This document shows positions 1-64,000 of a stretch of DNA of 64,000 bases, piece after piece. The translations under genes and the position numbers were made by a program. The DNA comes from Parcubacteria group bacterium (GTDB taxonomy: Bacteria > Patescibacteriota > Minisyncoccia > Moranbacterales > UBA2206), in NCBI GenBank assembly GCA_041659505.1, contig JBAZYF010000004.1, positions 78,922 to 142,921 of the forward strand. Reading direction: 5' to 3'. Within the stretch, counting starts at the first letter, position 1, and every line of letters begins with the position of its first letter. The notes under the pieces were generated by a model. That model searched no databases and was not told the origin of the DNA. It saw nothing but the letters and a program-made list of their open reading frames with translations.

Positions 1-1125
1 CGTAACTTGCAGGGACAAAATGGCGTCCGACAAATCAACTTTGTTGTCGGCGTTGACGTCTCCAGCTATCGGGTCTATTAATTTTACCACTTTGACATGA
101 TAGCCATCGGCGACCAACAATTTATCCCCTACCACCTCCATCGCATTTGCGATGATGGCGATCGTTTCGACCAGTCGCGGAGCCGTGACAATCGAAACAT
201 CAACAACTAGAATCTTTGTTTTTGTCGCGATGTATATTCTGCTACCGCTTTTTTTCATAAATAGCAACCCGCATTCAAGATCCATCGCGCTCGCCTGTTT
301 GGCCAAGCTAAACCAGGTCTGCACATATGACGGATCTGTCAAGTTGATAATCGCTAGAACTCCCCGCCAACCAGTAGCATCTCCGGCCAGCGCATAAACA
401 TACTGGCCTTCCGCGACCATATCAATGGCCTTGGAAAAAGTAATATACCCATCAGCGGAATAAAACTCCTTCCGCGACTGGCCTAACTTGTAGGGTTCTC
501 CTGTATTTGTCGTATCCCAAATGCCAATTCCTGCGGTACTCATTGCCAGGAAAAGATACTTTTTATCCATTTGAGAAAAGGATCTCTCGGGAGTTGCATC
601 CAAACTTCGTGAGCCCATAAAGCTCAATTCTCCCGACGAGGGTAAGGGCAGATAGGTGCGAAGATACGGTGACACCGTTTCACTTCCACCACCGATGAAA
701 ATACCAATACCATCATTGGCAATGCTTTTAGCATTTTTTAATTGCCAATCAATACCGTTAAATAGCGCGGTCATCGAGCTTAAATTCACAACCGCTCCAG
801 GTGAACTATAATAGCTCGTAAGCACAAAGCCGTAGCCATTCAAGACTGTCATTTTGGAAAAAGCATCCCAGGCCTGATAACCATTCCCTCGCAATGAGGA
901 AACTTTTTGGAGCTGGTCTCCGATAAATTGGAGTTTAAAAAAATCTCCATTCCAAGCCGGATCTGCATTGGTAGTCGTGGCATAAATCATACCACTCCCA
1001 TCAACAGCAATGTCCTGGACTTTGTTACCGAAATAAAAACTACTAACAATTTCGCTCTTCGCAAAAACATCAGAAGAGCAAAACATAGCCATTGCCAAGG
1101 ATAATACGCAAATTAATTTTTTCAT
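1..1125 (-). CDS. Secreted repeat protein with a C-terminal dockerin-like module. Partial: the C-terminus lies beyond the window start.
   Basis: Reverse-strand ATG at 1123-1125 with AAGGAG 8 nt upstream. N-terminal signal peptide MKKLICVLSLAMAMF. LVIVD/beta-propeller-like repeats. Window edge encodes DVNADNKVDLSDAILSLQV, a dockerin Ca-binding repeat. Not in the ORF track because the stop is off-window. Confidence 0.6.
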   Translation of the reverse strand, partial: MKKLICVLSLAMAMFCSSDVFAKSEIVSSFYFGNKVQDIAVDGSGMIYATTTNADPAWNGDFFKLQFIGDQLQKVSSLRGNGYQAWDAFSKMTVLNGYGFVLTSYYSSPGAVVNLSSMTALFNGIDWQLKNAKSIANDGIGIFIGGGSETVSPYLRTYLPLPSSGELSFMGSRSLDATPERSFSQMDKKYLFLAMSTAGIGIWDTTNTGEPYKLGQSRKEFYSADGYITFSKAIDMVAEGQYVYALAGDATGWRGVLAIINLTDPSYVQTWFSLAKQASAMDLECGLLFMKKSGSRIYIATKTKILVVDVSIVTAPRLVETIAIIANAMEVVGDKLLVADGYHVKVVKLIDPIAGDVNADNKVDLSDAILSLQVT

Positions 1126-1241
1126 ACAACTTCTCCTTTTTGAGTGAATGAGTTGAAAAAAATATAGCCACAGACTGTGGCGGAAATAAGCATTTTTACC
1201 GGACAATTCAAATCAAAAAATTGTCAAAGTACGATTTATAA

Positions 1242-1270
1242 TCTTAGCACATTTTGACTTATTTGTCAAC
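1242..1270 (-). promoter_or_regulatory. Candidate sigma70-like promoter for the gene at 1125. -35 TTGACA at 1265-1270, 17-bp spacer, -10 TAAGAT at 1242-1247.
   Basis: Consensus hexamers read off the minus strand, about 110 nt upstream of the start codon. Confidence 0.3.
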
Positions 1271-1302
1271 AACAAAAAAGGCTAACTTTCGCCAGCCTTT
1301 TT
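1266..1302 (-). terminator. Rho-independent terminator downstream of the KH-domain gene
   Basis: Hairpin aaaggct/agccttt followed by a U-tract on the minus strand (rc ttttttgttgttg), 24 bp after the stop at 1326. Confidence 0.5.
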
Positions 1303-1325
1303 AATTTTGCTAAAGTTGAGCTAAA

Positions 1326-1667
1326 TTAGACAATATCACCAACAACGTCGTCGATGCTTTTTCTCACTTCTTCTCTCGGCTCGCGGTCTTCTCGTGGTTT
1401 TCGCTCTGAGCCTTCCGGTTCGTTAATCTTGAGATTAACTCGCGCGTTGTTTCTTGCTCCGATCACGCGAAGCAAAGTTCGAAGAGCTTTGGCTGTCGCA
1501 CCTTCACGTCCGATGATCATCCCCATATCTTCAGGATTGACATCTAGCGTAATTAGCACGCCCATTTCATCAATCTTCCTTTCGACTTTCACGTCGTCAG
1601 GCTTGTTCACAATCTGCTTCACAACATACTCAACAAACTCTTTGTCAGTCACTTGAATTGTAGTCAT
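1326..1667 (-). CDS. khpA: KH-domain RNA-binding protein (KhpA/YlqC-like) with an acidic/basic C-terminal tail
   Basis: GxxG KH core ...DMGMIIGREGATAKALRTLL... Size and architecture match KhpA. Confidence 0.7.
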   Translation of the reverse strand: MTTIQVTDKEFVEYVVKQIVNKPDDVKVERKIDEMGVLITLDVNPEDMGMIIGREGATAKALRTLLRVIGARNNARVNLKINEPEGSERKPREDREPREEVRKSIDDVVGDIV

Positions 1668-1858
1668 TTTCGTATTTCTAGATTAATGCTTATTAAATTG
1701 TTCGTAAGAGGGCTTCGGAAGATCGACCCCCACCATCGCTGTTGTCCGCTAGGCTAAAAATAGCACCGGCAGAACTCTCTTACTTTCGCCTATATTATAT
1801 TATTTATCCGTTATTCTGTCAAAAAAATATCCACCAATCCGCAAGAGTCAAAATAAGG

Positions 1859-2590
1859 TTAGATTTCTGGCTTATCAATGCCTATGCTTTTCAAAAGTTC
1901 TAGTTGCTCCGGTCCTTCAATTTCTCGATACTCACGCGTTTTTAGACTACCCAATTTAATGTTCATGATCCGCGTACGTTTGAGTTCGGTCACCTTGCGT
2001 TCCAATCTTTCACACATCCTGCGAATCTGTCTTTTCTTACCTTCAGTAAGTACGATAGAAAAAGCCAACTCATTCACTTTTTTTACTTCGCAACTTCTGG
2101 TTTTATATCCATCATCCAGCACCACGCCCTCTGACATATTTTTGATAAACCCAGGGCTGATGGTGCGATCTACTTTGACCAAATATTCTTTTTCATGATA
2201 GTGATCGGGATTAAGTAATCGGTCAGTCACACGTCCATCGTTCGTAAGCAAAATAAGACCGTGCGAATCTTTGTCGAGCCGACCCACGGGAAAAACTTTC
2301 TGTGAATAATTGAAAATATCTTCGATGCTCCGCTCCCCTTTTTGCGGACTGTGTGTCACAATACCTTGCGGTTTGTTGTACGCCAAATAGACCAGCTTTC
2401 TGTTCCGGCGGATGTCTTTGTCGATCGTCACCTCATCTGTCTCATTGACTTTCGCCCCAAGTGCAGCCACCAGGCCGTTGATTTTCACCCGGCCGGATTT
2501 TATAATTTCATCCGCCGCCCGACGGGTGCAAAAATTGTTATAGGCCAGGTATTTATTGATCCGGATCGGATAAGTGATTTCTTTTTTCAT
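1859..2590 (-). CDS. Pseudouridine synthase, RsuA/RluB family (S4 domain plus catalytic domain)
   Basis: N-terminal S4 motif (INKYLA...RRAADEIIKSGRVKING), catalytic FPVGRLDKDSHGLILLTNDG, KEYLVKV. Confidence 0.85.
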   Translation of the reverse strand: MKKEITYPIRINKYLAYNNFCTRRAADEIIKSGRVKINGLVAALGAKVNETDEVTIDKDIRRNRKLVYLAYNKPQGIVTHSPQKGERSIEDIFNYSQKVFPVGRLDKDSHGLILLTNDGRVTDRLLNPDHYHEKEYLVKVDRTISPGFIKNMSEGVVLDDGYKTRSCEVKKVNELAFSIVLTEGKKRQIRRMCERLERKVTELKRTRIMNIKLGSLKTREYREIEGPEQLELLKSIGIDKPEI

Positions 2591-2600
2591 TTAATTGATG

Positions 2601-2758
2601 TGTCATTCCCGCGAAGGCGGGAATCCAGGTTCCACTAGTTATAAATTACAACAATCGAACTATAAATCCATTAACTTCTTGTTACCAACCAGTAAATTCT
2701 GTTTTTCTTTTTCTTAAAACCTGAGGTGCCTGGATCCCCGCCTTCGCGGGGATGACAC
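2601..2758. mobile_element. MITE-like element, family A (about 160 bp; 30-bp TIR GTCATTCCCGCGAAGGCGGGAATCCAGGTTCC), copy 1
   Basis: Terminal inverted repeats at 2602-2635 and 2722-2758. Same termini at 15369, 20937 and 61899. AT-rich divergent interior. Confidence 0.8.
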
Positions 2759-2794
2759 GGGGTATGGAAATACGCCAAAAGATTAAACTTAAAT

Positions 2795-3631
2795 CTAGCA
2801 CAGATTATTAATTTTGTCCACCACCTCATCGATCAAAAATTGCGCGGTCGAAGCGCCAGCGGCGATGCCGACTATTTGTACATCTTTGAACCATTCTAAT
2901 TGTAACTCCAAAGCGGTTTCAATGTGATGCGTCGGAGTTTTTTGTGCTTCGCTTAACTGGACCAATTTTCCAGTATTACTCGAATTTTTTCCCCCAATCA
3001 CAATCATTAGATCCACAACCTTCGCCAATTCGGAAACTTCCGCTTGTTTAGTTGAGCTATCCAGACAAATGGTATTTTCCACAACCAGGTTCTTGACTTT
3101 TTCTGCCAATCCCTTGATAACATTATCTAACAACTCTTTTTTTTGCGTCGTCTGGCTGAGCACACCGACCTTGCCACCGAATTCCAGATTTTTCACGTCA
3201 TCAGCATCGTGAATTATTTTCGCTGAATCACTCGCCCACGCATTGATGCCAATCACTTCGGCATGCTGGGGATCGCCACAGATGACAACGTCGTAATTTT
3301 CCTCGTGAAATTTTTTCGCCACCAACTGTGCCCGCCTGACGAACGGACAAGTCGCGTCCAAAATCTCACCGCCTTGTGCCACAATTTTTTCCACAATTCT
3401 TGGATCAATTCCGTGACTGCGAATGAGAAACAGACTACCCGCCGGAATTTCCGCGAGCTCCCGCACAGTCACTAATCCTTTTTGCTCCAGCTTTTCAATC
3501 ACTTGTTGATTATGGATGAGCGACCCCATGCAATAGACTTTTCGTCCGCTCTCCAGCGCTTTTTCCGCCAGCTCCACCGCCCGGCGAACCCCAAAACAAA
3601 ACCCAGCATGCGTGGCAATTTTTATTTCCAT
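2795..3631 (-). CDS. ispH: 4-hydroxy-3-methylbut-2-enyl diphosphate reductase IspH/LytB
   Basis: MEIKIATHAGFCFGVRRAV... Conserved Cys ligands. Length 278 aa. Confidence 0.9.
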   Translation of the reverse strand: MEIKIATHAGFCFGVRRAVELAEKALESGRKVYCMGSLIHNQQVIEKLEQKGLVTVRELAEIPAGSLFLIRSHGIDPRIVEKIVAQGGEILDATCPFVRRAQLVAKKFHEENYDVVICGDPQHAEVIGINAWASDSAKIIHDADDVKNLEFGGKVGVLSQTTQKKELLDNVIKGLAEKVKNLVVENTICLDSSTKQAEVSELAKVVDLMIVIGGKNSSNTGKLVQLSEAQKTPTHHIETALELQLEWFKDVQIVGIAAGASTAQFLIDEVVDKINNLC

Positions 3632-3717
3632 AATTGTATCAATACGATTTACATTCTATTCCTTAAACGATTTTAGCTTATCATACGTCGGGATTTTGGA
3701 CAATTGGGTGATTACTG

Positions 3718-3756
3718 AAGGAAAATCAAAAACAGTCCCAGATAAAAAGGACTGTT
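3718..3756 (-). terminator. Rho-independent terminator after the DUF378 gene. Hairpin aacagtcc/ggactgtt with a U-tract. Also reads as a hairpin on the plus strand.
   Basis: 8-bp stem at 3731-3738 and 3749-3756. T-run rc of 3718-3730. Lies 17 bp past the stop codon at 3773. Confidence 0.5.
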
Positions 3757-3772
3757 TTCTTGATTTTTAGGC

Positions 3773-3979
3773 TTAGCTTTTTCCGAGTTTGGGGGAAATT
3801 GCCAAAACATAGATAGCGCAGATTCCAACAACAGCATAGACAATTCTGGAAAGGGCTGACATATCTCCAAAAATTGCGGCCACCAAATCAAAATTAAAAA
3901 TTCCTACCAATCCCCAGTTGAGTCCTCCGACAGCCAAAAGAATGACAGCGATCCAATCGATAGCGTTTAGTTTGTTCAT
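3773..3979 (-). CDS. DUF378-family small membrane protein
   Basis: Two TM helices. GGLNWGLVG motif typical of DUF378. Confidence 0.65.
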   Translation of the reverse strand: MNKLNAIDWIAVILLAVGGLNWGLVGIFNFDLVAAIFGDMSALSRIVYAVVGICAIYVLAISPKLGKS

Positions 3980-4064
3980 GTGAACACCCCCTTTCCGCGT
4001 AAATATTTCATTTATTTTTTTGTTTATCGACTGGCTATATTATACCACAAAAAATAAATTCGCG

Positions 4065-4604
4065 CTACATTTTTCTGGAATCATACGCCCAATGCAGAAC
4101 CGCTTGTCTTTGACGGGCTCGGCAATTCAAGTCTCCCTTCCGGCTTGTCCTGAGCCTCGTCGAAGGACAATTCTTTTTTATCTGCGCGATATGCCGAATG
4201 ATAGCTTTCCATCTTTTGATTTGCCTCGCATCGTCTTCGCACCGGCGACCCAGATAATATCGACAGTACCATTGAAACCAGCCCCGTGGATCATCTGCCC
4301 AGATCCAACCTTTCTTTTTCCAGACTGAAAGGGGTTGTGAAGCATTGATGCCAAAGAAATTAAGTTTTGGATCGTTAAATTCGGAATTGAGTTTGGCTTT
4401 TTCAAACCAATCAGCCGGAAATTCTTTTCGGCAATCAGTCATATATTTTCCACCAAAAACTCCCAGCGCCAGCATCTCTTTCGGAGTCAGTTCCGGTTTG
4501 AATGCTGGATCAAAATTCCTGCCTGTCGACTCACTCAACTCATATGCATAACCCCGCTGCATCTTATCATTGACAATAACTATTTTTCTTTTTTGTTTTG
4601 GCAT
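4065..4604 (-). CDS. Hypothetical Trp-rich protein (motif PRGWFQWYCRYYLGRR). The C-terminal roughly 40 aa is read through a GC-rich hairpin remnant.
   Basis: ORF with conserved-looking W/Y-rich core. The last 100 nt (4065-4175) are GC-rich and contain the hairpin ttgtcc...ggacaa plus GTCCTGAG resembling MITE-B termini, so the C-terminus is suspect. Confidence 0.45.
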   Translation of the reverse strand: MPKQKRKIVIVNDKMQRGYAYELSESTGRNFDPAFKPELTPKEMLALGVFGGKYMTDCRKEFPADWFEKAKLNSEFNDPKLNFFGINASQPLSVWKKKGWIWADDPRGWFQWYCRYYLGRRCEDDARQIKRWKAIIRHIAQIKKNCPSTRLRTSRKGDLNCRARQRQAVLHWAYDSRKM

Positions 4605-4605
4605 C

Positions 4606-5073
4606 TTAATTTAGAATCCAAATTGAATAATTTAAATAGCCGGCGAAACTCACCCAGAGAATATATGGCAGAAGAAGCCAGGCTGACAGGCGAGAAATTT
4701 TAGCAAAAGTAATGATAGTGACAAGAATGGCCAGCCAAAGGAAAATCATCTCGAAAAGCGCGCCGCCCGGACTGTGCAGGCCAAAAAAGATAATCGACCA
4801 AAGTGCATTCAAAACCATTTGAATCCCAAAAGCCCAGTAGGCCAAGCGTTTGCTTTTTTCACTCTCATCTGTCCAAATAATATAGAGTGCGTAGCCCATC
4901 AAGAGAAAAAGCGTCGTCCAGACCGGACCAAACACCCAATTCGGCGGATTGAGAGCGGGTTTCACCAGTACCGGATACCAACCTTTCACCGAACCGACAG
5001 TAAAAATGCTCCCAATTCCTCCCGCCAACTGTGGGACAAGAAGCGAGATAATGAGTTTGTATGTTTTTTTCAT
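4606..5073 (-). CDS. tspO: TspO/MBR tryptophan-rich sensory protein
   Basis: Five TM helices. W/P-rich motifs GPVWTTLFLLMGYALY, WAFGIQMVLNALW. Confidence 0.8.
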   Translation of the reverse strand: MKKTYKLIISLLVPQLAGGIGSIFTVGSVKGWYPVLVKPALNPPNWVFGPVWTTLFLLMGYALYIIWTDESEKSKRLAYWAFGIQMVLNALWSIIFFGLHSPGGALFEMIFLWLAILVTIITFAKISRLSAWLLLPYILWVSFAGYLNYSIWILN

Positions 5074-5336
5074 TTATTTATTTTAATTTTTTATTACTGA
5101 ATTAGTTCCTGAATTTTTAATCCACCTACGCTAAAGCTCCGACGGACGAGCTAATTTTGAGCAAATTCTCCGCAGTTTGCCACGAATAGGGTCCAGGAAA
5201 AACTCTGGGGTTTTATACCTTTAATTATTTTCATAATACCACCAAGCATGCAATTACTCAAGATTGCTAAATGGCAGAAGGAAAGGCTTCATTCAAAACT
5301 AAAACAGGCGCTTTCGCGCCGAAAAAAACTAAAGTG

Positions 5337-5407
5337 TTCGGAGATAGGGATTCGAACCCCAATTAACAGAGTCAGAGTCTGTTGTCCTACCGTTAGACGA
5401 TCTCCGA
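5337..5407 (-). tRNA. tRNA-Gln (anticodon CUG)
   Basis: Hand-folded cloverleaf. 7-bp acceptor stem UCGGAGA/UCUCCGA, D arm GUCU-AACGGUA-GGAC, anticodon stem ACAGA/UCUGU with loop CUCUGAC, T arm UGGGG-UUCGAAU-CCCUA, discriminator A. No encoded CCA. Confidence 0.8.
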
Positions 5408-5539
5408 ATATTATATTTTATAACTCAAACTAATCAATAAACCTAAGTCCCTATTGGCGTAACTCGCTCCGCGCTCCGTCGGCCATAGCCTTTGGCGGCG
5501 TGCCACCGTAGTTCCGAGTACTCTCGGAACGAAGGCGAG

Positions 5540-5559
5540 CCGTTAGACGATCTCCGAAT
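5540..5559. repeat. 20-bp direct repeat duplicating the 5' end of tRNA-Gln. Identical to 5390-5409, separated by a 130-bp partly GC-rich insert.
   Basis: ccgttagacgatctccgaat occurs at 5390-5409 and 5540-5559. Confidence 0.85.
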
Positions 5560-5646
5560 GACTTTTAAATCATATTACAATTTATCCGCTTTGGCAAAAA
5601 AATTCAGGCCGGAGAGGCCTGAATTATAAGTTTTATAAAAATCAGC

Positions 5647-6876
5647 CTATTTCCCCATCTTTCTGCGGATGAAAGCTGGAATTTCCAACTCATCATCGTC
5701 ATCCTCGTCAGTCAAAACTTTGTCTTTTTGCATAAAGGAATTAGTTGTTCTTTGGATCTTTGGTGGCACTTTTTCTTCGATGATCATTTTCGGTTCCTCT
5801 CTGACGGCAAAAGTACGGCTCAGATCTTCTTCTGGTTCGCCAACTTCAATCTCCGGTTCAATCACCGGTTTATTCCTTGTCAAACGTTCCATCGGAGACA
5901 TCCGCGATTCATTTATTCGATCCTCATCAAACCCTGTCGCTACAACTGTGATTTGCACCTCGCCCTTTTTGAGTGTCTCATCAACCACGGCGCCAAAAAT
6001 CACTTTCGCATTCGGGTCGATCGCTTCGGTGATGATATTCGCCGCTTCATTAATTTCAAGCATAGTAAGATCAGAAGAGCCAGAAACATTAAACAGCACG
6101 CCCTTTGCTCCATCGATTGAAAGTTCCAAAAGCGGACTATTGATGGCGGCTTTGGCAGCTTCCGCCGCGCGGTTCTCGCCTGTTCCGATTCCGATTCCCA
6201 TGAGAGCCGATCCGCTATTACTCATAATCGCTCGCACGTCGGCAAAGTCAACATTCACGATTCCTGGTTTAGTAATCAGATCGGAAATTCCCTGAACGCC
6301 TTGGCGCAGCACATCATCTACAATCTTGAAAGAATTGATCAGAGTCGTTTTTTTGTCGATGATTTGCAAGAGCTTATCATTAGGAATCGTAATCAATGTG
6401 TCCACGCGCTCGCGCAAATTGGCCAGACCTTCTTCGGCAATCGCCCGTCTTTGCGCGCCTTCAAAACTGAAAGGTTTCGTGACCACCGCCACAGTCAATG
6501 CGCCTAGCTCTTTGGCAGATTCGGCTACGATCGGTGCGGCGCCTGTTCCAGTTCCGCCACCCAGTCCGCACGTGACAAAAACCATATCTGTCCCCTTCAG
6601 GACTTCCTGGATTTCATCGCGATTTTCTTCCGCTGCTTGGCGTCCAATATCCGGATTCATTCCAGCACCCAAGCCCTTGGTCAAATTTTTTCCGATATGC
6701 ACTTTTTCGGCCGCTTTATTGTGATGCAAATCTTGCGCATCCGTATTGATCGCCACAAATTCCACACCTTTGATTTTCGTTTCAATCATGCGACTGATTC
6801 CATGTCCTCCTGATCCGCCGACACCAATCACCTTGATGCGCGCAAAAGTTTCTACCGGTGGTTTTATTTCTGCCAT
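5647..6876 (-). CDS. ftsZ: Cell division protein FtsZ
   Basis: Tubulin signature GGGTGTG. Conserved C-terminal peptide DDDDELEIPAFIRRK. Confidence 0.95.
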   Translation of the reverse strand: MAEIKPPVETFARIKVIGVGGSGGHGISRMIETKIKGVEFVAINTDAQDLHHNKAAEKVHIGKNLTKGLGAGMNPDIGRQAAEENRDEIQEVLKGTDMVFVTCGLGGGTGTGAAPIVAESAKELGALTVAVVTKPFSFEGAQRRAIAEEGLANLRERVDTLITIPNDKLLQIIDKKTTLINSFKIVDDVLRQGVQGISDLITKPGIVNVDFADVRAIMSNSGSALMGIGIGTGENRAAEAAKAAINSPLLELSIDGAKGVLFNVSGSSDLTMLEINEAANIITEAIDPNAKVIFGAVVDETLKKGEVQITVVATGFDEDRINESRMSPMERLTRNKPVIEPEIEVGEPEEDLSRTFAVREEPKMIIEEKVPPKIQRTTNSFMQKDKVLTDEDDDDELEIPAFIRRKMGK

Positions 6877-7086
6877 ATATTTTTATAGATGTATAGAAAA
6901 TTTAAATAAACAAAAACAGAGATTTTGGGAAAATCTATTCTGAAAATTTTATTTTTATTTTGGTTTTATCTACTGCCAATCGGCATCGGCATTTAGCCCT
7001 CTTTTCGTTAATTAAATCTAGCATAATAGCGCAATGAATGTCAAACCAAGAATTAAAAACACCTAAAACTCTTTTTAAGGCCTATT

Positions 7087-8352
7087 TTAAGGCAAAAATT
7101 TCCCAAACCACTTCTTCATTCCTTCCATTTTTCCGCCCATTTCCGAGATGACGCCACCGACCATCTTGTTTCCAAATCCATTCCCGCCTCTTTTCTGCCC
7201 TTGCTCCTCTTCTTGCCCCCACAAAAGCAATCCGACCGCTGTCGCGAAAGCCGGATCGTCAATCTTATCCACCAAACCGCCAAGTGGAACAGGAAAACCA
7301 GTCTGAGACGGAAGTGCCAAAATATTCTTTGCCAAATCCACACAACCCGGCAGCTTTGCTGTGCCGCCAGTGATGACCGCCCCGGCTGGAAGCAGCCGCT
7401 CCTTACCGATCAATTTCAATTCTTTATTCACCATCGTGAAAATCTCTTCTAGCCGCGCTTCGATTATCTCTGCCACGTGGTGGCGGGAAACAATTCCCTC
7501 TTCGCTAGAATCCATCTGCGACAAATCGATATTTTCTTTCTTACTGATTTCTCGCGGACTTGCATTGCCAAATTCCAATTTTATCTTCTCTGCCACATCG
7601 ATGGAAGTACGCAGGCCGATCGCGATGTCATTGGTGATGTGATTGCCTCCGATCGGAATAACGGAAACACGCAAGAGATCATTCTCTTCAAAAACGGCCA
7701 CTGAGGTTGATCCGCCACCGATATCGACCAACACCACGCCTAGCTCTTTTTGTCTTTTGGAAAGCACTGCCTTGGCCGCAGCCAAAGGGGAAAGCACAAA
7801 GCTTTCTGCCAGCACTCCAGCTTCTTCGATGCATTTATTCAAATTTTTGATATGCGGCGTCGAACCTTCAATAATCATCGCATCAACTTCCAGGCGCACC
7901 CCGCTCATCCCTAATGGATCGCGGATACTTTTTTGATCGTCCAAGGAATAGCTTCGCGGAATAATATGAATAATCTCTTTATTGGCGGGAATCGAAATCG
8001 CTTGCGCTGCATTGATCACGCGAGAAATATCATCTGACACAACCTCACCGTCTGCCCGACCGACGGCGATTACGCCTTTGGAATATTGGGAAGAAATATG
8101 GTTGCCACCGACACCGGAAATCACATATTTCACTTCCACCCCAGCTGTCCTTTCGGCTAGAGCGATGGACTCATTGATCGATTTGATAACCTCTTCTAAG
8201 TCGACAATAATTCCGCGTCTCACGCCAAAAGCCGGCGCGATTCCCACACCGATCACTCGCAAATTTTCTTCGGAAGGGATAATTTGGGCAATGACAGTTC
8301 GCACAAATGAAGACCCAATATCCAATCCGACAATAATCTCTTTTTTAGCCAT
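7087..8352 (-). CDS. ftsA: Cell division protein FtsA (actin-like ATPase) with a Gly-rich linker and a C-terminal amphipathic helix
   Basis: IVGLDIGSS... phosphate-1 motif. Upstream of ftsZ. C-terminal MKKWFGKFL membrane-targeting helix. Confidence 0.9.
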   Translation of the reverse strand: MAKKEIIVGLDIGSSFVRTVIAQIIPSEENLRVIGVGIAPAFGVRRGIIVDLEEVIKSINESIALAERTAGVEVKYVISGVGGNHISSQYSKGVIAVGRADGEVVSDDISRVINAAQAISIPANKEIIHIIPRSYSLDDQKSIRDPLGMSGVRLEVDAMIIEGSTPHIKNLNKCIEEAGVLAESFVLSPLAAAKAVLSKRQKELGVVLVDIGGGSTSVAVFEENDLLRVSVIPIGGNHITNDIAIGLRTSIDVAEKIKLEFGNASPREISKKENIDLSQMDSSEEGIVSRHHVAEIIEARLEEIFTMVNKELKLIGKERLLPAGAVITGGTAKLPGCVDLAKNILALPSQTGFPVPLGGLVDKIDDPAFATAVGLLLWGQEEEQGQKRGGNGFGNKMVGGVISEMGGKMEGMKKWFGKFLP

Positions 8353-8463
8353 GCTTTGCTTTTTATTTTTTAACTTGCATTTTTAAATTATATTACATCT
8401 GGCAACATTCGACAACCCGCCTTCGTCCCGCTACTGCGTGACTATGGCGTGGCGAAGCCTAAG

Positions 8464-8835
8464 TCAGAAACTCAGGCGAGCGGAAATATATGGCAGGAAA
8501 ATGATCAGACCGATAACTACCGCAAAAATGGCTGAAATAAGCACCACCGCCGCCATCATATCTTTGATGAGTCGCGCATAAGGATGGACCCGAGGTTTCA
8601 AAATATCCACTACTCGCTCCACGACCGTGTTCAAAAGTTCCATGATCAAAACACCCACAATCACCAAAACTAGGGCGACTGTTTCCATCCGGGTGACATG
8701 GAAATAGACCATGGCAATAATCACCATGATTGATATTACCAGCTCATTTTGAAAATTTTTTTCGTTGCGCAAAATATACCCCAGCCCTCGCATCGCACAA
8801 GACATGCTTTTCACAAATTGATTGATCCGGTTCAT
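8464..8835 (-). CDS. dgkA: Diacylglycerol/undecaprenol kinase DgkA family
   Basis: Three TM helices. Alignable to E. coli DgkA (…ELLNTVVERVVD…, …KDMMAAVVL…). Confidence 0.75.
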   Translation of the reverse strand: MNRINQFVKSMSCAMRGLGYILRNEKNFQNELVISIMVIIAMVYFHVTRMETVALVLVIVGVLIMELLNTVVERVVDILKPRVHPYARLIKDMMAAVVLISAIFAVVIGLIIFLPYISARLSF

Positions 8836-8859
8836 TTTTATTTTATAAGAGATTAGTGT

Positions 8860-9315
8860 TCAGTTTAAAGCTTCATCATAAATAGCATCCTGAATAGCAA
8901 ACATTGTTTTGCCATGCGAGAATCCGAGCAAATGCAAAACGCCATGCGCAATGATTCTTGCCAGTTCTTTTTGCAAATCATTTTCCGAGGTACATTCACT
9001 TGCGGATTGTTTGATATAATTATAACACAAAATCAATTCGCCGAGAAATAGCTCCTGCTCAGTCGCTTTTTTCAATTCAGATGCTTCTTCAAATTCACAA
9101 AAGGATAACACATCTGTCGTGCGATCTTTTTTGCGATAAAGCTTGTTGAGCCGCCGAATTTCCTTTTCCGATACCCAAGCGAGGCTCAAGCTTAGGCTTT
9201 TTTTAGCCAACTCAACATAACCGCTCTTCGCAAGCGTTTCCGTGATAACTTTTTTGACAAAAGTTTTTTTCACCGGACTCTTGTCGGTATTGTTGATTTC
9301 TAGGTTTAGTTTCAT
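8860..9315 (-). CDS. ybeY: rRNA maturation endoribonuclease YbeY
   Basis: HGVLHLLGFSHG zinc-binding motif (HxxxHxxxxxH). Confidence 0.85.
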   Translation of the reverse strand: MKLNLEINNTDKSPVKKTFVKKVITETLAKSGYVELAKKSLSLSLAWVSEKEIRRLNKLYRKKDRTTDVLSFCEFEEASELKKATEQELFLGELILCYNYIKQSASECTSENDLQKELARIIAHGVLHLLGFSHGKTMFAIQDAIYDEALN

Positions 9316-9328
9316 GATAATAGTTTAC

Positions 9329-10039
9329 TCATTTTTTTCTCGCAATCAAAACAATATTTTTACCGCTGGCCAAAAAACATTTTTCAATTTCAAATCCAGC
9401 AGATTGAAAAATCTCTACGAGGCTACTTTTAGTATACACCCGATGGTAGCGCTTGAAAACGCCACCCTCATTATCTTGAAACGGCACCAAGATATCGCCA
9501 AAACCAAACCCGCGATACGCTCCGATTTGAAAAATTTTTCCCAAGAGAGAGGAAAAATTAAAAATATTTTTCCGTCTTTTTTTCTGCCAAAGGTTCCAAG
9601 CTGTGATGACAATTGTTCCGCCCGGTTTTGTAATGCGGAACAGTTCCCTAGCCATCTCTCTGGCATATTTTTCGGGAAAATGATGAAAAACCGCCACGGA
9701 AATAATCCTATTGAAATAATTGTCGGGAAATGCTAGACTGGCAAGACTTGAAATCTTAGAAAAGGACGCCTTGTGCTCGGGATATTTTACCTTTGCTAGA
9801 TCAATCAGTTTTTGGGAAACATCCACGCCGACATACTCTATTTTTTTGTCTTTCAGAATTTCCAAAAGCCGGCCATTGCCACAGCCATAATCCAGAATTT
9901 TGTCCCCGTCCTCAACATAATCAGCGATAAAAGCCAGATCGCACCAGAAATTTTTCCGCGTATGGGAAAATTTCTCTGCCATTTGATCATAGCCAGATTC
10001 GGTTTCGTTCAGTATTTTATTTATTATTTCTTGCTGCAT
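9329..10039 (-). CDS. Class I SAM-dependent methyltransferase (type 11)
   Basis: Motif I ILDYGCGNGRL. Post-I acidic residue. Confidence 0.8.
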   Translation of the reverse strand: MQQEIINKILNETESGYDQMAEKFSHTRKNFWCDLAFIADYVEDGDKILDYGCGNGRLLEILKDKKIEYVGVDVSQKLIDLAKVKYPEHKASFSKISSLASLAFPDNYFNRIISVAVFHHFPEKYAREMARELFRITKPGGTIVITAWNLWQKKRRKNIFNFSSLLGKIFQIGAYRGFGFGDILVPFQDNEGGVFKRYHRVYTKSSLVEIFQSAGFEIEKCFLASGKNIVLIARKK

Positions 10040-10050
10040 AAAAAAATAAT

Positions 10051-10189
10051 GTCATCCTGAGCGAAACGAAGTGGAGTCGAAGGATCTTCTTAACACTATC
10101 CAAAGCTTAATTTATATTTGCAAAGCTTGGGGTATCGGTAGGCAGATCCTTCGACTTCGTCCTGAGTACAGGACTTCGCTCAGGATGAC
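10051..10189. mobile_element. MITE-like element, family B (TIR GTCATCCTGAGCGAAGTC...CGAAGGATC), copy 1
   Basis: Inverted termini at 10051-10085 and 10150-10189. Second copy at 54376-54502. Confidence 0.75.
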
Positions 10190-10213
10190 AACATTTTTAA
10201 ATTAAAAAGTCTC

Positions 10214-11821
10214 ATGATTAAAGCTTACGACAATTTTGTTAAACTGGCAATGCAAGAGTCCGTCACTACGCCGGGAGAATTTTTGCGTGTTAAAAAAAAT
10301 GTTTCCAAAATTTTACAAATCCCCGTGCCAACCAATGCCAATCTGCGCGAGGCTTATGAAAAATTAGTCGCCCAGAAAAAAATTAAGCGTGACTTGGGAT
10401 TTGAAAACATCCTGATCAGCAAAAAAATCCGCACCCGTTCTGGCGTGGCGGTCATCGCTGTGCTCACCAAGCCCTACCCTTGTCCGGGAAAGTGTCTTTA
10501 TTGTCCGAGCGAAAAAGCCATGCCCAAGAGTTACCTAAAAAACGAACCGGCGGTGATGCGCGCCATCTCGGTCAAATTTAATCCCTACGCGCAAGTGCAA
10601 AAACGCCTGCGCGCGCTAGAGCTGAACGGTCACAAGACGGACAAAATCGAACTGATCGTGATGGGCGGAACGTTTTCCTATTTTCCCAAAAAATATCAAA
10701 ATTGGTTTGTCACAGAATGTTTTCGCGCGGTGAATGATTATGGTCATGTAGCCCGTAGAGACGCATTGCGATGCGTCTCTACCACGTTAGGCCGCGAACA
10801 GAAAAAAAACGAAAAGGCCCAGCGACGGATCATTGGATTGACCCTCGAGACTCGCCCGGATTATATCGATGAAAAAGAAATTTTAAATTTTCGCACGCTG
10901 GGTTGCACCCGAGTGGAGCTCGGTGTGCAAAGCATTTTTGATGACGTGCTTACGAAAAATAATCGCGGACACGATGTGGCCGAAACAATCCGCGCCACCA
11001 AGCTTCTCAAAAACGCCGGCTTCAAAATCAACTATCACATTATGCCCGGACTCTATGGATCAGACGAGAAGAAAGATTATCAGATGTTCAAAACGCTTTT
11101 TTCTTCACCGGATTTTCAGCCGGATATGCTCAAAATTTATCCGACAGTCGTTCTGCGTGACAGCACGCTCTATGACATCTGGAATAGAGGCCTCTATAGA
11201 GGCCTCGATGATCAGCAGTTTGAAAAATTCATCTTGCGCGTCAAAAAAAATCTCATCCCGCCCTACGTCCGCATCGCGCGACTCGTGCGGGATGTGCCTG
11301 CCGAATCGATCATTGCAGGACCGATCATTTCCAATTTGCGCCAAATGATCGCCGAAAAATCTCAGTGCCAATGCATTCGCTGTCGAGAAGTCGGTGGAAA
11401 TTTCAATTTACAAGACGAACTGATATTAAACCGCATCGACTATGACGCCTCGGATGGAAAAGAAATATTTTTGGAATATACAACAAGTGATAGAAAAAAA
11501 ATATTCGCCCTTTTACGCCTGAGGATAAATGGAGATTCGACCTACATAACGGAGGTCGAACCTCCACAAGTTCTCAAAAATTCCGCCATCATCCGCGAAG
11601 TGCATACATACGGAACAATGACCGAGATCGATAAGAAAAATAGTAAATCCCCGCAACATATCGGCCTCGGGAAAAAACTGATCGCAGAAGCGGAAAAAAT
11701 TGCCCGGCAGGAATTCGGCCTCAAAAAAATCGCCATCATTTCCGGCATCGGCGCGAGGGAATATTATCGCAAACTTGGTTATCGCTTAAAAGATAGTTAT
11801 ATGGTAAAATACATACACTAA
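10214..11821 (+). CDS. elp3: Elp3-family radical SAM plus GNAT acetyltransferase (tRNA U34 carboxymethylation homolog)
   Basis: KPYPCPGKCLYCPSE and EPAVMRAI align to eukaryotic/archaeal Elp3 (KPHRCPH...CVYCPGG, EPTSMRAI). C-terminal GNAT region. Confidence 0.8.
   Translation: MIKAYDNFVKLAMQESVTTPGEFLRVKKNVSKILQIPVPTNANLREAYEKLVAQKKIKRDLGFENILISKKIRTRSGVAVIAVLTKPYPCPGKCLYCPSEKAMPKSYLKNEPAVMRAISVKFNPYAQVQKRLRALELNGHKTDKIELIVMGGTFSYFPKKYQNWFVTECFRAVNDYGHVARRDALRCVSTTLGREQKKNEKAQRRIIGLTLETRPDYIDEKEILNFRTLGCTRVELGVQSIFDDVLTKNNRGHDVAETIRATKLLKNAGFKINYHIMPGLYGSDEKKDYQMFKTLFSSPDFQPDMLKIYPTVVLRDSTLYDIWNRGLYRGLDDQQFEKFILRVKKNLIPPYVRIARLVRDVPAESIIAGPIISNLRQMIAEKSQCQCIRCREVGGNFNLQDELILNRIDYDASDGKEIFLEYTTSDRKKIFALLRLRINGDSTYITEVEPPQVLKNSAIIREVHTYGTMTEIDKKNSKSPQHIGLGKKLIAEAEKIARQEFGLKKIAIISGIGAREYYRKLGYRLKDSYMVKYIH
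10755..10782. repeat. 28-bp palindrome (11-bp perfect stem GTAGAGACGCA/TGCGTCTCTAC) inside the elp3 coding sequence. Member of the GTAGAGACG hairpin family.
   Basis: Same arms as the intergenic hairpins at 19191-19314 and 53010-53038. Encodes ...RRDALRCVST... in a variable Elp3 region. Confidence 0.7.
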
Positions 11822-11831
11822 GCAACATGAT

Positions 11832-13784
11832 TTGCAGAAAAAAATGAAAAAAAATATTAGCGCCATAGTAATTATCATCGCATTAAGTATCGGCAGTTAT
11901 CTATTTTTCACAAAACGCATTTCTGAAAAGCAACTGCCCCAAACTAAAGACGAGCTATCCGCGACAGGAGTGATTAACTTTCACAAACTTTCTGCAGGAA
12001 AAGAATTTGGAAATATCTTAAAGCTTTTTAACCCAGTAATCGATGAAAAAAATCGAAAACTCTATGTTGTTGGCTCAAAAACAACTTCCATAGGTGTCAT
12101 TGATCTGAATAAAGATGAATTGATTGACACATTTGACATCGGTGTTTTTGGAGGCTTCTTGATATTCAATGACCAAAAACTCTATTCCTTTGATTTTGGC
12201 CGGAGTAAATGTTATGCAATCGATACGATAAATAAAAAAGCGACGGAAATCTCCTTCGACACTTGCACTAGCCTTGCGCCACAAGACAAGGACAAACCGA
12301 AAAAAGCCGGTAGCTATTCCTTTTTGGAAACCGGCTATCGATCTTTTTCTGACGGAACAACCGGCTTCCCGACAGACTGGACGCAAAATCTGAACGGCGC
12401 CTATGGGGTCATTGAAATAAGTGATTCTGCTGGAAAAAAGGTTGGCGAGATTGTTCACGGTCCCGATGCCAATTTTTTCACCATCGATTCTAAAACGAAT
12501 AAACTCTACGCGACCAATACAGGAGATGGCTCTCTTTCGGTTTTTGATCTGAACAAGCTGGAGAGTACCAATTTTTGTGAAAAAAATAGTTGTCTAGTCA
12601 AGGAAATCAATGTCGGCGATTCTGCCGATCAAGTAATTGCTGATTCGAATGGTAATCTTTATGTCCGAAATCGCTTGGGCGGAAGCACAATTTTCAAATA
12701 TGACCAATCGACCAAAACTTTCACCATAATTGAAAATGAAAATCAGCTTTCGAAAAATGCCTCGATTTGGAATAATAATTGGCACGGCGAAATGGCACTG
12801 GGAATGTGGCCGACAGATATGGCACTAAGTGGAGATGAACAAAGACTCTATGTTTTGAGCCATTACGGTGCACTGATTGATATTGTTGATACAAATTCTA
12901 ACAAGGTGACCAGCAAAATTAACTTCAACCCAACACTCAAGCCCAGAACTGATTCCATTGCTAGTATGACCTTGGACAAGTCCAGGGATCGAATTTATGC
13001 GATCTGGCCCGAATTAGGATTAGTTGGAATTGCTGACGGAAAAAATAGCCAAACTCTAGGCACGATCAACCTTGAAAACTACGGCTTCAATAAATCCAAA
13101 GCGGCCAATAGAGGACCGGGCCAGATCAGTATCGCAGTCAGTGAAAAAGATGGCTCCCTTTTTGTCCACCTATTCAATGAAAAAAAACTACTCGCTTTTG
13201 ACGGAAACACTTTTCAGCTAAAAAAGGAAGTGATGGAAGTAGAGACTGAAAAAAGAGAGAAAACCTTGACGGTTAATCCGCAAAAGAACGAGCTATACCT
13301 CGGCAGGACCATTTTTAATCTGACTACTCTGGAAAAAAGCGGCAGTTTTTCTCGCGGACAAAAAGTTGAAGCCATTAATACTACCACCGGTTCAGTCTAT
13401 TTGAAAGACTTGCTTGCCGATAAAAATAGTAAAAACAAAATGAGTTTGAAAATCTTTGAATATTCTGATGGTACTGCGAAAAAAGAATGGACGATTGATG
13501 ACTTAGGAGAAATCGCCAACACGTTTTTCGATTTTAAAAACAATGTTTTCTACGTAGCTGACTTTCTTTCCAGTTCTGTCATAAAACAAGATCTAACAAA
13601 CGGCTCAACTCCAAGTACGCCCCCTGCCAACCCTGCACCCACCGACACCAAAAAACCAATGCCTCCAACAGCAACATCCCAAACGCCAATATCCCCGACT
13701 ACGCCGACACAAGGAAAATGCGGAGACGGAATTTGTCAACCGATCGAAAAAGAAAAAGGCGTTTGCCGGGAAGATTGTAAATGA
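11832..13784 (+). CDS. Membrane-anchored/secreted YVTN-type beta-propeller repeat protein with a Pro/Thr-rich linker and a C-terminal Cys motif
   Basis: N-terminal TM helix. Repeated (K/R)LYV..-..-G.I.V.D motifs. C-terminal TPSTPPANPAPTDT...GKCGDGICQP. Confidence 0.6.
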   Translation: MQKKMKKNISAIVIIIALSIGSYLFFTKRISEKQLPQTKDELSATGVINFHKLSAGKEFGNILKLFNPVIDEKNRKLYVVGSKTTSIGVIDLNKDELIDTFDIGVFGGFLIFNDQKLYSFDFGRSKCYAIDTINKKATEISFDTCTSLAPQDKDKPKKAGSYSFLETGYRSFSDGTTGFPTDWTQNLNGAYGVIEISDSAGKKVGEIVHGPDANFFTIDSKTNKLYATNTGDGSLSVFDLNKLESTNFCEKNSCLVKEINVGDSADQVIADSNGNLYVRNRLGGSTIFKYDQSTKTFTIIENENQLSKNASIWNNNWHGEMALGMWPTDMALSGDEQRLYVLSHYGALIDIVDTNSNKVTSKINFNPTLKPRTDSIASMTLDKSRDRIYAIWPELGLVGIADGKNSQTLGTINLENYGFNKSKAANRGPGQISIAVSEKDGSLFVHLFNEKKLLAFDGNTFQLKKEVMEVETEKREKTLTVNPQKNELYLGRTIFNLTTLEKSGSFSRGQKVEAINTTTGSVYLKDLLADKNSKNKMSLKIFEYSDGTAKKEWTIDDLGEIANTFFDFKNNVFYVADFLSSSVIKQDLTNGSTPSTPPANPAPTDTKKPMPPTATSQTPISPTTPTQGKCGDGICQPIEKEKGVCREDCK

Positions 13785-13827
13785 AAAAAATCACTGGAGT
13801 ATAAATTTCTATTTTTAACTTAATACT

Positions 13828-14229
13828 ATGGACTCAAAAATCATCATCGCGTCTGGTCCAGTTATTGTGGAAGATAATAAAGTTCTTCTTGATTTGCAAG
13901 GAGACGATAATTTTTGGAAGTTTTGTGGAGGAAAGACTAAAGAAGGAGAAGCTCTTAAGGAAACTGCGCAAAGGCGAGCCAAGGAAGAGCTAGGAATCAA
14001 AATCGAAATTCTGGATGAAAAACCTTTTCTTATTCACACGACAAAAGAAACAACGGATGGGCTTGTTGATGTTATTCTGGTTCACTATCTTGCCAAACGC
14101 CGCGGCGAGATCACACCAGGCGCTGACATCCGAGAGTGTAAATGGATTCCACTTTCCGATCTAGAAAAAGAAAATCTAGCGCCGAATATTCTTCCTACAC
14201 TAAAATATTTTGAGTTTATTGCCAGCTAA
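13828..14229 (+). CDS. NUDIX hydrolase
   Basis: Nudix box GGKTKEGEALKETAQRRAKEELGI (Gx5Ex7REUxEExGU). Confidence 0.85.
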   Translation: MDSKIIIASGPVIVEDNKVLLDLQGDDNFWKFCGGKTKEGEALKETAQRRAKEELGIKIEILDEKPFLIHTTKETTDGLVDVILVHYLAKRRGEITPGADIRECKWIPLSDLEKENLAPNILPTLKYFEFIAS

Positions 14230-15357
14230 TTGCCCACATGCCCCTGCCACTTCTTGCCCCAGACTTTTTCTGATTGTTACACTCATTCCACCTTTTTCTA
14301 AAAAGTCTTTGAAAAGGTGTGTTTTATTGCCAGATGATGCTTTAAATTCTTCTCCGGTTTCATTATAAGCGATTAGGTTTACATGCAAAAGTTGACGATG
14401 ACCGATTGATTTGAGATAGGTCGAAAGCGCGTAGGCATCTTCTTCACTGTCGTTGATGCCGGAAAGCAGTACATACTCAAAAAATATCTGCCGATTTGTT
14501 TTGGAAAAATAATCCTTGAGTGCTCCTTTCAACTCTTCTAAATTGTATTTTTTATTGATCGGCATAAACCGGTTTCTTTTTTCATCGGTCGCGAAATGCA
14601 GAGAAATTGCCAGATTGATTTGCGGAAATTCTTCGGCCAAGTTTTTTAACCCCTCAGGAATTCCAGCTGTTGAAACGGAAATGCTGCGCGAACCAAATGC
14701 AAATAAATTTTTATCCACGAGGTCACGCAAACTTTTTTTCACTTCCTCCCAATTCAAAAAAGGCTCCCCCATTCCCATATAAACAATATTACTAATCTGC
14801 CCCCTCTCCTTGATAAGGAGATTCTGATTCTGCCAGGTGACAGAATCAGAGGGGTGAGGTGCATTTTTTTCTTGTTCACTGTTCCCTGTTCCCTGTTTTC
14901 TGATGTACTGTCTCCAAAACAAAACCTGATCCGTGATTTCTTCCGCCGTCAGATTTCTTTGCAGTCCGCCTTTTCCTGTTGCACAAAAACTACAGTTCAA
15001 AGGACAGCCAACTTGCGAAGAAATGCAGACCGACCACTTTTTTTCCCCGCCTGCAACGCTATGCGTAGCATTGCGGGCAGGCATTGGAGATAACAAAACA
15101 GATTCGATTTTGTTTCCGTCAGCTAATTTCAAAAGAGCTTTCAAAGAACTCTTATCTTTTGATACTAAAACTTTTTCCACCTCGAAGGATAAAATTTTCA
15201 TTTCTTTCTCTAGTGTCTCGCGTAAATTTTTGGAAATCGTTGAGATTTCTGAAAAATCAGAAACGCCATCCTGATAGATGGCTTTTTGGATCTGGCTCAA
15301 GCGAAATTTCAGCTCGCCATTGTCAGTGAGGATTTTTTTTAGTTTTTCGAGTTGCAT
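14200..15357 (-). CDS. rlmN: 23S rRNA (adenine2503-C2) methyltransferase RlmN (radical SAM), carrying two in-frame palindromic insertions
   Basis: CISSQVGCPLNCSFCATG radical-SAM cluster. GMGEP motif. Start set at MQLEKLKK: the upstream 16 codons of the listed ORF are encoded by the MITE-A terminus (RLRGND = rc of GTCATTCCCGCGGAG). Confidence 0.85.
   Translation of the reverse strand: MQLEKLKKILTDNGELKFRLSQIQKAIYQDGVSDFSEISTISKNLRETLEKEMKILSFEVEKVLVSKDKSSLKALLKLADGNKIESVLLSPMPARNATHSVAGGEKKWSVCISSQVGCPLNCSFCATGKGGLQRNLTAEEITDQVLFWRQYIRKQGTGNSEQEKNAPHPSDSVTWQNQNLLIKERGQISNIVYMGMGEPFLNWEEVKKSLRDLVDKNLFAFGSRSISVSTAGIPEGLKNLAEEFPQINLAISLHFATDEKRNRFMPINKKYNLEELKGALKDYFSKTNRQIFFEYVLLSGINDSEEDAYALSTYLKSIGHRQLLHVNLIAYNETGEEFKASSGNKTHLFKDFLEKGGMSVTIRKSLGQEVAGACGQLAGNKLKIF
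14801..14854. repeat. Composite palindromic element in frame inside rlmN. Outer arms CCCCTCT/AGAGGGG. Inner palindromes CTCCTTGATAAGGAG and CTGATTCTG...CAGAATCAG.
   Basis: Nested inverted repeats. Falls within a 25-aa segment absent from E. coli RlmN, between QVW and NVV(M)MGMGEP. Confidence 0.6.
15046..15081. repeat. 36-bp near-perfect palindrome CCCGCCTGCAACGCTATGCGTAGCATTGCGGGCAGG in frame in rlmN, encoding PARNATHSVAGG. Identical copy in gpmI.
   Basis: Exact 36/36 identity with 49662-49697. 16 of 18 positions self-complementary. Confidence 0.85.
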
Positions 15358-15368
15358 AAATAATTTAG

Positions 15369-15539
15369 TGTCATTCCCGCGGAGGCGGGAATCCAGACAC
15401 CTCAAGTTTTAAAATAAAGAGAAAGCAAATTACTAAAATTCAAGGTTTACTGAAGTAGAAAACTAATCCGACTTGCAGCTCGATTTTTCAGAGATTATAG
15501 CTGGTGGAACCTGGATTACCGCCTTCGCGGGAATGACAC
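15369..15539. mobile_element. MITE-like element, family A, copy 2
   Basis: TIRs GTCATTCCCGCGGAGGCGGGAATCCAG / CCTGGATTACCGCCTTCGCGGGAATGACAC. Confidence 0.8.
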
Positions 15540-15551
15540 GAAAGAAAAAAT

Positions 15552-15884
15552 TCAACTTCTAAAATCAAACAATTTCTCCTTAAAATCAACCACTTCCCCG
15601 TCTCTTACTTTTACTCCTTCTTTGGCCAAAAGTCCAGCCTTGACCTTCGCCCCTTGCGCAAAACCGCCGATTCGGCCGTCAGAGCGCACCACACGATGGC
15701 ATGGAACGACCGGTGCGTAGGGATTGCAATTGAGTGCGTTGCCTACCGCCCGCGAGGCATTGGGCCTTCCGATTGCCTGAGCAATCTGACCATAAGTTGC
15801 CACTTTTCCGCGTGGAATTAATTTAGTTTTGGCGTAAACAAAATCAGAAAAAGATTTGGTAGATTTATTAGAAATGCGCTTCAT
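15552..15884 (-). CDS. MGMT-family methylated-DNA-protein-cysteine methyltransferase, standalone DNA-binding/active-site domain
   Basis: Active-site PCHRVV plus HTH (YGQIAQAIGRPNASRAVGNA). Confidence 0.8.
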   Translation of the reverse strand: MKRISNKSTKSFSDFVYAKTKLIPRGKVATYGQIAQAIGRPNASRAVGNALNCNPYAPVVPCHRVVRSDGRIGGFAQGAKVKAGLLAKEGVKVRDGEVVDFKEKLFDFRS

Positions 15885-15890
15885 ACTAAT

Positions 15891-16826
15891 TTAAAGTTCA
15901 CTGAGACTCGCAAGTCTTGCAAATTCTTCATTCACGATTTTTTGCATCCGCGCCAGAACCGGTTTATTTTTTTCCGAGAAAAGATGTTTGAATCGGCCTT
16001 GGGTTTTCAAAAATTCGCTCACTGGTTTTAGGGTTTTTGGTTCATAATTTAGCGTATACTTTCTGCTTTCTCCGCCCAAGGCGGATCCGCCTTGGGCGGA
16101 AATTTCATAGAGCGGCCAAAAATTTGTTTCTGTCGCCAATTTGGCAATCGCCACATATTGCGAGGTGGGAAATTTCCAATTATTCGTGCACGGTGAAAAG
16201 ACTGTGAGAAAGCTTGGCCCATCGACTGCTAAGGCTTTTTTGGCTTTCATTTTGAGGTCCGCAATGTTTGCAATATTGGCTTGTGCGGCATAGGAGATAT
16301 TATGCGCCGCCACAATGCCCATCAAATTTTTGCGCATCTCGACTTTGCCAAAAGATTCTTTTCCGACTGGTGTCGTTTCTGTTCCCGCGCCATAAGGCGT
16401 CGCGGACGATCTTTGATTGCCCGTGTTCATATACCCCCCATTATCATAGACAACGTAGAGAAAATTGTGCCCGCGCTCAAGTGCACCGGACAATGCTTGC
16501 AGTCCAATGTCGTAGGTTCCCCCGTCTCCGCCAAAGGCAACAAACTTAATTTTCTTTTTGATCCTGCTTTTTTTTCGCATAAACTGATAAGCTCTTTCCA
16601 CACCAGAAATCGTCGCCGCCGCGTTTTCAAATGCGCTGTGGATATATGGTACGTTCCAGGCGGTGTAGGGATAGATAGTCGAAGTCACCTCAAGACATCC
16701 TGTTGCATTGGAAATCACTACCGGCGTAGTCGCCTCGCCCAAAATCGTCCTGACAATTGAAGGAAACGCACACCCCGCGCAAGCGCTATGACCGGGGGCT
16801 AGGTTTTTTGCTAAATTTTTGTTCAT
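15891..16826 (-). CDS. porB: Pyruvate/2-oxoacid:ferredoxin oxidoreductase beta subunit (TPP-binding)
   Basis: GHSACAGCAFPS Cys motif. TPP motif GGDGGTYDIG...NGGYMNTGNQ. Confidence 0.9.
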   Translation of the reverse strand: MNKNLAKNLAPGHSACAGCAFPSIVRTILGEATTPVVISNATGCLEVTSTIYPYTAWNVPYIHSAFENAAATISGVERAYQFMRKKSRIKKKIKFVAFGGDGGTYDIGLQALSGALERGHNFLYVVYDNGGYMNTGNQRSSATPYGAGTETTPVGKESFGKVEMRKNLMGIVAAHNISYAAQANIANIADLKMKAKKALAVDGPSFLTVFSPCTNNWKFPTSQYVAIAKLATETNFWPLYEISAQGGSALGGESRKYTLNYEPKTLKPVSEFLKTQGRFKHLFSEKNKPVLARMQKIVNEEFARLASLSEL

Positions 16827-16877
16827 CTATTTTCTATTAGTTCTGCTAAATATATCGCGATTTTTTATTTAAATTCT

Positions 16878-17028
16878 CTTCTCCCTCCGGGAGAAGGTGG
16901 CCAAAGGCCGGATGAGGGTGCCCTCAGAAACACAAAAGCTTAATTTAATTGATTGTTTTTTCTGTATTGGCAAGAACCCTCACCTGTCACGAGTACGTGA
17001 CATCCTCTCCCGGAGAGAGAAGAGGCTA
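16878..17028. mobile_element. MITE-like element, family E (TIR TCTCCC(T)TCCGGGAGAAGGTGGCC...), inserted between porB and porA
   Basis: Inverted termini. Second copy at 26262-26412 with the same GGTGGCC(A/G)AAGGCCGGATGAGGG core. Confidence 0.7.
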
Positions 17029-17031
17029 TTA

Positions 17032-18210
17032 CTAGGTCAAATATTTCTCCTTAAATTTCCCCTCCAAAATTTTCTCAATCTGTTTTTTGAATACATCCCG
17101 TCCGCCTAAGCCATAAACTATACTGGAAATTTTTGCGTCGCTATTGTCTCGCAAACTGACTGAAATTTCTGAATAGAGCGGTGGATGCGAACCAATTGAT
17201 TGCGCGCGATCCATTACAATTATTTCTTTGGCGTTTTTTAACGCAATTGCAATTTCCGAAAACGGAAACGGACGAAACAATTCAACCTTCAAAAGTCCAA
17301 CTTCCTCCCCTTTCTTGCGCAATTCATCAATCGCATCTTTGGCTGTGCCGGCGACTGAACCGATCAATACTAAAACTTTTTTCGCATCTTCTGTTTGGTA
17401 TTCTTCAAACAAAGTATATTTTCTTCCGCTAATTTTTTCATACTCTTTGGTGATCTTTAGATATTCTTCCGCCACTTTCTCCATCGCCTCTTCTTGATCA
17501 ATTTTGAATTCAAAATAGGACTCTTGCAGTGCCACCGGTCCATAAGTTACTGGATTTTCAATGTCGAGCAGTGAATGTTCCGGCTGATATTCCCCAATAA
17601 ATTTTTTGACAATTTGGGCGTCCAATATTTCTAAATTTTCCACAGAGTGTGAAGTATTGAAGCCATCCATAATCACCATCACCGGCAGTCCACACGCTTC
17701 CGCCAATTTCATCCCAATAATTGTTTTATCATAGACTTCTTGCGGATTCTCGCAAAAAATCTGCACCCAACCCGAATCACGAGAACCCATCACGTCGCTG
17801 TGATCACCGTGGATGCTAAGCGGAGCTGAGAGCGCACGCGCCGCCACAACCATCAGAATCGGCAAACGCATCCCGGAAGCCACATAGAGCATTTCGTGCA
17901 TGTACGCCAAGCCCTGTGAGCTTGTAGCGGTCACGGTGCGTGCTCCGGCGGCTGATGCGCCGATGGCCGCGCTCATTGCGCTGTGCTCTGATTCCACCTC
18001 AATCATTTCCGTCTCCACCTCGCCGTCCGCCACAAATTTAGCATACGTTTCGATGATTGGCGTCTGTGGGGTGATTGGATAAACCGGCATCACATCCGGC
18101 TCAATTTGTCTGAGAGCATAAGCCGCGGCATATCCCCCGGTCAATGCTAATTTTTGCCCCAGGGCACCCTCTCTTCCTTCGGAATTCACCTTGTTGTTAT
18201 TATTTGTCAT
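17032..18210 (-). CDS. porA: Pyruvate:ferredoxin oxidoreductase alpha subunit
   Basis: LTGGYAAAYALRQIEPDVMPVYPITPQT N-terminal signature. 392 aa. Confidence 0.9.
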   Translation of the reverse strand: MTNNNNKVNSEGREGALGQKLALTGGYAAAYALRQIEPDVMPVYPITPQTPIIETYAKFVADGEVETEMIEVESEHSAMSAAIGASAAGARTVTATSSQGLAYMHEMLYVASGMRLPILMVVAARALSAPLSIHGDHSDVMGSRDSGWVQIFCENPQEVYDKTIIGMKLAEACGLPVMVIMDGFNTSHSVENLEILDAQIVKKFIGEYQPEHSLLDIENPVTYGPVALQESYFEFKIDQEEAMEKVAEEYLKITKEYEKISGRKYTLFEEYQTEDAKKVLVLIGSVAGTAKDAIDELRKKGEEVGLLKVELFRPFPFSEIAIALKNAKEIIVMDRAQSIGSHPPLYSEISVSLRDNSDAKISSIVYGLGGRDVFKKQIEKILEGKFKEKYLT

Positions 18211-18213
18211 AAA

Positions 18214-18477
18214 CTAGTTCTTTTTCATAGTTATCGCTTTCACTGGGCAAACTTGCGCGCAAACACCACAGCCTTTGCAAAATTCATAATCAATATCCGC
18301 TTTATCCTTCTTATCGTCTTTATGTTTTTTCATCTCAATGCAGGCATCGGGACAAAACGGCACACAAGTCGTACAACCGATACATTTGTCCTTGTCCACT
18401 TCCGGCTTCATATACCGCCAAGAACCAGTCCGGGGAGATTTTTTGATATTATGTTTGATGATTGCGCCTTTTTCCAT
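18214..18477 (-). CDS. porD: Pyruvate:ferredoxin oxidoreductase delta subunit (2x[4Fe-4S] ferredoxin)
   Basis: Two CxxCxxCxxxCP motifs. Start taken as ATG (MEKGA); the upstream GTG of the listed ORF lies in the MITE-C terminus. Confidence 0.85.
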   Translation of the reverse strand: MEKGAIIKHNIKKSPRTGSWRYMKPEVDKDKCIGCTTCVPFCPDACIEMKKHKDDKKDKADIDYEFCKGCGVCAQVCPVKAITMKKN

Positions 18478-18485
18478 AAAATTCG

Positions 18486-18577
18486 TCTGAACCACTGATT
18501 AGCACTGAGGGCACGTGATTTTACGTGAATAAAAATCAGTGAAATCAGGATAATCAGGTGCTAATCAGTGGTTCTGA
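18486..18577. mobile_element. MITE-like element, family C (20-bp TIR TCTGAACCACTGATTAGCAC, about 95 bp), between porD and porG
   Basis: Perfect inverted termini. Internal CACGTGATT/AATCAGTGAAATCAGG motifs shared with copies at 23697, 24850 and 50431. Confidence 0.8.
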
Positions 18578-18578
18578 T

Positions 18579-19148
18579 TTATATTGCGTCGTACGCCTTC
18601 TCAATCGCCAGGATATTTTTTTCACAATTCTCTTTGCCGATCTTATCTTCAAAAATTTTGCGGAATTCTTCCAAGATGCTTGCCAATTTCACGATTTCCG
18701 TCACTTTGATGATTTTCCCCAAGATTACTGTGTTCGGCCTGGGTTGCCCGACAATCGCCATAGAAATTCCATTAGCGTCGACGGCGTGAATTTTTCCTTC
18801 AAAACGGATAATATCTCTGATTTCGTGCGGATGTTTAGTAGAATTAATAATCAGTGCTTCATTCTTGTCCAAGCCTTCCGTCACCTTTTGACTCTCCAAA
18901 AGTGTATCATCCAAAACCACAACCACATCCGGATCAACTACCGGTTCTTTGGTGCGAATCGGTTTGTCAGAAATGCGCAAATAAGTCTTGGTCGGCGCAC
19001 CGCTCCGCTCAGGACCAAAATTGGGAAAAGTTTGCACGAAATTGCCTTCAGCAACCGCTGCCTGCGCAATAATTTCCGCGGCCGTCTTCGCCCCTTGCCC
19101 ACCCCGCGCAAAAAAGATAATCTCCATTGTGTCTTTATGATATTTCAT
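18579..19148 (-). CDS. porG: Pyruvate/ketoisovalerate ferredoxin oxidoreductase gamma subunit
   Basis: MEIIFFARGGQGAKTAAEI signature. Confidence 0.85.
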   Translation of the reverse strand: MKYHKDTMEIIFFARGGQGAKTAAEIIAQAAVAEGNFVQTFPNFGPERSGAPTKTYLRISDKPIRTKEPVVDPDVVVVLDDTLLESQKVTEGLDKNEALIINSTKHPHEIRDIIRFEGKIHAVDANGISMAIVGQPRPNTVILGKIIKVTEIVKLASILEEFRKIFEDKIGKENCEKNILAIEKAYDAI

Positions 19149-19185
19149 AGGATTAGTATAGCATAAAATTTAAATTGGTTGTAGA

Positions 19186-19315
19186 GACGAGGCATTGCCT
19201 CGTCTTGGCATTATTGGTTTATGCTCTAATATTGTTTGTTTTTTAGACGAGGTGGTGCCTCGTCTCTACAATTATTGCTAGGCACAAAAAAGACGCCCCA
19301 ACGGGGCGTCTCTAC
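19186..19315. repeat. Cluster of three GTAGAGACG-family hairpins. The last (AGACGCCCCAACGGGGCGTCT plus U-tract on the minus strand) is the probable terminator of the thioredoxin-fold gene.
   Basis: Hairpins at 19195-19216, 19244-19268 and 19291-19314. Outer arms GTAGAGACG (19191) / CGTCTCTAC (19261). Confidence 0.7.
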
Positions 19316-19335
19316 ATAAGCCTAATATTTATATT

Positions 19336-20391
19336 TTATTTTGCCAATTCCGCATCAATCGAAGTTTTTAGTTGATCATAGGAAACTGCGCCTTCTTGGA
19401 ACTGATCATTGACGAAAACGCCAGGTGTTCCGGAGATACCGAAACTTTCCGCTTCTTTTTTGTCAGCATCAATCATGTCTTGATGTTTTTTATTGTCCAA
19501 GCAATCATTGAATTTGCCACTATCTAGTTTCAAAACTCTGGCATATTCTTTGAATTTCGCCGTATCTTTTGTTGCTCCCCAGATAGTCTGATCAGCATAT
19601 AATTTGTCAGCATATTCCCAGAATTTTCCTTGATCCAAGGCGCAAGTTGCGGCCAATGCGGCGTTGTTGGCTTGCGGATGCGTGTCAGTCAGTGGATAGA
19701 ATTTATAATCAAAGGCAACGCGGTCGCCATAATTTTTGATCGCATCTTCCATTGCTTTGTGAAAAATCTTGCAATATGGACATTGGAAATCAGAATAAAC
19801 CACCACTTTCACCTTAGCATCTTTCGCTCCTGCTACCGCATCGCCATCATTTATTTTTGGAGTTGTGACATATTTACCGACTGGGATACCAATATCTCCG
19901 GTTCGCAAAGAATATTGATCACCTTTCTGATCAAAAAGCGTCTGCGCTTGAGCATAGAAATCAGTCTTCGCAACAGCACCATCAAAAACAAACGCGGGCA
20001 AAGTTTTAATGCCGAACTTATCAATCAGATCTTTTCCTTGATCGGATTTATAGTCCACTTTCTCGGTCGCGATGGTCGGTACGATCCGTCGCAGCCACAC
20101 CAAAACCTCAGAAACATTACATTTTTCACAAGAGTCATCATTGATCACGGACACTGTAACGGCCGGTTCGCTGTAAGCCACCCACGTTTTTCCGTTGGCT
20201 TCAAAAATATCTGATTTACTGAGATTTTTGGATGAAAAACCGCTCTTTTGCACAAGTTGGGCAGTGTCAATAAAAAGGCTGCCGAGGAACATTCCCAAAA
20301 GTAAAATGACGGCAGAAATTAAATTTTGCTGCTTTTTTTTCTGCTCCGCCTTTTCGTCAGCTTCTAGCTCTTTTTGCATATCATCTTCCAT
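19336..20391 (-). CDS. Membrane-anchored tandem thioredoxin-fold (DsbA-like) thiol-disulfide oxidoreductase
   Basis: N-terminal TM helix. Two CxxC motifs (CEKC, CPYC) in DsbA-like contexts. Confidence 0.65.
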   Translation of the reverse strand: MEDDMQKELEADEKAEQKKKQQNLISAVILLLGMFLGSLFIDTAQLVQKSGFSSKNLSKSDIFEANGKTWVAYSEPAVTVSVINDDSCEKCNVSEVLVWLRRIVPTIATEKVDYKSDQGKDLIDKFGIKTLPAFVFDGAVAKTDFYAQAQTLFDQKGDQYSLRTGDIGIPVGKYVTTPKINDGDAVAGAKDAKVKVVVYSDFQCPYCKIFHKAMEDAIKNYGDRVAFDYKFYPLTDTHPQANNAALAATCALDQGKFWEYADKLYADQTIWGATKDTAKFKEYARVLKLDSGKFNDCLDNKKHQDMIDADKKEAESFGISGTPGVFVNDQFQEGAVSYDQLKTSIDAELAK

Positions 20392-20427
20392 AAAGTTGAA
20401 TTAGGATTGATTATTATTTAAAAAAAA

Positions 20428-20922
20428 TTAAATTCCCGTTGAGTTACTTACTGCTCCGCCTTGATCAGATTGCCCATCAGTATCAACAGGTGCGCTTCCT
20501 GGGTCTGCCGTATTACCAGAATCATCCGTAGCGCCAGAGTCAGGCAGAGTTCCTTGCTGCTGAGTTTGCGCTTGCGTCGCGGCGTCTCTTTCTGCTTGCA
20601 ACTTCACCTGAACATCATTAATGTTATAACTCTGCGATTTAATCTTCATTAGATAATCATCATAGCCAATCGTGATTTTTTTAAGTGCCTCAGTTTTGAG
20701 TGCGATGCCGATGAGAAATCCTAAAACAAAAACCAACATCAGACGTGAACGAAATTCTGATTTAGTTTTTTTAGCAACGTCTTCTTCATCCAATTCGTCC
20801 AATCCAACAAAAGCATCTTCCGGTTTTTCTACATTCTCAGTTATATCCTTTTGCACACCATTATTTACAGTCCCAGAAACGATTTGCGCTTCCTGAATCT
20901 TACCCTCTTCGTTAGTTTCCAT
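20428..20922 (-). CDS. Hypothetical acidic membrane-anchored protein
   Basis: ORF with one TM helix and low-complexity acidic/Gln-rich tail. No recognisable family. Confidence 0.4.
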   Translation of the reverse strand: METNEEGKIQEAQIVSGTVNNGVQKDITENVEKPEDAFVGLDELDEEDVAKKTKSEFRSRLMLVFVLGFLIGIALKTEALKKITIGYDDYLMKIKSQSYNINDVQVKLQAERDAATQAQTQQQGTLPDSGATDDSGNTADPGSAPVDTDGQSDQGGAVSNSTGI

Positions 20923-20936
20923 AATTTTCAGTCCAT

Positions 20937-21103
20937 GTCATTCCCGCAAAGGCGGGAATCCAGGTTCCACTAGTTTTAAATTTTAGAAAACCGAATTATA
21001 AATCTTCTAGCTTTTTATTATATAAAGTTTATTTCAAAATAATTTGTTTTATCGATATTTTTAGCCTGAGGTGCCTGGATCCCCGCCTTCGCGGGGATGA
21101 CAC
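20937..21103. mobile_element. MITE-like element, family A, copy 3
   Basis: TIRs GTCATTCCCGCAAAGGCGGGAATCCAGGTTCC / GGTGCCTGGATCCCCGCCTTCGCGGGGATGACAC. Confidence 0.8.
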
Positions 21104-21188
21104 ATTAAGATTTCCTTTTTAGCAGTCTACCACAAACAAAAAAGCGCTACAACTTGCGCTTTTTGGGATTTATTGTGTAATTTTATTC

Positions 21189-22442
21189 CTAATCTTTCCT
21201 GAGCGCCTCCATCGGACTGAGCCGTGAAGCGGCGCGGGCGGGATAGTAGCCAAAAACTACACCAGTTGCCACGGAAAATCCAACAGCCAGGCTAATTGAG
21301 CTCACACTCAGGCCAAAGTTAATCGCAAAACCGAACGATGCGACGATGTAGGATAGCAATAGCAATAGTAGATAACCTAAAATTATTCCCACGAGGCCAC
21401 CGAAAAAGGTGATGAAAATCGCTTCCCAAAGAAACTGGCGCAAAATATTTTTCGCTTTGGCGCCAACCGCTTTTCGCAGACCGATCTCGAAGGTGCGCTC
21501 CGTTACTGCCACATACATCACATTCATAATTCCCACACCGCCCACCACCAGAGAAATCGAAGTCAGTGCCAAGAGTAAAATATTGATCGTGCTAAACACA
21601 CTGGCAATCGTCGCCTGCGCTTCTTTGATGGAAGTTACACCAAAATCATCCTTGTTCGGGTCAGTGATTTTATGCAGTCGTCGCATCTCATCCGTTAGAT
21701 CGGCCACAGTCACATCAATCATTTTTTCGTCCTTGACTTTGACCATGATAAAACGGACATAATCAATACCGAGCAGTTTTTTTTGCATCGTCTGCACCGG
21801 AACATAAATCAAATCGTCATAGTTGAAACCCGCCACCGCTCCCCGCTCAGAAGCCAAGCCCACCACCTTATAGTTTTGGTTACTAATGCGGATATTTTTC
21901 CCCAACGGATCATCCGAACCAAAAAAAGCATCGCGAATATTGCTACCAATTACGGCCACTTGCGCCAAACTCTCATCATCACTCTGCGAAAAAAATGCGC
22001 CTTCGGACAGTTTCGTACTTTGATCAATTTGATTATACTGCGCTCCGACACCAAACAGAAAAACGCGTTTATTGGTATTTTGATAGGTGGCTAATTCTTG
22101 CGTCATTGTGCCTGGGGCAGATGCAGCAATATTAGGCAATTTGGCAATATCTTTCGCATCATCAATTGTCATCGTCGTAATCTGAATTCCCGTTGCTTGA
22201 CCAACTGCATTTTGCGTCGACGCCTTTCCCGTCGCCGGCACTTTTACTTCGATCTGAATCAGATCCGTTCCGAAGGCACCAACTTGATCTAAAATAAAAT
22301 TTTTCACACCCTGCCCCAACGAGCTCACCAAAATCACAGCAATCACACCAATCACCACTCCAACCAAAGTCAAAATCGTCCGCCCTAGATTAGAGCGAAG
22401 ATTTTTGAAGGCTAGTTTGATTGAAATGATTAGTTCATGCAT
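21189..22442 (-). CDS. ABC transporter permease, MacB/FtsX family
   Basis: N-terminal TM, large periplasmic domain, C-terminal FtsX 3-TM bundle. Conserved end PMEALR. Confidence 0.85.
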   Translation of the reverse strand: MHELIISIKLAFKNLRSNLGRTILTLVGVVIGVIAVILVSSLGQGVKNFILDQVGAFGTDLIQIEVKVPATGKASTQNAVGQATGIQITTMTIDDAKDIAKLPNIAASAPGTMTQELATYQNTNKRVFLFGVGAQYNQIDQSTKLSEGAFFSQSDDESLAQVAVIGSNIRDAFFGSDDPLGKNIRISNQNYKVVGLASERGAVAGFNYDDLIYVPVQTMQKKLLGIDYVRFIMVKVKDEKMIDVTVADLTDEMRRLHKITDPNKDDFGVTSIKEAQATIASVFSTINILLLALTSISLVVGGVGIMNVMYVAVTERTFEIGLRKAVGAKAKNILRQFLWEAIFITFFGGLVGIILGYLLLLLLSYIVASFGFAINFGLSVSSISLAVGFSVATGVVFGYYPARAASRLSPMEALRKD

Positions 22443-22450
22443 AAAAAATA

Positions 22451-23692
22451 TTACTCATATCTAAGTGCTTCCATCGGACTTATTTTTGATGCTTTGCGGG
22501 CAGGGTAGATTCCAAAAATTAGTCCAATCGCAACTGAGACAGATGTGGCCAGGAGCATTGAACTGAGCGTGACGATAAATTCCCAGTCGTAGCCGAGACT
22601 TTTTATGATAACGGCTGCTAAAAATGAAACAAATATGCCAAAAATGATCCCCAGGATTCCGCCGATCAGTGTGATGAAAATCGCTTCGATCAAAAACTGA
22701 GAGATGATGTGCACATTTCTGGCACCGACTGCTTTTCGCAAACCTACTTCCCGCACCCGCTGATTGACCGAGATAAGCATAATATTCATAATTCCCACTC
22801 CGCCAACAACAAGTGAAATGGCCGCAACAGCGGTGAGAAAATATTTGAGCACATTAGTTACGGTCGTAAGCGTCTCAACTGCTTGAGCGCTGTTGCGCAC
22901 AGAAAAATCATCACTGGCATCGGCTTTAATCCGGTGTTGTTCACGCAAGGTCGTTTTAACATCCGCCACGGCGCGATCAAGATTGTCCTTGGAATCAACT
23001 TTGATGCGCATAAAGTTGAGATAATCGATTCCGAGCAATAACTTTTGCCCAGTAAAAAGCGGGACGTAAATCATATCATCCGTGTTAGAAAAACCGACCG
23101 ACCCTCGCTCTGCCAAAACTCCAACTACCGTCAGATTCACATCTTTCAAAGTGAACGTTTTCCCAATCGGATCGACATTCGGAAAAAGATCATGTACGCG
23201 ATTCGATCCCAGCACGGCAACATGTGCCAAATTCGTATCTTCATCTTTCATAAAAAATCGTCCAGCTTGCAATTTAATATCTTCAACATCCAAGAGACTG
23301 GATGAAACGCCTTGATAGCTGGTCTGATATGAGCCATTGGCATTTTTGACCGTGGCTGATCCACTGACATAAGCGACAGCATCGACCAAATTCGGTACAT
23401 TGCGTTTTTGTTCCAAGGCGACCAGATCAGCATATTTCAAAGTGGTCACTACAATTCCCATCGCCGACGCTGGTGGACCTTTTTCGTCTGAGGCACCAGG
23501 CAAAACTCCGATCAAATTCGATCCGACACCAGAAACTTGATTGAGAATCAATTTTTGCGCACTCCCACCAATTGCCATCACCACAATTACCGAGGCAATA
23601 CCGATAATGATTCCCAGAATCGTCAAAAAAGAGCGGAGCTTGGCCGCCAACAAATATTTCGCTGAAATTTTAATGGGAGAATATATATTCAT
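22451..23692 (-). CDS. ABC transporter permease, MacB/FtsX family (paralog)
   Basis: Same architecture. Ends PMEALRYE. Confidence 0.85.
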   Translation of the reverse strand: MNIYSPIKISAKYLLAAKLRSFLTILGIIIGIASVIVVMAIGGSAQKLILNQVSGVGSNLIGVLPGASDEKGPPASAMGIVVTTLKYADLVALEQKRNVPNLVDAVAYVSGSATVKNANGSYQTSYQGVSSSLLDVEDIKLQAGRFFMKDEDTNLAHVAVLGSNRVHDLFPNVDPIGKTFTLKDVNLTVVGVLAERGSVGFSNTDDMIYVPLFTGQKLLLGIDYLNFMRIKVDSKDNLDRAVADVKTTLREQHRIKADASDDFSVRNSAQAVETLTTVTNVLKYFLTAVAAISLVVGGVGIMNIMLISVNQRVREVGLRKAVGARNVHIISQFLIEAIFITLIGGILGIIFGIFVSFLAAVIIKSLGYDWEFIVTLSSMLLATSVSVAIGLIFGIYPARKASKISPMEALRYE

Positions 23693-23696
23693 AAAG

Positions 23697-23797
23697 TCTG
23701 AACCACAAGATTAGCACTGATTTTCCTGATTGCACGTGATTATGGTTTTTAAAATTCAGTGAAATCAAGTGTAATCAGTGATAATCAGTGGTTCTGA
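23697..23797. mobile_element. MITE-like element, family C, copy 2 (between the ABC ATPase and permease genes)
   Basis: TIR TCTGAACCAC...GTGATAATCAGTGGTTCTGA. Confidence 0.8.
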
Positions 23798-24526
23798 TTA
23801 TTTCAATAACTCATTCTCTCCATCCGCAATCCGCCGATGCTTCACCGGGTCATCAGCAATAATACTGCCGTCTTTGACGTAGATAATACGTTTGGCGTGT
23901 TCGGCAGTATATGTTTCATGCGTGACTAAAATTACGGTATGTCCTGTGTCATTCAGTTTTTGTAAAATCCGCATCACCTGGAGGCCGGATTTCGAGTCCA
24001 AGTTCCCTGTCGGTTCATCAGCAAAAATCACTTCCGGATCATTGACCAGCGCCCGCGCAATTGCCACGCGTTGCTTTTCGCCGCCCGAGAGTTGATTGGA
24101 AAAATATTTCGCGCGATGCTCCATCCCAACAGCCAACAGCGCATCCATCACTTTTTTTTCATTGCTTTTTCCCGGCTTTTCATCATAGAGCAAGGGCAAC
24201 TCCACATTTTCAAAAACCGAAGTGCGAGAAAGTAAATTAAAAGATTGAAAAACAAAACCAATCTTTTTGTTCCGGATTTTCGCCAACGTATCATCATCGA
24301 AAGAAAAAGTGTCACGTCCTTCAAAAAAATATTTCCCTTCCGTCGGCCGGTCAAGTAGTCCCAAAATTTGCATCAAAGTCGATTTACCGGAACCGGACGG
24401 ACCCATGATGGAAATAAATTCCCCTTTTTGAATTTCAAAGGTCGCGCCACAAAGCGCCCGCGTTTCCACGCCTTCACTGGAATAAGTTTTACAAAGATTT
24501 TGAACTTGAATTAGGGGGTTTGACAT
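23798..24526 (-). CDS. ABC transporter ATP-binding protein (MacB/LolD-type)
   Basis: Walker A GPSGSGKST. Signature LSGGEKQRVAIARAL. Walker B IFADEPTGNLD. Confidence 0.9.
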   Translation of the reverse strand: MSNPLIQVQNLCKTYSSEGVETRALCGATFEIQKGEFISIMGPSGSGKSTLMQILGLLDRPTEGKYFFEGRDTFSFDDDTLAKIRNKKIGFVFQSFNLLSRTSVFENVELPLLYDEKPGKSNEKKVMDALLAVGMEHRAKYFSNQLSGGEKQRVAIARALVNDPEVIFADEPTGNLDSKSGLQVMRILQKLNDTGHTVILVTHETYTAEHAKRIIYVKDGSIIADDPVKHRRIADGENELLK

Positions 24527-24605
24527 AAAAAATGATTAGACTATTATGAAGTCAAGGGGAAAGTTGTTTTAACACAAACACAAACTAAGGTGAAGGAGGT
24601 AATCT

Positions 24606-24767
24606 ATGCCTGGCGTAATCTTCTACATCAAAGACAGAGGGGGGAAAGATGGCATTCCAGAAACTCCGCAATGGCCACACGGTGCATATAATATTCCTAC
24701 CGTTGCGGAAAAATCAAACGACGACAGGTCAAATCAAAATGACCCGCAAAAATCAACGCACCAATAA
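24606..24767 (+). CDS. Candidate 53-aa small protein with a consensus Shine-Dalgarno (AAGGAGGT, 5-nt spacer), on the strand opposite to all neighbours
   Basis: ATG at 24606 preceded by AAGGAGGT. No homology recognisable. Not in the ORF track (under 60 aa). Confidence 0.25.
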   Translation: MPGVIFYIKDRGGKDGIPETPQWPHGAYNIPTVAEKSNDDRSNQNDPQKSTHQ

Positions 24768-24849
24768 CCGTCGCCCAATAGCGACAAGAGCATATCCATG
24801 CGTCAGCAAAAAATTGCTACGAACAACATGGATGTGCTTTTTCTTTTTG

Positions 24850-24947
24850 TCTGAACCACTGATTCTCACTGAGTGCACGTGATTTCACTGAATTTAGAAT
24901 TCAATCATGTGTAATCAGTAAAATCATGTGCTAATCAGTGGTTCTGA
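24850..24947. mobile_element. MITE-like element, family C, copy 3 (between the adaptor and ATPase genes)
   Basis: TIR TCTGAACCACTGATT...AATCAGTGGTTCTGA. Confidence 0.8.
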
Positions 24948-24950
24948 TAA

Positions 24951-26264
24951 TTAGACCGCTTTTGTAAAAGTAACCACTTTGTCCCCGGCGTTCAGGCCAG
25001 ATTTCACTTCCACCATTCCCCCATCACCCTCGAGACCGGTAGTAATTTTCACTTCTTGTGTCGTGTTGTCCGCTTTCAAAACATCTACGAATTTTTCCCC
25101 ATTCACAATTTTAATTGCGCGCAGAGGAATCATCAGTGCGTCCGCCTTGTCATTCGTCTTAACATCGATGTTCGCGCTCATGCCAACCTTCAACCGTTGA
25201 TCAAAATTTGCCAGTCTCAACTTAACTCCATAATAAACCACATCTTGAATGACGGTTTCGGCCGGATCGATCTGGATTAATTCCGCATCAAAATTTGTGT
25301 CCGCCGGAAGCGCATCGAAAGTGATATTTGCCTTTTGCCCCAACTTCAATTTTACGATGTCCGATTCGGGGATATTTGATTCAATGATAAAATCATCAGT
25401 GATGATGCGCGCGAAAGATTCCTTGATCACGCCAGTGCCCAAGATTTCTCCCACCTTATTGTTCACCTCAACAATCGTTCCAGAGACAGGCGCTTTGAGC
25501 ACGGCCTTGGACAGATCATTAAGTGCCACTTCATATCCGGCTTTCGCACTATTTACCTGAGCATTCTTCGAATCACGTGTAAAGTCCGACTGAGTCGTTT
25601 TGAGCCTGGCTTTCGCCGCATCGACAGAATTTTCCGCCTGCGTAACTGAAAGATCACGAGATTTTTTGGCCGTATCGAGAGCTTCCTGAGCTGATTCCTT
25701 AGCATTAAGCGCTTGAGTCAAGGTCAATTTATTGGCCTTACTCGGAGTATCGTCATAAAAAGCCTGCGCGTCGTCATAGTAATCCTTAGCATTGGAATAG
25801 GCGGAATCTGCCGCGTCGACTTGTTGCTTTTGCAGATCTTTTGTGTCATCCAAGCTGTTTTCCGCATTATCAACCGCCACCTGAGCTTCGCGAACTGCAT
25901 CATTATTTGAGCCTGCATCGGCAGTGGCTTTGTCCAGTGCCGCTTTCGCCTGAGCAACTTGCCCAGACAGATCTGTGCTGTCCAGCATCGCGATCGAATC
26001 ACCAATCGCTACCTTGTCGCCTTTTTTGACATATATCTTACTGATCCTACCGCCCAATTCAAAATTGAGCACAATCTCTGAATCATCTTTCAGATCCCCA
26101 GTCGCAGAAACTGTTTGCGCCAAATTACCCCTCTCCACTGTCGCGGTCGTATATTCAACTTTTGGCTTTTTAGACCGCGCGTAGAAAAAGTAGCCAACAG
26201 CAATAATCAGTATGAGTATAAATGCAATGGTTTTTTTGTATTTTAGCATCTTTTTTAGTCTCAC
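24951..26264 (-). CDS. Periplasmic adaptor subunit (HlyD/MacA family) with a long coiled coil
   Basis: N-terminal TM helix. Biotinyl-lipoyl-like and beta-barrel segments flanking an approximately 150-aa coiled coil. First gene of a macA-macB-like operon. Confidence 0.8.
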   Translation of the reverse strand: MRLKKMLKYKKTIAFILILIIAVGYFFYARSKKPKVEYTTATVERGNLAQTVSATGDLKDDSEIVLNFELGGRISKIYVKKGDKVAIGDSIAMLDSTDLSGQVAQAKAALDKATADAGSNNDAVREAQVAVDNAENSLDDTKDLQKQQVDAADSAYSNAKDYYDDAQAFYDDTPSKANKLTLTQALNAKESAQEALDTAKKSRDLSVTQAENSVDAAKARLKTTQSDFTRDSKNAQVNSAKAGYEVALNDLSKAVLKAPVSGTIVEVNNKVGEILGTGVIKESFARIITDDFIIESNIPESDIVKLKLGQKANITFDALPADTNFDAELIQIDPAETVIQDVVYYGVKLRLANFDQRLKVGMSANIDVKTNDKADALMIPLRAIKIVNGEKFVDVLKADNTTQEVKITTGLEGDGGMVEVKSGLNAGDKVVTFTKAV

Positions 26265-26412
26265 TTCTCCCTTAGGGAGAAGGTGGCCGAAGGCCGGATG
26301 AGGGAGAAGCCTTTCTGTGTAGGAAAAACTTATTTTATAGATAGGTTACTGTTTATTTTTAGCCCTTTCCCTCACCTGTCCTCCGGACATCCTCTCCCTA
26401 AGGGAGAGGAGG
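26262..26412. mobile_element. MITE-like element, family E, copy 2
   Basis: TIRs CTTCTCCCTTAGGGAGAAGGTGGCC / CCTCTCCCTAAGGGAGAGGAGG. Confidence 0.7.
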
Positions 26413-26421
26413 AATTAAATT

Positions 26422-26859
26422 TTAGTTTTCATAATAACTTTTTTGAGTTTTTTCACAGTCTAGCGCCTGATTTACCAACGCATCGGCAACAGTATTTTTC
26501 TCCCTAGGTATATGATAGAACTTTACCGATTTAAAATCAAGCGTGAGATTCCATATTTCGATGAAATTTTTCTGAATATATTCCTCTTTCAACTTATATT
26601 CATGATTGAGTTGCTTGACGACCAATTCTGAGTCCAAATAACATTCAATGGTATATTGTCTAGCCTTGTCTTTGCCTAAAAGCTGTTTCAATTTTTTGAG
26701 ACCAAAAATTAGCGCGGCATATTCCGCCACATTGTTCGTAGCGACACCGATACACTCGCCGTATTTTTTATTTAGCGTTTCTATCCAGACGCCAATTCCA
26801 GCCTGACCAGGATTACCTCGCGATCCGCCATCGGTAAACATTACGATTTTTTCTGACAT
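26422..26859 (-). CDS. rnhA: Ribonuclease HI
   Basis: FTDGGSRGNPG...EYAAL... catalytic DEDD residues in RNase H order. Confidence 0.85.
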   Translation of the reverse strand: MSEKIVMFTDGGSRGNPGQAGIGVWIETLNKKYGECIGVATNNVAEYAALIFGLKKLKQLLGKDKARQYTIECYLDSELVVKQLNHEYKLKEEYIQKNFIEIWNLTLDFKSVKFYHIPREKNTVADALVNQALDCEKTQKSYYEN

Positions 26860-26863
26860 ATTT

Positions 26864-27493
26864 TTAGAAGTTTATGGTTAATAAGTCTTCCGGCCGATCA
26901 ATCAAAAAATCTGGCTGGAATTTTTGCAAAATTTGTTTCGCATTGAATCCATAGCTAACTGCCACGGAAGGAATCTGGCATTTTTTCGCTGCTTCAATAT
27001 CCCGCGTTTCATCCCCAACATTCAATGCTTCACTCGCTTCACAATTGAATTTTTGCAAAATTTTTCGCATCACTTTACTTTTTTCGAAAAGTCCGCATCC
27101 GCCATATACCCAATCAAACATATTTAAATTATGTTTTTGCAAAAAATAATCAACATTGACCTGAGAGTTAGCCGTCAAAAGACAAAGCGCGTAGCCCCTC
27201 TTTTTTAGTTCTAGAAGGGTTGTTTCCATTTTGGGAAAAAGTTCCACCTTGTCTATCTGCGTACCAAATTCTTTTCTTGCAGCGCGAATCACAAAAGGCA
27301 TTTTCCAAAAGGGCACATTCCATTTAGCTATAAGCTCCCGAGAAGAGAGATTGCGCAGACGATCCAGTTCATCCAGGGGCACTTTTTTGAGACCATACCT
27401 TTTGGAAATACTATTAAAGGCCGCGATAGCTAATTGAAAAGAGTCCACCAATGTGCCATCAAAATCAAAAATGATCAACTTTTTTTTAGCCAT
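26864..27493 (-). CDS. HAD-family hydrolase (phosphoglycolate-phosphatase-like)
   Basis: Motif I FDFDGTLVDS. Motif IV GDETRD. Confidence 0.8.
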   Translation of the reverse strand: MAKKKLIIFDFDGTLVDSFQLAIAAFNSISKRYGLKKVPLDELDRLRNLSSRELIAKWNVPFWKMPFVIRAARKEFGTQIDKVELFPKMETTLLELKKRGYALCLLTANSQVNVDYFLQKHNLNMFDWVYGGCGLFEKSKVMRKILQKFNCEASEALNVGDETRDIEAAKKCQIPSVAVSYGFNAKQILQKFQPDFLIDRPEDLLTINF

Positions 27494-27498
27494 AAAAT

Positions 27499-29226
27499 TT
27501 AACTTACCAATCTAAGGTCGACTAGCTTCATTTGAATTTTTTTACTCCCATTCCATTCATCTTCGTTAAGATTAAAAACAATGTCAATTAAATCATCTTT
27601 TTTTAAATTAATAAATTCATCACCCAATTTAAATCCGATCGCATCAAATATTTTCGGACTTCCGTCATTTGCTCTTAGCGCCAGTTTCAAATGTTTCGTC
27701 CCATTGCCCACGATCCGCACATCGCTCACTCGCATCTGCCTAAGCAGAAAAATCGGTTCTTTATTACCCATTCCAAACGGCTCCATCTTTTTTAGATCTG
27801 TCATAAACTCCCAATCGATATCTTGAGCCTTAAGTTCCAGATCGATGGATAAGGTGGAAATAATTTCTTTTTCCTCAAGTTGTGCCTCGATCAGTTCTGT
27901 CATTTTCTCGCAGAAGCGGTCGACGTTTTCCGGCGAGATCCGCACGCCGGCTGCCTGAGAATGGCCGCCAAATTTGGAAAGTAATTCGGAACATTTTTCC
28001 AAACATTCCACGATATTGATCTCCGGAATGCTCCGGAGCGATCCGACATATTCTTTTTCCTGGATCTGGAAAACAACGGCCGGTTTTTGGAATTTATCCA
28101 CCACCTTGCCAGCCACCAATCCCAAAATTCCCACCGGCCAATGTTCGCTTTTAGCAAACACAAATTTTTTATCGGAAAAATCACGCAAAGCCAGCCCTTC
28201 AATCTCTTTCACTATCTCCCCTGTCATTTTTTGGCGCTCTTGATTTTTACCCTCCACTTCAAGCGCCAACACTCGCGCATGCACTGGATCTTTTTCTATG
28301 ATTAATTTATAGGCTACACTGGCATGATCCATCCGGCCAGCGGCATTAATTCTTGGCGCAATCTGAAAAGCAACTTTTTGCGTATCGGGGATATGGTCTT
28401 CAGAAATTTCAATCCGACCGACTTTAAACATCTCAAGTAGCCCAGAACGACGCGTCTTAGACAACACCACGAGACCATATTTGACTAACATACGATTTTC
28501 TCCGAGTAATGTAACACAATCGGCAATTGTTCCGATGGCCACCAAGTCCAGCATCCATTTGAGTTGATCGATTTTTTCCGGAGCAAATTTTTGGCAGAGT
28601 GCTTGGGCCAGCGTAAATGCCACGCCGACGCCAGCCAAATCAGTAAATTTAAAACCCGAATTTTTCAAGTGCGGATTAATGATTGCCGTGGCTTTAGGCA
28701 AAATTTCTGGAGCATGATGATGGTCGGTAATAATCACATCCATCCCTAAATTTCCTGCCTTTTCTACCTCAGCTACACCGGTAATTCCTGAGTCGACCGT
28801 AATGATCAGGCTTACGCCCTCGTGCGCTAAAAATTCAATTGCTGCATCATTCATTCCATAACCCTCCAATTGACGGTCAGGGATATAATAAGTCAGATCG
28901 GTAAAACCCAAGCTTTCCAAAGTTTCAAAAAGGAGGGCTGTCGCAGTCACTCCATCTGCATCATAGTCACCAAAAATAGCGATTTTTTCTTTTTTCTCTA
29001 GCGCTCTTTTGATCCGCTCCACCGCTTCTGCCATTCCAGAAATTTTCTCCAGATTTTCGCAAACCGCATAATTAAAACTGAAAAAATCCTCAAGAGATTC
29101 TTGAGACACAATGCCACGACCGGCCAATAATTCTAAAACAAGCGGACTGTACTTTTCAGACTCACCAAACTTAGAAAAATCAATTTCGGTGGTTATTTTT
29201 TCTTTCAGCTCCCATTTCTTTTGCAT
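27499..29226 (-). CDS. recJ: Single-stranded-DNA-specific exonuclease RecJ
   Basis: DHH motifs (IFGDYDADGVTA, ITDHHH) plus a DHHA1 region. Confidence 0.85.
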   Translation of the reverse strand: MQKKWELKEKITTEIDFSKFGESEKYSPLVLELLAGRGIVSQESLEDFFSFNYAVCENLEKISGMAEAVERIKRALEKKEKIAIFGDYDADGVTATALLFETLESLGFTDLTYYIPDRQLEGYGMNDAAIEFLAHEGVSLIITVDSGITGVAEVEKAGNLGMDVIITDHHHAPEILPKATAIINPHLKNSGFKFTDLAGVGVAFTLAQALCQKFAPEKIDQLKWMLDLVAIGTIADCVTLLGENRMLVKYGLVVLSKTRRSGLLEMFKVGRIEISEDHIPDTQKVAFQIAPRINAAGRMDHASVAYKLIIEKDPVHARVLALEVEGKNQERQKMTGEIVKEIEGLALRDFSDKKFVFAKSEHWPVGILGLVAGKVVDKFQKPAVVFQIQEKEYVGSLRSIPEINIVECLEKCSELLSKFGGHSQAAGVRISPENVDRFCEKMTELIEAQLEEKEIISTLSIDLELKAQDIDWEFMTDLKKMEPFGMGNKEPIFLLRQMRVSDVRIVGNGTKHLKLALRANDGSPKIFDAIGFKLGDEFINLKKDDLIDIVFNLNEDEWNGSKKIQMKLVDLRLVS

Positions 29227-29234
29227 CGTTTATT

Positions 29235-29807
29235 TTATTCAGATTTCCCATAGTCGCATCTCAGGCAAACTATTCTACCCGTGAATTCCCTTCTTTCCGC
29301 ATTGGTTATTTCTATGTTTATTACCAAATCTTCTCCACAATTAGCACAAGAAAAATCTTCTTTTAATTTCAAATCCCGTGTCAATCTGAAAATATCTCCG
29401 CCATTGACGTTCAGCTTCAAATTATATTTTTCCAAACTGAACAAGCTTAGCACTCGCGACACCACTTCTTTTGGCGTAACCATGCCAGACACAAAAAAAT
29501 CCCTCACGCCAGCCAGTTCCGCTTTTTTGCGATCCTCTTCGCGTCCCATATGCGATGACATCACAACCGGGATATTATTCGTCGTAACATTTTTAGAAAG
29601 CGCATCTTTCATGCCAAATCCATCCATTTTCGGCATAATAATCCCAGTGAGAATTACATCGGGCACATTTGCCATTGCTTTATTCACGCCATCAAGGCCA
29701 TCTACCGCTTCAATCACTTTAAAGCCTTCCGTCTTGAAAACCTCGGCAAATATTCCGCGCGAATCCGCATCATCATCCACAATTAAAATTTTATATTTTT
29801 TTTCCAT
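29235..29807 (-). CDS. Response-regulator receiver domain fused to a C-terminal 4-Cys zinc ribbon. Orphan: no histidine kinase nearby.
   Basis: KILIVDDDADSRGIF...D...K receiver motifs. C-terminal CANCGEDL...CLRCDYGKSE. Confidence 0.7.
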   Translation of the reverse strand: MEKKYKILIVDDDADSRGIFAEVFKTEGFKVIEAVDGLDGVNKAMANVPDVILTGIIMPKMDGFGMKDALSKNVTTNNIPVVMSSHMGREEDRKKAELAGVRDFFVSGMVTPKEVVSRVLSLFSLEKYNLKLNVNGGDIFRLTRDLKLKEDFSCANCGEDLVINIEITNAERREFTGRIVCLRCDYGKSE

Positions 29808-29818
29808 AAAATTAAAAT

Positions 29819-31882
29819 TTAAATAATTACCTTAATATCCACCGCCACCGCCGCACTGCCATTATTATAGACTAAAAGCGGGTTGATATCAAACTCCGAG
29901 ATACTGCCCAGTTCCTGCGAAAATTCTCCCAAAGCAGTAATTATCCCCGCCAATTCTGAAAGATTGTAGACTTTTTGCCCGCGAGTCTCCCGGAAAAGAA
30001 AGCCTAATTTTCCCTCAATAAGTGATTTTTCTACCGCTTCTCTTGAATATGGCGGAATAAGCATCTCGGCCAGTTTGAAAACTTCGGTGTAGATTCCGCC
30101 CAGGCCATAAACGACAACCGGACCAAAATTAACGTCATATTTTACACCCAAAATTATTTCCATATCCCGCACCAGCATCGGCTGGATGATCAATTTCGCT
30201 TCAGGAAAATTAATCCGCATCTTCCGGAAGGCCATCTCTAATTCAAGCTGGTTTCTTAGATTCAACATTAATCCTTGCTTGTCTGTCTTATGCAAAACCG
30301 CATCGCTATCAACTTTAAGTACCACGGGAAAATCTTTTTGCATAGACAACGCTGCACCTCTATTTATTTCTACAGCTGAAATTGTCTTTATATCATAGAG
30401 CCCCATCAACTTTTGGCTTTCGGAAAAATAAAGCGCGCGCCGATTTTCTTTTTTTGCCAAATCTATAATTGCCGTGGCCTTGGCTTTTCGCTCTTGATTA
30501 ATTCCGCCAGCTAGATTTTCAACCTGTACTTTTTCTTTACACTTCCAGAGAAAAAAGGCATCCAACACGGAAACGGCACTTTCCGGAAAAGCGAAGTTGA
30601 AAATATTTTCTGCGCGCAGTTTTTTCACGCCCTTTTCCACTTTCTTTCCACCGACGAATGATGCCACGATCGCTTTTGTACTTTTAGCGTTGAACTTTGC
30701 AATCACTCGGGCAATTTTTTCCACCGGCGTCTGATCCTGCGGTGTCAAAAGAAAGATGATTGCGCCAATTTCCGGATCCTTGTCAATAATTTGCAAGACT
30801 TTTTTGTAGCGATCTTCCTTCGCATCCCCCAAAAGATCAATCGGATTTTCTATTGAAGCCTCTTCAGGCAAAATTTTTCGCAGAGCCAATTTTGTCTTAT
30901 CACTCAGTTCAGCAAGGATAATTTCTTTTTGCGAAAAAGCATCGGTCGTAAGTACACCTAAACCTCCGGCATTGGTGATAACAGCAATCCGATTACAAAC
31001 CATCGCTTTGTTGTGCGAAATAAATCCGATCAGATTGAAAAATTCCTCCAAGTCCCGCGCACGCATAATCCCCGCTTTGCGAAAAGCTGCTTCCATAATC
31101 ACATCACTACCGGCAAGAGCGCCTGTGTGGGAAGAAATGGCTTTTTGCGAACGCTCCGTCTTTCCCGCTTTCAAAACTACAATCGGTTTTTTCTTTGAAA
31201 CTCTACTCGCCACTTCGATAAATTTCGTGCCATTCTTGATCCCTTCCAGATACATCCCGATTACCGCCGTATCAGGATCATTTTCCAAGTATGTCAGCAT
31301 CTCGGTTTCAGAAATATTAAGTTTGTTGCCAATAGAAACCAGTTTGGAAAAATAGATCTTCTCCGATTGAGCCAGATCTGTAAGCGCTACGGCGAGCGCT
31401 CCGGATTGGGTCACGAACGCCACATTGCCTGCGCCCGGAAGACCGCTGGCAAAAGACGCATTCAGTTTCAATTTGGGAATAATAAAGCCCAAACAGTTCG
31501 GACCTAAAATATTTATTCCATTCTCTTGGGCCAGTTGCAAAAGCTCGGCTTCGCGCGCCTTGCCTTCTTCACCCATCTCAGAAAAACCAGCCGAGACGAT
31601 CACAAAGTTTTTTGCTTTCGCCACATTTTCTCGAATCTCAGCCACCACGAACTTGGCCGGAATTGCTATAATCACCAAATCAATCTCGCCCTCCACTTCA
31701 GAAAGTTTTTTATAGCACTTGGCCTCAAAAATCTGGTCATATTTTGGATTAACCAAATAAATCTTGCCGACATATCCCAGCTCCAAAATATTTTTGGCAA
31801 TCACATTGCCTACCTTCCCAACTTCCGGCGAAGCGCCCACAATGGCAATCGACTGCGGATTGAACATTTTTTCCAAATTCAT
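29819..31882 (-). CDS. Acetate-CoA ligase (ADP-forming), fused alpha/beta subunits (ACD family)
   Basis: N-terminal CoA-binding Rossmann (IAIVGASPEVGKVG). Succinyl-CoA-synthetase-like ligase domain. C-terminal ATP-grasp. 687 aa. Confidence 0.85.
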   Translation of the reverse strand: MNLEKMFNPQSIAIVGASPEVGKVGNVIAKNILELGYVGKIYLVNPKYDQIFEAKCYKKLSEVEGEIDLVIIAIPAKFVVAEIRENVAKAKNFVIVSAGFSEMGEEGKAREAELLQLAQENGINILGPNCLGFIIPKLKLNASFASGLPGAGNVAFVTQSGALAVALTDLAQSEKIYFSKLVSIGNKLNISETEMLTYLENDPDTAVIGMYLEGIKNGTKFIEVASRVSKKKPIVVLKAGKTERSQKAISSHTGALAGSDVIMEAAFRKAGIMRARDLEEFFNLIGFISHNKAMVCNRIAVITNAGGLGVLTTDAFSQKEIILAELSDKTKLALRKILPEEASIENPIDLLGDAKEDRYKKVLQIIDKDPEIGAIIFLLTPQDQTPVEKIARVIAKFNAKSTKAIVASFVGGKKVEKGVKKLRAENIFNFAFPESAVSVLDAFFLWKCKEKVQVENLAGGINQERKAKATAIIDLAKKENRRALYFSESQKLMGLYDIKTISAVEINRGAALSMQKDFPVVLKVDSDAVLHKTDKQGLMLNLRNQLELEMAFRKMRINFPEAKLIIQPMLVRDMEIILGVKYDVNFGPVVVYGLGGIYTEVFKLAEMLIPPYSREAVEKSLIEGKLGFLFRETRGQKVYNLSELAGIITALGEFSQELGSISEFDINPLLVYNNGSAAVAVDIKVII

Positions 31883-31950
31883 AAATATTGTATTTTCTAG
31901 TTATACAACCATTATAGCACTATATTGAAAATTTGTAGATGCGAGAAAAG

Positions 31951-32358
31951 CTACTTGCCCTGCACTTTTTGCCACAGCGCTTGCAGATAAAGAACCGGCG
32001 CAGAAGAGATTTTTTTATGCATTTCCTCGGAAAAACAACTTTCTTTTCCGGAAGAATTTCGCGCGCTGACAGAGAAATAGTAAGTCTTTCCGGGCTCAAG
32101 ATTACTCAATTTGAATTGACCAACCTTTCCGACTGTTTGATTTTTAGCATATCCTCCCGACGGACAATCGCCGTTTCTTGGGTTGGTACCATAATAGATT
32201 TTGTAGCCGGTCGTATTTCCATCACTGCTCAAATTCCAGGAAAGATTAGCTGTTCCTTTTGGCGGATCAACCTTCAACCAGCTAGATCCAGCCAGAAGCC
32301 AGATGACCACGCTCAAAATCAGCAACGAGAGAAAAGTTATTTTTGTTTTTTGTTGCAT
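31951..32358 (-). CDS. Small secreted fibronectin-type-III domain protein
   Basis: Signal peptide. GYKIYYGTNP...GKTYYFSVSARNSSGKES FN3 pattern. Paralogous to the FN3 part of 35769-36302. Confidence 0.6.
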   Translation of the reverse strand: MQQKTKITFLSLLILSVVIWLLAGSSWLKVDPPKGTANLSWNLSSDGNTTGYKIYYGTNPRNGDCPSGGYAKNQTVGKVGQFKLSNLEPGKTYYFSVSARNSSGKESCFSEEMHKKISSAPVLYLQALWQKVQGK

Positions 32359-32444
32359 ATGCGTTAGTTGGAATTATAGTTACAGCTGGCTCGATTTGAC
32401 ACAAAAACAGGGTCTTTTTGAACCCTGTATTCAAACAAAAAAGA

Positions 32445-33668
32445 TCACTGGGACTTTAGACTCAAACCATAATCCCCCAAAATCTCCGTTACCTCATTAT
32501 TATTTTCAAGATCAATTTTTTTCAAAACATTATAAGCCTCATCCTCAATTTCATTTGTCGTATCGACAGAATCAATAAAAGCAACGTATTTTCCATCAGA
32601 AGATATAAACAGGGCGCTACTGTCCAAGCTCGGATCATCTTCTCCGGTTGCTGGATCAGTATAAATAGGAGCTAATACTCCCGTTTCGAAATTAAATATA
32701 AAAATTCGATTATTCGTAGCCAATGCCAGCCGTTTTTCGTCTTTGCTCCAAGCCACTGAACGCACGCTATCATACCCCGAATCTTCATCCTGATTGATTG
32801 CTGCGGATATATCATAGGTCTTTTCAGGTTTCAAAAGATCATCACTAGCATACAGCAAAAGCTCCCATTGTTTTCCTATCTCAACATTGGGCTTGGCATG
32901 CTGGTTGATCATAATAAAACTTTTTAACGATGGACTGAATGCGCCCGCCGGAACCACTGCCGACACATCGCCAACTTTCAAAGAATCGAAACCTTCCGTC
33001 TTGTTGCAAATTTTAATTTGCGTATCGCAAGCATAAACAGGAGAAACATCACCCAAATCACCAAAGGTCAAATGTCCAAATAATAAATTGCGCTGTGAAT
33101 TCCATCTGAACCAAGACAAAGAAGTCCCTCTTTTTTGTAGCTCAGGGTCTATTCCTTGATATATTTCAGAAAGAAGCGTAGACGGAGAACAGCTTTTATT
33201 TTCAATTTCACAGAGATAATCACTCACAGAAAGTACGGGCTGGTCTGCATCTTTAGGCAATAGCGCGACTGACTTATAAGTTGTAACGGTAACAAGTGCT
33301 TGGCGTTCATCTGGAGAAAGTAAGGTTACGCCCTGCTCAACATCCTCATTTTTATTGTCCCCCAGAACCGGGAAACCTTCAAAACTGTCAAAATTAGATT
33401 GTTCCAAAAGACTTGTCGCCTCAACTTTCCCAGAAAGAAGATCGACTTTTTCCACAGCATCGTTTGCCACCACTAGCAATTTTTTATCAGGAATAACAAC
33501 TTCATCTTGAATAGAAACAGAACCAGCTTCAGAATTAACTGAAGCTGGTTTTAATGATGAATGTTTTCGGCTAATCTGAACAGCTAGTGTGGTCAAGCCA
33601 GCGATTAAAATTATGCCCGCCCCAATGACTGTGAAAAATTTAATTTTATTCTCAATCTTTAACTTCAT
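32445..33668 (-). CDS. Hypothetical membrane-anchored periplasmic protein (TolB-like beta-propeller features)
   Basis: N-terminal TM helix. WSKDEKRLA...SSDGKYVAF propeller-blade-like motifs. Confidence 0.45.
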   Translation of the reverse strand: MKLKIENKIKFFTVIGAGIILIAGLTTLAVQISRKHSSLKPASVNSEAGSVSIQDEVVIPDKKLLVVANDAVEKVDLLSGKVEATSLLEQSNFDSFEGFPVLGDNKNEDVEQGVTLLSPDERQALVTVTTYKSVALLPKDADQPVLSVSDYLCEIENKSCSPSTLLSEIYQGIDPELQKRGTSLSWFRWNSQRNLLFGHLTFGDLGDVSPVYACDTQIKICNKTEGFDSLKVGDVSAVVPAGAFSPSLKSFIMINQHAKPNVEIGKQWELLLYASDDLLKPEKTYDISAAINQDEDSGYDSVRSVAWSKDEKRLALATNNRIFIFNFETGVLAPIYTDPATGEDDPSLDSSALFISSDGKYVAFIDSVDTTNEIEDEAYNVLKKIDLENNNEVTEILGDYGLSLKSQ

Positions 33669-33704
33669 ATTTTTCCTTTCTGAATCGCTTTTCTCCCCTT
33701 ATCT

Positions 33705-35744
33705 TTAATTTTTTATCCGGTAATAGATTTTTTTACTTTTCCACCCGGTCTTTAGATTAACCGCGTACCAATTATAGGTTCCTTTCGGCTTGGCCGCATA
33801 ATAATCCACTCGAAAATAGCCAGTCTTGGAAGTCTTAACCAACATCGGTTTATAATACCCTCCGCCATATTTGGAGAAGTACAGTGCTACCATTGAATTT
33901 TTGGTAAATTTATTTCCCCGCTCAATTAGCAATCCTCCTCGAGGTACGTTTTTTCGCGAATTGGTAATTTTTCTTGTTTGCTCTTTCTTTTTTGAACTTG
34001 AAGATTTTGATTTGTGATTATCTGAAATTGCTGTTGCATTTGAAATAGAGAAAGAAATTGCATAGTCACTGACAGTCGGATTCAACGCTTCATCCGCACA
34101 ACGCACATAGTAGGTATAACTACCACCGTCAATCAATCCGGTAGCGGAAAAAGAATGCGTGGTTGTTCCGGTAGTGGTAGTAAATTCATCAGTCATAGAA
34201 GCATAAGCCGTCTCGGCGGTAGTAGAGTACTTGCAAGTAGCATTTTCATTTGTTGTCACCCCGACAGTCGCCGAAGTCGTTCCCTTAGTCAACGTTCCGC
34301 TTGGTGTTCCATTGGAAAGCACTGGCGGGGTTGTGTCAGGTATATTTAAAGTGATTGTATCTGTAGTATCGCTTGTCACAGTTAGCCCGCCATCTCGAAA
34401 GCGCATATAGACAGTTTTTGATCCATTTCCACTGGTCAGTGTATGCGACGCGGTTGTGGCACAAGTAGCCCAATTAGTCGGACTAGCGGTGTTCCCAAAA
34501 GCCATCTGCACCGTTGCCCAATCATCAGTTGGACAAGTAATATTTAGCGTAACGGCAGTCGTAACTGCTTCCGTAGCACCATTATCAATTGTGAAAGATC
34601 CCCCCGTCGGTGCCGTTGTGTCGAGTTCAATCGTGTCGGTCACATCACTCGCTGTCACAGTCTGTCCACCATCTCGAAAACTCATATAAACTGTCTTTGT
34701 GCCATCTCCAGCAGACAGCGTATGCGCTGTCGTCGCTGCACAAGTCGTCCAGTTGGTCGGATTAGCTGAATTACCGAAAGCCATCTCAACCGGAGTCCAA
34801 CTGTCCGTCGGACAAGTCACATTCAAAGTCACCGCAGTTGAAGCCGTACGTGCCGCATCGCTATTGATCGTAAAGGATCCACCGGTCGGTGCCGCCATAT
34901 CAATTGTGACTGAATCATTCCGGCTTGTGGAAACATTATCCGCCGCATCTTTCGCCCAAGCATACAGCGTTTTGGTGCCTGTTGTTCCGAAAACAAATTC
35001 TGTCGGAACAGCACCCCAATCAGCGTCATCAGACGCAGGAGCGGAAGATGATTCAGTAAGCAGATACGCGGTCACGCCAATCGCATCAGTCGCTGTGAAT
35101 GTGGTAATCGGAACAGTGAGAGAGGCTGAATTGGCTGGAATTACAAAGGCTGTCACCGTCGGTGCTACACCATCCGTTCCAGTAATCGTAACAGCGGCAG
35201 GAGTCCGTGTTGACACAACTTGCGTTCCATTTCCGTCATTAACCGCTGCATTTGACGCAGTCGTAAAAACAACAGGAGAACTAGTTGCCGCGGAAACAGC
35301 ATGAAAAGAAATTGTCGCCACGTCCGTCGGAATAATCTCAGGGGTCGACGTATAAACAACTACTGTAGCTGTTCCAGCGACATTGTCAAAGGTCGGATAG
35401 CCTTCGAGGGAAGAGAAAGCAGTCGTATTGACAGTTATTCCATTAGTATTAATCTGCAACACTGTTTCATCAAACGTAATGTGCAGCTCGACTGCATTTA
35501 TCCCGGGGTTTCCCTCACTTCCATCATTTGAATTAGGATCAACACTCGCAACAAGATTGAAATCAGCGCCCGCCGCAACTGTCGTTGTTGCCGGAGTAAA
35601 AAGTAGTTCCGCATCATCATCTGTCGCGCGAGCAGTTTTAATTTGGGAAAATTGCCAACAGGTTGTGAGAGTAAAAATAACAGCGATAGTAAGCGTTTTG
35701 AACGTTTTCATGGAAAGTACTTTTTTATTTTTCATATTTTTCAT
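33705..35744 (-). CDS. Large secreted surface protein: N-terminal cohesin-like domain, two approximately 95-aa tandem Ig-like repeats, basic C-terminal domain
   Basis: Signal peptide. ELLFTPATTTVAAGADFNLVASV...INAVELHITFDETVLQIN resembles cohesin strands. Tandem repeat APTGGSFTI(N/D)...RFRDGG..VT x2 at nt 34380-34950. Confidence 0.6.
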   Translation of the reverse strand: MKNMKNKKVLSMKTFKTLTIAVIFTLTTCWQFSQIKTARATDDDAELLFTPATTTVAAGADFNLVASVDPNSNDGSEGNPGINAVELHITFDETVLQINTNGITVNTTAFSSLEGYPTFDNVAGTATVVVYTSTPEIIPTDVATISFHAVSAATSSPVVFTTASNAAVNDGNGTQVVSTRTPAAVTITGTDGVAPTVTAFVIPANSASLTVPITTFTATDAIGVTAYLLTESSSAPASDDADWGAVPTEFVFGTTGTKTLYAWAKDAADNVSTSRNDSVTIDMAAPTGGSFTINSDAARTASTAVTLNVTCPTDSWTPVEMAFGNSANPTNWTTCAATTAHTLSAGDGTKTVYMSFRDGGQTVTASDVTDTIELDTTAPTGGSFTIDNGATEAVTTAVTLNITCPTDDWATVQMAFGNTASPTNWATCATTASHTLTSGNGSKTVYMRFRDGGLTVTSDTTDTITLNIPDTTPPVLSNGTPSGTLTKGTTSATVGVTTNENATCKYSTTAETAYASMTDEFTTTTGTTTHSFSATGLIDGGSYTYYVRCADEALNPTVSDYAISFSISNATAISDNHKSKSSSSKKKEQTRKITNSRKNVPRGGLLIERGNKFTKNSMVALYFSKYGGGYYKPMLVKTSKTGYFRVDYYAAKPKGTYNWYAVNLKTGWKSKKIYYRIKN

Positions 35745-35768
35745 ATTTTTTACAGATATTGTTTAGGA

Positions 35769-36302
35769 TTATTCGAAAGAACTTCCAAATTCCCCCGCCA
35801 GAATACTCAAATCACTCACATCAACCGTTCCACTTCGATTAATATCCGCCGCGTGTTCAATAGTTTGGCCGAATAAACCGGCTATAATACCCAAATCAGA
35901 AACATCCACCGCACGATCGATATTTATATCTCCTCGATAAGTAATCAATTTCGAAACCTCAGTCGCGTTATAATTGCTCTCATTAGCCGAAGTGTCATAG
36001 GCCGTCAGACGGAAATAATAGGTCTGTCCGGGAGTGAGTGCATCAAACCAATGCGAAACTCCATTGTCCGTTACATCATAGGAGTTAGCATAATCATCAT
36101 CGGCCGGATCAGTCGCCGACGAGTGGGAAGCAGTGTCGTAATAAATTTTGTAGCCATCCAAATCACCCTCGGAGTTGGCGTTCCAAGTTACGTGCGCCGA
36201 TCCAGCCAAGGCCTGCCCGGCTCCGAAAGCGAATAGAGCAAGAAGCATGCACAAAAAAACCAACTGTTTTTTTGCGGTTTTCATTTCTATTTTACTTTTC
36301 AT
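35769..36302 (-). CDS. Secreted FN3-domain protein with a C-terminal type-I dockerin
   Basis: Signal peptide. FN3 (GYKIYYDT...GQTYYFRLTAYDTSANES). Duplicated Ca-binding segments GDINIDRAVDVSDLGIIAGLFG / ADINRSGTVDVSDLSILAGEFG. Confidence 0.7.
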   Translation of the reverse strand: MKSKIEMKTAKKQLVFLCMLLALFAFGAGQALAGSAHVTWNANSEGDLDGYKIYYDTASHSSATDPADDDYANSYDVTDNGVSHWFDALTPGQTYYFRLTAYDTSANESNYNATEVSKLITYRGDINIDRAVDVSDLGIIAGLFGQTIEHAADINRSGTVDVSDLSILAGEFGSSFE

Positions 36303-36433
36303 ATTTTTTTATCCTCCAATTTATTTTTTTAACTAATTAAAGAATTGATTTAATTACAATAAATAATCTTACTTAAACTATACTATATTTTCAAAAAAGC
36401 TGCAAGAAAGTTATCCACAGGTGAAATAATCCT

Positions 36434-37414
36434 CTACCCTCCATTTTCCAACATTTCTTTCTCATCTAGAAGTCCCTTGATCGAACCATAAAAACGCACC
36501 TCGTGTGAGCTATTGACGATTCCCCAGTCCAGGCAAACTTTCAATATTTTTCCTTTGATGTGAGCTCCTAAAAAACCGCTTGCAAAAGAATCACCTGCCC
36601 CTGTCGAATCCAACGCCTTTACCATCCTGCCGGGAGCATACAGCACGTCAGTACCATTAGTCGCCCAAGCACCGCGCACGCCATCTGTAATAACCACTAT
36701 GTTTGCACCCATTTCTTTCAATTCCTGCAAAAGAAAAAATTCATTGTCCAAGTCGGATGTGGAAAAATTTTTAATTTGTGAAATAACTTCTAGGGCCTCA
36801 TCCTTGTTGAGAAAAAGCACCTCCGTTTCGGTAATTATCTCGATTATTTTTTTGACATCATCGTGAATATGGATCTGCTTCGGATTATACGCCAACTTAA
36901 GTTTGTGTTCTTTGGCAATTCTAGAAATTAGATCTAACTGACTTCTCCAATCGCCGTGAAGATCTCCAATGAAAATCCACTCGGCTGAACTGATTTTTTC
37001 TGGCACCAGTTCTAATTTTCCGCTTACTTTTTGATTAGAAAAAATTACATGTTCAGCTGAATTGCGATCTACCACAATTGCTGACATATCACTGAAAAGT
37101 TCTTTATCTTTAGTGATCAGATCGACACTGACTTTATTTTTTTTCAACTGATCCAAAATCCAATCCGCCACATGATCATTACCGATGTGTGAGTAGCAAG
37201 CAGCGTCGATGCCCAGACGTGAGAGTCCCACCGCCACATTAGCCGCGCAACCACCCAGCGCCTCAAAGCGCTCTTCGATGCGATATTTCGCTCCCAATTC
37301 AAACTCAATCTTTTGTTGACTCAAAAGATCCTCCGGCGTTTCTATGATTTTTCCTTCAGTCGTCGGAAAAAAAACATCCTTACAAGCCGAGCCGATACAA
37401 ATTACTCTTGACAT
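36434..37414 (-). CDS. PfkB-family carbohydrate kinase (ribokinase-like)
   Basis: GGCAANVAVGLSRLG and GAGDSFASGFL signatures. Confidence 0.85.
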   Translation of the reverse strand: MSRVICIGSACKDVFFPTTEGKIIETPEDLLSQQKIEFELGAKYRIEERFEALGGCAANVAVGLSRLGIDAACYSHIGNDHVADWILDQLKKNKVSVDLITKDKELFSDMSAIVVDRNSAEHVIFSNQKVSGKLELVPEKISSAEWIFIGDLHGDWRSQLDLISRIAKEHKLKLAYNPKQIHIHDDVKKIIEIITETEVLFLNKDEALEVISQIKNFSTSDLDNEFFLLQELKEMGANIVVITDGVRGAWATNGTDVLYAPGRMVKALDSTGAGDSFASGFLGAHIKGKILKVCLDWGIVNSSHEVRFYGSIKGLLDEKEMLENGG

Positions 37415-37519
37415 AGATTATAAATTCTTATCAAAAAATTATTTATTTATTTCATCATATTGATTATAGCACAAACAGTAAATAGTGAAAATATATTATT
37501 ATCTATACACAATTATTTA

Positions 37520-39637
37520 TCAACTCACACTAAATCCGCTCGGCGAAGTTGGCGCAGTCACATCTTCTATGCCGGAAATATATTCATAGGCACCGATCGA
37601 TGGTGGATCTGGACGAGAAAATCCAACCTTATCCGTCGGCACGCCAGCCAAAGGAATTCCAGCTCCGATGAGCGGGCTGTCCGACTGAAGCCGAAAATCA
37701 CAGGTATTATTAACGCAGTCCGTATAGGCAGCGATAAATTTAGGGTTTCCGCCGTTAATATAATCATGATCACCGGTTTCATCGATCAGCTCTGCTGTTC
37801 TCGCGCCATAGGTCGGCGGATTCCACATACCATAATAGTTGTTGGACGCGGGGTTGTTTGAACTATCTTTAATGAGACAGCTTTTTATTCCTTCAGCGTC
37901 ATAGATCCGTGGATCGCCATCGGGAACAGCCGAAGGATTGCAGGTGAAAGAACTGGTTACACCGGTTTTTTTATTCCAGCCCCACTGGTCACCAAACATT
38001 ACATCGACCGTTCCACTGACTACACAAGTCGTGTTCCAAGCGGTGTTGGTCCAAGTGATTCCACTGTCCGTGCAAGTGTTGCCAACGTTGGGGCAATTCG
38101 CACTCCAGTTTGGCGGCGTTGCACCGGTGTTGCCACTACCGGCTCCAACATAAACCGAACCGTTGGCGGTGAGCATCGCTTGCTCTCCACCCTGCCCGAT
38201 CCAATGTGAAATATCCGTATTGACCGACCAAGTTTGCGTGATAACATTTTTGGCGCACTCCACCCAATCTCCCATCGGCCCGCCACCAATGATGCCGAAA
38301 TTCGGATTAGTTGTTCCGCCAATAATAATATTATTGCGATATTCACCGCCGGTCGCCCAACCTTCCAAAGGATAGACTTGATCAGACTGAGCAATATTGA
38401 AAAAAGTATTGTTGTAAATTTTATCATTAGGAGCAGCAAAGCAAGTATTTCTGTGCGTAATATTAGCAAAAATATTATTATGCACCAGCCAATCATGATT
38501 ATTGTCTCCCTCCATCATGCAGGTCTGAGCTTCCAAATCATGGAAATAATTATTCTGAATTGTCACGTCGAAGGAATCACCCCCGACTATTTGGAAAAGA
38601 TCAGTGTGCGCACCACAATTGTCCGCCAAATCCGGTCGGTTCTCATTGGAATCCAAAAGATTTGAGACTTCATTATCTTCGATAATCGTTCCCTCAAGCA
38701 ATCCATCAAACACTCTTTCCGTGTTAATCAAGTTACGCACGATATTTCGACGAAAAATATTATCCACTCCGCCAGAAACAATCGGAATCCAATAAGATGA
38801 TCCAATCGCATAGCAATCGCCAGTTTCCCAAGTGATGCCAAGAGATGTGGTCAAAGAATGAGCGTCATTAGCAATGACTGTCCCCGCATCAGTTCCGGCC
38901 CAACTGTCTCCCGGATCCGTAAAATCCCAAATTCGCCGACCCTGCCACTGATTGGACGTCCAAGCAGAACTATAACTATCCGACAGTGTCGTACCGTTCG
39001 CACCCGTGTGATGTCCACCAACCAGAACCGGATTCGTGTCTCCTTCAATCAGATTATTTTCAGCAATATTGTCATGCCCGTCAAAAGTTATGGCTGCGCT
39101 GCCTACAGATTGGCTAGGGTTATAGAAATGACAACTGGTTACTTTGGAGTGACTCGGTGAGCTATCCCAACCGAAAGTTACGCCCGCGTACCCGGAAGAA
39201 TAACCATAAGAACCGGTGATACCCAGACCATTGACGATATTGTAGCTATGATTTATCTGGATGCCTGGACGGATAATCGCCGAATATTGCTGGGCGCCGG
39301 GAGTGATTTGAATAGTGATGTAAGTCGGACTGGTCGCGCAACTTGCGCCCGAGCATCCATCTGCTTTTGTCGTCAGCAATCCCTCGTCCGTGTGGTCGCC
39401 TCGAATATTAACTACATCCCCAGGAGAAACGGCCACATCAATCCCTTTCTGCACCGTACGAAAAGCACAGTTTCCAGATGATCCGGAAGCATCAACAGAA
39501 CCATTACAATTATCATTTCCATCCGTGCGGACATAGTAGTTCGTGGCACTAGCTCTAGCACCAAAACTAAAAATTCCACCAAAGATAATTAGACCGAGAA
39601 AAATTAATTTAGCGTTTAGCCTTTTAGCCTTCATCAT
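37520..39637 (-). CDS. Secreted right-handed parallel beta-helix repeat protein (pectate-lyase-fold), paralog 1 of 6
   Basis: Signal peptide. Many xNNxIxxN beta-helix rungs. Ends ...IGAYEY...PSGFSVS. Confidence 0.7.
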   Translation of the reverse strand: MMKAKRLNAKLIFLGLIIFGGIFSFGARASATNYYVRTDGNDNCNGSVDASGSSGNCAFRTVQKGIDVAVSPGDVVNIRGDHTDEGLLTTKADGCSGASCATSPTYITIQITPGAQQYSAIIRPGIQINHSYNIVNGLGITGSYGYSSGYAGVTFGWDSSPSHSKVTSCHFYNPSQSVGSAAITFDGHDNIAENNLIEGDTNPVLVGGHHTGANGTTLSDSYSSAWTSNQWQGRRIWDFTDPGDSWAGTDAGTVIANDAHSLTTSLGITWETGDCYAIGSSYWIPIVSGGVDNIFRRNIVRNLINTERVFDGLLEGTIIEDNEVSNLLDSNENRPDLADNCGAHTDLFQIVGGDSFDVTIQNNYFHDLEAQTCMMEGDNNHDWLVHNNIFANITHRNTCFAAPNDKIYNNTFFNIAQSDQVYPLEGWATGGEYRNNIIIGGTTNPNFGIIGGGPMGDWVECAKNVITQTWSVNTDISHWIGQGGEQAMLTANGSVYVGAGSGNTGATPPNWSANCPNVGNTCTDSGITWTNTAWNTTCVVSGTVDVMFGDQWGWNKKTGVTSSFTCNPSAVPDGDPRIYDAEGIKSCLIKDSSNNPASNNYYGMWNPPTYGARTAELIDETGDHDYINGGNPKFIAAYTDCVNNTCDFRLQSDSPLIGAGIPLAGVPTDKVGFSRPDPPSIGAYEYISGIEDVTAPTSPSGFSVS

Positions 39638-39650
39638 AAAATTAAATTTA

Positions 39651-39677
39651 TTCTGTTACTTGCCTTGTTACGTAACA
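39651..39677. promoter_or_regulatory. Operator-like motif TGTTACTTGCCTTGTTACGTAACA, 14 bp upstream of the paralog-1 start codon. Near-identical to the motif at the AbrB-like gene (48801-48827).
   Basis: 24/25 nt identical to 48801-48825. Contains the palindrome TTGTTACGTAACA. Confidence 0.5.
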
Positions 39678-39694
39678 TATTATTTACATCACTT

Positions 39695-41392
39695 TTATTC
39701 AACACTTAATCCTTGAGGTGTTATTGGGGACGTCGTGTCTGTTCCAAAATATTCATACGCTCCAATATCATAGGCGCCGGCAATTCTGGCAATCGGATTG
39801 GCTGTGCCGGCGGTGTTAATATTGCCATAATAGGGACTGCCGATTGTAGCGCCGTTATTGATTGCGTCGCCGGAGGTGATTTTGAAATAGTCGGCGTTGG
39901 GGAGCAAATTAGTTCCATAGGTGCCGGAAAATCCGGTGGGCAAAGTGCCACCTGCAAACGTTGGAACTGTGATCTTGGCCGTCGGTTCCCATGCTGCAGT
40001 TATTATATTATCACCCTCTCCGTCATAAACGATATGCTCTCCCCAGTTGCCGGTTGAGACATAGACGTGATCTGTCCCGCTTGAACGATAATATAGATTA
40101 TTATTGTGGATGAGCGTTCCACTGCCAATGTCAGCGTACATAGGGATATAATCATAGGCAGATATCGAAGTTGTTACTACGCTTAATATATTATTTTTCA
40201 AATTAAATGTAGGCGTTCCACTTATAGTGCTACTATCCCTTGAAAAACCAATGCACCCAACAAAAGTATCTATTCCGTTCGCCTCTGCATATAGCGTGTT
40301 GTTGTAAATTCCAAATTCGGAGTTTCCATAGTCTGAACTGCTAAAATTGATTCCATAACCCACATTATTATAAATCAGATTATTATAAAAATAACTTGTC
40401 TGATCTTGAGCATAAAAGTTTTGAAAGATAATGCCATCTTTTGTGTTATTGCGAATTAAGTTATATCGCACCACTAAATCAGTAGGTATCCCATTAATCG
40501 GCCCATCTAGTGAGTCCCTAACGCTTATTCCGTAAATCTGCCCCGGAGCCACCGCGCCGGTGTCATAAAGATCACACCACTCTATCGTCACGTTTTTTGA
40601 ATTGTTATTTACCGCTATCGCGATACCATTTCCGGATTTATTGCTGTCGTTATTATCCGTGCCGTTATCATACACCTTGCAATGGCTTATTATTACCCCG
40701 TCAACACCGTTTCCGCAGTTTGCAGTATTGCCCCAGCTCGGGTATACGGCGATTCCCTCATGGTAGGTATTATATATTTCGCAATTGGTTATGTTGATGT
40801 TAGTATTAACAATGCTGGAATTCGCTTTTGCGCCGACCAATATGCCATACATCCAATATTTCTGGGTGTTTCCTGTCGGCTGCCCTTGATCGTGGACAAC
40901 GCAGTTATCCACCGTAATATTTGATATTGGTGAAGAATTTGAGTATCCAATATAGATTCCACCAGAATTTATTTGACTACCGTCAACTTCAAAACCTGCA
41001 AAGATTACGTCACTCTCTATTATTCTGACCGTAGAAGTGTTTGATATGGCAGTAGCTTTCAATTTAGCTCTTGTACCTGTCCCGTAAGCTGACCCGTCAT
41101 AGGCAACACCGGACGTCGCGATCAACAAAGGATTATCGCCCGTCCAGGTATCCTGCGACCGGAAATAAACCGTATCCCCGCTAGCAACTATATTTGAATA
41201 TCCGGCAGTAGCCATAACGCGATCAGGCGTCGCCCAAGCATTGGCATCATCCAATCCAGACAAACTGTCATTGCCTCCGTTTTTGACATAATATGTGGCG
41301 GCACTGGCTTTGGCGCTCGCGCCGAAAATTGCAAAAAATAGGATTGCGAGGAAAAATATTTTTAGTTTTAATTTTACTTTTACTTTTAGCAT
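39695..41392 (-). CDS. Secreted parallel beta-helix repeat protein, paralog 2
   Basis: Conserved leader MLKVKVKLKLKIFFLAILFFAIFGASAKASAATYYVKNGGNDSLSGLDDANAWAT. Beta-helix rungs. C-terminal module ...DIGAYEYFGTDTTSPITPQGLSVE. Confidence 0.75.
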   Translation of the reverse strand: MLKVKVKLKLKIFFLAILFFAIFGASAKASAATYYVKNGGNDSLSGLDDANAWATPDRVMATAGYSNIVASGDTVYFRSQDTWTGDNPLLIATSGVAYDGSAYGTGTRAKLKATAISNTSTVRIIESDVIFAGFEVDGSQINSGGIYIGYSNSSPISNITVDNCVVHDQGQPTGNTQKYWMYGILVGAKANSSIVNTNINITNCEIYNTYHEGIAVYPSWGNTANCGNGVDGVIISHCKVYDNGTDNNDSNKSGNGIAIAVNNNSKNVTIEWCDLYDTGAVAPGQIYGISVRDSLDGPINGIPTDLVVRYNLIRNNTKDGIIFQNFYAQDQTSYFYNNLIYNNVGYGINFSSSDYGNSEFGIYNNTLYAEANGIDTFVGCIGFSRDSSTISGTPTFNLKNNILSVVTTSISAYDYIPMYADIGSGTLIHNNNLYYRSSGTDHVYVSTGNWGEHIVYDGEGDNIITAAWEPTAKITVPTFAGGTLPTGFSGTYGTNLLPNADYFKITSGDAINNGATIGSPYYGNINTAGTANPIARIAGAYDIGAYEYFGTDTTSPITPQGLSVE

Positions 41393-41406
41393 TTTTATTC
41401 TTTCTC

Positions 41407-43050
41407 TTAGTTTACACTAAGTCCGCTGGGTGCGGAAGGAGAAATTATGTCTGTGCCTTGATATTCATACGCTCCAATATCATAGGCGCCGGCAATTCTG
41501 GCAATCGGATTGGCTGTGCCGGCGGTGTTGATGTTGCCGTCATAGGGACTGCCGAGTGTGGCACCGTTGTTCAAAGCGTCGCCAGAGGTGATTTTGAAAT
41601 AGTCGGCGTTGGGCGCCATGTCAGTTCCATATGTTCCAGAGAAGCCAGTAGGTAGCTCCCCTCCTGTGAAAAGTGGGTTTGTTACTTGTACTCCGGATGT
41701 TTCCCATGAGGCTAAATCAGAGGCATCGTAAGCAGACGCGTCAACCTGAACCCACTTAATTTCTGGATGAGACAAGGCATTGTCTTGATAATACAAATTG
41801 TTAGAATGATTAAGAACATCCGACTGTATTAAGGCCGTGTTTTTATTATTCTGATGCTGCCAAAAAATATTATTCCTCACATTTGCTGTCAGTCCAGTAA
41901 CGACGCCTCCAGTTGTTATACACTGGCCTTGAGTATAATCTGTGTTAGTTGTGCTGATTTGAGCTACAGTATTATTGTAGAAATTGATTATGCTATTTTT
42001 GCTATCCCTCACCAATCCATAATCAGCCGTAGTAAAGTGAACACCAGTTGAAACGGGGGAGCCAGATGATCCGCTATTGTAAATAATATTGCCATAAATA
42101 TCCATTTCTATAGCAAAACCTCTCGGAGTAAATGATATTCCTGAGTACCGGCTTGAGTATATGAGATTATGCCGTAAAGTGACACCAGTCATGCATTTAG
42201 TACTCTCATATTCAGAACATTCAACAGTAACCCCGTAATAATTATCATGAATATTATTATATTCTGCTACTAAATTAGTGATGTCATCTTTAAGTCGTAA
42301 GCCACCTGAACTTTTATCAGCCGACATGCTTGAGTTGTACACTTCATTATTTCTAATAATTACGTCCCTGACATAAGCAGTTCTTGCCCAAGTAGGATAA
42401 ACTGATATTCCGCCCCATCCAGAATTATATACGACATTATTGGTCATGGTTATATCGCTTACGGTTAAACCGTCTGGCTGTACCGTCCCAATATATATTC
42501 CATTAGACCCTTGCGCGGCTGAACCGCAATCATGGACTACATTATCATCGATGGCAATGTGACCAAAATCAGCAGTAGCGAACGTATGACATGCATCTAT
42601 CCCAAAAACGTTTGTTGAACCTCCATCTATCTCAAACCCACCAAAGAGAACATTACTAACTCCAATTTGAACTACCCCATATGATTTTGTGGGATCTGTA
42701 CCATTATTAATAGCTTTTAAAAATGCACGCTGTTGTGTTCCTGTTCCGTACCCCTTGCCGCGATATGTAACACCAGTTTTTGTTATCAGCGTAGGTGCCA
42801 ACTCTGATATCCACGACCCCTGCGTGTTGAAATAAACAACATCTCCGCTGGTAAGTACAGTCGAGCCTGTCCACTCCACCATACCTGGACAGTGCGCCCA
42901 AGCATTAGCATCATCAATACCAGACAAGGAATCATTTCCACCGTTTTTGACATAATAGGTCGCGGCGCTGGCTTTTGAACTCATGCCAAAAATTGCAAAA
43001 AATAGAATTGCCAGGAAAAATATTTTTAGTTTTATTATTTTAAAATTCAT
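41407..43050 (-). CDS. Secreted parallel beta-helix repeat protein, paralog 3
   Basis: Same leader and C-terminal module (…YDIGAYEYQGTDIISPSAPSGLSVN). Divergent core. Confidence 0.75.
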   Translation of the reverse strand: MNFKIIKLKIFFLAILFFAIFGMSSKASAATYYVKNGGNDSLSGIDDANAWAHCPGMVEWTGSTVLTSGDVVYFNTQGSWISELAPTLITKTGVTYRGKGYGTGTQQRAFLKAINNGTDPTKSYGVVQIGVSNVLFGGFEIDGGSTNVFGIDACHTFATADFGHIAIDDNVVHDCGSAAQGSNGIYIGTVQPDGLTVSDITMTNNVVYNSGWGGISVYPTWARTAYVRDVIIRNNEVYNSSMSADKSSGGLRLKDDITNLVAEYNNIHDNYYGVTVECSEYESTKCMTGVTLRHNLIYSSRYSGISFTPRGFAIEMDIYGNIIYNSGSSGSPVSTGVHFTTADYGLVRDSKNSIINFYNNTVAQISTTNTDYTQGQCITTGGVVTGLTANVRNNIFWQHQNNKNTALIQSDVLNHSNNLYYQDNALSHPEIKWVQVDASAYDASDLASWETSGVQVTNPLFTGGELPTGFSGTYGTDMAPNADYFKITSGDALNNGATLGSPYDGNINTAGTANPIARIAGAYDIGAYEYQGTDIISPSAPSGLSVN

Positions 43051-43070
43051 TTCAAATTTACAATTTTAAA

Positions 43071-45068
43071 TTATTCCACTGCTAATCCGCTCGGCATATT
43101 CGGTGGAGTCGCGTCAGATCCTTGGTATTCATAGGCGCCGATATCATAAGCCGATCCTTGTGGTCTTGCAACTCCAAGATAATCCACATTATAGGGACTC
43201 CCAAGTGTTGCTCCATTGTCATAAGCAGTTGAAGAAGTGCTTATGCTTAAATCGCCCTCGGAAGGATCGGCATAATTTGGATCCGCGCTTTCAAATCCAT
43301 TGACATCAAATCCATTTCCTTGCCATGTTGCCCATGATACAGGATTCATTCCCCCACCAAAAACAGTTTGAATGGAATTTCCGGAATGATTATAATTAAT
43401 ATTATTATCTATTTCTACTGAACCAGCATTATAGGCGCCATAATAAATTGCTATTCCTAATTTTGAATAGAAAATATTATTTTTTATTGTAAAATTTCCT
43501 GGAGTATAAGCACATCCAGAATTGAGAGCAACGCCACCTCCGGCATTAGGAGCATAAATCGAATTATTTATAAAATAATTTTCTCCAGTAAGAGGATTAG
43601 CTTGTGTTGCACTTTGACCCGTATAAGCGAAAGCTGAATCGGCATGAGTTGACGTCTGTATGACTAAATTATTTGACCATACATTATTTTGGAATCCCCA
43701 ATCTAACCTTCCCGACGAATACATAGCAGTCATTGGTCCAATGATTTTATTTTTTGTAAACGTATTTCCTTGGATAGGCGCAGAATCAGCATATTGAAAA
43801 TAATAATAAGCTCTTAATGCATTAAGCGAAGATGACGCAATAAGGGCAGTCGCCTGATCACCCGTTAAACTGCAACTAATAAGATTATCACTAATCGTAC
43901 TATCCTGTACTGCTTGCCATGATATACCTTCACAGTCAGCGGTATCAAAATAATGGGTGAATTCAGGCACTGTATTTATTGATTGACCACTTGGAATTAT
44001 AATTTCCCCATGATGGGTTATCTCATTTTCTGTTACTAAATAATTTGAATGTTTTCCAACGCCTTCAGTGCCATTACTTGCCCAAAATGATATTCCAGAA
44101 TTACAATAACTTATATGATTTCCTTGTATTGTCATATCTGACAAAACAGCATTCGTGGAAGCATCAACAACCCCCCAAATCGCCCAATAGGTATTAGATA
44201 TTGTATTATTAGAAACGACATTGCCCTGTAAATTTGACGACCCAGATGCTCCATGCCCCATATGTATCGCAGTAGGACATCGAGTAAATGTTAAGCCATC
44301 AACTGTAATATAACTTCTATCACGAATATCAAATCCGGCAGGGGCATAATTAGAAGTTGCACCCTCACCGCCCATGGTCCATCCAAGAGATTCTAATATG
44401 CGGTCAGAAGGTGCTCCGCTTGATGGACTATAATACAATACAGACCCAGAATAATAAAACCATCCATTAGTCAATGATGCACTACTGCCAGGCAACAATG
44501 GCACTCCGTCTTCCCATAAAACTCTCGGTCTTATATAGGTTTGATTATATGTATAGATATAATTTCCAGTATAAATGCTGACATTTGTTGTATTTGTCCA
44601 TGTCCCTGTCAATAAAAACGTTCGATCAATCACAGGAGAATCACCTGGTGCCGCGGTATATGTGATAGGACTTCCTTCTGCTCCATCAGAAGGAGGAATA
44701 AATAAAGGTGATTCATTCCCAGTAGGCCTATAAGCATACACTGTTCCACCATGCGTCGTTGTTCTTTCTTCCATACCATCATCGCAAATATAAATAGTAT
44801 CGCCTGGAGCAAATGTCTGAGCATTGTGCGTAGCAACGGACATAGCTGTTGAAGCGGAAGAGCAGGAGGTGGCAGCGGACTTATCAGAAGCCGTTCCATC
44901 AAATCGCATATAATATTCTGCCGCGCTGGCATCTAGCGCTTTCATGCAAAAAACTGTCGGAAATAAAACCGCTAGAAAAAAGATTTTTAGTTTTAAATTG
45001 TCATTTTGCCTGCCCGAAATGCCGCCCATATTAAAAGTTTTTGACTGGTTATTTGTTAATATTTTCAT
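43071..45068 (-). CDS. Secreted parallel beta-helix repeat protein, paralog 4. The start may be Met at 45029.
   Basis: Leader NLKLKIFFLAVLF. Beta-helix rungs. C-terminus ...YDIGAYEYQGSDATPPNMPSGLAVE. Confidence 0.7.
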   Translation of the reverse strand: MKILTNNQSKTFNMGGISGRQNDNLKLKIFFLAVLFPTVFCMKALDASAAEYYMRFDGTASDKSAATSCSSASTAMSVATHNAQTFAPGDTIYICDDGMEERTTTHGGTVYAYRPTGNESPLFIPPSDGAEGSPITYTAAPGDSPVIDRTFLLTGTWTNTTNVSIYTGNYIYTYNQTYIRPRVLWEDGVPLLPGSSASLTNGWFYYSGSVLYYSPSSGAPSDRILESLGWTMGGEGATSNYAPAGFDIRDRSYITVDGLTFTRCPTAIHMGHGASGSSNLQGNVVSNNTISNTYWAIWGVVDASTNAVLSDMTIQGNHISYCNSGISFWASNGTEGVGKHSNYLVTENEITHHGEIIIPSGQSINTVPEFTHYFDTADCEGISWQAVQDSTISDNLISCSLTGDQATALIASSSLNALRAYYYFQYADSAPIQGNTFTKNKIIGPMTAMYSSGRLDWGFQNNVWSNNLVIQTSTHADSAFAYTGQSATQANPLTGENYFINNSIYAPNAGGGVALNSGCAYTPGNFTIKNNIFYSKLGIAIYYGAYNAGSVEIDNNINYNHSGNSIQTVFGGGMNPVSWATWQGNGFDVNGFESADPNYADPSEGDLSISTSSTAYDNGATLGSPYNVDYLGVARPQGSAYDIGAYEYQGSDATPPNMPSGLAVE

Positions 45069-45125
45069 AAGCTCGAATTAATTTTATGGAATTTCGCGGC
45101 AGGCGGGCATTTTGATATTTGCATT

Positions 45126-47045
45126 TTAATTTACCATAAGTCCTCCCGGAGCTATTGGCGACGTTGTATCAGTTCCAAAATATTCATACGCACCAATATC
45201 ATACGCTCCGGCAATTCTAGCAATCGGATTGGCTGTTCCGGCGGTATTGATGTTGCCGTCATAGGGACTGCCAAGCGTGGCGCCGGCGTTGAGAGAACTG
45301 CCAGAAGTGATTCTGAAATAGTCAGTATTAGGAAGCAGATTAGTGCCATAAGTTCCGCTGAAACTAACCGGAAGAGTGCCCCCGGTGAATGTTGGCGGAT
45401 CAATTAGTGCAGAGGCGTCCCAATCTCTTACTTGCGCTAAATTATAATTTCTAGCATTAGTGCCATATGTTCCATAGCGGATGACAGTTGCCGTTGGCCC
45501 TCCAATCGACCGGTAATAAATATTATTAGCTCTTGTTAGATGGCCTTGGGTGCAGGTATCATGGTCGTTATTATAACATTCTGTTATAGCGGGATAATCT
45601 CCGCTGTAGACAATATTATTTTTGAAATTGAATGTAGGGTTGCCCTTGATGTCATTATTTTGGATCCCAATCGCCCCGCCATCTCCGATGTAGATACTAC
45701 CTTTAATCGCAGCCGTACTGTTTACGTTGTAAAAGGTATTGTTATAGATATCCACGACCGTGTCTCCATAGTGGCAACTAGGAATCTTAAGATCATTTTT
45801 ATTATCAATAAACAAATTGCCATACAGCCTTGCATCAAAAGTTCTGCTTCCGAGGGCATTGGCGAATACAAAACCCTGATTATTATTCCGCACAATATTA
45901 TATCTAAACACAATATCATTGGGAACACCCGGGTCTGCGGGGATAAATTCTCCGTCGGTCACAACAGTTGCTCCGCTCGTATTTCCCTTAAGCACATCGC
46001 CATCGGAAGGGGCAACGATATAATCATTCGGCATAGAAATGAAGAGCGGACTTGCTTGCATGTGAGTTTGGGCTGAAAAAACTACTTGTCCGGTATCTGC
46101 TCCGCCTGACCAAGCACCTTGGCCATGATCCCATGATACAATTTCACCGTCCTGCAAAGTTCCAACCGGGTTGTTGTATGGCACATTAGCCGCTCTCGCA
46201 TAAGTCTCAATCTGTGCTCCATTGCCGGCATTATTATAGAGCGTACAATATTCAACAGTGACGTTATCTGCATCATCTTTGATATCCACTCCATTGCCAT
46301 AACCAGCAAGACTATTCCCATCCGAATCAATCCCTATGCCTGTGTCATGGACGGTGCAATTTCGAACTAAAACATTTTCGATACTATGCCCGCTTCGCGT
46401 CCAAGTCGGATAGATAACAATTCCCGCCCGCATAGTGTTATATACTTCCGTATTTGTTATGGAAACATTTTCAACAGAATAATTATATCCCCCAACAGTG
46501 CCAATGTAGATTCCCCTGATCCACCAATCTTGATAGGTCGTTCCCACATCATGCACGACACAATCATCGATCGCGAGATCGGTGAAACTTTCATTGCAAT
46601 AACCGCAGGCATCGATACCGCTAGTGTCATGCGAAGCCACATCGATTTCGAAGCCTTTGATATTGACGTGGCTCTTGGAAACAATAATTACTCCGTCACC
46701 ATCATACCCAGCATCATCCTTATCTCCTGTTGCCCGTAAAATCGCCCTCGCGCCAGAGCCGTACGTCGAACCATCATAAGTCGCACCCTCCTTTGCTGTT
46801 ATGGCAGGCGGATTGACTGCCCAAGTGCCTTGATTGTTGAAATAGACCGTGTCGCCACTCGTCACTGTCGCCTCAACTTTGGCAGTGGTCGCCCAAGCAT
46901 TTGCGTCGTTGAGTCCTGAGAGACTATCGTTGCCACCATTTTTGACGTAATAGGTGGCGGCGCTGGCTTTGGCACTCACGCCAAAAATTGCAAAAAATAG
47001 GATTGCAAGAAAAAATATTTTTAATTTTAGTCTTTGCTTTAGCAT
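45126..47045 (-). CDS. Secreted parallel beta-helix repeat protein, paralog 5
   Basis: Leader MLKQRLKLKIFFLAILFFAIFGVSAKASAATYYVKNGGNDSLSGLNDANAWAT. C-terminus ...YDIGAYEYFGTDTTSPIAPGGLMVN. Confidence 0.75.
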   Translation of the reverse strand: MLKQRLKLKIFFLAILFFAIFGVSAKASAATYYVKNGGNDSLSGLNDANAWATTAKVEATVTSGDTVYFNNQGTWAVNPPAITAKEGATYDGSTYGSGARAILRATGDKDDAGYDGDGVIIVSKSHVNIKGFEIDVASHDTSGIDACGYCNESFTDLAIDDCVVHDVGTTYQDWWIRGIYIGTVGGYNYSVENVSITNTEVYNTMRAGIVIYPTWTRSGHSIENVLVRNCTVHDTGIGIDSDGNSLAGYGNGVDIKDDADNVTVEYCTLYNNAGNGAQIETYARAANVPYNNPVGTLQDGEIVSWDHGQGAWSGGADTGQVVFSAQTHMQASPLFISMPNDYIVAPSDGDVLKGNTSGATVVTDGEFIPADPGVPNDIVFRYNIVRNNNQGFVFANALGSRTFDARLYGNLFIDNKNDLKIPSCHYGDTVVDIYNNTFYNVNSTAAIKGSIYIGDGGAIGIQNNDIKGNPTFNFKNNIVYSGDYPAITECYNNDHDTCTQGHLTRANNIYYRSIGGPTATVIRYGTYGTNARNYNLAQVRDWDASALIDPPTFTGGTLPVSFSGTYGTNLLPNTDYFRITSGSSLNAGATLGSPYDGNINTAGTANPIARIAGAYDIGAYEYFGTDTTSPIAPGGLMVN

Positions 47046-47061
47046 TTTGCTTTTTCCAATT

Positions 47062-48600
47062 TTAATTTACTGCGAGACCAGTTGGGACTTCAGGATGAGA
47101 AACATCAATCAAGTCTTGGAGTGGATGCGGATAAATTAACGGGGTATAAGTCAAAGTATGATTTCCTGCGCCTGATGGCTGACTCGCCGTAATGGAATAG
47201 TCAACGTCCCCATTACCAAATCCCGCTGTAACATGTGGCGTGCTTTTGAAATAATTGACTCCACTATAAATGACAACACCGAAGCTATTGTCACATGCTA
47301 GCCCCAAGGCTGAAGAATCATAGCACTTGTCCTGAAGGCCATTATTCCAGACATAGAGGGGGAAAGTTGTTTGTTTATCGCCAGAAAGTATCTGCGCCAT
47401 AGTTTTTCCCGCCGCCCTTCCGGTTTGCGCAAGGCAGGGCCAGCCAGGAGCAGAAGCATCGCCCGCATTTCCGTCCCAAGCATGTGTGCCATCGCAGTAA
47501 AGTAGTGGCGCTCCGGTCTGATCCTGCTCAGGAAGCCTCCCCTCTCCTATCCTAATTGCATTTTCCGGCCAACCGACAAAAGTATTGTCATAAATTAGAC
47601 CCGTGCCACCGCCATGGATGCGCATCGGAGTCAACCAATCACCGCCATAATCCCAACTAAATTTATTATTATAAACCTCCCACCATTGTGTGTTGACGCT
47701 TCCTCCTGTCGTCCAGTGAGAATATAATCCCACATCTGTGAGCGTATTATGGCGAAAAACTATCCTTCCTCCCCGATAACCGCTGTCGATAGCCGCATAG
47801 CCGGAAGCACCGTAGGGTCCGGTTGAACTAGCCACGAAAGTGTTGTCTTCAATGTAAATTGCATTTAAACTTCCCGGCTGAAAAGGCTGTGCTAGGTTAT
47901 ATGCTCCGAAAATATTATTTATCGAACCGTCTTCCGAAGAAAATTCTCCGTCATATATAATAGTTGACTCGCAATTCATGACAAAATAGTTATGATCAAT
48001 GAGGCCAAAGGCGAGTCCGCGAATCGTAATTGCGTGCGGACCGCAGGTATTAGGGTAATAGAAAGTCATATGATCAATCCTCCAGCCATAACTAGTGCCT
48101 GACGGTTGAACTGGATAATTATAGCCGTCATTAGAAAGAGAAAACCCGCCACCATTATTTAAGCTAGTTAAAAAAATATTTGTCACCCTCCAGGCCATTT
48201 TTGTACTATTTGTTTCACTGGAATAAATTCCGCTTGTGTTCATCAATCCGTCGTCAGTCGTTAAACAAGTATCAACGGATGGATTACAAGAACATGTGCT
48301 ACCTGCGCAAGAACCATGTCCCTGCCCTTGAAGTGTTATATTTTTATCCACCCAACCTACACCGTTATCCCAAGCAGGATTGACGTTGCAAGATCCGACA
48401 CTAATATTGACCACGTCTCCGTCGATTGCCAAGCTTGTCGCACTGGTAAGTGCAGTTGTAATATCACCGGAACAAGTAACATTCCTAGTTGCCCCAAAAG
48501 TTTTCCCCGCCACTCCAAACACTCCACAAAAAAGAATTATGAGAAAAAAGATTTTTAGTTTCAAGTTTTGGCGCATTTTTTTCTGCCCAAGACAAATCAT
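47062..48600 (-). CDS. Secreted parallel beta-helix repeat protein, paralog 6. Most divergent. The start may be Met at 48576.
   Basis: Leader MRQNLKLKIFFLIILF. Beta-helix rungs. Ends ...HPEVPTGLAVN. Confidence 0.65.
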   Translation of the reverse strand: MICLGQKKMRQNLKLKIFFLIILFCGVFGVAGKTFGATRNVTCSGDITTALTSATSLAIDGDVVNISVGSCNVNPAWDNGVGWVDKNITLQGQGHGSCAGSTCSCNPSVDTCLTTDDGLMNTSGIYSSETNSTKMAWRVTNIFLTSLNNGGGFSLSNDGYNYPVQPSGTSYGWRIDHMTFYYPNTCGPHAITIRGLAFGLIDHNYFVMNCESTIIYDGEFSSEDGSINNIFGAYNLAQPFQPGSLNAIYIEDNTFVASSTGPYGASGYAAIDSGYRGGRIVFRHNTLTDVGLYSHWTTGGSVNTQWWEVYNNKFSWDYGGDWLTPMRIHGGGTGLIYDNTFVGWPENAIRIGEGRLPEQDQTGAPLLYCDGTHAWDGNAGDASAPGWPCLAQTGRAAGKTMAQILSGDKQTTFPLYVWNNGLQDKCYDSSALGLACDNSFGVVIYSGVNYFKSTPHVTAGFGNGDVDYSITASQPSGAGNHTLTYTPLIYPHPLQDLIDVSHPEVPTGLAVN

Positions 48601-48636
48601 CCTCGGGCTGACATTTTTATTTTTACCTAGCGACTC

Positions 48637-48798
48637 CTATTTTTTCCAATCTTTCACCAAAAAGCCGCCTCGCACTTTTTTCACCACCACTTTCTGTTTT
48701 TCTTTCCAGCCTAATTCACGCACGATTTCGATCGGCAAAGTCAGCCCGATGCTTCTTTTGCCAAGCCGGGTCAATTTTCTGATTTCATTATTTTTCAT
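48637..48798 (-). CDS. AbrB/MazE/SpoVT-type swapped-hairpin DNA-binding protein, 53 aa
   Basis: SIGLTLPIEIVRELGWKEKQKVVV matches the looped-hinge-helix/AbrB N-domain. Start set at the second Met: the first Met (48831) would translate the operator palindrome. Confidence 0.55.
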   Translation of the reverse strand: MKNNEIRKLTRLGKRSIGLTLPIEIVRELGWKEKQKVVVKKVRGGFLVKDWKK

Positions 48799-48800
48799 AT

Positions 48801-48827
48801 TGTTACTTACCTTGTTACGTAACAAGG
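48801..48827. promoter_or_regulatory. Operator-like motif TGTTACTTACCTTGTTACGTAACAAGG, including the perfect 18-bp palindrome CCTTGTTACGTAACAAGG, at the 5' end of the AbrB-like gene
   Basis: Perfect palindrome at 48810-48827. Same 24-nt motif at 39651-39677. Confidence 0.55.
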
Positions 48828-48842
48828 TCATTACCTGAAAAA

Positions 48843-50426
48843 CTAGCTTAGCAAAGAATTTTTGGCCATTAATTTTGGCTTTTCTATTTCCAAAATATCC
48901 AAAATAGTCGGCGCAATGTTGCCCAGCACTCCCCCGTCTCTCAGTTTTTTATCTTTAAGTTTTTCGCTAATGATCAAAAAGGGCACAGGATTTTTTGTGT
49001 GATAGGTATTGGGCTGGTCACTGCTAAAGTCGATCATGTCATCCGCGTTGCCATGATCTGCGGTAATAATCAAGTTTCCCTGAAGCTCTAAAACTTTTTT
49101 CGCCAATCGTTCGATTTGCTTATCCAAAAATTCTACCGCTTTAATTGTTGCGCCAAGATCTCCGGTATGTCCGACCATATCCGCGTTAGCATAATTGACT
49201 GCAATGAAATCGTATTCATTTTTTTCCAGCACTTCCAAAATTTTGTCCGTTATTTTTTCCGCCGACATCTCCGGAACTTCGGCGTAGGAATCAACAATGG
49301 GAGATTTGATCATAATCCGCATTTCCCCTCCGACCGGATCAGCGTAGCCACCGTTAAGAAAATAGGTCACGTGGGCGAATTTTTCTGACTCAGCGATATA
49401 TAGTTGGCGAATATCCCCCAGCACCATAGGCAAAGTGGCCGAGATTGTATATTCCGGAAAAGCCGTATGCTCATCCAAGCCAGGACCAAAATCAGTCAGT
49501 GCGACGAAATATAAATTTCCAATCTTGTCGATAACTGGCATATCATCACGCAGGATGCTTTTTTCATCATTGGCGATAAATAATTTACTGAATTGCCTGG
49601 CGCGGTCAGAACGGAAATTATAGAAAACTAAGGCGTCGTCTTTTTTGATCTGCGCTACAGGCCCGCCTGCAACGCTATGCGTAGCATTGCGGGCAGGTGC
49701 ACTATTCTCCAGAATGACTGTCGGCAAGAGATACTCGTCTGTTAGTCCAGCAGTGTAGGCTCTTTCAATCGCCTCCTCAGCGCTGTTAGCTTTTTCACCG
49801 CGCGCAAAAACGGCCGCGTCATAGGCCAAGGTCAACCGTTTCCAATTTTTGGCCCGATCCATCGCATAGAACCGGCCAGAAAGAGTTGCAATCTTTCCAA
49901 TTCCCTCTTCTTTTATTATCCGTCGGAAATATTTCAGATGTTCTAGTGCACTCCTAGGATAAGAATCCCGTCCATCTGTAAACAAATGGCAATAAACTTC
50001 CTTGACGCCATTTTTTTTGGCTAATTTGAGAATCGCGCGAAAATGCTCCGGATCACTGTGCGGACTGTCGCCATTACCCATCAGCCCCATCAGATGAAAG
50101 TTGCCACCGGTTTTTTTCACATGCTTCACCGCGCCGATCATCGCAGGATTCATAAAAAAACTGCCATCTTTGATGCTATCAGTGATATATTTCGAGTCCT
50201 GTGGCACGATCCGACCGGCACCGATATTCATATGCCCCGCTTCCGAACCACTCATCTTGTGATCAGGTAGTCCCACGCAAGTTCCCGTCGCGCAAAGTGT
50301 CGTGGAAGGATAAAGATCGAATAACCGATCAATTGTCGGTTTTTTTGCGAGAGTAATCGCGTTGCCTTTGCCCGGCGGAGCGATACCGTAGCCGTCGAGG
50401 ATTACTAGGAGAGTTGGTGTTTTCAT
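48843..50426 (-). CDS. gpmI: 2,3-bisphosphoglycerate-independent phosphoglycerate mutase, carrying the in-frame PARNATHSVAGG palindromic insertion
   Basis: MKTPTLLVILDGYGI... iPGM N-terminus. Metal ligands. 36-bp element at 49662-49697. Confidence 0.9.
   Translation of the reverse strand: MKTPTLLVILDGYGIAPPGKGNAITLAKKPTIDRLFDLYPSTTLCATGTCVGLPDHKMSGSEAGHMNIGAGRIVPQDSKYITDSIKDGSFFMNPAMIGAVKHVKKTGGNFHLMGLMGNGDSPHSDPEHFRAILKLAKKNGVKEVYCHLFTDGRDSYPRSALEHLKYFRRIIKEEGIGKIATLSGRFYAMDRAKNWKRLTLAYDAAVFARGEKANSAEEAIERAYTAGLTDEYLLPTVILENSAPARNATHSVAGGPVAQIKKDDALVFYNFRSDRARQFSKLFIANDEKSILRDDMPVIDKIGNLYFVALTDFGPGLDEHTAFPEYTISATLPMVLGDIRQLYIAESEKFAHVTYFLNGGYADPVGGEMRIMIKSPIVDSYAEVPEMSAEKITDKILEVLEKNEYDFIAVNYANADMVGHTGDLGATIKAVEFLDKQIERLAKKVLELQGNLIITADHGNADDMIDFSSDQPNTYHTKNPVPFLIISEKLKDKKLRDGGVLGNIAPTILDILEIEKPKLMAKNSLLS
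49662..49697. repeat. Second copy of the 36-bp in-frame palindrome (identical to 15046-15081), inside gpmI
   Basis: Exact identity. Encodes PARNATHSVAGG in the same reading orientation. Confidence 0.85.
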
Positions 50427-50430
50427 AATA

Positions 50431-50537
50431 ACTGAACCACATGATTAGCACGTGATTTTCCTGATTACACATGATTTTGAATTTTGATTATTCCCTTCAG
50501 TGAAATCAGTGTTTTCAGTGATAATCAGTGGTTCTGA
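50431..50537. mobile_element. MITE-like element, family C, copy 4. Fills the whole gpmI-eno spacer.
   Basis: TIR CTGAACCACATGATTAGCAC...GTGATAATCAGTGGTTCTGA. Confidence 0.8.
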
Positions 50538-50541
50538 TTTT

Positions 50542-51795
50542 TTAGATTTCTTCCTCAATCCTAAGCAGTCGATTATACTTACAAATCCGCTCTCCCCGCG
50601 AAAGCGATCCGGATTTCATATAATCTGCTCCAGCGCCAACGGCAAGATCCGAGATAAAATCATCGGTTGTTTCTCCACTGCGATGCGAGACGACGATTTT
50701 CATCTTATTTTTCTTGGCTAATTTGATACAATCAATAGTTTCGAAAAGCGTGCCGATTTGGTTGACTTTGATGAGCACAGCATTGCAAGCCTTTTTGGCA
50801 ATCGCCAGTTTGACCCTTTTGACGTTTGTCACTAAAAGATCATCACCGATATTCATCACGTCTTGGCCGAATTTTTCATTCATCTTGGCCCAGCCATCAA
50901 AATCATCTTCAGAAAGCCCATCTTCAACAGAAATCACGTTATATTTTTTCACCCATTCGACATAAATATTAACCAACGCTTCTCGGCTCAAAACAGCATT
51001 TTCCGGTTTAAACAGATACTGCTTTTCTGTCGCGTCAAAAAACGAACTGGCTGCCGCATCAATACCAATATTCAACTCTGCGCCCTTTTTGTAGCCGGCT
51101 TTTTCAATCGCTAAATTAATCAGTTCCAGCGCCTTAGCATTGCTTTCTAATCTTGGGGCAAACCCACCCTCGTCTCCCACACCGATACTGAAGCCTTCGG
51201 CGGAAAGCAACTTTTGGAGCGCATGAAAAACTTCACTGCCAGCGCGCAGTTGCTCCTTGAAAGTTTTCACACCGTTCGGCACTAATTTATATTCTTGGAT
51301 GGAAAGTCCCGAATCACTATGTTGACCACCGTTAATGATGTTAAACATCGGAATTGGCAATTTGAACTTTTTTGGCAACTTGAAGGTCTCGGCGATATAT
51401 TTATACAACGGCACATCCAACTCGTTAGCCGCCGCGCGACAAACTGCGATGGAAACTCCCAAAATTGCATTGGCTCCCAGATCCGTCTTATTTTCCGTTC
51501 CGTCCAAAATAAGCATCGCTTTGTCAATGCCCTTTTGATCACTGGCTTCCATTCCCAAGAGCGCTTTTTGAATTTTTTCATTCACATTCGCCACGGCTTT
51601 TTCTACTCCCAGTCCGCCATAACGACTCTTGTCCCCGTCACGCAGTTCCAATGCCTCATGCACCCCAGTCGAAGCCCCGGACGGCACCATAAAACTTCCT
51701 TTCGCTCCGGATTCTAAACTCACTTCCACTTCCACTGTCGGATTACCCCGCGAGTCCAAAATCTCTCGCGCGTAGATTTTTTTGATCTTACTCAT
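50542..51795 (-). CDS. eno: Enolase
   Basis: MSKIKKIYAREILDSRGNPTVEVEV. Catalytic motifs. Confidence 0.95.
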   Translation of the reverse strand: MSKIKKIYAREILDSRGNPTVEVEVSLESGAKGSFMVPSGASTGVHEALELRDGDKSRYGGLGVEKAVANVNEKIQKALLGMEASDQKGIDKAMLILDGTENKTDLGANAILGVSIAVCRAAANELDVPLYKYIAETFKLPKKFKLPIPMFNIINGGQHSDSGLSIQEYKLVPNGVKTFKEQLRAGSEVFHALQKLLSAEGFSIGVGDEGGFAPRLESNAKALELINLAIEKAGYKKGAELNIGIDAAASSFFDATEKQYLFKPENAVLSREALVNIYVEWVKKYNVISVEDGLSEDDFDGWAKMNEKFGQDVMNIGDDLLVTNVKRVKLAIAKKACNAVLIKVNQIGTLFETIDCIKLAKKNKMKIVVSHRSGETTDDFISDLAVGAGADYMKSGSLSRGERICKYNRLLRIEEEI

Positions 51796-51844
51796 AAATT
51801 TAATATTTTTTTATTCTAATTTCATAACTCTATTAATTATTCTC

Positions 51845-51955
51845 TGCAGTGCCACATTTCCATTCAGTGAAATCAGATTAATCGGTGCTTACCCGCCTTC
51901 GTTAAAACTATGGCGAGGCAAGGTCAGTGGTTCAGACATTCTATTCCCGGCATCG
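51845..51955. repeat. Degenerate MITE family-C copy with an inserted CCGCCTTCG-type hairpin. Its right terminus supplies the last 5 codons and the stop of pgk.
   Basis: TTCAGTGAAATCAGATTAATC...GGTCAGTGGTTCAGAC similar to family-C interior and TIR. Overlaps pgk codons ...ECLNH*. Confidence 0.5.
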
Positions 51956-52961
51956 CGCTCCCGCCCAGATAATCTAGCATCGCTCCGCCACCGGTGGAAA
52001 CAAAATCGACTTTTTCCATCGCGTCATTTTTTTCGAGGATTTCTAATGTTTCACCTCCGCCAATCAGCACAAACGCACCACTAGCTAGTACTGCCTCAAG
52101 AATTTCGTTAGAACTAACCGCATATTTCTCCTCTTCAAATTTTCCCGTCGGCCCATTCCAGACGATCGTCTTCGCCCCGGAAATTATTTCCTTAAACTTA
52201 GCTAAAGTTTCTGGTCCGATGTCCAACCGATCATCAATAAAATCAATCGGCAAAATCACCTTTTCGCTGAATTGAATTTTTTGATCCAGCGCTTCATTGG
52301 CAATTTTCCCGCCGACCAAAATGTGATCATATTTCTCTTCAAAAAATTTGATCACTGGCAACTTGGTTTCGATTTTTGCGCCACCGATAATTGCGACAGC
52401 GGGACTCACTGGATGCTCTTTGACAATTGTCATCTCGGCGATTTCTTCCTGCAAACGACAGCCGGCCGCACCTGGTAAAACTTTCGCCACACCAGACACG
52501 GAGGCATGGTCGCGATGGGAGGCGCTAAAAGCATCATTGACAAAATAATCAAAATTTTCCGCCAGTTGCTCGGAGAAATCTTGATCATTTTTTTCGTCTC
52601 CGGCATAAAATCGCACATTCTCCAGAAGCAATACCCCATCCTTTAGTTCCGCAAGGGCCACTTTTACTTTCTCACCGACACAATCAGGCACAAAAGCAAT
52701 TTTTTCTGCCAGAATCAGCTCAGCATCTCCAACGACCTGCTCAAGAGAAAATTTCGGATCAACTTTTCCGTCGGGTCGTCCCAAGTGTGAAATTAGGGCC
52801 ACTTTACATTTTTTGCCCATGAGATAATCGATTGTTTCTTTGGCCGCTAGAATCTTAAAACTTTCTTTGACATGGCCATCTTCGATTGCCACATTAAAAT
52901 CCACCCGCACTAAAACCTTCTTCCCCGCCACATCGGCGTCTTGAATTCTTCGTAATTGCAT
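51924..52961 (-). CDS. pgk: Phosphoglycerate kinase
   Basis: RVDFNV, LENVRF, FVNDAFSASHRDHAS, WNGPTGKFE, GGG(E/A) motifs. Confidence 0.9.
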   Translation of the reverse strand: MQLRRIQDADVAGKKVLVRVDFNVAIEDGHVKESFKILAAKETIDYLMGKKCKVALISHLGRPDGKVDPKFSLEQVVGDAELILAEKIAFVPDCVGEKVKVALAELKDGVLLLENVRFYAGDEKNDQDFSEQLAENFDYFVNDAFSASHRDHASVSGVAKVLPGAAGCRLQEEIAEMTIVKEHPVSPAVAIIGGAKIETKLPVIKFFEEKYDHILVGGKIANEALDQKIQFSEKVILPIDFIDDRLDIGPETLAKFKEIISGAKTIVWNGPTGKFEEEKYAVSSNEILEAVLASGAFVLIGGGETLEILEKNDAMEKVDFVSTGGGAMLDYLGGSAMPGIECLNH

Positions 52962-53009
52962 ACGATTTTACTTGGTTAATTTTTTATGCTTTCATTATAG
53001 CACATTATT

Positions 53010-53038
53010 AAATAACGCTGTAGAGACGCCCCAGCGGG
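53010..53038. repeat. GTAGAGACGCCCCAGCGGGGCGTCTCTAC hairpin (GTAGAGACG family) between glyA and pgk
   Basis: Perfect 12-bp stem. Same family as 19291-19314. Confidence 0.7.
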
Positions 53039-53085
53039 GCGTCTCTACAAAAATACATCCTTGTTTTAATAGATTTATAGTTACC

Positions 53086-54330
53086 CTATTTCGTCGGAAT
53101 CGGAAACGCCAGGCACATTTTTTTGACGTCTTTTTTGATCCGCGCCAAGACTTTTTTATCTTTGCCATTTTGCAAAGCCTCATCAATCCAATGGACAATT
53201 TTTTTCATTTCTCGTTCTTTCATTTTGCGCGTCGTGGCGGCAGGCGAACCGATGCGGATGCCCGATGGATTCATTGGCGGATTCGGATCATTAGGAATCG
53301 TCGAGCGACTGACTGAGATCCCAATTTGCTCCAGAATTGTTTCCGCTTCTCGTCCCCCAATCCCTTTGGCACCGAGGTTTAGGATAAACAGATGATTATC
53401 CGTTCCACCGGAGATTACCTCGTAGCCTAATTTAATAAATTCTTCCGCCATCGTCTGGGCATTTTTAATCACTTGCGCGGCATATTTTCTAAAGTTCGGC
53501 TTTAGAATTTCACCGAATGCGACTGCTTTCGCCGCTGTAGTGTGATTATGCGGACCACCCTGCATCCCGGGAAAAACCGCCCGATCGATCAATTTCGCAA
53601 ACTTTTCCTGGCACATAATCACCGCACCACGCGGACCACGCAAGGTCTTGTGGGTCGTCGTCGAAACGACATCAAAATATGGCACGGGATTTGCTAAGAG
53701 TCCCGCCGCAATCAGTCCGGCCGTGTGCGCGATATCCGCAAAAGTAAATGCACCCACTTCATCAGCAATTTTTTTGAACGCTTTCCAGTCGATTTCGCGT
53801 GAATAAGCGCTATAGCCCGCTACGATCATTTTTGGTTTTTCCCGCTTGGCAATCCGGCGCACTTCGGCCATATCAATCCGTCCAGTTTTTGGGTCAACGC
53901 CATATTGGACGAAATTATAAAGCATCCCGGAAAAATTGACCGGGTGGCCGTGCGAGAGATGTCCGCCGTGATCCAGTTTTAGTCCCAGCACCTTGTCGCC
54001 CGGTTTCAAAAATGCCATATACACCGCGGCATTCGCCGGTGAACCAGACAACGGTTGCACATTGGCATGCGCCGCGCCAAAGATTTTTTTGAGACGATTT
54101 ATAGCCAAAATCTCCATCTCATCAATAATCTGATTACCACCATAATAGCGATGTCCCGGCGTGCCCTCGCTATATTTATTCGTCAACACTGATCCCTGAG
54201 CTTCCAATACGGCTGGAGAAACATAATTTTCCGAAGCAATTAATTCCAACTCTTCGGTCTGACGTTTTTCTTCACGAGCAATAATTTCCGCCACTCTTGC
54301 ATCTTCCTTGGAGAGAAATTTATAGTTCAT
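53086..54330 (-). CDS. glyA: Serine hydroxymethyltransferase
   Basis: LIASENYVSPAVLEAQGSVLTNKYSEG. PLP-Lys region TTTHKTLRGPRG. Confidence 0.95.
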   Translation of the reverse strand: MNYKFLSKEDARVAEIIAREEKRQTEELELIASENYVSPAVLEAQGSVLTNKYSEGTPGHRYYGGNQIIDEMEILAINRLKKIFGAAHANVQPLSGSPANAAVYMAFLKPGDKVLGLKLDHGGHLSHGHPVNFSGMLYNFVQYGVDPKTGRIDMAEVRRIAKREKPKMIVAGYSAYSREIDWKAFKKIADEVGAFTFADIAHTAGLIAAGLLANPVPYFDVVSTTTHKTLRGPRGAVIMCQEKFAKLIDRAVFPGMQGGPHNHTTAAKAVAFGEILKPNFRKYAAQVIKNAQTMAEEFIKLGYEVISGGTDNHLFILNLGAKGIGGREAETILEQIGISVSRSTIPNDPNPPMNPSGIRIGSPAATTRKMKEREMKKIVHWIDEALQNGKDKKVLARIKKDVKKMCLAFPIPTK

Positions 54331-54375
54331 ACATTTGTAATTTGTTTTCAGAACCTACGCTTTTTAATTAAGTAT

Positions 54376-54502
54376 GTCATCCTGAGTGAAGTCGAAGGAT
54401 CTACTTTCCATTATCGTAAGCCTTATTGTTAAGCAGACAACTCTGGGTTACGGTTAGCAGATCCTTCGACTACGTCCAAGTACGGACTTCGCTCAGGATG
54501 AC
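54376..54502. mobile_element. MITE-like element, family B, copy 2
   Basis: TIRs GTCATCCTGAGTGAAGTCGAAGGATC / GATCCTTCGACTACG...CGCTCAGGATGAC. Confidence 0.75.
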
Positions 54503-54547
54503 ACAATTTAGTTATTTTTTTTGGTGAATGCGTGAGTTCAAATATTA

Positions 54548-56014
54548 TTAATTAAAATACAAAACAATCGAAGCCAGAATTAAGCCGGCCATAAAAACGA
54601 CTGAGAGCCAGCCGAAAAATTTCACCCAGAGCGGATGAGTTTCACGACCCATAATTTTTTTATCATCACCTACTACCATAATAACAATAAGCAAGGGAAA
54701 GGCAATCAGGCCATTGAGAAAAGCGGAATAGTAGAGTGCCATAATTGGATTGATGTGGAAAAAATTCAAAAGCAAACCCACCATAATTGAAATGGTGATC
54801 ACCGCATAAAAACCTTTGGCGCGAGAAAATTTCAACTCCAAGCCCTCATGCCATTTCATTAATTCGCAGAGTGCATAAGCGCCTGATCCGGCCAGGATCG
54901 GTACTGCCAAAAGTCCCGTTCCAATGATGCCAATAGCAAAAAGCAAATAAGCATAATTTCCCGCAAGCGGTCGCAAAGCTTGCGCCGCCTGTTCGGCTGA
55001 CGCAATATCAGTAACGCCATTGGCAAAAAATATTTGCGCCGCGGTAAGCACGATGAAAAAGAAAACAACATTGGCCAAGATCATTCCCGTCGCTACATCC
55101 GTCCGCATCCTCCCAATCCTCGTGTGCATATTTTCCTTCTTCTCACCTAAAAACTTGTGCAGTTTTTTGTGTAATTTGTTTTCCTCTACCTCTTCTGACG
55201 CTTGCCAGAAAAAAAGATAGGGCGTGATTGTTGTACCAAAAACCGCCACCATCGCAAAGACATATTCTTCACTGAATTTGATACTAGGGAGAAAGGTCCA
55301 ATGTAAGACTTTGAGCCAATCCGGATGAATGATAATTCCAGTGACGATATAGGCCAAAACAGAAATCGCCAGCCATTTCAAAAATTTCACATAATAATGG
55401 TAGCCAATAAAAATTTCCAGCCCGATAGAAAGCAGGGCAAAAAAAATCGCTCCAAGATAGAAATTGAAATGCGTGAGCATGGTGAGTGACGCCGCCATCG
55501 CTCCCAAATCCGCTCCGATATTGACCACGTTGGCAATGATGAGCAAAATTACCACTACAAAAACAACTTTTTTTCGGTAGTGCTCCTGAAGCACTCCGGC
55601 CAGCCCCCGATTAGTCACAATACCGATCCGCGCACAAACTTCTTGCACGGCGAGCATCACGGGCAAAAGCCAAGCGGCCATCCAAAGAATGGAAAAACCA
55701 AATTTCGCCCCGACGGAAGAGTAGGTCCCGATACCGCTAGGGTCATCGTCCGATGCGCCCGTGATTATTCCGGGACCAAGTGCGCGAAAAAAATACCGCG
55801 CTTTTTTCCAGGGAGTAGCCATCAATTCTTTGGCCACTGACACTTCGGAATGGGCGATTCGGAGTGTTCCATCGATTGTTTTCGATGCTTCAATCTCGCC
55901 CCACAAAATCAACTTGCGCGCCAAAACCAAAGGAATGCCCAATTCATGGCGAAACTCCGAAAGAGTGAAAAATTTTTTAGGCACTGTATTTTGATCTTTT
56001 TTTTCTTGTTTCAT
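54548..56014 (-). CDS. mntH: Nramp-family divalent metal transporter with an approximately 75-aa N-terminal cytoplasmic extension resembling an excisionase/MerR-type HTH
   Basis: Nramp signature GPGIITGASDDDPSGIGTYS. 11-12 TM helices. N-terminal FFTLSEFRHELGIPLVLARKLILWGEIEASKTIDGTLRIAHSEV has an HTH_17-like pattern. Confidence 0.8.
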   Translation of the reverse strand: MKQEKKDQNTVPKKFFTLSEFRHELGIPLVLARKLILWGEIEASKTIDGTLRIAHSEVSVAKELMATPWKKARYFFRALGPGIITGASDDDPSGIGTYSSVGAKFGFSILWMAAWLLPVMLAVQEVCARIGIVTNRGLAGVLQEHYRKKVVFVVVILLIIANVVNIGADLGAMAASLTMLTHFNFYLGAIFFALLSIGLEIFIGYHYYVKFLKWLAISVLAYIVTGIIIHPDWLKVLHWTFLPSIKFSEEYVFAMVAVFGTTITPYLFFWQASEEVEENKLHKKLHKFLGEKKENMHTRIGRMRTDVATGMILANVVFFFIVLTAAQIFFANGVTDIASAEQAAQALRPLAGNYAYLLFAIGIIGTGLLAVPILAGSGAYALCELMKWHEGLELKFSRAKGFYAVITISIMVGLLLNFFHINPIMALYYSAFLNGLIAFPLLIVIMVVGDDKKIMGRETHPLWVKFFGWLSVVFMAGLILASIVLYFN

Positions 56015-56022
56015 AGGACTTC

Positions 56023-56676
56023 CTACTGCATTTTTTCTTTTTTAATTATCCGCACCACTGCTCCTAAATTTTTTACTGCATAATCACGCTCCTCGCAGGG
56101 CAAGTCGTGGTAACGCCCTTCTTTGCGAGAGAGGTGGAAGGTTGTTATCCGCTCCCTGGCTTTTCCTTTGATCTCAAATTGATCAGGATGATCGTCAATT
56201 AGGATTATGGCTTCTTTTTTTGAATATGCATATTTGCGATTTAATTCTAAAATCACATCAACTTTTTTTCTTTTGGTAATGAAAACCCGATTCACTAATC
56301 GGTCAATCCCCGCTCCTCTGATTTTAGCTTTTTGAAATTTTGGCTCGCCATAGCTAAGAATGAATAAATCTTTTTTGGGGAATTCTTGCAAGAAAGTTTT
56401 CACATCGGGAAGAAGATATGCGTTGAGCTTCTGCATGAATTTTTCCACATCTGCCTTCAATTTTTTGCCATCAATGCCTTTGCTTTTTTGCAAAGTCTTA
56501 ACTTGCATCTTGAAATCATAATGCCGGCCTTGTATTTGAGATTTATTGGAATATGTGTAATAGGAATCCTGAAACTCATCCTGATTTATCCCATAACGAC
56601 CGAAAATCGCAATAAAATCATGCTTGAATTTTTTGGTATTGAAAATCGCATCATCAAAATCAATAAATATTTTCAT
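56023..56676 (-). CDS. Hypothetical HAD-like hydrolase
   Basis: N-terminal IDFDDAIFNT (DxD). Later SYGEP and ILIDDHPD motifs in HAD order. Weak call. Confidence 0.45.
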   Translation of the reverse strand: MKIFIDFDDAIFNTKKFKHDFIAIFGRYGINQDEFQDSYYTYSNKSQIQGRHYDFKMQVKTLQKSKGIDGKKLKADVEKFMQKLNAYLLPDVKTFLQEFPKKDLFILSYGEPKFQKAKIRGAGIDRLVNRVFITKRKKVDVILELNRKYAYSKKEAIILIDDHPDQFEIKGKARERITTFHLSRKEGRYHDLPCEERDYAVKNLGAVVRIIKKEKMQ

Positions 56677-56687
56677 CTGGGCTAGCT

Positions 56688-57719
56688 TTAAACTATCTCA
56701 TTAATAATCCCCTCATATTTACCCAGCTCCAAAATCACCATGAGAACGCGTGCCAGTTTTTCGCTATCATGGCGGATAAATGCTCGCGTGGCGGCAATTG
56801 AATCTGCCTTGCTATAGATAGATCTCTTGTCGCTCAGTAAATCAGTTTTGATTATGCGGTAAGTTCTTTTTTGATCTTTATTTTCTCCAAGTTCAACCAG
56901 CATGCTTTCCTCTTCATATTTCTTAATTAAGTTTCTGCCCGGATTTTTTGTATTAAATGTTGCGAAATCAATCCGCTCTTTTCCGATCTGCTTATTGATC
57001 AGCTCAACATAATCGTCCAAAGTAAAATTATCCGTTTGACCCTTCCGATTTACTAAATTGCAATTAAACACAACGGTGGCTTTGGTTTTTCTGAGCGCGT
57101 CAGAAATTCCCTGCACCAAAAAATTTGGCATGATACTCCCATAATAATCTCCCGGACCGATTATCACCAAATCCGCTTCCAAAATTTTTTGGATGGCTTT
57201 TTTGTTTGCTCGCACCCTCGGACTAAGATAGCTTTTCTCAACCCCCGTTTTTTTAATTTCAAAATTATGCCTCACTTCATCCTCGCCCTTGATCAGTTTT
57301 CCATTCTTAAGCTCCATGAAAAGATTCACTTCCGTGTCAGCCACCGGGATAACTTCACCCTTAATGTTAAGTATTTTAGCCGCTTCTTCTACCCCGACCG
57401 AAAAATTACCTGTAATTTTTTCCAAAGCGCTGAGAAGCAAATTGCCAAAATTATGCCCCTTGAGTCCGCCTTCTTCAAAACGATAAGTCATCAGATCTCG
57501 CATGATATCCGATGAATTGCTAAGCGCAACGAGACATTGACGCACATCTCCCGGTGGAAGAACGCCCAATTCATCTCGCAGAATTCCAGTTGATCCACCA
57601 TCATCCGCCATTGACACAATTGCCGAAAGGCTGACTGGATAGTCCTTGAGTCCAGAGAGAAGCATAAAACTGCCAGTGCCACCGCCAATCGTCACTACTT
57701 TTTTAATTCTATCAATCAT
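56688..57719 (-). CDS. YvcK/CofD-family protein (gluconeogenesis factor / UPF0052)
   Basis: VTIGGGTGSFMLLSGL...SMADDGGSTGILRDELGVLPPGDVRQCLVALS signature. Confidence 0.85.
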   Translation of the reverse strand: MIDRIKKVVTIGGGTGSFMLLSGLKDYPVSLSAIVSMADDGGSTGILRDELGVLPPGDVRQCLVALSNSSDIMRDLMTYRFEEGGLKGHNFGNLLLSALEKITGNFSVGVEEAAKILNIKGEVIPVADTEVNLFMELKNGKLIKGEDEVRHNFEIKKTGVEKSYLSPRVRANKKAIQKILEADLVIIGPGDYYGSIMPNFLVQGISDALRKTKATVVFNCNLVNRKGQTDNFTLDDYVELINKQIGKERIDFATFNTKNPGRNLIKKYEEESMLVELGENKDQKRTYRIIKTDLLSDKRSIYSKADSIAATRAFIRHDSEKLARVLMVILELGKYEGIINEIV

Positions 57720-57741
57720 ATCTTTGAATTAATCTAATCAT

Positions 57742-58452
57742 CTATCCCCCCAATGCCCATCCGAAAACCTTGCGTACGGCGTTGCTCAGGACATCAATAA
57801 GTGAAACATTCGGCGCGCCGGTATAAAAAACAAATTGTTCCGAGCTAATTTTGCTTCCAGAAACATCCGTCGACCGCAGAGAATATTTATAGACCGAGTC
57901 GGCGTCCAGTCCGGCAATTACCCAGGAATGCTGTGTGCCATATGACTGCTCCTTGATTGTTTTCGCATCTGTGGTTCCGCTTTTGAAATACTCCAATTCC
58001 GCTTTTGCCCGCTTCGTCGTGGAGCAATTGATCAAGCCCTTAATTTCAGTCTTATCGCCCTCCTTTATGGAATATAGCTCACTTTTAATGTCTCCAATTT
58101 TGAGCAAAGTATTTTCATCAAAATCCACCAGACCAAAACCGGCGCCATCATCCAAAGCCAGTTGTGTCGCTTTGAAATTTTCACTAGAAAAAACCGCCCC
58201 GCTTCCAACTATTGCCTGATTGTTATTTTCATCTGTTATACCAAGAACGGTGGCTTGCTCCTGTGAAATACTCCGCACGTTAGAATTTTTCGCTTCTGCC
58301 TGGGTATCATAATAGTTTTTTCCCAAAAAAACCACGCCTAAAATTACCAGCGCTAAAAATATTTTAGACTTTTTGAATTTGGCCTTTTGAGGAGTCTTTG
58401 GTTTTTCAGGAAAATCCCCCTTCGGTCGGATTTTCCTTTGCAATGATTGCAT
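57742..58452 (-). CDS. Hypothetical membrane-anchored extracytoplasmic protein, downstream of the FtsX permease
   Basis: Basic N-terminus plus one TM helix. No recognisable family. Confidence 0.4.
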   Translation of the reverse strand: MQSLQRKIRPKGDFPEKPKTPQKAKFKKSKIFLALVILGVVFLGKNYYDTQAEAKNSNVRSISQEQATVLGITDENNNQAIVGSGAVFSSENFKATQLALDDGAGFGLVDFDENTLLKIGDIKSELYSIKEGDKTEIKGLINCSTTKRAKAELEYFKSGTTDAKTIKEQSYGTQHSWVIAGLDADSVYKYSLRSTDVSGSKISSEQFVFYTGAPNVSLIDVLSNAVRKVFGWALGG

Positions 58453-58471
58453 ACATTAAACTGACTACAAA

Positions 58472-59647
58472 TTATTTATACCGCAAGGCTTCCAATGGAT
58501 CAGTCGCGCTGGCGCGTCGCGCTGGGATCACTCCAGTTGTGAAACCCACCAGCGTTGCCACTGCTAGGATGAAGAGCAGAAACCAACCGGGAAAATACAG
58601 AAGCGATGTCGCATATCCGCCAAACCGTTGCGCCAAAAAATTAACTAAAAAATTGAAAAGTTGCCCGCCAATAAAACCGATGATAAGCCCCGAAAGACCG
58701 CCCAAAAAACCCATGATGGTCGATTCAAAAACGAACATCCATAAAATATCATAATTGGAAGCGCCGATTGATTTCATGATGCCAATTTCCTCTGTCCGCT
58801 CCAAGAGCGAAACAGTCATCGTATTGAACATTCCGATGGCGCTGACCATCAGCGCAATCGCACCAAAGAATCCCAAAATCACGCGAATTACTCCAAAAGC
58901 TTTATCCACTTGATTAATCAGATCAGTCAGCGCGGAAACAATAAAGCCATTATTGGTCAATTTTTCCCGGATGCCGGGCAAGATTGAACTGGAATTACAC
59001 TTAACTTTGAGCCGGCTAAATTGCAAATTGGAGACAACTCTATCTACCGCTTTGTTATTCATATAAACCAAAATGTCTTTTTTGTCCGTAAAACCGACAA
59101 TCTTCGTTTTCAGTTCAAATTTTTGTCCCTTTTTTTCCCCAATTTCCGGCAAATAGAGTGTTAACTCTCCGCCCAACATCTCTTGCGGTTCTTTTTCGAA
59201 AATCTTTGCCAGCGAACTGGAAATAACCGTACCATTCACTTCATCATCATTGATATCATCCCCCTCGGCAATCTTAACACCGTCCAGCCGGTTAAAGTCT
59301 GGATCGACTGCTAGAATTTTCGAATCAGAAACCAGATTATCAAATTTCATCTGTCCCATTGTTTCGTAAACCGGACTAACCCTTTCGACCCCCTCTTGGT
59401 TGGCAATTGTCTCAACATCCGCCGGACTGATCGACTTATTCTCCCCGCCCGGATAAACATCCAGCGTTAAAAGAGAATCGGCCGTGGTGATTGTTTCCAG
59501 GAGAGTTTTCTGGATTCCATAGCCCAACCCGACCAGAAAAAGAATCGCCCCGATTCCGACGCCCATGCCCAAAACAGTGAGAAGTGTCCGTGACGTTCTC
59601 GCCTTAAACATCCGAGTAGAAAGTTTTAACAGATCAAATATGTTCAT
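58472..59647 (-). CDS. ABC transporter permease, FtsX/MacB family
   Basis: N-terminal TM, extracytoplasmic domain, C-terminal 3-TM FtsX bundle. Ends DPLEALRYK. Confidence 0.85.
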   Translation of the reverse strand: MNIFDLLKLSTRMFKARTSRTLLTVLGMGVGIGAILFLVGLGYGIQKTLLETITTADSLLTLDVYPGGENKSISPADVETIANQEGVERVSPVYETMGQMKFDNLVSDSKILAVDPDFNRLDGVKIAEGDDINDDEVNGTVISSSLAKIFEKEPQEMLGGELTLYLPEIGEKKGQKFELKTKIVGFTDKKDILVYMNNKAVDRVVSNLQFSRLKVKCNSSSILPGIREKLTNNGFIVSALTDLINQVDKAFGVIRVILGFFGAIALMVSAIGMFNTMTVSLLERTEEIGIMKSIGASNYDILWMFVFESTIMGFLGGLSGLIIGFIGGQLFNFLVNFLAQRFGGYATSLLYFPGWFLLFILAVATLVGFTTGVIPARRASATDPLEALRYK

Positions 59648-59661
59648 AAATTTATCTCACG

Positions 59662-61005
59662 TTAACCAGAGTAACGTAAAAGCAAAAGTAACTCCACTTC
59701 TTTGGCGATTTTTGTCGCTGTCCTTTTATCAAAATCAAGCCCCTCATGCTTTGCGGAGATATCCATTATTTTTTCAAACTCTTCTTTGCCGATTCGATTT
59801 TCCAGTCGATCTATGAGCGCCCCGACTAGTAGGCTATTTCTAGCCTCGTCTAAATTTAACTTTAATTTAAAATTGAGATACTCCGCCAACTCCTGCGCCG
59901 TCTTATTTTTTTCTGTGAAACTGATTTTTGACGCCTGCATGACCATTTGCTGAATTTCGGCGGAAAATCGTTCTGCGATACGCTTATCCCAGCCCGCGCC
60001 GCCCTGTTCAACTGGCATATCCAAATCTTTCAGGAAACTTTCAAAATTTATTTTGGAATAAAGAAAATCTTCCAATTTTTTGATGGCTTTTTCGATCTGA
60101 TCATTAGTCATGGAAAAAAACAGATGGGAGAAAATCTGTTGCGCCTTGAATGGCACTAAGAGATTTCCTACCTGGCTGCCCGTAAGACCGCGAAATGACC
60201 GCATCAGATGGCGCAGATCAAGTGGAATATATTCCTCCTTGAAGAAATCGTCCCGCACTTTTCCATCCTTGAAAACAAAACTTTCCGCCGGTGCAATTTT
60301 TTGCTTTTTGACCAGCTCGATTTTGATTATCTTGCCATCGCGCATATGCACGATTTTGTCACCAAAGACCAAGTGAGCTGGATCATGCGTCACTAAAATG
60401 ACGGTCTTTTTGTCAATCTCATTTAAGTCTTTAAGGATCGACATCACAATGTGGGAAGATTTGGAATCAAGATTTCCTACCGGCTCATCCGCCAGGATTA
60501 TTTCCGGATCATTGACCAGTGCGCGCGCGATAGAAACACGTTGCTTTTGACCACCGGAAAGTTCCGAAGGGAATTTATCCGCCTGATTAGAAATATTAAA
60601 CCGCTCCAGAAGTTCCAACGCTTTGATTTTTCGTTCGGACATCTTTACGCCATCGAAGGTTTTGGGCAGACAAACATTGTCCAGGATAGTCAACGATCCA
60701 ATCAGATAGAAAGCTTGAAAAACCATCCCCATTTTCCGGCGATGAAACCAAGCCATCTGTTTTTTGGAATAAGCGCTGATGTCTTCTCCATCAATCATCA
60801 CCGCGCCACTGGTCGGTTTTTGTAAGCCGGAAATCGTGTAGAGCAGGGTTGATTTTCCACAACCAGAAGGGCCGAAAATGATTACAAACTCCTCGGGAAA
60901 AATTTCCAAGCTGACTTCTTCCAATGAACGCATCTCATTGAGCTTGCCCTGATTGTAGATCACATTGACTTCCTTGACTGTAATATTGGGTACTTCGTTT
61001 GGCAT
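59662..61005 (-). CDS. ABC transporter ATP-binding protein with an approximately 200-aa alpha-helical C-terminal domain of unknown function
   Basis: Walker A GPSGCGKST. LSGGQKQRVSIARAL. Walker B ILADEPVGNLD. Residues about 245-447 have no recognisable family. Confidence 0.85.
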   Translation of the reverse strand: MPNEVPNITVKEVNVIYNQGKLNEMRSLEEVSLEIFPEEFVIIFGPSGCGKSTLLYTISGLQKPTSGAVMIDGEDISAYSKKQMAWFHRRKMGMVFQAFYLIGSLTILDNVCLPKTFDGVKMSERKIKALELLERFNISNQADKFPSELSGGQKQRVSIARALVNDPEIILADEPVGNLDSKSSHIVMSILKDLNEIDKKTVILVTHDPAHLVFGDKIVHMRDGKIIKIELVKKQKIAPAESFVFKDGKVRDDFFKEEYIPLDLRHLMRSFRGLTGSQVGNLLVPFKAQQIFSHLFFSMTNDQIEKAIKKLEDFLYSKINFESFLKDLDMPVEQGGAGWDKRIAERFSAEIQQMVMQASKISFTEKNKTAQELAEYLNFKLKLNLDEARNSLLVGALIDRLENRIGKEEFEKIMDISAKHEGLDFDKRTATKIAKEVELLLLLRYSG

Positions 61006-61137
61006 TCTAGTTTATCTTTAACTAATTGCATATCCAATATTATACCACGCAACGGAAGCAAAACAAAATTATTTCTTTACGACTTACGCGTTTACCAAAA
61101 AATAAGCTTGCTGTTAGCAAACACATAAGTCTTCTTA

Positions 61138-61824
61138 CTAGATAAACTTATGCAAAACTTTTTCCGCCGCTTTAAGATCATCCGGACTGCCGATAGCATG
61201 CCAGGCCGTCGCTTTTTCCACTTTAACATCGTAATCGCGAGCCATCACGGCCAGCGTTTGGGGCAAACCAAATTCGATATCTCCGGCCTTTTTAGGAATC
61301 AAATCATAATCAAAAAATTTTTTATTCAAAACATACGCACCGGCATTTGCAAGCTTGTCCTTTGATCGCAACGGGTTTTCAATCACATCAATCATACGCC
61401 CATTTTTATTGGTTTTAATAATCCCGCACTTGCTCACATCCTCAACCTCATAACCCAGAATCGCTAGGTCATGCCTCAGCATCCGCTTCAAATCTTTTTT
61501 ATGATAGAGATCATCGCCCATAATAACCAAAAATTTGTCTTTAAGAACGCTCCGCGCCAAATGCAACGCTCCACCCGTGCCATTCATTTTGTCTTGATAG
61601 ACATAGATAATTCGCCGTCCGGCAAAATACCTTTTAAAATGCCGAATGATATAGTCACCGGCATAGCCGATAATAAAAACAATCTCCTTAATTTCTTTTG
61701 GGAGCATATTAATCTTGTGCTCCAAGATCGGCTTGCCTTTCAATTTGAGCATCGGCTTGGGAATTTCATCGGTCAGCTTTTTCATCCGTTTTCCCCGTCC
61801 GGCCGCTAGGATTACTGCTTGCAT
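61138..61824 (-). CDS. Sugar-phosphate nucleotidyltransferase (NTP_transferase family)
   Basis: MQAVILAAGRGKRM...PKPML G-rich loop typical of RmlA/GlmU-like enzymes. Confidence 0.8.
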   Translation of the reverse strand: MQAVILAAGRGKRMKKLTDEIPKPMLKLKGKPILEHKINMLPKEIKEIVFIIGYAGDYIIRHFKRYFAGRRIIYVYQDKMNGTGGALHLARSVLKDKFLVIMGDDLYHKKDLKRMLRHDLAILGYEVEDVSKCGIIKTNKNGRMIDVIENPLRSKDKLANAGAYVLNKKFFDYDLIPKKAGDIEFGLPQTLAVMARDYDVKVEKATAWHAIGSPDDLKAAEKVLHKFI

Positions 61825-61898
61825 AGATAAATTGTTTAACCAATTAAATCCTGTAATAAATCCACTGTCCTTCTGATAAGATACAACCTGAAAAAATT

Positions 61899-62065
61899 GT
61901 CATTCCCGCGAAGGCGGGAATCCAGGTTCCTCTGGCTATGAACTCTAGAAAATCGAGCCACAAGTCTGGCAAGTTCTATATTTCAGTTAGTCTTGAATTT
62001 TAATAATTCGTTTTTCTTTATTTTTCACCTGGGGTGCCTGGATCCCCGCCTTCGCGGGGATGACA
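61899..62065. mobile_element. MITE-like element, family A, copy 4
   Basis: TIRs GTCATTCCCGCGAAGGCGGGAATCCAGGTTCC / GGTGCCTGGATCCCCGCCTTCGCGGGGATGACA. Confidence 0.8.
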
Positions 62066-62072
62066 AGGAAAA

Positions 62073-64000
62073 CTAAATTACAACATTAATCAGTCTCCCT
62101 TTCACAAAAATAATCTTTTTAATTTCTTTGCCTGCTGTATGATTCTTGGTTTTTTCACTTCCCAGCGCCAACTTGGTCGCTTCTTCTTCGGAAATGTCCG
62201 CACTAACTTTCACCGTGTCACGCACTTTTCCATTGACTTGGATCACTAGTTCAATTTCTTCATCCTGGATCAAGTTCAAATCATACTCCGGCCAACTCTC
62301 TTGGAAAATTGATTCGTCATGACCGAGCTTTGACCAAAGTTCTTCAGTTAAGTGTGGAGCAAATGGACTCAGAATCAATAAAAATAATTCAAAATTTTGC
62401 ACGGACAATTCCGTTTCTTTTTCCAAGGCATTAGCTAAAATCATCAACTGGCTAATCGCCGTATTAAACTTCATACTTTCAATATCTTCCGAAACTTTTT
62501 TAATCGTCTTGCTCAATAAAATAGTCGTTTTAGTAGTTTGGCTTTTGAAATTTGGATTTGATTTGACATTGGAAATTAGGATTTTGGAATTTAACTTATA
62601 AGTTTTCTCTAGAAACCGATACACTCCCACAATTCCTTTTGTCTGCCACGGCTTCATATCCTCGAGCGGTCCCATGAACATCTCAAACATCCGCAAAGCG
62701 TCTGCGCCAAATTGCGCGGTAACGTCATCCGGATTGACCACATTACCTTTTGATTTGGACATCTTCGTTCCATCTTCCGCCAAAATCGTGCCTTGGTGCC
62801 GGAGCTTCAAAAACGGCTCATCAAATTCGAGATAACCCAAATTATGCAAAACTTTCGTGAAAAATCTCGCATAAAGCAGATGCAACACAGAATGCTCCGC
62901 TCCACCGACATAAAGATCGACCGGCAACCATTTTTTGAGCAGTTCTTTTGAAGCAAACTCCTTTTCATTTTTCGGATCAGCATAGCGCAAGTAGTACCAA
63001 GACGAACAAACAAAAGTGTCCATCGTGTCGGATTCCCTTCGCGCAACGCTACCGCATTTCGGACAAACGACATCCTGAAATGTTTTGGAATATTTGAGTG
63101 GCGATTCGCCAGTCGGCTTAAAATCAACATCAGTTGGAAGCTCTACAGGCAGATCCGCCTCTGAGACTGGAACTTCACCACATTTTTCACAATAAATAAT
63201 TGGGATCGGCGCGCCCCAATAGCGCTGCCGCGAAACTAACCAATCGCGTAACTTGTAATTTACTTTAAATCTTGCATCTCCTTTTTTCGCCAACCATTCA
63301 GTAATTTTTATTCTTGCTTCCTTGGAAGACAATCCTTCAAATTGAGCAGAATTTACTAACTCCCCTTCACCTTCAAAGCAAATTTCCAGATTTTGCACTT
63401 TTTCCCAAAGCTCATTATTTTTTGGCCTGATAGAAACGCGTAGCGGAATATTGTATTTTTTTGCCAACTCAAAATCTCGCGAGTCATGCGCGTCAGCAAA
63501 AACCGCTCCGGTTCCATAATTCACCAAAACAAAATCAGAAATCCAAACCGGTATTTGATTTCCGGTCGCTGGATTGATCACATACGCTCCCGTAAAAGCA
63601 CCGGTTTTTTCTTTTCGCAATTCCAAACGTTCTATATCAGTTTTTTTTGCCGTTTCAAGCAAATAATCTTCTATTTCTTTTTTGTGATCTTCGGTTGTTA
63701 TCACAGAAACCAAAGGATGTTCCGGAGCTAAAAGAAGATAGGTTCCGGAAAAAAGCGTATCGATGCGGGTTGTGTAGACAGTTATTTTCTCCGAACTATT
63801 TTCAATCGCAAAATCAACTTCGGAACCAAAGGACTTCCCGATCCAATTCTTTTGCAGAAGCTTGGTTGATTCTGGCCAATCCACTTTTTCTAATCCTGAA
63901 AGAAGCCCGATAGTATCGCTCTTGTCCTCGATAAAGTCAGTAATTTTGAAAAACCATTGTTCCAGATCTTTTTGCACAACCGCACTTCCACAGCGCTCGC
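62073..64000 (-). CDS. leuS: Leucyl-tRNA synthetase, C-terminal part. The N-terminus lies beyond the window end.
   Basis: KMSKSKGNVV class-I motif. LeuS-specific editing/anticodon-binding regions. The ORF is open to the window edge. Confidence 0.9.
   Translation of the reverse strand, partial: ERCGSAVVQKDLEQWFFKITDFIEDKSDTIGLLSGLEKVDWPESTKLLQKNWIGKSFGSEVDFAIENSSEKITVYTTRIDTLFSGTYLLLAPEHPLVSVITTEDHKKEIEDYLLETAKKTDIERLELRKEKTGAFTGAYVINPATGNQIPVWISDFVLVNYGTGAVFADAHDSRDFELAKKYNIPLRVSIRPKNNELWEKVQNLEICFEGEGELVNSAQFEGLSSKEARIKITEWLAKKGDARFKVNYKLRDWLVSRQRYWGAPIPIIYCEKCGEVPVSEADLPVELPTDVDFKPTGESPLKYSKTFQDVVCPKCGSVARRESDTMDTFVCSSWYYLRYADPKNEKEFASKELLKKWLPVDLYVGGAEHSVLHLLYARFFTKVLHNLGYLEFDEPFLKLRHQGTILAEDGTKMSKSKGNVVNPDDVTAQFGADALRMFEMFMGPLEDMKPWQTKGIVGVYRFLEKTYKLNSKILISNVKSNPNFKSQTTKTTILLSKTIKKVSEDIESMKFNTAISQLMILANALEKETELSVQNFELFLLILSPFAPHLTEELWSKLGHDESIFQESWPEYDLNLIQDEEIELVIQVNGKVRDTVKVSADISEEEATKLALGSEKTKNHTAGKEIKKIIFVKGRLINVVI

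What the first reader, a model, noticed from the sequence alone, without database searches (positions are those of the whole stretch)
2601..62065. Exceptionally high density of MITE-like elements (5 families, about 17 copies in 64 kb) inside operon spacers
The families are:
- Family A, about 165 bp, 30-bp TIR GTCATTCCCGCGAAGGCGGGAATCCAGGTTCC: copies at 2601, 15369, 20937 and 61899.
- Family B, TIR GTCATCCTGAGCGAAGTC: copies at 10051 and 54376.
- Family C, about 100 bp, TIR TCTGAACCACTGATTAGCAC: copies at 18486, 23697, 24850 and 50431, plus a degenerate copy at 51845.
- Family D: GTAGAGACG hairpins.
- Family E, about 150 bp, TIR CTCCCTTAGGGAGAAGGTGGCC: copies at 16878 and 26262.

They occupy essentially every spacer longer than 90 bp, including spacers inside operons (porB|porA, porD|porG, macA|ATPase|permease, gpmI|eno|pgk). 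They often abut stop or start codons directly. No transposase is present in the window. For such a streamlined genome this is a remarkable load of non-autonomous elements. They may double as terminators or processing sites.
Basis: seen in the sequence. Interest (0 to 1): 0.6.

Follow-up and report, generated by a model that had tools for sequence, protein, structure and literature searches.

The report
Hairpin repeat families crowding a CPR genome
A tiny Candidatus Moranbacteria genome carries several families of short hairpin-forming repeats, between operon genes and in frame inside core enzyme genes; they belong mostly to known REP, NTS and RPE-type palindromic repeats rather than classical transposase-derived MITEs, so this is a new host for a known kind of selfish DNA.

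Summary
The repeats are real and sit at the stated coordinates. All fold into long hairpins (z -6 to -11). They are present or absent in sister genomes, so they are discrete insertions.

Two claims are overstated. Structured elements fill 13 of 25 spacers of 80-330 nt, not "essentially every" one. Their load is 3.7% of the DNA, against 1.0-4.2% in relatives.

"MITE-like" holds only loosely. Families A, B and E show no target-site duplication, and no cognate insertion sequence was found.
- **Family A** ends match the published 28-nt NTS/SRM motif (also called dRS3 or CGTC-1 REP). This is the ssDNA site of the small GIY-YIG nuclease SsnA. I reproduced that gene-repeat link independently in 80 metagenome loci.
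- **Family D** is a GTAG-tagged REP. A RAYT-like gene next to a GTAG hairpin occurs in a relative.
- **Family E** ends recur at 84-93% identity in Rhizobium and Xanthomonas.
- **Family C** is lineage-specific and is the only family that could be a classical MITE.

The window holds no mobilising enzyme. Verdict: a new member of known kinds, in a candidate-phyla-radiation host. Moderately interesting.

The parts
2601..2758 (+). Family A copy 1: head-to-head dimer of NTS/CGTC-1-type hairpins (TGTCATTCCCGCGAAGGCGGGAATCCAG ... CTGGATCCCCGCCTTCGCGGGGATGACA) around a spacer of about 100 nt. Lies between ispH/lytB and a pseudouridine synthase gene.
   Evidence: z -8.8; both ends match the SRM regex
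15369..15539 (-). Family A copy 2, inverted relative to the other copies. Fills the MGMT-domain gene|rlmN spacer (12 nt from the stop, 11 nt from the start). A copy sits in the same spacer in relative L004.
   Evidence: (z -7.4)
20936..21103 (+). Family A copy 3, between macB2 and a hypothetical gene. Absent from the same spacer in L007 and L004.
   Evidence: (z -8.5)
61898..62066 (+). Family A copy 4, 6 nt after the leuS stop. Followed by a T-run on the sense strand.
   Evidence: (z -9.9)
10050..10190 (.). Family B copy 1 (TGTCATCCTGAGCGAA... ends, TGTC-tagged composite hairpins). Lies in the divergent spacer between a methyltransferase gene and the Elp3-like gene.
   Evidence: D9; z -9.7
54375..54503 (.). 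Family B copy 2, between the Nramp and SHMT genes. Related copies occur in L007 at other sites.
   Evidence: z -8.5
18485..18578 (.). Family C copy 1, filling the porG|porD spacer. This spacer is 4 nt in relative L002.
   Evidence: (z -8.4)
23696..23798 (.). Family C copy 2, between the ABC ATPase and macB1 genes. Abuts the TAA stop codon.
   Evidence: (z -7.2)
24849..24948 (.). Family C copy 3, 2 nt after the macA stop codon.
   Evidence: (z -7.4)
50430..50538 (.). Family C copy 4, filling the eno|gpmI spacer (3 nt from the stop, 3 nt from the start).
   Evidence: (z -6.1)
51840..51890 (.). Partial, one-armed remnant of family C in the pgk|eno spacer. It does not fold.
   Evidence: z +1.1
10755..10782 (.). 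Family D (GTAG-tagged REP hairpin) in frame inside the Elp3-like gene. It reads ..VARRDALRCVST.. At the same codon position, L007 carries a 78-nt family-A dimer.
   Evidence: I18
19181..19269 (.). Family D head-to-head dimer (GTAGAGACGAGGCA...TGCCTCGTCTCTAC) in the dsbA-like|porG spacer.
19287..19315 (-). Family D single hairpin followed by TTTTTT on the sense strand. Terminator-like, 20 nt after the dsbA-like stop codon.
53020..53048 (.). Family D single hairpin GTAGAGACGCCCCAGCGGGGCGTCTCTAC in the glyA|pgk spacer.
   Evidence: z -7.5; I11
16876..17024 (.). Family E copy 1 in the porA|porB spacer. Relatives have a 23S_rRNA_IVP gene or other genes at this position.
   Evidence: D15; z -10.7
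26262..26412 (.). Family E copy 2 in the RNase H|macA spacer. Its 41-47-nt end is 84-93% identical to repeats in Rhizobium, Sinorhizobium, Shinella and Xanthomonas.
   Evidence: (z -8.4)
15046..15081 (-). 36-nt palindrome ('family F') in frame in rlmN. It adds PARNATHSVAGG and is absent from the L004 and L007 orthologues.
   Evidence: (D19)
49662..49697 (-). Identical 36-nt palindrome in frame in gpmI (iPGM). Exact 36-nt insertion relative to L210 and L211. An identical copy sits at the same site in L212.
16071..16100 (-). Perfect 30-nt palindrome in frame in porB (SAQGGSALGG). Absent in L002 and L007, present in L004.
   Evidence: (I2)

Best explanation
The window comes from a Candidatus Moranbacteria (CPR/Patescibacteria) genome. 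It has been colonised by several unrelated families of REP-class hairpin repeats: selfish, non-autonomous palindromic DNA recognised as single-stranded hairpins. These are not deletion derivatives of DDE-transposase insertion sequences.

- **Family A.** A head-to-head dimer of the NTS / Ssn-related motif (also known as the dRS3 core or CGTC-1 REP), with a spacer of about 100 nt. The whole unit of about 168 nt is copied together.
- **Partner enzyme of family A.** Elsewhere in bacteria this is SsnA, a 94-aa GIY-YIG nuclease. SsnA binds the hairpin on ssDNA and cuts a few nt outside it. Its gene is typically enclosed by two inverted copies of the motif.
- **Family D.** A GTAG-tagged REP, the substrate class of RAYT (IS200-like Y1) transposases.
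- **Families B and E.** Composite hairpin-ended units of the same general design, with unknown enzymes.
- **Family C.** A lineage-specific unit bounded by 20-bp terminal inverted repeats (TIRs). It may be a true MITE.

Insertions survive only where they do no harm. That means the few nucleotides between operon genes, and tolerated positions inside proteins when the insert is in frame. The second case is the behaviour known from Rickettsia palindromic elements.

**Shown here:** identity of the motifs, hairpin folding, presence/absence in relatives, in-frame copies, and the link between the GIY-YIG gene and the motif.

**Taken from the literature:** the ssDNA cleavage by SsnA.

**Inferred:** that an Ssn- or RAYT-type enzyme encoded elsewhere in this genome, or supplied in trans, spreads these copies.
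For: 1. **Host.** PorA and iPGM homologues are named Moranbacteria or Parcubacteria.
2. **Family A matches the published motif.** All eight family-A ends are within 1-3 mismatches of the 28-nt NTS consensus. Six match the published SRM pattern, against 0.2 expected. The motif definitions come from PMC11893778 and the CGTC-1 description from PMC3733652.
3. **The motif is cross-phylum.** The exact 27-mer occurs in at least 120 stretches from many phyla, including other Patescibacteria. It is mostly found as inward-facing pairs 54-393 nt long with unrelated inner sequence. It also occurs in gonococcal NIMEs.
4. **Independent test of the enzyme link.** I chose 80 metagenome loci by GIY-YIG protein similarity alone. 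An A-type end lay upstream in 41, downstream in 45 and on both sides in 35. Of 76 evaluable loci, 59 had a flanking inverted repeat.
5. **The hairpin is under selection.** Stem covariation gave 95.8% paired cells. Seven of 8 pairs showed compensatory changes, and 0 of 500 shuffles reached this.
6. **Family A moves as a unit.** Copies are homologous over their whole length, with ends 84-99% and inner part 46-79% identical.
7. **Insertion polymorphism.** The same spacers are filled differently in relatives.
8. **No target-site duplication.** The iPGM insert is exactly 36 nt.
9. **Family D.** It has the GTAG tag plus a perfect stem. A relative has a Y1_Tnp / REP_Tyr_transpos-like gene immediately followed by GTAGGGGCGG..CCGCCCCTAC.
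10. **In-frame copies** are verified against orthologues.
Against: - No ssnA, RAYT or other nuclease/transposase gene lies in the 64 kb. The rest of the genome could not be read.
- Transposition by SsnA has never been shown. Its published role in Neisseria is restriction of transforming ssDNA.
- In a head-to-head dimer only one end per strand is in the cleavable orientation. Simple excision of a single strand is therefore not explained.
- The RAYT-linked hairpin in the relative has a different stem from family D. That protein also scores below NCBIfam's curated cut-off (66.5 against 80 bits).
- Families B, C, E and the small palindromes have no identified enzyme.
- Family C carries TCAGA at both ends of every copy. 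This could be a site-specific target duplication of a true MITE.
Confidence: 0.65

Rival explanations
1. Classical MITEs: internally deleted insertion sequences, mobilised in trans by a DDE transposase encoded elsewhere (for example IS630/Tc1 or IS5-like).
For: - The units are TIR-bounded, 90-170 bp, non-coding, multi-copy and insertion-polymorphic.
- Family C has a clean 15-20-bp TIR. Every copy has the same pentamer TCAGA outside both arms, and each lies 0-4 nt after a TAA stop. This would fit a site-specific target duplication.
Against: - A, B and E show no direct repeats at their borders.
- The exact 36-nt and 30-nt intragenic inserts have none either.
- No transposase is in the window.
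- No transposase family recurs beside 120 family-A loci.
- Family A ends are themselves conserved hairpins with compensatory changes, identical to the Ssn site.
- Family C was found in no other sequence held, so no cognate IS is known.
Confidence: 0.15
2. Host-serving structural elements rather than selfish DNA. The hairpins would be kept because they act as terminators, mRNA stabilisers or RNase III processing sites between operon genes. Alternatively they could act as Ssn recognition sites that police incoming single-stranded DNA.
For: - All units are very stable hairpins on the transcribed strand and sit between co-oriented genes.
- D2c and A4 are followed by U-runs.
- In Neisseria the NTS/SsnA pair modulates transformation.
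- REPs lie mostly downstream of ORFs and are thought to act as RNA elements.
Against: - The same spacer is empty, or filled by an unrelated family or a gene, in sister genomes with the same operon. No position therefore needs a given element.
- Only 2-3 of 15 units have a U-run.
- Copies also lie inside coding sequences and in a divergent promoter spacer.
- No Rfam family matches.
Confidence: 0.15
3. Assembly or binning artefact: chimeric joins or collapsed repeats in a metagenome-assembled genome.
For: The source is a MAG, and repeats are classic break points for assemblers.
Against: - Copies of one family differ from each other (inner identity 46-79%), and each has unique flanks inside intact operons.
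- An independent Logan assembly (L001) reproduces the porG-C1-porD-porA stretch.
- Related copies occur in independently assembled relatives from NCBI, JGI and ENA.
Confidence: 0.01

Closest known systems
NTS / Ssn-related motifs (SRM) with the SsnA GIY-YIG ssDNA endonuclease (Chenal et al. 2025, PMC11893778)
   Same: Family A ends match CGTCATTCCCGCGMAVGCGGGAATCYRG with 1-3 mismatches, and 6 of 8 match the SRM pattern. They share the 8-bp AT-first stem, 4-nt loop and oriented flanks. They have the inverted-pair arrangement that encloses ssnA genes elsewhere.
   Different: - The tag is TGTC, not CGTC.
- The pair encloses about 100 nt of non-coding, family-specific sequence, not a gene.
- The right arm is consistently the ATCCCC/GGGGAT variant.
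- No ssnA lies in the window.
- The host is a CPR bacterium, a group the paper does not mention.
- One relative carries a copy in frame in a gene.
CGTC-1 REPs, Neisseria dRS3/NIME and Rickettsia RPE-6 (Di Nocera et al. 2013, PMC3733652; Bentley et al. 2007, PMC1797815)
   Same: Tag, stem, loop and CCA tail are shared. So are the predominance of head-to-head dimers, location close to the 3' ends of ORFs, and occasional intragenic copies. The dRS3-RS-dRS3 unit of NIMEs has the same layout.
   Different: - Units here are isolated, not arranged in arrays.
- The phyla listed for CGTC repeats did not include Patescibacteria.
- NIMEs were thought to be specific to Neisseria.
GTAG REPs / REPINs with RAYT transposases
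   Same: Family D has the unpaired GTAG tag, a 9-13-bp GC-rich stem and a short loop. It occurs as singletons and as one head-to-head dimer. A RAYT-like gene with an adjacent GTAG hairpin occurs in a relative.
   Different: - No RAYT lies in the window.
- The relative's hairpin has a different stem.
- One copy is in frame inside a gene.
Rickettsia palindromic elements (RPE). That they insert in frame in protein genes is from my own knowledge of Ogata et al. 2000; they are cited in PMC3733652.
   Same: Palindromic repeats are inserted in frame in housekeeping genes without breaking them. Here these are RlmN, iPGM, PorB and the Elp3-like gene.
   Different: - The inserts are much shorter (28-36 nt, against about 100-150 nt for RPE-1).
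- The host phylum is different.
- Direct sequence relatedness to RPE families was not tested here.
Bacterial MITEs such as Correia elements (my own knowledge; reviewed in PMC10969869, listed but not read)
   Same: Size, terminal inverted repeats, intergenic position, hairpin-forming transcripts and non-autonomy.
   Different: There are no target-site duplications for families A, B and E. There is no cognate IS, and the ends are self-folding hairpins.

Membership tests
NTS / SRM (Ssn-related motif) = CGTC-1 REP | 28-nt consensus CGTCATTCCCGCGMAVGCGGGAATCYRG, or the degenerate SRM pattern | tested here: met
   All 8 family-A ends are within 1-3 mismatches of the consensus. Six of 8 match the SRM pattern, against 0.2 matches in shuffles.
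NTS / SRM (Ssn-related motif) = CGTC-1 REP | Unpaired CGTC (or TGTC) tag, 8-bp stem starting with AT, 4-nt loop, CCA tail, and a hairpin kept by compensatory change | tested here: met
   The sequence reads TGTC-ATTCCCGC-GAAG-GCGGGAAT-CCAG. Left arms (ATTCCC) and right arms (ATCCCC) each keep their own pairing. Across 54 distinct ends, 95.8% of cells are paired and 7 of 8 pairs covary.
NTS / SRM (Ssn-related motif) = CGTC-1 REP | Mostly organised as head-to-head dimers | tested here: met
   All four copies are inward-facing pairs.
NTS / SRM (Ssn-related motif) = CGTC-1 REP | A cognate ssnA (GIY-YIG cd10448) gene in the same genome, usually flanked by the motif | not testable with these tools
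   None is present in the 64 kb. The source contig could not be fetched beyond the window. The link itself was reproduced in other genomes.
NTS / SRM (Ssn-related motif) = CGTC-1 REP | Binding and cleavage by Ssn on single-stranded DNA only | not testable with these tools
   This is biochemistry, shown for Neisseria and Wolbachia homologues in PMC11893778.
GTAG REP / RAYT system | GTAG tag followed by a short perfect palindrome, multi-copy, occurring as singletons and dimers | tested here: met
   GTAGAGACG occurs 7 times against 0.1 expected. The hairpins have z -4 to -7.5.
GTAG REP / RAYT system | A RAYT gene flanked by the same REPs | tested here: inconclusive
   The window has none. In relative L211 a Y1_Tnp protein (36 bits, above the Pfam cut-off of 23; REP_Tyr_transpos 66.5 bits, below its cut-off of 80) is followed by a GTAG hairpin with a different stem.
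Classical MITE (DDE-transposase derivative) | Terminal inverted repeats, small size, no coding capacity | tested here: met
Classical MITE (DDE-transposase derivative) | Target-site duplication flanking each copy | tested here: not met
   Families A, B and E have no flanking direct repeats in the window. The 73 family-A pairs from other genomes have none either. Family C is ambiguous, with TCAGA at both ends of all copies.
Classical MITE (DDE-transposase derivative) | A full-length IS with the same termini | tested here: not met
   None was found in the window, in the Moranbacteria relatives' loci held (L001-L008, L210-L212), or beside 120 family-A loci. The whole genome was not available.
Rickettsia palindromic elements (behaviour) | Palindromic repeat inserted in frame in a functional protein gene and absent from orthologues | tested here: met
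   RlmN +12 aa, iPGM +12 aa (exactly 36 nt), PorB +10 aa (exactly 30 nt), and an Elp3-like GTAG hairpin.
Rickettsia palindromic elements (behaviour) | Sequence homology to a named RPE family | not tested
   The only link is the literature statement that CGTC-1 equals RPE-6.
NIME (neisserial intergenic mosaic element) | dRS3 (ATTCCCN8GGGAAT) inverted repeats flanking a 50-150-bp RS, clustered in arrays | tested here: inconclusive
   The unit layout is met. Left arms fit dRS3 exactly, and right arms are ATCCCCN8GGGGAT. Arrays are absent: all four copies are solitary.

The most novel reading that the evidence does not exclude
Hairpin repeats whose 27-47-nt ends are identical or nearly identical to those of Proteobacteria (family A: exact 27-mer; family E: 84-93%) are actively invading a CPR lineage. 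This would imply recent cross-phylum spread of Ssn/NTS-type and other hairpin elements, perhaps through DNA uptake, with the mobilising nuclease supplied in trans by another replicon, a phage or the host bacterium. Different families repeatedly land at the very same spacer and even the same codon position. Examples are the Elp3-like gene (GTAG hairpin here, NTS dimer in L007) and one iPGM site with three insert variants. That pattern would point to a structure-directed insertion mechanism without target duplication that has not yet been described.
Probability: 0.15. Interest if true: 0.7.

Novelty: new member of a known kind. Interest (0 to 1): 0.45.

Why it matters
- **Hosts.** CPR/Patescibacteria genomes are about 1 Mb and are regarded as streamlined. 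Even so, about 43% of this window's intergenic DNA is hairpin repeats, and several core enzymes (PorB, iPGM, RlmN, an Elp3-like protein) carry them in frame.
- **Range of the known families.** The finding extends NTS/CGTC-1 and GTAG REPs to a new superphylum. The NIME-like unit, once thought specific to Neisseria, turns out to be general.
- **Annotation.** The elements generate spurious ORFs and over-extended starts. The ORF list here extends rlmN, porD and macA into elements. They also add odd loops to protein models.
- **Material for an open question.** How CGTC-type repeats and RPE-like inserts spread is unsolved. This clade offers natural filled and empty sites, including exact 30- and 36-nt inserts in conserved codons.

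Tried and rejected
- **Target-site duplications.** I inspected the borders of all window copies and of 73 family-A pairs from other genomes. The only regularity was Y|GTCAT...ATGAC|R.
- **Recurrent neighbour genes.** Clustering ORFs from 120 family-A loci gave only housekeeping families. No DDE, IS110 or RAYT family recurred.
- **GIY-YIG link as a new finding.** I first took it for new, then found it published (PMC11893778). It now stands as an independent replication.
- **Literature searches.** Exact sequence, 'MITE + candidate phyla radiation', 'GIY-YIG + REP' and COG2827/UPF0213 returned nothing useful.
- **Family B against plasmids.** No match.
- **Family C TIR in viral contigs.** Nine single hits, all the same unrelated segment with no partner arm.
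- **Family F palindrome in viral contigs.** None.
- **Rfam.** Only tRNA-Gln.
- **Whole-genome census.** Impossible, because the look-up of a window protein returned only a 2.2-kb contig.
- **AlphaFold model of iPGM.** Mean pLDDT was 61.8. The 12-aa insert falls in a coil between strands, but confidence is too low to call it a surface loop.
- **Exact empty sites for A3 and C1.** Relatives are about 10% diverged, so the junctions are only approximate.

Full report
**Observation**

Family A has 4 matches against 0 expected, B has 3, C has 6 and E has 3. GTAGAGACG occurs 7 times against 0.1 expected. An unbiased repeat search recovers the same families.

Reading every spacer gave refined borders; these are listed under 'parts'. 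Each unit folds into one long rod-like hairpin, with z = -6 to -11 against shuffles. The half-copy of family C at 51840-51890 does not fold.

Pfam confirms the gene context: porG|porD|porA|porB, RNase H|macA|ABC ATPase|macB1|macB2 and glyA|pgk|eno|gpmI. It finds no transposase, Y1 or GIY-YIG gene anywhere in the window. Rfam finds only tRNA-Gln.

The units do fill their spacers. C1 lies 0 nt from the porG stop and 7 nt from the porD start. C2 is -1/3, C4 3/3, A2 12/11 and E2 9/12.

Two statements are too strong. Only 13 of 25 spacers of 80-330 nt are strongly structured. The load is 2312 nt, which is 3.7% of the span and 43% of intergenic DNA. Two sister genomes match it at 4.1% and 4.2%; three others have 1.0%.

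**Host and comparative evidence**

PorA and iPGM homologues are 84-91% identical to proteins of Candidatus Moranbacteria/Moraniibacteriota MAGs. I fetched orthologous loci from relatives and read their spacers.

The same junctions are filled differently in different genomes:
- **porG|porD:** 4 nt in L002, family C in the window, an ion-channel gene in L004, and a PDDEXK_3 gene in L007.
- **porA|porB:** family E in the window, a 23S_rRNA_IVP gene in L002 and L007, and three genes in L004.
- **A3:** missing from L007 and L004, although the neighbouring terminator is conserved.
- **Family B:** sits between the hypothetical and dsbA-like genes in L007, where the window has 36 nt.
- **MGMT-domain gene|rlmN:** holds family A in the window and in L004, but a different TIR element in L007.

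So these are discrete insertions, and the junctions are hot spots or the only permissive sites. Independent assemblies reproduce them, which excludes an artefact.

- **RlmN and iPGM.** An identical 36-nt palindrome lies in frame in both and reads PARNATHSVAGG in each.
  - Orthologues in L004, L007, L210 and L211 lack it.
  - In iPGM the difference is exactly those 36 nt, between GCA and CCT.
  - L212 has the identical 36 nt at the same site, although the flanking codons have diverged.
  - Other Moranbacteria iPGMs carry a longer nested insert there, or inserts elsewhere.
- **PorB.** It carries a perfect 30-nt palindrome (SAQGGSALGG) that is absent from L002 and L007.
- **Elp3-like gene.** It carries a family D hairpin in frame. 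At the same codon position, L007 carries a complete 78-nt family-A dimer, reading ..CHSREGGNP..LDSRLRGND...

This is the behaviour known from Rickettsia palindromic elements.

**What family A is**

The exact 27-mer GTCATTCCCGCGAAGGCGGGAATCCAG occurs in at least 120 stretches. These come from Proteobacteria, Planctomycetota, Chloroflexota, Nitrospirota, Gemmatimonadota, Zixibacteria, a Rickettsia endosymbiont and several other Patescibacteria. It usually forms inward-facing pairs of 54-393 nt whose inner sequence is unrelated between genomes. It also matches gonococcal NIMEs.

In two of those pairs the arms enclose a 95-aa GIY-YIG ORF. Every GIY-YIG ORF found in those 120 genome loci abutted an arm.

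As an independent test I collected 80 metagenome loci by GIY-YIG protein similarity alone.
- An A-type arm in the outward orientation lay within 120 nt upstream in 41 loci, downstream in 45 and on both sides in 35. The wrong orientation was seen in only 6 and 9.
- Of 76 evaluable loci, 59 had some flanking inverted repeat, typically CGTCAT-stem-loop-stem-ATCCAG.
- Ends chosen only by their GTC...C[CT]AG anchors show a covarying 8-bp stem. Paired cells were 95.8%, 7 of 8 pairs had compensatory changes, and 0 of 500 shuffles reached this.

The literature then showed that this is already known.
- Di Nocera et al. 2013 defined CGTC-tagged REPs. CGTC-1 equals dRS3 and RPE-6. They are mostly head-to-head dimers, have intragenic copies, and had 'no dedicated transposase'.
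- Chenal et al. 2025 defined the 28-nt NTS and its degenerate SRM pattern.
  - They showed that SsnA, a 94-aa GIY-YIG protein, binds the NTS on ssDNA only and cuts a few nt upstream of it.
  - They found ssnA flanked by SRMs on both sides in 42% of homologues.
  - They noted that the arrangement looks like an insertion sequence.

All eight family-A arms in the window are within 1-3 mismatches of the NTS. Six match the SRM pattern, against 0.2 expected.

What is particular here:
- The tag is TGTC.
- The left arm is consistently ATTCCC and the right arm ATCCCC.
- The inner sequence of about 100 nt is itself homologous among copies (46-79%, against 84-99% for the arms). The dimer is therefore copied as one REPIN/MITE-like unit.

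**The other families**

- **Family D** has the GTAG tag and perfect stem of classical REPs. It occurs as three single hairpins and one head-to-head dimer.
  - One intergenic single (19287-19315) carries a U-run, and one single lies inside a gene.
  - In relative L211, a 204-aa Y1_Tnp / REP-associated-transposase-like protein is followed directly by GTAGGGGCGGTTCATGAACCGCCCCTAC.
- **Family E** arms of 41-47 nt are 84-93% identical to repeats in 180 plasmid or chromid records of Rhizobium, Sinorhizobium, Shinella and Xanthomonas. In Xanthomonas sacchari a unit of the same build sits between sufB and sufC. I found no name or enzyme for it.
- **Family B** carries the TGTCAT tag and composite hairpins. 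It occurs in L007 but not in plasmids.
- **Family C** was found only in this organism.
  - It has a clean TIR and TCAGA outside both arms of every copy, and each copy follows a TAA stop by 0-4 nt.
  - It is the one family for which a classical MITE remains plausible.

**Mechanism**

Shown here: hairpin ends under structural selection, no target duplications, whole-unit copying, presence/absence polymorphism, and tolerance only in spacers or in frame.

From the literature: Ssn cleaves ssDNA beside the NTS, and RAYTs act on GTAG REPs.

Inferred: copies spread through single-stranded intermediates, using such enzymes encoded outside the window or supplied in trans.

Weak points:
- No enzyme lies in the 64 kb.
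- Transposition by Ssn has never been shown.
- Only one arm per strand of a head-to-head dimer is cleavable.
- Nothing is known for families B, C, E and the small palindromes.

A general terminator role is unlikely, because only A4 and D2c, plus B1 in a divergent spacer, are followed by U-runs. Processing or stabilising roles were not testable.

**Verdict**

'MITE-like' is acceptable as a description of shape, not of origin. The families are new members of known kinds (NTS/CGTC-1 REP dimers, GTAG REPs, RPE-like intragenic palindromes) in a CPR host.

The points of interest are the host, the in-frame copies in core enzymes, the re-use of the same sites by unrelated families, and the near-identity of the arms across phyla.

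Noticed in passing
window 5336-5559: tRNA-Gln (5336-5407, minus strand) is followed by an exact 20-nt duplicate of its 5' end: CCGTTAGACGATCTCCGAAT at 5390 and again at 5540. The 130 nt in between are rich in GC palindromes. It looks like an insertion that rebuilt the gene end through a long target duplication. L002:12507-12690 (tRNA end) and the macB 3' end in L004 (about 30-nt duplication) look similar.
   Followed up: partly
L002, L004, L007 (por operon spacers); L007:14240-14494: In relatives the same operon junctions hold small stand-alone genes bounded by their own inverted repeats. These are 23S_rRNA_IVP (four-helix-bundle) genes with AT-rich TIRs, a PDDEXK_3 gene, and an 84-aa GIY-YIG gene flanked by the 17-bp repeat CCCGCACTAACTTTTGC. 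L004 even has a 344-aa ion-channel gene between porG and porD. ORF-less AT-rich TIR units occupy other spacers in L004, L007, L211 and L212.
   Followed up: partly
window 14823-14850, 11530-11566, 11184-11209: Further near-perfect palindromes lie inside rlmN and the Elp3-like gene. They fall in segments that align poorly with orthologues, for example rlmN ..SDSVTWQNQN... They are probably additional in-frame palindromic inserts.
   Followed up: partly
L007:11646-12650 (PorB orthologue); iPGM homologues P0132, P0154, P0163: Other Moranbacteria carry different in-frame inserts. PorB has a four-fold tandem TLRQAQDG repeat. In iPGM one homologue has a nested palindrome (PACNAMPARPSATIAFRAGSDAASSGERSIAG) and two have ARLDSQESIVDARQ at a second site. 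Several have C-terminal extensions that read into elements.
   Followed up: partly
window 39695-48600: Five tandem paralogous genes of 512-665 aa share conserved N- and C-terminal segments (repeat families D1-D3). Pfam finds nothing in the two paralogues scanned except a weak beta-helix hit in a third. They are likely surface proteins. A palindromic motif TTACTTGCCTTGTTACGTAACA recurs upstream at 39647-39677 and 48794-48824.
   Followed up: no
window 15357-15405, 18477-18495, 26249-26264: Mechanical ORF calls for rlmN, porD and macA extend into family A, C and E arms. They give spurious N-termini such as LRCLDSRLRGNDTK. Translating the arms yields the peptides VIPAKAGIQ, SFPRRRES and LDSRLRGND, which I recall seeing in many 'hypothetical proteins' in databases.
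   Followed up: partly
window 50427-50430, 23693-23695, 18478-18484: The gpmI, macB1 and porD start codons lie only 3-7 nt from the base of a very stable family C hairpin. That leaves no room for a Shine-Dalgarno sequence outside the element. How these genes are translated is unexplained.
   Followed up: no
L210:8968-9285, L007:1278-1500: Small palindromes of the family F type (for example CCCGCCTGCAACGCTTCGCGTAGCGATACGGGCAGG and CCTGCCTACCGGCAGGCAGG) are nested inside the arms of family E and B copies in a relative. The palindromes therefore insert into one another.
   Followed up: no

What the first reader, a model, noticed from the sequence alone, without database searches (positions are those of the whole stretch)
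15046..15081. Identical 36-bp palindrome inserted in frame in two unrelated essential genes (rlmN and gpmI)
The near-perfect palindrome CCCGCCTGCAACGCTATGCGTAGCATTGCGGGCAGG (16/18 self-pairing) occurs with 36/36 identity at 15046-15081 inside rlmN and at 49662-49697 inside gpmI. Both copies are in the same reading orientation, so both proteins gain the peptide PARNATHSVAGG. In RlmN it sits in the loop just before the radical-SAM CxxxCxxC cluster, where E. coli has only about 4 residues. This is the signature of a selfish palindromic element that inserts into coding DNA without disrupting the frame, like Rickettsia palindromic elements. It has not, to my knowledge, been documented for this kind of genome. 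The 36-nt length preserves the frame, and one of the three readings of the palindrome is stop-free.
Basis: seen in the sequence. Interest (0 to 1): 0.8.

Follow-up and report, generated by a model that had tools for sequence, protein, structure and literature searches.

The report
Tiny mobile hairpin translated inside essential genes
The identical 36-bp sequence in rlmN and gpmI is a copy of a tiny hairpin-forming mobile DNA element, found in many uncultured bacterial phyla, that survives inside essential genes by being read as a harmless 12-residue surface loop and that is physically linked elsewhere to small GIY-YIG nuclease genes at tRNA loci.

Summary
The 36-mer occurs twice with no mismatches, at 15046-15081 in rlmN and 49662-49697 in gpmI, and both copies read PARNATHSVAGG. 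The host is a Moranbacteria (CPR) genome.

Closest orthologs lack exactly these 36 nt, with no target duplication. In gpmI one nucleotide position is filled in both orientations or empty among close relatives, which needs at least 3 events.

In low-GC hosts 31 of 57 copies lie inside long ORFs (ThiI, GltX, ArgS, Mur ligase, PBP, FtsZ, RecG). Of these, 25 use one frame and none uses a stop frame, so the element appears to be translated and filtered by selection.

Covariation supports a two-tier stem-loop, not the simple palindrome. Copies nest in the loops of other hairpins.

New lead: the hairpin sits 15-30 nt upstream of a 78-aa GIY-YIG nuclease gene, inside a duplicated tRNA 5' fragment next to an intact tRNA. 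That this nuclease mobilises the element is inferred, not shown.

Verdict: a real new variant of protein-coding palindromic elements. I found no description of it in the searchable literature.

The parts
15046..15081 (-). Copy 1 of the 36-nt hairpin element. Family orientation A (CCTGCCCGCAATGCTACGCATAGCGTTGCAGGCGGG) is on the minus, coding strand. It encodes RlmN residues 93-104, PARNATHSVAGG.
   Evidence: The empty site in the ortholog L001 reads CCTATG^GAAAAT, against CCAATG[36]GAAAAA in the window.
49662..49697 (-). Copy 2 of the same element, 36/36 identical, orientation A on the coding strand. It encodes GpmI residues 243-254, PARNATHSVAGG.
   Evidence: Empty sites read GGTGCG^CCCGTC in L003 and GGCGAA^CCGGTA in L131.
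14200..15357 (-). Host gene rlmN (385 aa, radical SAM 23S rRNA/tRNA adenine C2 methyltransferase). The insert lies in the loop between strands 83-89 and 106-112, ahead of the CPLNCSFC cluster.
   Evidence: (100% match to P0001, PF04055 and PF21016).
48843..50426 (-). Host gene gpmI (527 aa, cofactor-independent phosphoglycerate mutase). The insert lies in a loop between strands 236-239 and 265-269.
   Evidence: (100% match to P0121, PF06415 and PF01676).
15057..15075 (-). Inner hairpin of copy 1 (element positions 7-25: CGCAATGC-TAC-GCATAGCG), the part supported by covariation at pairs 11-21 and 12-20.
   Evidence: 20 double-sided changes against 8.5 +/- 1.8 in shuffles, 0 of 500 shuffles reach it.
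49673..49691 (-). Inner hairpin of copy 2 (element positions 7-25).
   Evidence: Same structure as; the sequence is identical to copy 1.

Best explanation
The 36-mer is one copy of a widespread family of non-autonomous mobile DNA elements that form a hairpin. The consensus is CCTGCCCGCA-NN-GCTACGC-NN-AGCGTTGCAGGCGGG. It folds into a 6-bp outer stem and a 7-bp inner hairpin with a 3-nt loop.

Shown: the element enters DNA as a discrete 36-nt unit without target-site duplication, in either orientation. It is found in genes, in intergenic DNA, and in the apical loops of other hairpins, including other copies of itself.

Inferred: insertion itself ignores reading frame, and selection then removes harmful copies. 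Because the unit is 12 codons long and 4 of its 6 frames are open, copies in tolerant surface loops of proteins survive and are translated. The strongly favoured frame gives a small, hydrophilic peptide bounded by Pro and Gly-Gly, P-A-R-(N/I)-A-T-(H/Q/R)-S-V-A-G-G. That is what rlmN and gpmI carry here.

Hypothesis for the mobilising activity, at roughly one chance in three: a trans-acting stand-alone GIY-YIG (Slx1-like, structure-specific) nuclease. Its 78-aa gene forms small cassettes at tRNA genes, and in those cassettes the hairpin is a constant 5' component.
For: Presence/absence:
- The insert is missing from all closest RlmN orthologs (78-86% identical) and from most GpmI orthologs.
- The DNA junctions are clean and show no target-site duplication.

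Repeated events:
- The gpmI site is filled in orientation A (window, L004), filled in orientation B with a nested 63-nt element (L005), and empty in the 94%-identical sister of L004 (L131). The tree needs at least 3 events.
- RlmN carries family members at three different sites in different lineages.

Family:
- 29 sequence variants.

Structure:
- The two-tier fold has 96.6% of cells paired, 20 double-sided changes against 8.5 +/- 1.8 in shuffles, and covariation 0.149 against 0.065 (0 of 500 shuffles). The simple palindrome and the thermodynamic minimum show none.

Translation and selection, low-GC hosts:
- 31 of 57 copies are in ORFs of at least 150 aa, against 81% for random positions (p=6e-6).
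- 25 of 31 are in frame +0 (p=1.3e-10) and 0 are in stop frames (p=3.5e-6).
- In-silico excision of the 26 other copies restores no long ORF.
- Intergenic orientation is only 10:5, so the bias in genes is not an insertion bias.
- Confirmed host proteins are ThiI, GltX, ArgS, a Mur ligase, a PBP transpeptidase, FtsZ, an LCP protein and RecG.
- Both inserts in the window lie in low-pLDDT loops between strands, and solved Cfr aligns with a gap there.

Nesting:
- Copies lie in the loop of their own family at TGC^GTA, and 12% of high-GC copies lie in other hairpins against 1.6% of controls (p=2.4e-5).

GIY-YIG link:
- 6 of 9 GIY-YIG ORFs in the census loci have the element 15-30 nt upstream (p=1.6e-9).
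- The domain is confirmed (PF01541, E=2.8e-15), and an intact tRNA lies immediately downstream.
- Starting from the protein, upstream GC-rich hairpin against downstream tRNA gives 20/8/3/49 (p=1e-9). One locus has an exact 36-mer, six more have 2-10 mismatches, and others carry sister families with the same termini.
- One MAG holds both cassette-linked and solo in-gene copies (L068, L008).
Against: - No GIY-YIG gene of this subfamily lies in the 64-kb window, and none is adjacent to any of the 65 copies in high-GC hosts. The nuclease link therefore rests on physical association in CPR only.
- Association does not give direction. The hairpin could be a target, a regulator or a passenger of the cassette.
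- Solo insertion sites do not resemble the tRNA D-arm (Mann-Whitney p=0.52), so simple off-target cleavage by a nuclease that recognises the D-arm is not supported.
- Translation is inferred from frame statistics only; there is no peptide or transcript evidence.
- Some low-GC 'Gammaproteobacteria' contigs may be mis-binned CPR contigs.
- The GpmI model is poor (mean pLDDT 65).
Confidence: 0.7

Rival explanations
1. This is a REP-like element mobilised by a RAYT/IS200-type Y1 (HUH) transposase acting on single-stranded hairpin DNA. That mechanism also leaves no target duplication.
For: The size (36 nt), the imperfect palindrome and the lack of target-site duplication fit REPs. Insertion into hairpin loops suggests single-stranded targets. 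A weak Y1_Tnp-like gene with a PNHIHAII motif lies next to gpmI in a relative (L003; E=0.0055, below Pfam's cut-off), and a homolog exists in L036.
Against: No Y1-like gene lies in the window or recurs near copies. The L036 Y1-like gene is flanked by its own unrelated AT-rich hairpins (AAAGGTTAAACCTTT), not by this element. There is no conserved GTAG at the foot of the hairpin; intergenic copies show only a ..TA 5' flank. REP sequences are normally species-specific, whereas this 36-mer is identical across phyla.
Confidence: 0.12
2. No dedicated enzyme is involved. Copies spread through host replication and repair (template switching, or microhomology-mediated capture of an abundant hairpin DNA at breaks) and through gene conversion between strains.
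For: The gpmI target, GG(T/C)G(C/A/G)(G/A)^CC(C/T/G)G, resembles a head-to-tail junction of the element's own ends (GGCGGG^CCTGCC). In addition, 14 of 31 in-gene copies are followed by C. No conserved gene lies near most copies.
Against: The rlmN site has no such microhomology. The flanks of the identical 36-mers in the window and in L004 differ, so no long conversion tract is shared. Near-identity of the unit across phyla and covariation that maintains a specific fold point to recognition by a specific factor. The non-random link to GIY-YIG cassettes is left unexplained.
Confidence: 0.1
3. The element is not translated. The 36 nt are removed from the mRNA, or the ribosome bypasses them, as with the 'byp' elements of yeast mitochondria.
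For: The hairpin is stable (DNA minimum free energy -12.6 kcal/mol, z=-4.0), and bypass elements are also short, GC-rich insertions (my own knowledge).
Against: None of 31 in-gene copies is in a stop-containing frame (p=3.5e-6). One frame holds 81% of them. Excising the 26 non-ORF copies restores no split gene. Related in-gene inserts are also multiples of 3 (33, 36 and 63 nt). A process that skipped the element would impose none of these constraints.
Confidence: 0.03
4. The 12 residues are ancestral or convergently selected functional protein sequence, and the nucleotide identity is incidental.
For: P0123 GpmI carries the same 12 residues at the same site.
Against: The closest orthologs lack them. 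Identical DNA is found in unrelated proteins and in intergenic DNA in many phyla. The opposite orientation at the same gpmI site encodes a different peptide, PACNAM..RSIAGR.
Confidence: 0.01
5. The identity is an assembly or chimera artefact.
For: Both copies come from one metagenome contig (ena:ERZ27247358:k141_1339487), and read support could not be examined.
Against: The same insert at the same gpmI site appears in independent samples (ERZ27247824, ERZ27248911). Family members occur in more than 120 genome stretches from many studies and assemblers. The inserts preserve reading frames in long genes.
Confidence: 0.01

Closest known systems
Rickettsia palindromic elements (RPEs; Ogata et al. 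2000, cited from memory; discussed in PMC1779305)
   Same: Selfish palindromic repeats that are found in frame inside conserved protein-coding genes and translated as extra surface segments. They also occur in intergenic DNA, and several families coexist in a reduced genome.
   Different: RPEs are about 100-150 bp and are restricted to Rickettsia and its relatives. This unit is 36 nt (12 codons), is nearly identical across CPR and PVC phyla, nests in hairpin loops, and is linked to GIY-YIG/tRNA cassettes. No sequence relationship to RPEs was tested.
REP / REPIN elements with RAYT transposases
   Same: Imperfect palindromes of 20-40 nt, dispersed in many copies, with no target-site duplication. 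Both are presumed to act as folded single strands.
   Different: REPs are extragenic, species-specific, carry a 5' GTAG, and flank their RAYT gene. Here about half of the copies in low-GC hosts are inside genes, there is no GTAG, no RAYT linkage was found, and the sequence is shared across phyla.
Small dispersed repeats (SDR) of heterocystous cyanobacteria (Elhai et al. 2008, from memory)
   Same: Very small (21-27 nt) hairpin repeats that appear mobile. They show compensatory changes, nest inside copies of themselves, and have no known mobilising enzyme.
   Different: The hosts and the sequence differ. SDRs are not known for a dominant translated frame in essential genes or for a nuclease-gene association.
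Mobile GC clusters and 'byp' elements of yeast mitochondrial genomes (from memory)
   Same: Short GC-rich palindromic insertions in AT-rich genomes, including inside protein-coding genes.
   Different: Byps are skipped by the ribosome and need not preserve the frame. Here the frame statistics indicate translation.
Free-standing GIY-YIG homing endonuclease genes at tRNA loci, for example phage T4 SegB (PMC2330249)
   Same: A GIY-YIG nuclease gene sits next to tRNA genes and behaves as a selfish cassette. The 297-bp hairpin-plus-gene unit is duplicated in tandem in L068, and it is shared between Saccharibacteria and Nomurabacteria at 83% amino-acid identity.
   Different: The proteins here are catalytic domain only (78 aa, Slx1-like minimal form; PMC1564403), chromosomal in CPR, and accompanied by a duplicated tRNA 5' fragment split by a GC-rich hairpin. 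No such hairpin partner is described for Seg enzymes.
PARCELs, palindromic amphipathic repeat coding elements (PMC2996958)
   Same: Palindromic coding repeats that are distributed horizontally among diverse microbes.
   Different: PARCELs are longer tandem intragenic repeats in surface proteins of Mollicutes and others. They are not single 36-nt insertions in housekeeping enzymes.

Membership tests
Rickettsia palindromic elements (RPE) | Palindromic repeat found in frame inside conserved ORFs and translated | tested here: met
   In-frame copies in RlmN, GpmI, ThiI, GltX, ArgS, a Mur ligase, a PBP transpeptidase, FtsZ and RecG. Translation is inferred from the absence of stop-frame copies.
Rickettsia palindromic elements (RPE) | Unit length about 100-150 bp | tested here: not met
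   The unit is exactly 36 nt.
Rickettsia palindromic elements (RPE) | Sequence similarity to RPE consensus families and restriction to Rickettsiales | not tested
The hosts here are CPR and PVC bacteria.
REP / RAYT system | Imperfect palindrome of 20-40 nt in many dispersed copies | tested here: met
REP / RAYT system | Extragenic location | tested here: not met
   31 of 57 copies in low-GC hosts lie inside ORFs of at least 150 aa.
REP / RAYT system | Conserved GTAG tetranucleotide at the 5' foot of the hairpin | tested here: not met
   The flank tallies show only ..T-A before intergenic copies and a purine before in-gene copies. No GTAG or CTAC is seen in the required position.
REP / RAYT system | Cognate Y1 (RAYT) gene flanked by the repeats | tested here: not met
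   No Y1-like ORF lies in the window. The two weak Y1-like genes found (L003, L036) are not flanked by the element, and L036 has unrelated AT-rich hairpins. Whole genomes could not be searched.
DDE-type MITE | Terminal inverted repeats plus a target-site duplication | tested here: not met
   The ends are complementary, but comparisons of empty and filled sites show no duplication.
CRISPR repeat | Regularly spaced array of repeats separated by unique spacers | tested here: not met
   At most 2 copies per 8-kb locus, spaced 297 nt or about 3 kb apart. The Rfam CRISPR-DR20 match scores only 15.9 bits against a gathering score of 42.
Translational bypass ('byp') or RNA-level excised insertions | Insertions tolerated irrespective of frame and stop codons | tested here: not met
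   0 of 31 in-gene copies are in stop frames, and excision restores no split ORF.
Free-standing GIY-YIG homing endonuclease cassette (for the linked cassette, not the solo copies) | GIY-YIG catalytic domain protein | tested here: met
   PF01541, E=2.8e-15, 56.8 bits against a cut-off of 22.6.
Free-standing GIY-YIG homing endonuclease cassette (for the linked cassette, not the solo copies) | Gene inserted beside or within a conserved target gene, with a patchy distribution among relatives | tested here: met
   An intact tRNA lies directly downstream and a duplicated tRNA 5' fragment lies upstream, for several tRNA identities and lineages. L068 has a tandem duplication.
Free-standing GIY-YIG homing endonuclease cassette (for the linked cassette, not the solo copies) | Site-specific cleavage of the cassette-less allele, or of the hairpin | not testable with these tools
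   This needs biochemistry.

The most novel reading that the evidence does not exclude
The 36-nt hairpin and its sister families are the non-autonomous partners of an undescribed class of minimal selfish cassettes: hairpin, 78-aa Slx1-like GIY-YIG nuclease gene, and regenerated tRNA 5' end. These cassettes home into the D-arm region of tRNA genes, which is conserved in all bacteria, and that would explain the cross-phylum spread. Their structure-specific nuclease would drive insertion of free hairpin units at hairpin loops and other single-stranded sites genome-wide. The result would be translated 12-residue loops seeded into essential proteins of CPR bacteria.
Probability: 0.3. Interest if true: 0.85.

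Novelty: new variant of a known kind. Interest (0 to 1): 0.72.

Why it matters
- It extends 'protein-coding palindromes', so far a curiosity of Rickettsia, to the Candidate Phyla Radiation and to PVC bacteria. The unit is three to four times smaller and is almost sequence-identical across phyla.
- Even the smallest, most streamlined genomes tolerate active selfish DNA inside FtsZ, aminoacyl-tRNA synthetases, RlmN and glycolytic enzymes. This gives a concrete mechanism for the many lineage-specific short insertions seen in CPR proteins.
- Such inserts can mislead alignment, phylogeny and gene calling. The rlmN start in this window is one example.
- The association with a minimal GIY-YIG nuclease at tRNA genes offers a testable candidate for how very small hairpin repeats move. 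That question has stayed open for REP-like and SDR-like elements that lack a transposase.
- The favoured Pro...Gly-Gly peptide is a natural example of an insertion-tolerant linker.

Tried and rejected
- **Conserved neighbouring gene.** All-against-all clustering of ORFs of at least 90 aa from all loci found no family in more than 6 of about 120 loci, and all were housekeeping genes. The GIY-YIG gene was missed at that step only because it is 78 aa.
- **RAYT/Y1 link.** The hits were weak and not associated with the element.
- **Phage vector.** Only 2 hits in 2.9 million viral contigs, both in one high-GC sequence with no credible ORF context.
- **tRNA host.** The shared flanks of L068 and L083 looked like a tRNA interrupted by the element. 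ARAGORN found no tRNA there with or without excision. The flank turned out to be a duplicated tRNA 5' fragment upstream of the GIY-YIG gene.
- **Off-target D-arm recognition for solo copies.** No overall enrichment.
- **Structure registers.** The simple palindrome and the thermodynamic minimum have no covariation support.
- **Rfam.** Nothing at gathering threshold except one tRNA elsewhere in the window, and only sub-threshold noise over the element.
- **Source-record look-up by RlmN.** This failed because the exact product is not on record. It succeeded through GpmI.
- **Literature.** Searches for the DNA or peptide strings, and for palindromic or MITE elements in Patescibacteria, found nothing relevant.
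- **Extended conservation beyond 36 nt.** Found only in nested arrays in PVC genomes and in the GIY-YIG cassette.
Full report
**1. The observation**

The 36-mer CCCGCCTGCAACGCTATGCGTAGCATTGCGGGCAGG is at 15046-15081 and 49662-49697 with no mismatch. There are no further copies in the window at up to 3 mismatches, and none is expected by chance. The shared sequence is exactly 36 bp, because the flanking bases differ on both sides.

Both host genes are on the minus strand:
- rlmN is 14200-15357. The ORF lister's TTG start at 15405 runs into an unrelated upstream repeat.
- gpmI is 48843-50426.

On the coding strand the element reads CCTGCCCGCAATGCTACGCATAGCGTTGCAGGCGGG, which translates to PARNATHSVAGG in both proteins. 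Homologs name the proteins and place the genome in the Moranbacteria/Parcubacteria (CPR). Both are 100% matches to products of one 152,425-bp metagenome contig.

**2. It is an insertion**

In an alignment of 33 RlmN sequences, the 12 residues are absent from all of the closest orthologs, which are 78-86% identical. The empty site in L001 reads CCTATG^GAAAAT, against CCAATG[36]GAAAAA in the window. That is a clean 36-nt difference without target duplication.

Most GpmI orthologs are also empty. At DNA level three lineages are filled at exactly the same nucleotide position, just before a conserved Pro codon:
- the window and L004 have the identical 36-mer in the same orientation;
- L005 has it in the opposite orientation, reading PACNAM..RSIAGR, and split at its centre by a second, 63-nt palindromic insert.

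A tree places L004's protein next to an empty sister that is 94% identical (L131, GGCGAA^CCGGTA). L005's protein is the outgroup of that pair, and the window's protein lies in a different clade where all other members are empty. One position therefore needs at least three gain, loss or inversion events.

More distant RlmNs carry family members (PARIATRSVAGG) at a neighbouring position in the same loop. In L006 there is a second, diverged copy in inverse orientation directly upstream. Another Moranbacteria RlmN (L084) has the element at a third site.

**3. Where the peptide sits**

An AlphaFold model of RlmN (mean pLDDT 81) puts residues 93-104 in a loop between strands 83-89 and 106-112, with pLDDT below 50. 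This loop lies directly before the CPLNCSFC radical-SAM motif. The solved Cfr structure 9p0p aligns with a gap over most of the insert. The GpmI model is poor (mean pLDDT 65), but it also places residues 243-254 in a low-confidence loop between strands.

**4. The family**

I scanned one genome per species with a degenerate consensus. Hosts include:
- many CPR lineages: Saccharibacteria, Moran-, Nomura-, Roizman-, Gottesman-, Collier-, Portnoy-, Komeili-, Nealson- and Giovannoni-bacteria, and Microgenomates;
- high-GC Kiritimatiellia, Lentisphaerae and Verrucomicrobia on long contigs, with several copies per genome;
- a few Gammaproteobacteria, Bdellovibrionales, Fibrobacterota and Chloroflexota bins. 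Some of the small low-GC contigs in this last group may be mis-binned.

The exact window sequence is the commonest of 29 variants, with 40 copies.

The variable positions covary. Positions 11-12 and 20-21 occur as AT/AT, TT/AA, GT/AC and TC/GA. Counting pairs on the 29 variants supports a two-tier fold: an outer stem 1-6/31-36 and an inner hairpin 7-14/18-25 with a TAC loop. For that fold 96.6% of cells are paired, there are 20 double-sided changes against 8.5 +/- 1.8 in shuffles, and the covariation score is 0.149 against 0.065, reached by 0 of 500 shuffles. The thermodynamic minimum and the simple centred palindrome show no covariation above shuffles. A caveat applies: the search pattern fixed 25 of the 36 positions.

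No Rfam family matches the element.

**5. Translated and filtered by selection**

In hosts with GC below 0.47, 31 of 57 copies lie inside stop-to-stop ORFs of at least 150 aa. That is fewer than the 81% found for random 36-nt windows in the same loci (p=6e-6), but it is still more than half.

The frames of those 31 copies are:

| Orientation and frame | Peptide | Copies |
|---|---|---|
| A, frame 0 | P-A-R-(N/I)-A-T-(H/Q/R)-S-V-A-G-G | 25 |
| A, frame 1 | LPAMLRIALQA | 3 |
| B, frame 0 | PACNAMRSIAGR | 2 |
| B, frame 1 | PPATLCVALRA | 1 |
| either orientation, frame 2 (TAG in the commonest variants, including the window's) | — | 0 |

The single-frame excess has p=1.3e-10, and the absence of stop-frame copies has p=3.5e-6.

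Removing the other 26 copies in silico restores no long ORF, so none of them is an in-gene copy in a stop frame. The favoured peptide is the most hydrophilic of the four open readings, and it is bounded by Pro and Gly-Gly. Intergenic copies lying between tandem genes are oriented only 10:5. The bias in genes is therefore best explained by selection on the encoded peptide and not by directional insertion. The Fisher test of 28:3 against 10:5 gives p=0.09, which is suggestive only.

Pfam confirms that the host ORFs are core proteins: ThiI, GltX, ArgS, a Mur ligase, a PBP transpeptidase, FtsZ, an LCP protein and RecG.

These constraints argue against ribosomal bypass or RNA-level removal of the element.

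**6. Target behaviour**

No target-site duplication is seen. In-gene copies are preceded by a purine (29 of 31) and are often followed by C. Intergenic copies are often preceded by TA.

Several copies lie inside the loop of another copy, with flanks ..GCAACGCTGTGC[copy]GTAGCACTGCGG... In high-GC hosts 12% of copies sit at the apex of an unrelated hairpin with a flanking stem of at least 6 bp, against 1.6% for random junctions (p=2.4e-5). Some of those outer hairpins end in GGCTAC, which is REP-like.

**7. Search for the mobilising function**

- No large protein family recurs near copies.
- A weak Y1/HUH transposase-like gene lies next to gpmI in a relative, and a homolog exists in L036. Neither is associated with the element. 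L036's own flanking hairpins are AT-rich and unrelated.
- Phage contigs almost lack the element.

L068 (Saccharibacteria) and L083 (Nomurabacteria) shared flanks that extended beyond the 36-mer. These flanks led to a 78-aa ORF with a GIY-YIG catalytic domain (PF01541, E=2.8e-15). Of the nine GIY-YIG ORFs in all census loci, six have the element 15-30 nt upstream of the start codon, in either orientation (p=1.6e-9).

Each such gene is followed immediately by an intact tRNA gene: Val-GAC, Gln-TTG or Asn-GTT, plus Tyr-GTA at L021, whose GIY-YIG gene has no matching 36-mer upstream. Each is also preceded by a duplicated 5' fragment of that same tRNA, and the hairpin splits that fragment at about tRNA positions 9-13. 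L068, for example, reads GGGCGGTTA[36]GCTCAGTTG-aaaaaat-ATG...TAG-GGCGGTTAGCTCAGTTGGCTAGAGCG. In L068 the whole 297-bp unit is duplicated in tandem.

I then started from the protein and fetched 80 metagenome loci. An upstream GC-rich hairpin and a downstream tRNA go together (20/8/3/49, p=1e-9). The hairpins include one exact 36-mer (L148), six more with 2-10 mismatches, and sister families with the same CCCGCC.../...GGCGGG termini, some of them nested. More distant GIY-YIG homologs have no tRNA and no hairpin; many of them instead show a motif like TTCACCCCGTTAGATA upstream (a loose regex matched 12 of 52).

One Saccharibacteria MAG holds both cassette-linked copies (L068) and a solo in-gene copy (L008) with the identical sequence.

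Prokaryotic stand-alone minimal GIY-YIG domains belong to the Slx1 group (PMC1564403). From my own knowledge, Slx1 is a structure-specific nuclease. Phage T4 SegB is a precedent for a GIY-YIG homing enzyme at tRNA genes (PMC2330249).

Against a simple off-target model, solo insertion sites do not resemble the tRNA D-arm overall (p=0.52). A few additional intergenic copies do sit in D-arm-like sequence. No GIY-YIG gene lies in the window or next to any high-GC copy.

**8. Mechanism: what is shown and what is inferred**

Shown:
- a discrete 36-nt unit;
- clean presence/absence polymorphism;
- both orientations;
- recurrent use of one site;
- nesting in hairpin loops;
- a fold maintained by covariation;
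- occupancy limited to open frames with one dominant frame;
- non-random physical linkage to GIY-YIG/tRNA cassettes.

Inferred:
- the unit is mobile as folded single-stranded DNA;
- copies inside genes are translated and persist only in tolerant loops;
- a trans-acting GIY-YIG nuclease provides the breaks or the strand transfer. I give this last step about one chance in three. A Y1/RAYT-type enzyme and host repair are the main alternatives.

**9. Comparison with known systems and novelty**

The element behaves like Rickettsia palindromic elements in being translated in frame, but it fails their size criterion and has different hosts. It resembles REPs in size and in the lack of target duplication, but it fails on extragenic location, the GTAG motif and RAYT linkage. 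It resembles cyanobacterial SDRs in its small size, nesting and compensatory changes.

It is not a DDE-type MITE (no target-site duplication), not a CRISPR repeat (no arrays), and not a bypass element.

I found no paper in the searchable library that contains the sequence or the peptide, that describes in-frame palindromic or MITE-like elements in Patescibacteria, or that describes a hairpin/GIY-YIG/tRNA cassette. The library covers open-access papers only.

I rate this a new variant of a known kind. The cassette link is a lead that would be more novel if confirmed.

**10. Context in the window**

The phenomenon is not limited to one family. One kilobase from the rlmN copy, the TPP-enzyme gene at 15891-16826 carries a different perfect 28-nt palindrome, read as SAQGGSALGG, and the L006 ortholog lacks exactly these 10 residues. 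Several other GC-rich hairpin families occupy intergenic DNA in the window.

Noticed in passing
window 16070-16100 (in ORF 15891-16826, minus strand): A second, unrelated in-frame palindromic insert. The perfect 28-nt palindrome CCGCCCAAGGCGGATCCGCCTTGGGCGG reads SAQGGSALGG in a TPP-enzyme (2-oxoacid:ferredoxin oxidoreductase beta-like) protein. The ortholog in L006 lacks exactly these 10 residues.
   Followed up: partly
window 2600-2760, 15369-15541, 20936-21105, 61898-62068: Four copies of a composite intergenic repeat of about 170 nt, bounded by inverted GC-rich hairpins (TGTCATTCCCGCGAAGGCGGGAATCCAGG ... CCTGGATCCCCGCCTTCGCGGGGATGACA). The copy upstream of rlmN creates a spurious N-terminal extension (MRCLDSRLRGNDTKLF) from a TTG start.
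   Followed up: no
window 10070-10162 and 54385-54477; 19179-19271 and 53016-53048: Two further hairpin repeat families..GTCGAAGGATC..GATCCTTCGAC.. and TGTAGAGACG..CGTCTCTACA.
   Followed up: no
window 18486-18583, 23739-23803, 24850-24953, 50442-50543: Clusters of a short AT-rich motif (variations on AATCAGTGATAATCAGTGGTTCTGA) in direct and inverted copies. One cluster lies immediately upstream of the gpmI start. It could be an operator or promoter motif, or another repeat family.
   Followed up: no
window 39693-47041: Three to five tandem paralogous genes sharing 75-90% identical segments (repeat families D1, D2 and D4), apparently secreted proteins, next to the 512-aa ORF at 47062-48600.
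   Followed up: no
Alignment A1 (RlmN), columns about 225-290 and 438-470: RlmN orthologs have two more hypervariable insertion hot spots filled with repeat-like peptides (NPHPNPLLSKERG, FKFQISNFK, PQAGPPRAEK, VIASVAKQS...PRND). The window's RlmN has a 30-aa segment at the first of these. This suggests other in-frame repeat families.
   Followed up: no
L005 about 1195-1257 (inside the gpmI copy): A 63-nt palindromic element (CCCGCTCGCCCGTCTGCAACGATAGCATTTCGGGCAGGCAGCGATGCAGCATCTTCGGGCGAG) is nested in the central loop of the 36-mer and is translated in frame as 21 extra residues.
   Followed up: partly
L149-L210 (metagenome loci), 10-25 nt upstream of the GIY-YIG start codons: More distant members of the 78-aa GIY-YIG family lack the tRNA and the hairpin. 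Many of them have a conserved-looking upstream motif (TTCACCCCGTTAGATA / TTTACCCTGTTAAAT); a loose regex matched 12 of 52. Its role is unknown.
   Followed up: no
L003 4109-4557; L036 5275-5970: IS200/RAYT-like Y1 (HUH) genes in CPR genomes. The L036 gene is bracketed by its own AT-rich hairpin TAGCCTCAAAAGGTTAAACCTTTTTT on both sides, which may be a separate REP/RAYT-like pair.
   Followed up: partly
L119, L116, L057, L075 (intergenic copies): The junctions of these solo copies resemble tRNA D-arm sequence, for example GGAGTGTAGTTCA^TCGGTAGAACGC. They may be further tRNA relics or interrupted tRNA genes, but the contigs are too short to tell.
   Followed up: no

Follow-up and report, generated by a model that had tools for sequence, protein, structure and literature searches.

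Six consecutive genes of a Parcubacteria group bacterium encode secreted proteins with similar ends and divergent cores. We give a probability of about two in three that their termini evolved in concert through constraint and old gene conversion, in a diversified set of secreted glycan-acting proteins and without a programmed switching device. As part of this whole explanation, the array would code for Sec-exported beta-helix proteins of three lineages, namely G2/G3/G5, G1 and G4, and G6.

The array lies in a stretch of 64 kb (the window), of which it covers 17.3%. The earlier note had described six consecutive minus-strand genes taking up about 17% of the window, and this was confirmed with exact coordinates. 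Spacers between the genes are 14-57 nt, and the array is probably co-transcribed. G1-G6 are all complete ORFs that have a start codon and a Sec signal peptide of their own, and none of them is a silent cassette. The secretion signals that had been predicted were found in all six proteins, with a positively charged n-region, a hydrophobic h-region of ~15 residues and an A-x-A-like site (Sec-type). The genes are as follows.

37520-39637, minus strand: G1, 705 aa; secreted distant superfamily member with different leader and choice-of-anchor Q C-terminus (29.5 bits)
39695-41392, minus strand: G2, 565 aa; secreted right-handed beta-helix protein (PF13229), the modelled reference member (pLDDT 89.7)
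41407-43050, minus strand: G3, 547 aa; secreted beta-helix protein, G2-type paralog
43071-45068, minus strand: G4, 665 aa; secreted distant superfamily member with choice-of-anchor Q C-terminus (NF041518, 40.1 bits)
45126-47045, minus strand: G5, 639 aa; secreted right-handed beta-helix protein (PF13229), G2-type paralog with core insertion of ~90 aa
47062-48600, minus strand: G6, 512 aa; secreted, separate beta-helix-like family, resembling the others in no more than the h-region of the leader and the P..P.GL.V tail at the end

Two elements were detected upstream of G6, and a related motif was found inside the array.

48637-48798, minus strand: small ORF of 53 aa directly upstream of G6, AbrB/MazE-like (SpoVT-AbrB fold; Pfam PF04014, E 9.9e-6, 25.9 bits against a cutoff of 24.7)
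48794-48833, no strand: perfect palindrome of 20 bp, ACCTTGTTACGTAACAAGGT, with one more GTAACA half-site, lying close upstream of the small ORF
39647-39677, no strand: the TGTTACGTAACAAGG.AAGTAACA motif again (second copy), in the spacer between G2 and G1, ~25 nt upstream of where G1 starts, 87% identity

The core of the palindrome, TGTTACGTAACA, occurs twice in the 64-kb window against 0.06 occurrences expected, and the 53-aa AbrB/MazE-like protein, whose ORF is also called as a gene on the source contig, is a candidate regulator.

The six genes had been regarded as paralogs, which holds for three of them. G2, G3 and G5 are full-length paralogs with 32-42% amino acid identity. In profile comparison G4 (~24%) and G1 (~23%) align to the G2 family at one end only and are distant superfamily members, while the match of G6 is confined to the leader and the last ~10 residues, and G6 belongs to a different family (hhalign probability 48%). 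The right-handed beta-helix fold had likewise been assigned to all six. It stands for G2 and G5, which scored 29.3 and 26.9 bits, above the gathering score of PF13229 (25.9), and for G3 through homology to G2. For G1 and G4 the assignment is partial and comes from choice-of-anchor Q hits: both passed the curated cutoff of NF041518 (25 bits), whereas with the same HMM G2, G3 and G5 were not reported at E <= 0.1 and G6 had no hit. The C-module of G2, G3 and G5, which ends in DIGAYEY, aligns to the same segment in G4 at 98.9% probability. The model of G6 is confident (pLDDT 89.3), yet in Foldseek it matches beta-helix enzymes only weakly (E at least 0.015).

The AlphaFold model of G2 matched GH136, AlgE4 and PL9 structures in Foldseek with E of 5e-11 and a structural identity of 13-17%. 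Its best PDB matches were GH136 lacto-N-biosidase, AlgE4 epimerase, PL9 lyases and phage tailspikes, with TM-scores of 0.4-0.62 and identity of ~11-20%. In sequence, PL9 rhamnogalacturonan lyase 5olq was matched by the profile of the 58-residue N-cap alone (E 5.5e-6). The structure prediction and CAZy/PL search that had been proposed for the cores gave a beta-helix fold matching CAZymes in the case of G2, but no significant catalytic-domain match to a specific family among PL9, GH136, PL6 and AlgE-type epimerases (epimerase E at least 0.066). G1-G6 are predicted to be carbohydrate-active enzyme or tailspike-like beta-helix proteins directed to glycans. Their differing cores may give different glycan specificities, and the proteins probably function on the cell surface or in relation to a host.

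The array ends had been described as 85-90% identical at the nucleotide level, but we measured 72-86% overall. The leader with N-cap showed 81-84.5% nucleotide identity over 148-168 nt. The leader that had been ascribed to four genes is present in full, together with the ATYYVKNGGNDSLSG... block, in G2, G3 and G5 only; G4 and G6 share merely the 54-nt h-region (74-91%) and the leader of G1 is different. The C-terminal module of ~80 aa is indeed common to three genes, G2, G3 and G5, at 77-82% amino acid identity, but its nucleotide identity is only 72-76% over 276 nt, with the best local stretch at 85.9% over 205 nt (G2/G3). The cores are far more diverged than the ends, as had been observed, with 30-35% amino acid identity pairwise and 20-27% in multiple alignment, and their synonymous sites are saturated. 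The end repeats are well beyond chance (BLASTN E 1e-35 to 1e-64). The longest exact match between array ends is a 69-nt tract common to one pair, G2 and G3 (39749-39817 = 41461-41529), followed by 26, 23 and 20 nt or fewer, and dS of the ends is ~0.6-1.4. The blocks are:

41224-41392, minus strand: G2 5' block, signal peptide and start of N-cap, homogenised with G3 and G5
42888-43050, minus strand: G3 5' block, signal peptide and start of N-cap
46883-47045, minus strand: G5 5' block, signal peptide and start of N-cap
39695-39964, minus strand: G2 3' block, type-A C-module and tail, containing the 69-nt tract (39749-39817) identical to G3
41407-41676, minus strand: G3 3' block, type-A C-module and tail, containing the 69-nt tract (41461-41529)
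45126-45395, minus strand: G5 3' block, type-A C-module and tail
42866-43142, minus strand: junction of G4 tail, stop, spacer and G3 leader; a second locus (L002) has a G4-like/G3-like gene pair whose junction is 88% identical

Judged from the homologous sequences, this pattern of conserved ends and variable core belongs for the most part to the protein family as a whole. When 99 homologs from other genomes were compared with G2, identity was 57% in the N-cap and 58% in the C-module against 33% in the core. Homologs with a conserved N-cap and C-module, single-copy ones included, span unrelated phyla (with Geobacteraceae and Smithella among them), and because of this conservation protein constraint would explain most of the pattern. 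The mature N-terminal cap (ATYYVKNGGND...GDTVYF) and the C-module would be kept across phyla by structural or functional constraint.

On top of the family-wide constraint there is, as far as codon and segment comparisons tell, a real recombination signal. At identical residues codon identity was 0.67-0.77 (signal peptide) and 0.54-0.72 (C-module) with an expectation of 0.35-0.43, whereas in the cores it equalled the codon-usage expectation, with pS of 0.78-0.83. The binomial p for the excess was 1.5e-8 in the G2-G3 C-module and 0.3-0.75 in cores, and control pairs with homologs from other phyla were near expectation. The excess in the ends could partly reflect constraint at the nucleotide level, such as translation initiation at the 5' end.

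The segments also differ in their relatives. The best matches of the signal peptide, C-module and tail of G2, G3 and G5 are each other (75-86%), whereas the six best core matches of each of the three all come from other genomes (36-57%). The core of G2 is 56-57% identical to that of one homolog (P0002), of which the leader, N-cap (30%) and tail differ. Two types of C-module, A and B, are distributed independently of core kinship, and a same-genome paralog (P0033) is a B/A chimera; this evidence is at the protein level, as paralogs elsewhere in the genome were compared as proteins, except for one 3.7-kb contig. At the junction that is 88% identical between the array and the second locus, the two loci agree in the stop codon and in all of the first 11 spacer bases, but the flanking cores have only 28% and 41% amino acid identity. 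The mosaic history with recombined ends, which had been suggested for separately compared segments, was borne out by incongruent relationships of ends and cores, by the P0033 chimera and by the cross-locus junction with its non-coding bases. Both signs of concerted evolution were found, that is, incongruent ends and cores with chimeric members, and lower synonymous divergence in ends than in cores.

We propose that the cores are old paralogs which diverged independently, while the signal peptide, the C-module variant and the short tail are genome-specific and have probably passed between paralogs through junction-centred gene conversion or recombination. Constraint would leave the ends alike enough to recombine, which the diverged cores would be unable to do, and this would lead to concerted evolution of the termini. 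The exchange would have taken place on an evolutionary time scale.

Could purifying selection alone produce the pattern, the ends being alike because the protein needs its cap structures and secretion signal, with no recombination among paralogs? The family-wide conservation of N-cap and C-module fits this, and so does the G2-G5 N-cap, in which codon identity is at expectation. We consider it unlikely, since the synonymous excess in signal peptide and C-module exists within the genome and is absent between genomes, two loci have the same stop codon and the same first 11 spacer bases, the segment-wise best matches are incongruent and P0033 is chimeric. That tandem duplication was recent and the cores then came under strong diversifying selection, with the ends showing the true young age of the copies, agrees with the tandem order and with amino acid differences sitting in the cores. 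It is contradicted by the synonymous saturation of the cores and by the closer relatives that every core has in other genomes, and G1, G4 and G6 come from different subfamilies, which makes this extremely unlikely.

The earlier note had read the architecture as cassette-type surface variation by gene conversion. In such programmed antigenic variation the ends would be homology arms, and cores would be swapped into an expressed copy on short time scales. Conserved ends around a variable middle, secreted products and real footprints of past conversion (the 69-nt tract and the chimeric paralog) speak for it. Against it, the array has six complete ORFs and no truncated or promoterless cassettes, the ends are just 72-86% identical, exact matches are at most 26 nt in all pairs but one, and single-copy homologs of other phyla have the same conserved N-cap and C-module. 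Switching machinery was not found either: among annotated ORFs of the window there is no recombinase or reverse transcriptase; a diversity-generating retroelement is not indicated, with no RT and with the paralogous gene ends as the only repeats detected; there is no A/T run >=8, no G/C run >6 and no SSR of >=5 units; and no convincing inverted repeats flank an invertible promoter. A contig from another metagenome (L074) is 99.97% identical over 3736 bp of G4-G3-G2, i.e. 1 base differs, and other contigs, which like it are consensus assemblies of apparently one strain, are 100% identical. This invariance is weak evidence against ongoing switching, because all samples carry essentially the same strain. 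Taken together, the cassette reading is not supported and we regard it as very improbable.

The C-terminal tail raises another question. The C-terminus of every array protein, even of the unrelated G6, reads D.T.P..P.GL.V[ENS]. In G2, G3 and G5 only 15-17 residues follow the C-module, and no known C-terminal anchor (LPXTG, PEP-CTERM, T9SS CTD) is among them. About one quarter of the homologs in both families have the same kind of end, and others have a dockerin or full Fn3 at that position. In both models (G2 and G6) the tail is of low confidence, i.e. not packed. It consists of a Pro-rich linker and P..P.GL.V, then stop, and corresponds to positions 1-11 of the Fn3 model, so that it looks like an A-strand from which the remainder of the domain is missing. 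A dockerin forms the end of close G6 homologs, while none of the six array proteins has one. An Fn3-dockerin gene and a cohesin-like gene lie ~1.2 kb downstream of the array, the cohesin hit being sub-threshold (18.8 against 24.1 bits).

These observations on the tail favour a reading in which the genome-specific leader and tail are addressing signals for this organism's own machinery of export and anchoring and the array is an interchangeable cargo set. However, the tail is also found in Proteobacteria, which appear to lack the Parcubacteria Fn3-dockerin family, and recombination contributes regardless, as DNA-level identity runs through the stop codon and spacer. We hold this reading to be quite improbable as the main cause; it is compatible with concerted evolution of the termini and does not exclude it. 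More speculative, and very doubtful, is that the tail is a docking signal completing in trans an Fn3 that lacks its A-strand, so that the cargo would be displayed on the CPR surface through a split-Fn3/dockerin-cohesin adaptor, with junction-centred conversion keeping leader and tail uniform. A candidate partner would be an SP-Fn3-dockerin protein that is conserved in Parcubacteria and is encoded 1.2 kb downstream; in its mature form the N-terminus (A.A|GSA.L.WNAN) appears to begin at Fn3 strand B, and the protein would for its part attach to the cohesin-like protein next to it. The orphan Fn3 A-strand, recurring where homologs have a dockerin or a full Fn3, may mark an attachment signal not yet described.

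The genomes of CPR bacteria are small, and a life attached to hosts is assumed for these organisms. In such a genome, 11 kb for six different secreted beta-helix proteins is plausibly a toolkit for recognition or cutting of host or environmental glycans. Cellulosome-type enzyme sets are comparable in having several secreted glycan-enzyme-like proteins, and the dockerin-bearing homologs of G6 and the nearby Fn3-dockerin and cohesin-like genes add to the likeness, but the array proteins lack dockerins and the cohesin hit is sub-threshold. With choice-of-anchor Q proteins (NF041518) the array shares the scores of G1 and G4 and the aligned C-module of G2, G3 and G5, although the latter three are under HMM reporting and have no known anchor. 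Phage tailspikes, depolymerases and CAZymes (GH136 LnbX, PL9 Pel9A and RG lyase, AlgE4) have a right-handed parallel beta-helix with N- and C-caps, as in the G2 model, and tailspikes combine conserved terminal modules with exchangeable specificity domains; the similarity of the array is at ~11-20% identity and TM of 0.4-0.62, and its genes are chromosomal with no phage context.

A matching layout is seen in Helicobacter pylori Bab/Hop proteins, in which N-terminal and C-terminal homology regions enclose a variable middle and ends and cores have incongruent histories. Chimeric babA/babB/babC genes arise there by intragenomic gene conversion in 5' and 3' regions (PMC4552749). The Bab C-terminal regions are >90% identical, and conversion is seen between isolates and coupled to CT-repeat phase variation, whereas the array has ends of 72-86%, no such repeats and no inter-sample change, and encodes soluble or secreted beta-helices of a monoderm CPR bacterium and not beta-barrel OMPs. 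Silent-cassette systems (Neisseria pilE/pilS, Borrelia vlsE/vls, Anaplasma msp2) resemble the array in that several related copies stand side by side and their variable stretches lie between conserved ones. They rely on a single expression site and on truncated donors that lack promoters, and their homology blocks are nearly identical; the array shows none of these features. Constraint across a family and old gene conversion can together yield a picture of conserved ends and variable core that is mistaken for antigenic-variation cassettes, and the array illustrates this cleanly.

The six genes G1-G6 encode beta-helix proteins that are exported and fall into three lineages; their cores are old and diverged, and their termini have been partly homogenised. 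The genes lie on a contig of 152 kb (locus tags WC848_*) assembled from a metagenome and assigned to a "Parcubacteria group bacterium", and form six consecutive open reading frames at 37520-48600, exactly where the earlier note had placed them, with intergenic spacers of 14-57 nt:

37520-39637, minus strand, G1, 705 aa
39695-41392, minus strand, G2, 565 aa
41407-43050, minus strand, G3, 547 aa
43071-45068, minus strand, G4, 665 aa (longest ORF)
45126-47045, minus strand, G5, 639 aa
47062-48600, minus strand, G6, 512 aa (longest ORF)

The glycolysis genes for PGK, enolase and iPGM are located upstream of the array and a PfkB kinase gene downstream. The start codons of G4 and G6 are ambiguous: the source annotation gives 652 aa and 504 aa (MRQNLKLK…), and these shorter starts bring the signal peptide closer to the N-terminus. 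Each of the six products has a basic n-region, a hydrophobic stretch of about 15 residues and an A-x-A-type site, so a Sec signal peptide is predicted in 6/6, and the claim of secretion stands.

Because the spacers are short, G1-G6 are probably co-transcribed. A scan with consensus promoters was uninformative, giving 59 promoter-like matches against 33 expected, scattered within genes, and terminator-like sites in the same scan were at background level. A small ORF and a repeated palindromic motif lie beside the array:

48637-48798, minus strand, AbrB/MazE-like ORF of 53 aa, just upstream of G6
48794-48833, region with the 20-bp perfect palindrome ACCTTGTTACGTAACAAGGT, before the 53-aa ORF
39647-39677, 31-nt copy of the palindrome motif, 87% identical, in the spacer just upstream of G1

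The motif, built on the palindrome TGTTACGTAACA, is present at only these two places in the 64-kb window, and its 12-nt core likewise occurs twice. It could be an operator or promoter common to two transcription units; its position just before the 53-aa ORF and just before G1 suggests that the array may consist of two co-regulated units.

All-against-all BLASTP identified only G2, G3 and G5 as full-length paralogs (32-42% amino acid identity). G4 (~24%) and G1 (~23%) were distant relatives, and G6 matched the other array proteins in the leader only. The description of the array as six paralogs is too strong, since G1 and G4 are distant members and G6 is of a separate family. Against a G2-family profile of 93 sequences, G1 aligned over residues 1-173 only (probability 95%) and G4 over 497-664 only (98.9%), while the G6 family gave a weak alignment over generic repeat turns (48%). 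Pfam Beta_helix was above threshold in G2 and G5, and NCBIfam choice-of-anchor Q in G1 and G4. G5 (45126-47045) carries a mid-helix insertion of about 90 residues relative to G2 and G3 (alignment columns ~291-390). A different inserted module of about 80 residues (…VTVSNDA.YTYFTKSGG.DWT…KW.GF..P.LNN…) is present in several homologs, including P0044 of the same genome, and P0009 and P0048 are listed alongside.

The AlphaFold model of G2 is a right-handed beta-helix (pLDDT 89.7, pTM 0.90), and every one of its top PDB matches is glycan-active: GH136 lacto-N-biosidases (E 5e-11, TM 0.57), the mannuronan epimerase AlgE4, PL9 lyases and phage tailspikes. The G2-family profile matches the PL9 rhamnogalacturonan lyase 5olq (E 5.5e-6) over the N-cap only, that is, the conserved mature N-terminus. 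The G6 model is also confident (pLDDT 89.3), with weak matches to beta-helix lyases and hydrolases (E >= 0.015), and some G6 homologs have Beta_helix or Pectate_lyase_3 Pfam matches. A specific CAZy family was rejected for the array because no catalytic-domain sequence match was found. By likeness to the structurally closest CAZymes and tailspikes, we infer that the cores may differ in glycan specificity, and the products would work extracellularly on polysaccharides of the host or the environment.

With G2 as query, a database search gave 134 homologs from many lineages, including Geobacteraceae, Smithella and Gastranaerophilales-like records. They share the mature N-terminus ATYYVKNGGNDSL.GLSD..AWATIAKV...SGDTVYFRSQDTW and the C-terminal module (C-module) GGTLPTGF.GTYG.NM.PN..YF...G.A...GATLGSPYNG.INGAGLA.PI.RPQG.AYDIGAYEY. 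Over the 99 homologs from other genomes, mean identity to G2 was 33% for the core, as against 57% for the N-cap (residues 32-85) and 58% for the C-module (471-548); the signal peptide and the final 17 residues averaged only 15% each. Judged from these alignments, the combination of conserved ends and a variable middle belongs mostly to the protein family as a whole, and it appears also in organisms with an apparently single copy; gene conversion in the array is thus not needed to explain it.

The ends shared within the array were less alike than the earlier note had stated. The leader and the start of the mature protein in G2, G3 and G5 have 78-81% nucleotide identity over 54 codons and 81-84.5% in the best local stretches (148-168 nt), so the reported 85-90% was too high. 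This leader is common to three genes in full and to two in part, not to four; a 54-nt h-region piece (LKLKIFFLAILFFAIFG, repeat family D4) is common to the five genes G2-G6 at 74-91%. The C-terminal module is indeed common to three genes, G2, G3 and G5, as a 92-codon 3' block with 77-82% amino acid identity, though its nucleotide identity is 72-76% and only the best local stretch reaches 85.9% (205 nt, G2/G3). G2 and G3 have an exact tract of 69 nt in common (39749-39817 = 41461-41529); exact matches in every other gene pair are <=26 nt.

Several independent results show, at the level of sequence comparison, that the array genes have younger ends than cores. Where two paralogs have an identical residue, they share its codon at 67-77% of signal-peptide positions and 54-72% of C-module positions, against 35-43% expected from the genes' own codon usage, while the cores were at expectation (37-42% vs 40%). 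Binomial tests gave p = 1.5e-8 in the G2-G3 C-module and p = 1.2e-3 in the signal peptide, and the cores lay at 0.3-0.75. By the Nei-Gojobori method, dS reached 0.6-1.4 in the ends; its saturation in the cores bears out the much stronger divergence noted for the central regions. Between G2 and homologs from other phyla, codon identity was near expectation in every segment. The best matches of signal peptide, C-module and tail (the last ~15-20 residues) of each of G2, G3 and G5 were the other two (75-86%), whereas the six best core matches of each all came from other genomes (36-57%). The G2 core is 56-57% identical to that of P0002 from another genome, a protein with an unrelated leader, N-cap (30%) and tail.

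At least five further paralogs of the G2 type (P0006, P0007, P0008, P0033, P0044) are encoded in this genome on a contig of 656 kb and were compared at the protein level. Among eight same-genome members together with P0013 and L040 from relatives, the C-modules were of two types, A (G2, G3, G5) and B (P0006, P0008, P0044, P0013, L040; 82-92% mutual identity), and these types do not follow the relationships of the cores (18-36%). The C-module of P0033 is chimeric, its first half being type B and its second half type A. DNA was compared with the 3.7-kb L002 (1-3753; ENA ERZ27249449 k141_509918), another locus of this organism, from a different sample. There a G4-like gene is directly followed by the G3-like P0006, as G4 is by G3 in the window, and the junction of tail, stop, spacer and leader shares 88% identity with the G4/G3 junction (42866-43142) over 291 nt, with the stop codon and first 11 spacer bases identical; the flanking cores have only 28% and 41% amino acid identity. 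The segment-wise comparison thus gives a mosaic history, with incongruent ends and cores, a chimeric P0033 and a junction kept across loci.

There are two alternative explanations: purifying selection alone, without exchange, would keep the ends alike, or recent duplication with diversifying selection would drive the cores apart. Both are rejected by the same four results, namely synonymous sites, segment-wise best matches, C-module types and the cross-locus junction. For the mosaic ends, we propose that constraint on the caps would keep the ends alike enough that homologous exchange could now and then take place at gene junctions; to such exchange the diverged cores would be refractory. The outcome would be concerted evolution of the leader, the C-module variant and the tail.

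All six array proteins and the other same-genome paralogs stop 15-20 residues past the last conserved motif, ending D.T.P..P.GL.V[ENSD]; G6 has this tail too, though no other C-terminal likeness to the other array proteins. The 3' ends of G1-G6 are at 37520-37570, 39695-39745, 41407-41457, 43071-43121, 45126-45176 and 47062-47112, where a Pro-rich linker precedes P..P.GL.V[ENS]. The tail has low confidence in both AlphaFold models (G2, G6). A like tail ends about a quarter of the listed homologs in both the G2 and G6 families, over many lineages (APSNLRVQ*, PPTGLRVE*, a Rhizobacter protein). Other homologs have at this position a complete Fn3 domain (…PPSVPSGLTAAATSSSQINLSWSAS…) or a dockerin; as some of them continue into a full Fn3, the tail is by this comparison an Fn3 A-strand without a domain behind it. 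Two genes with related domains follow the array:

35769-36302, minus strand, signal peptide-Fn3-dockerin protein, 177 aa, ~1.2 kb downstream of the array
33705-35744, minus strand, cohesin-like protein, 679 aa, next after the 177-aa gene

In the 177-aa protein the Pfam Fn3 match begins at model position 14, which is the first mature residue. The cleavage site A.A is directly followed by GSA.L.WNAN in 60/60 Fn3-dockerin homologs with N-termini read, from Parcubacteria lineages, so the mature proteins begin at strand B. The cohesin match of the 679-aa protein is sub-threshold (E 0.002, 125/139 positions). A Moranbacteria genome (L080) has a copy of the small Fn3-dockerin gene directly before a Pfam-positive cohesin protein, and the two genes look like a conserved CPR dockerin-cohesin pair. 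That the array tails might complement the A-strand-less Fn3 of the 177-aa protein is very improbable: the tail occurs outside Parcubacteria as well, and the Fn3-dockerin neighbourhoods in two other CPR genomes have the cohesin partner and no beta-helix genes. The 679-aa gene also has a direct repeat (34374-34615 and 34653-34894, 242 nt, 70% identity) encoding two copies of a ~93-aa domain (…TAPTGGSFTI…VTLN.TCPTD.W…). Another small Fn3 protein, of 135 aa (31951-32358, minus strand), has an N-terminal hydrophobic segment and no dockerin; its gene separates the cohesin-like gene cluster from an acetyl-CoA-synthetase-like gene.

The earlier note read the array as cassette-type surface variation by gene conversion; of this reading only the mosaic ends were real. 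All six genes are complete, without asymmetry between an expressed copy and silent donors. No site-specific recombinase, transposase or reverse transcriptase is encoded in the window, where RecJ was the only DNA-metabolism gene found, and no diversity-generating retroelement was found there. There were no homopolymers >=8 or short tandem repeats for slipped-strand changes, and inverted repeats that could credibly enclose a promoter were likewise absent. A contig of 3.7 kb from another metagenome spans G4-G3-G2 and differs from the window by one base, and two further samples gave three more contigs, all identical to it. At 99.97-100% identity, these contigs from other samples (L074-L077) hold no informative diversity and are weak evidence against variation, since one and the same strain seems to be present in every sample. 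Among the fetched loci of other organisms, arrays were limited to weak two-gene cases, and nothing of direct relevance was found in the literature on beta-helix paralogs of Parcubacteria, on choice-of-anchor domains or on CPR dockerin/cohesin.

The pilS, vls and msp2 systems have near-identical homology arms, and those of the array are far below this. They are also below the C-terminal homology region of the Helicobacter pylori bab genes, which exceeds 90% (PMC4552749). The array is a multigene family of secreted beta-helix proteins whose termini evolve in concert, and in this its behaviour is comparable with that of the H. pylori Bab family.
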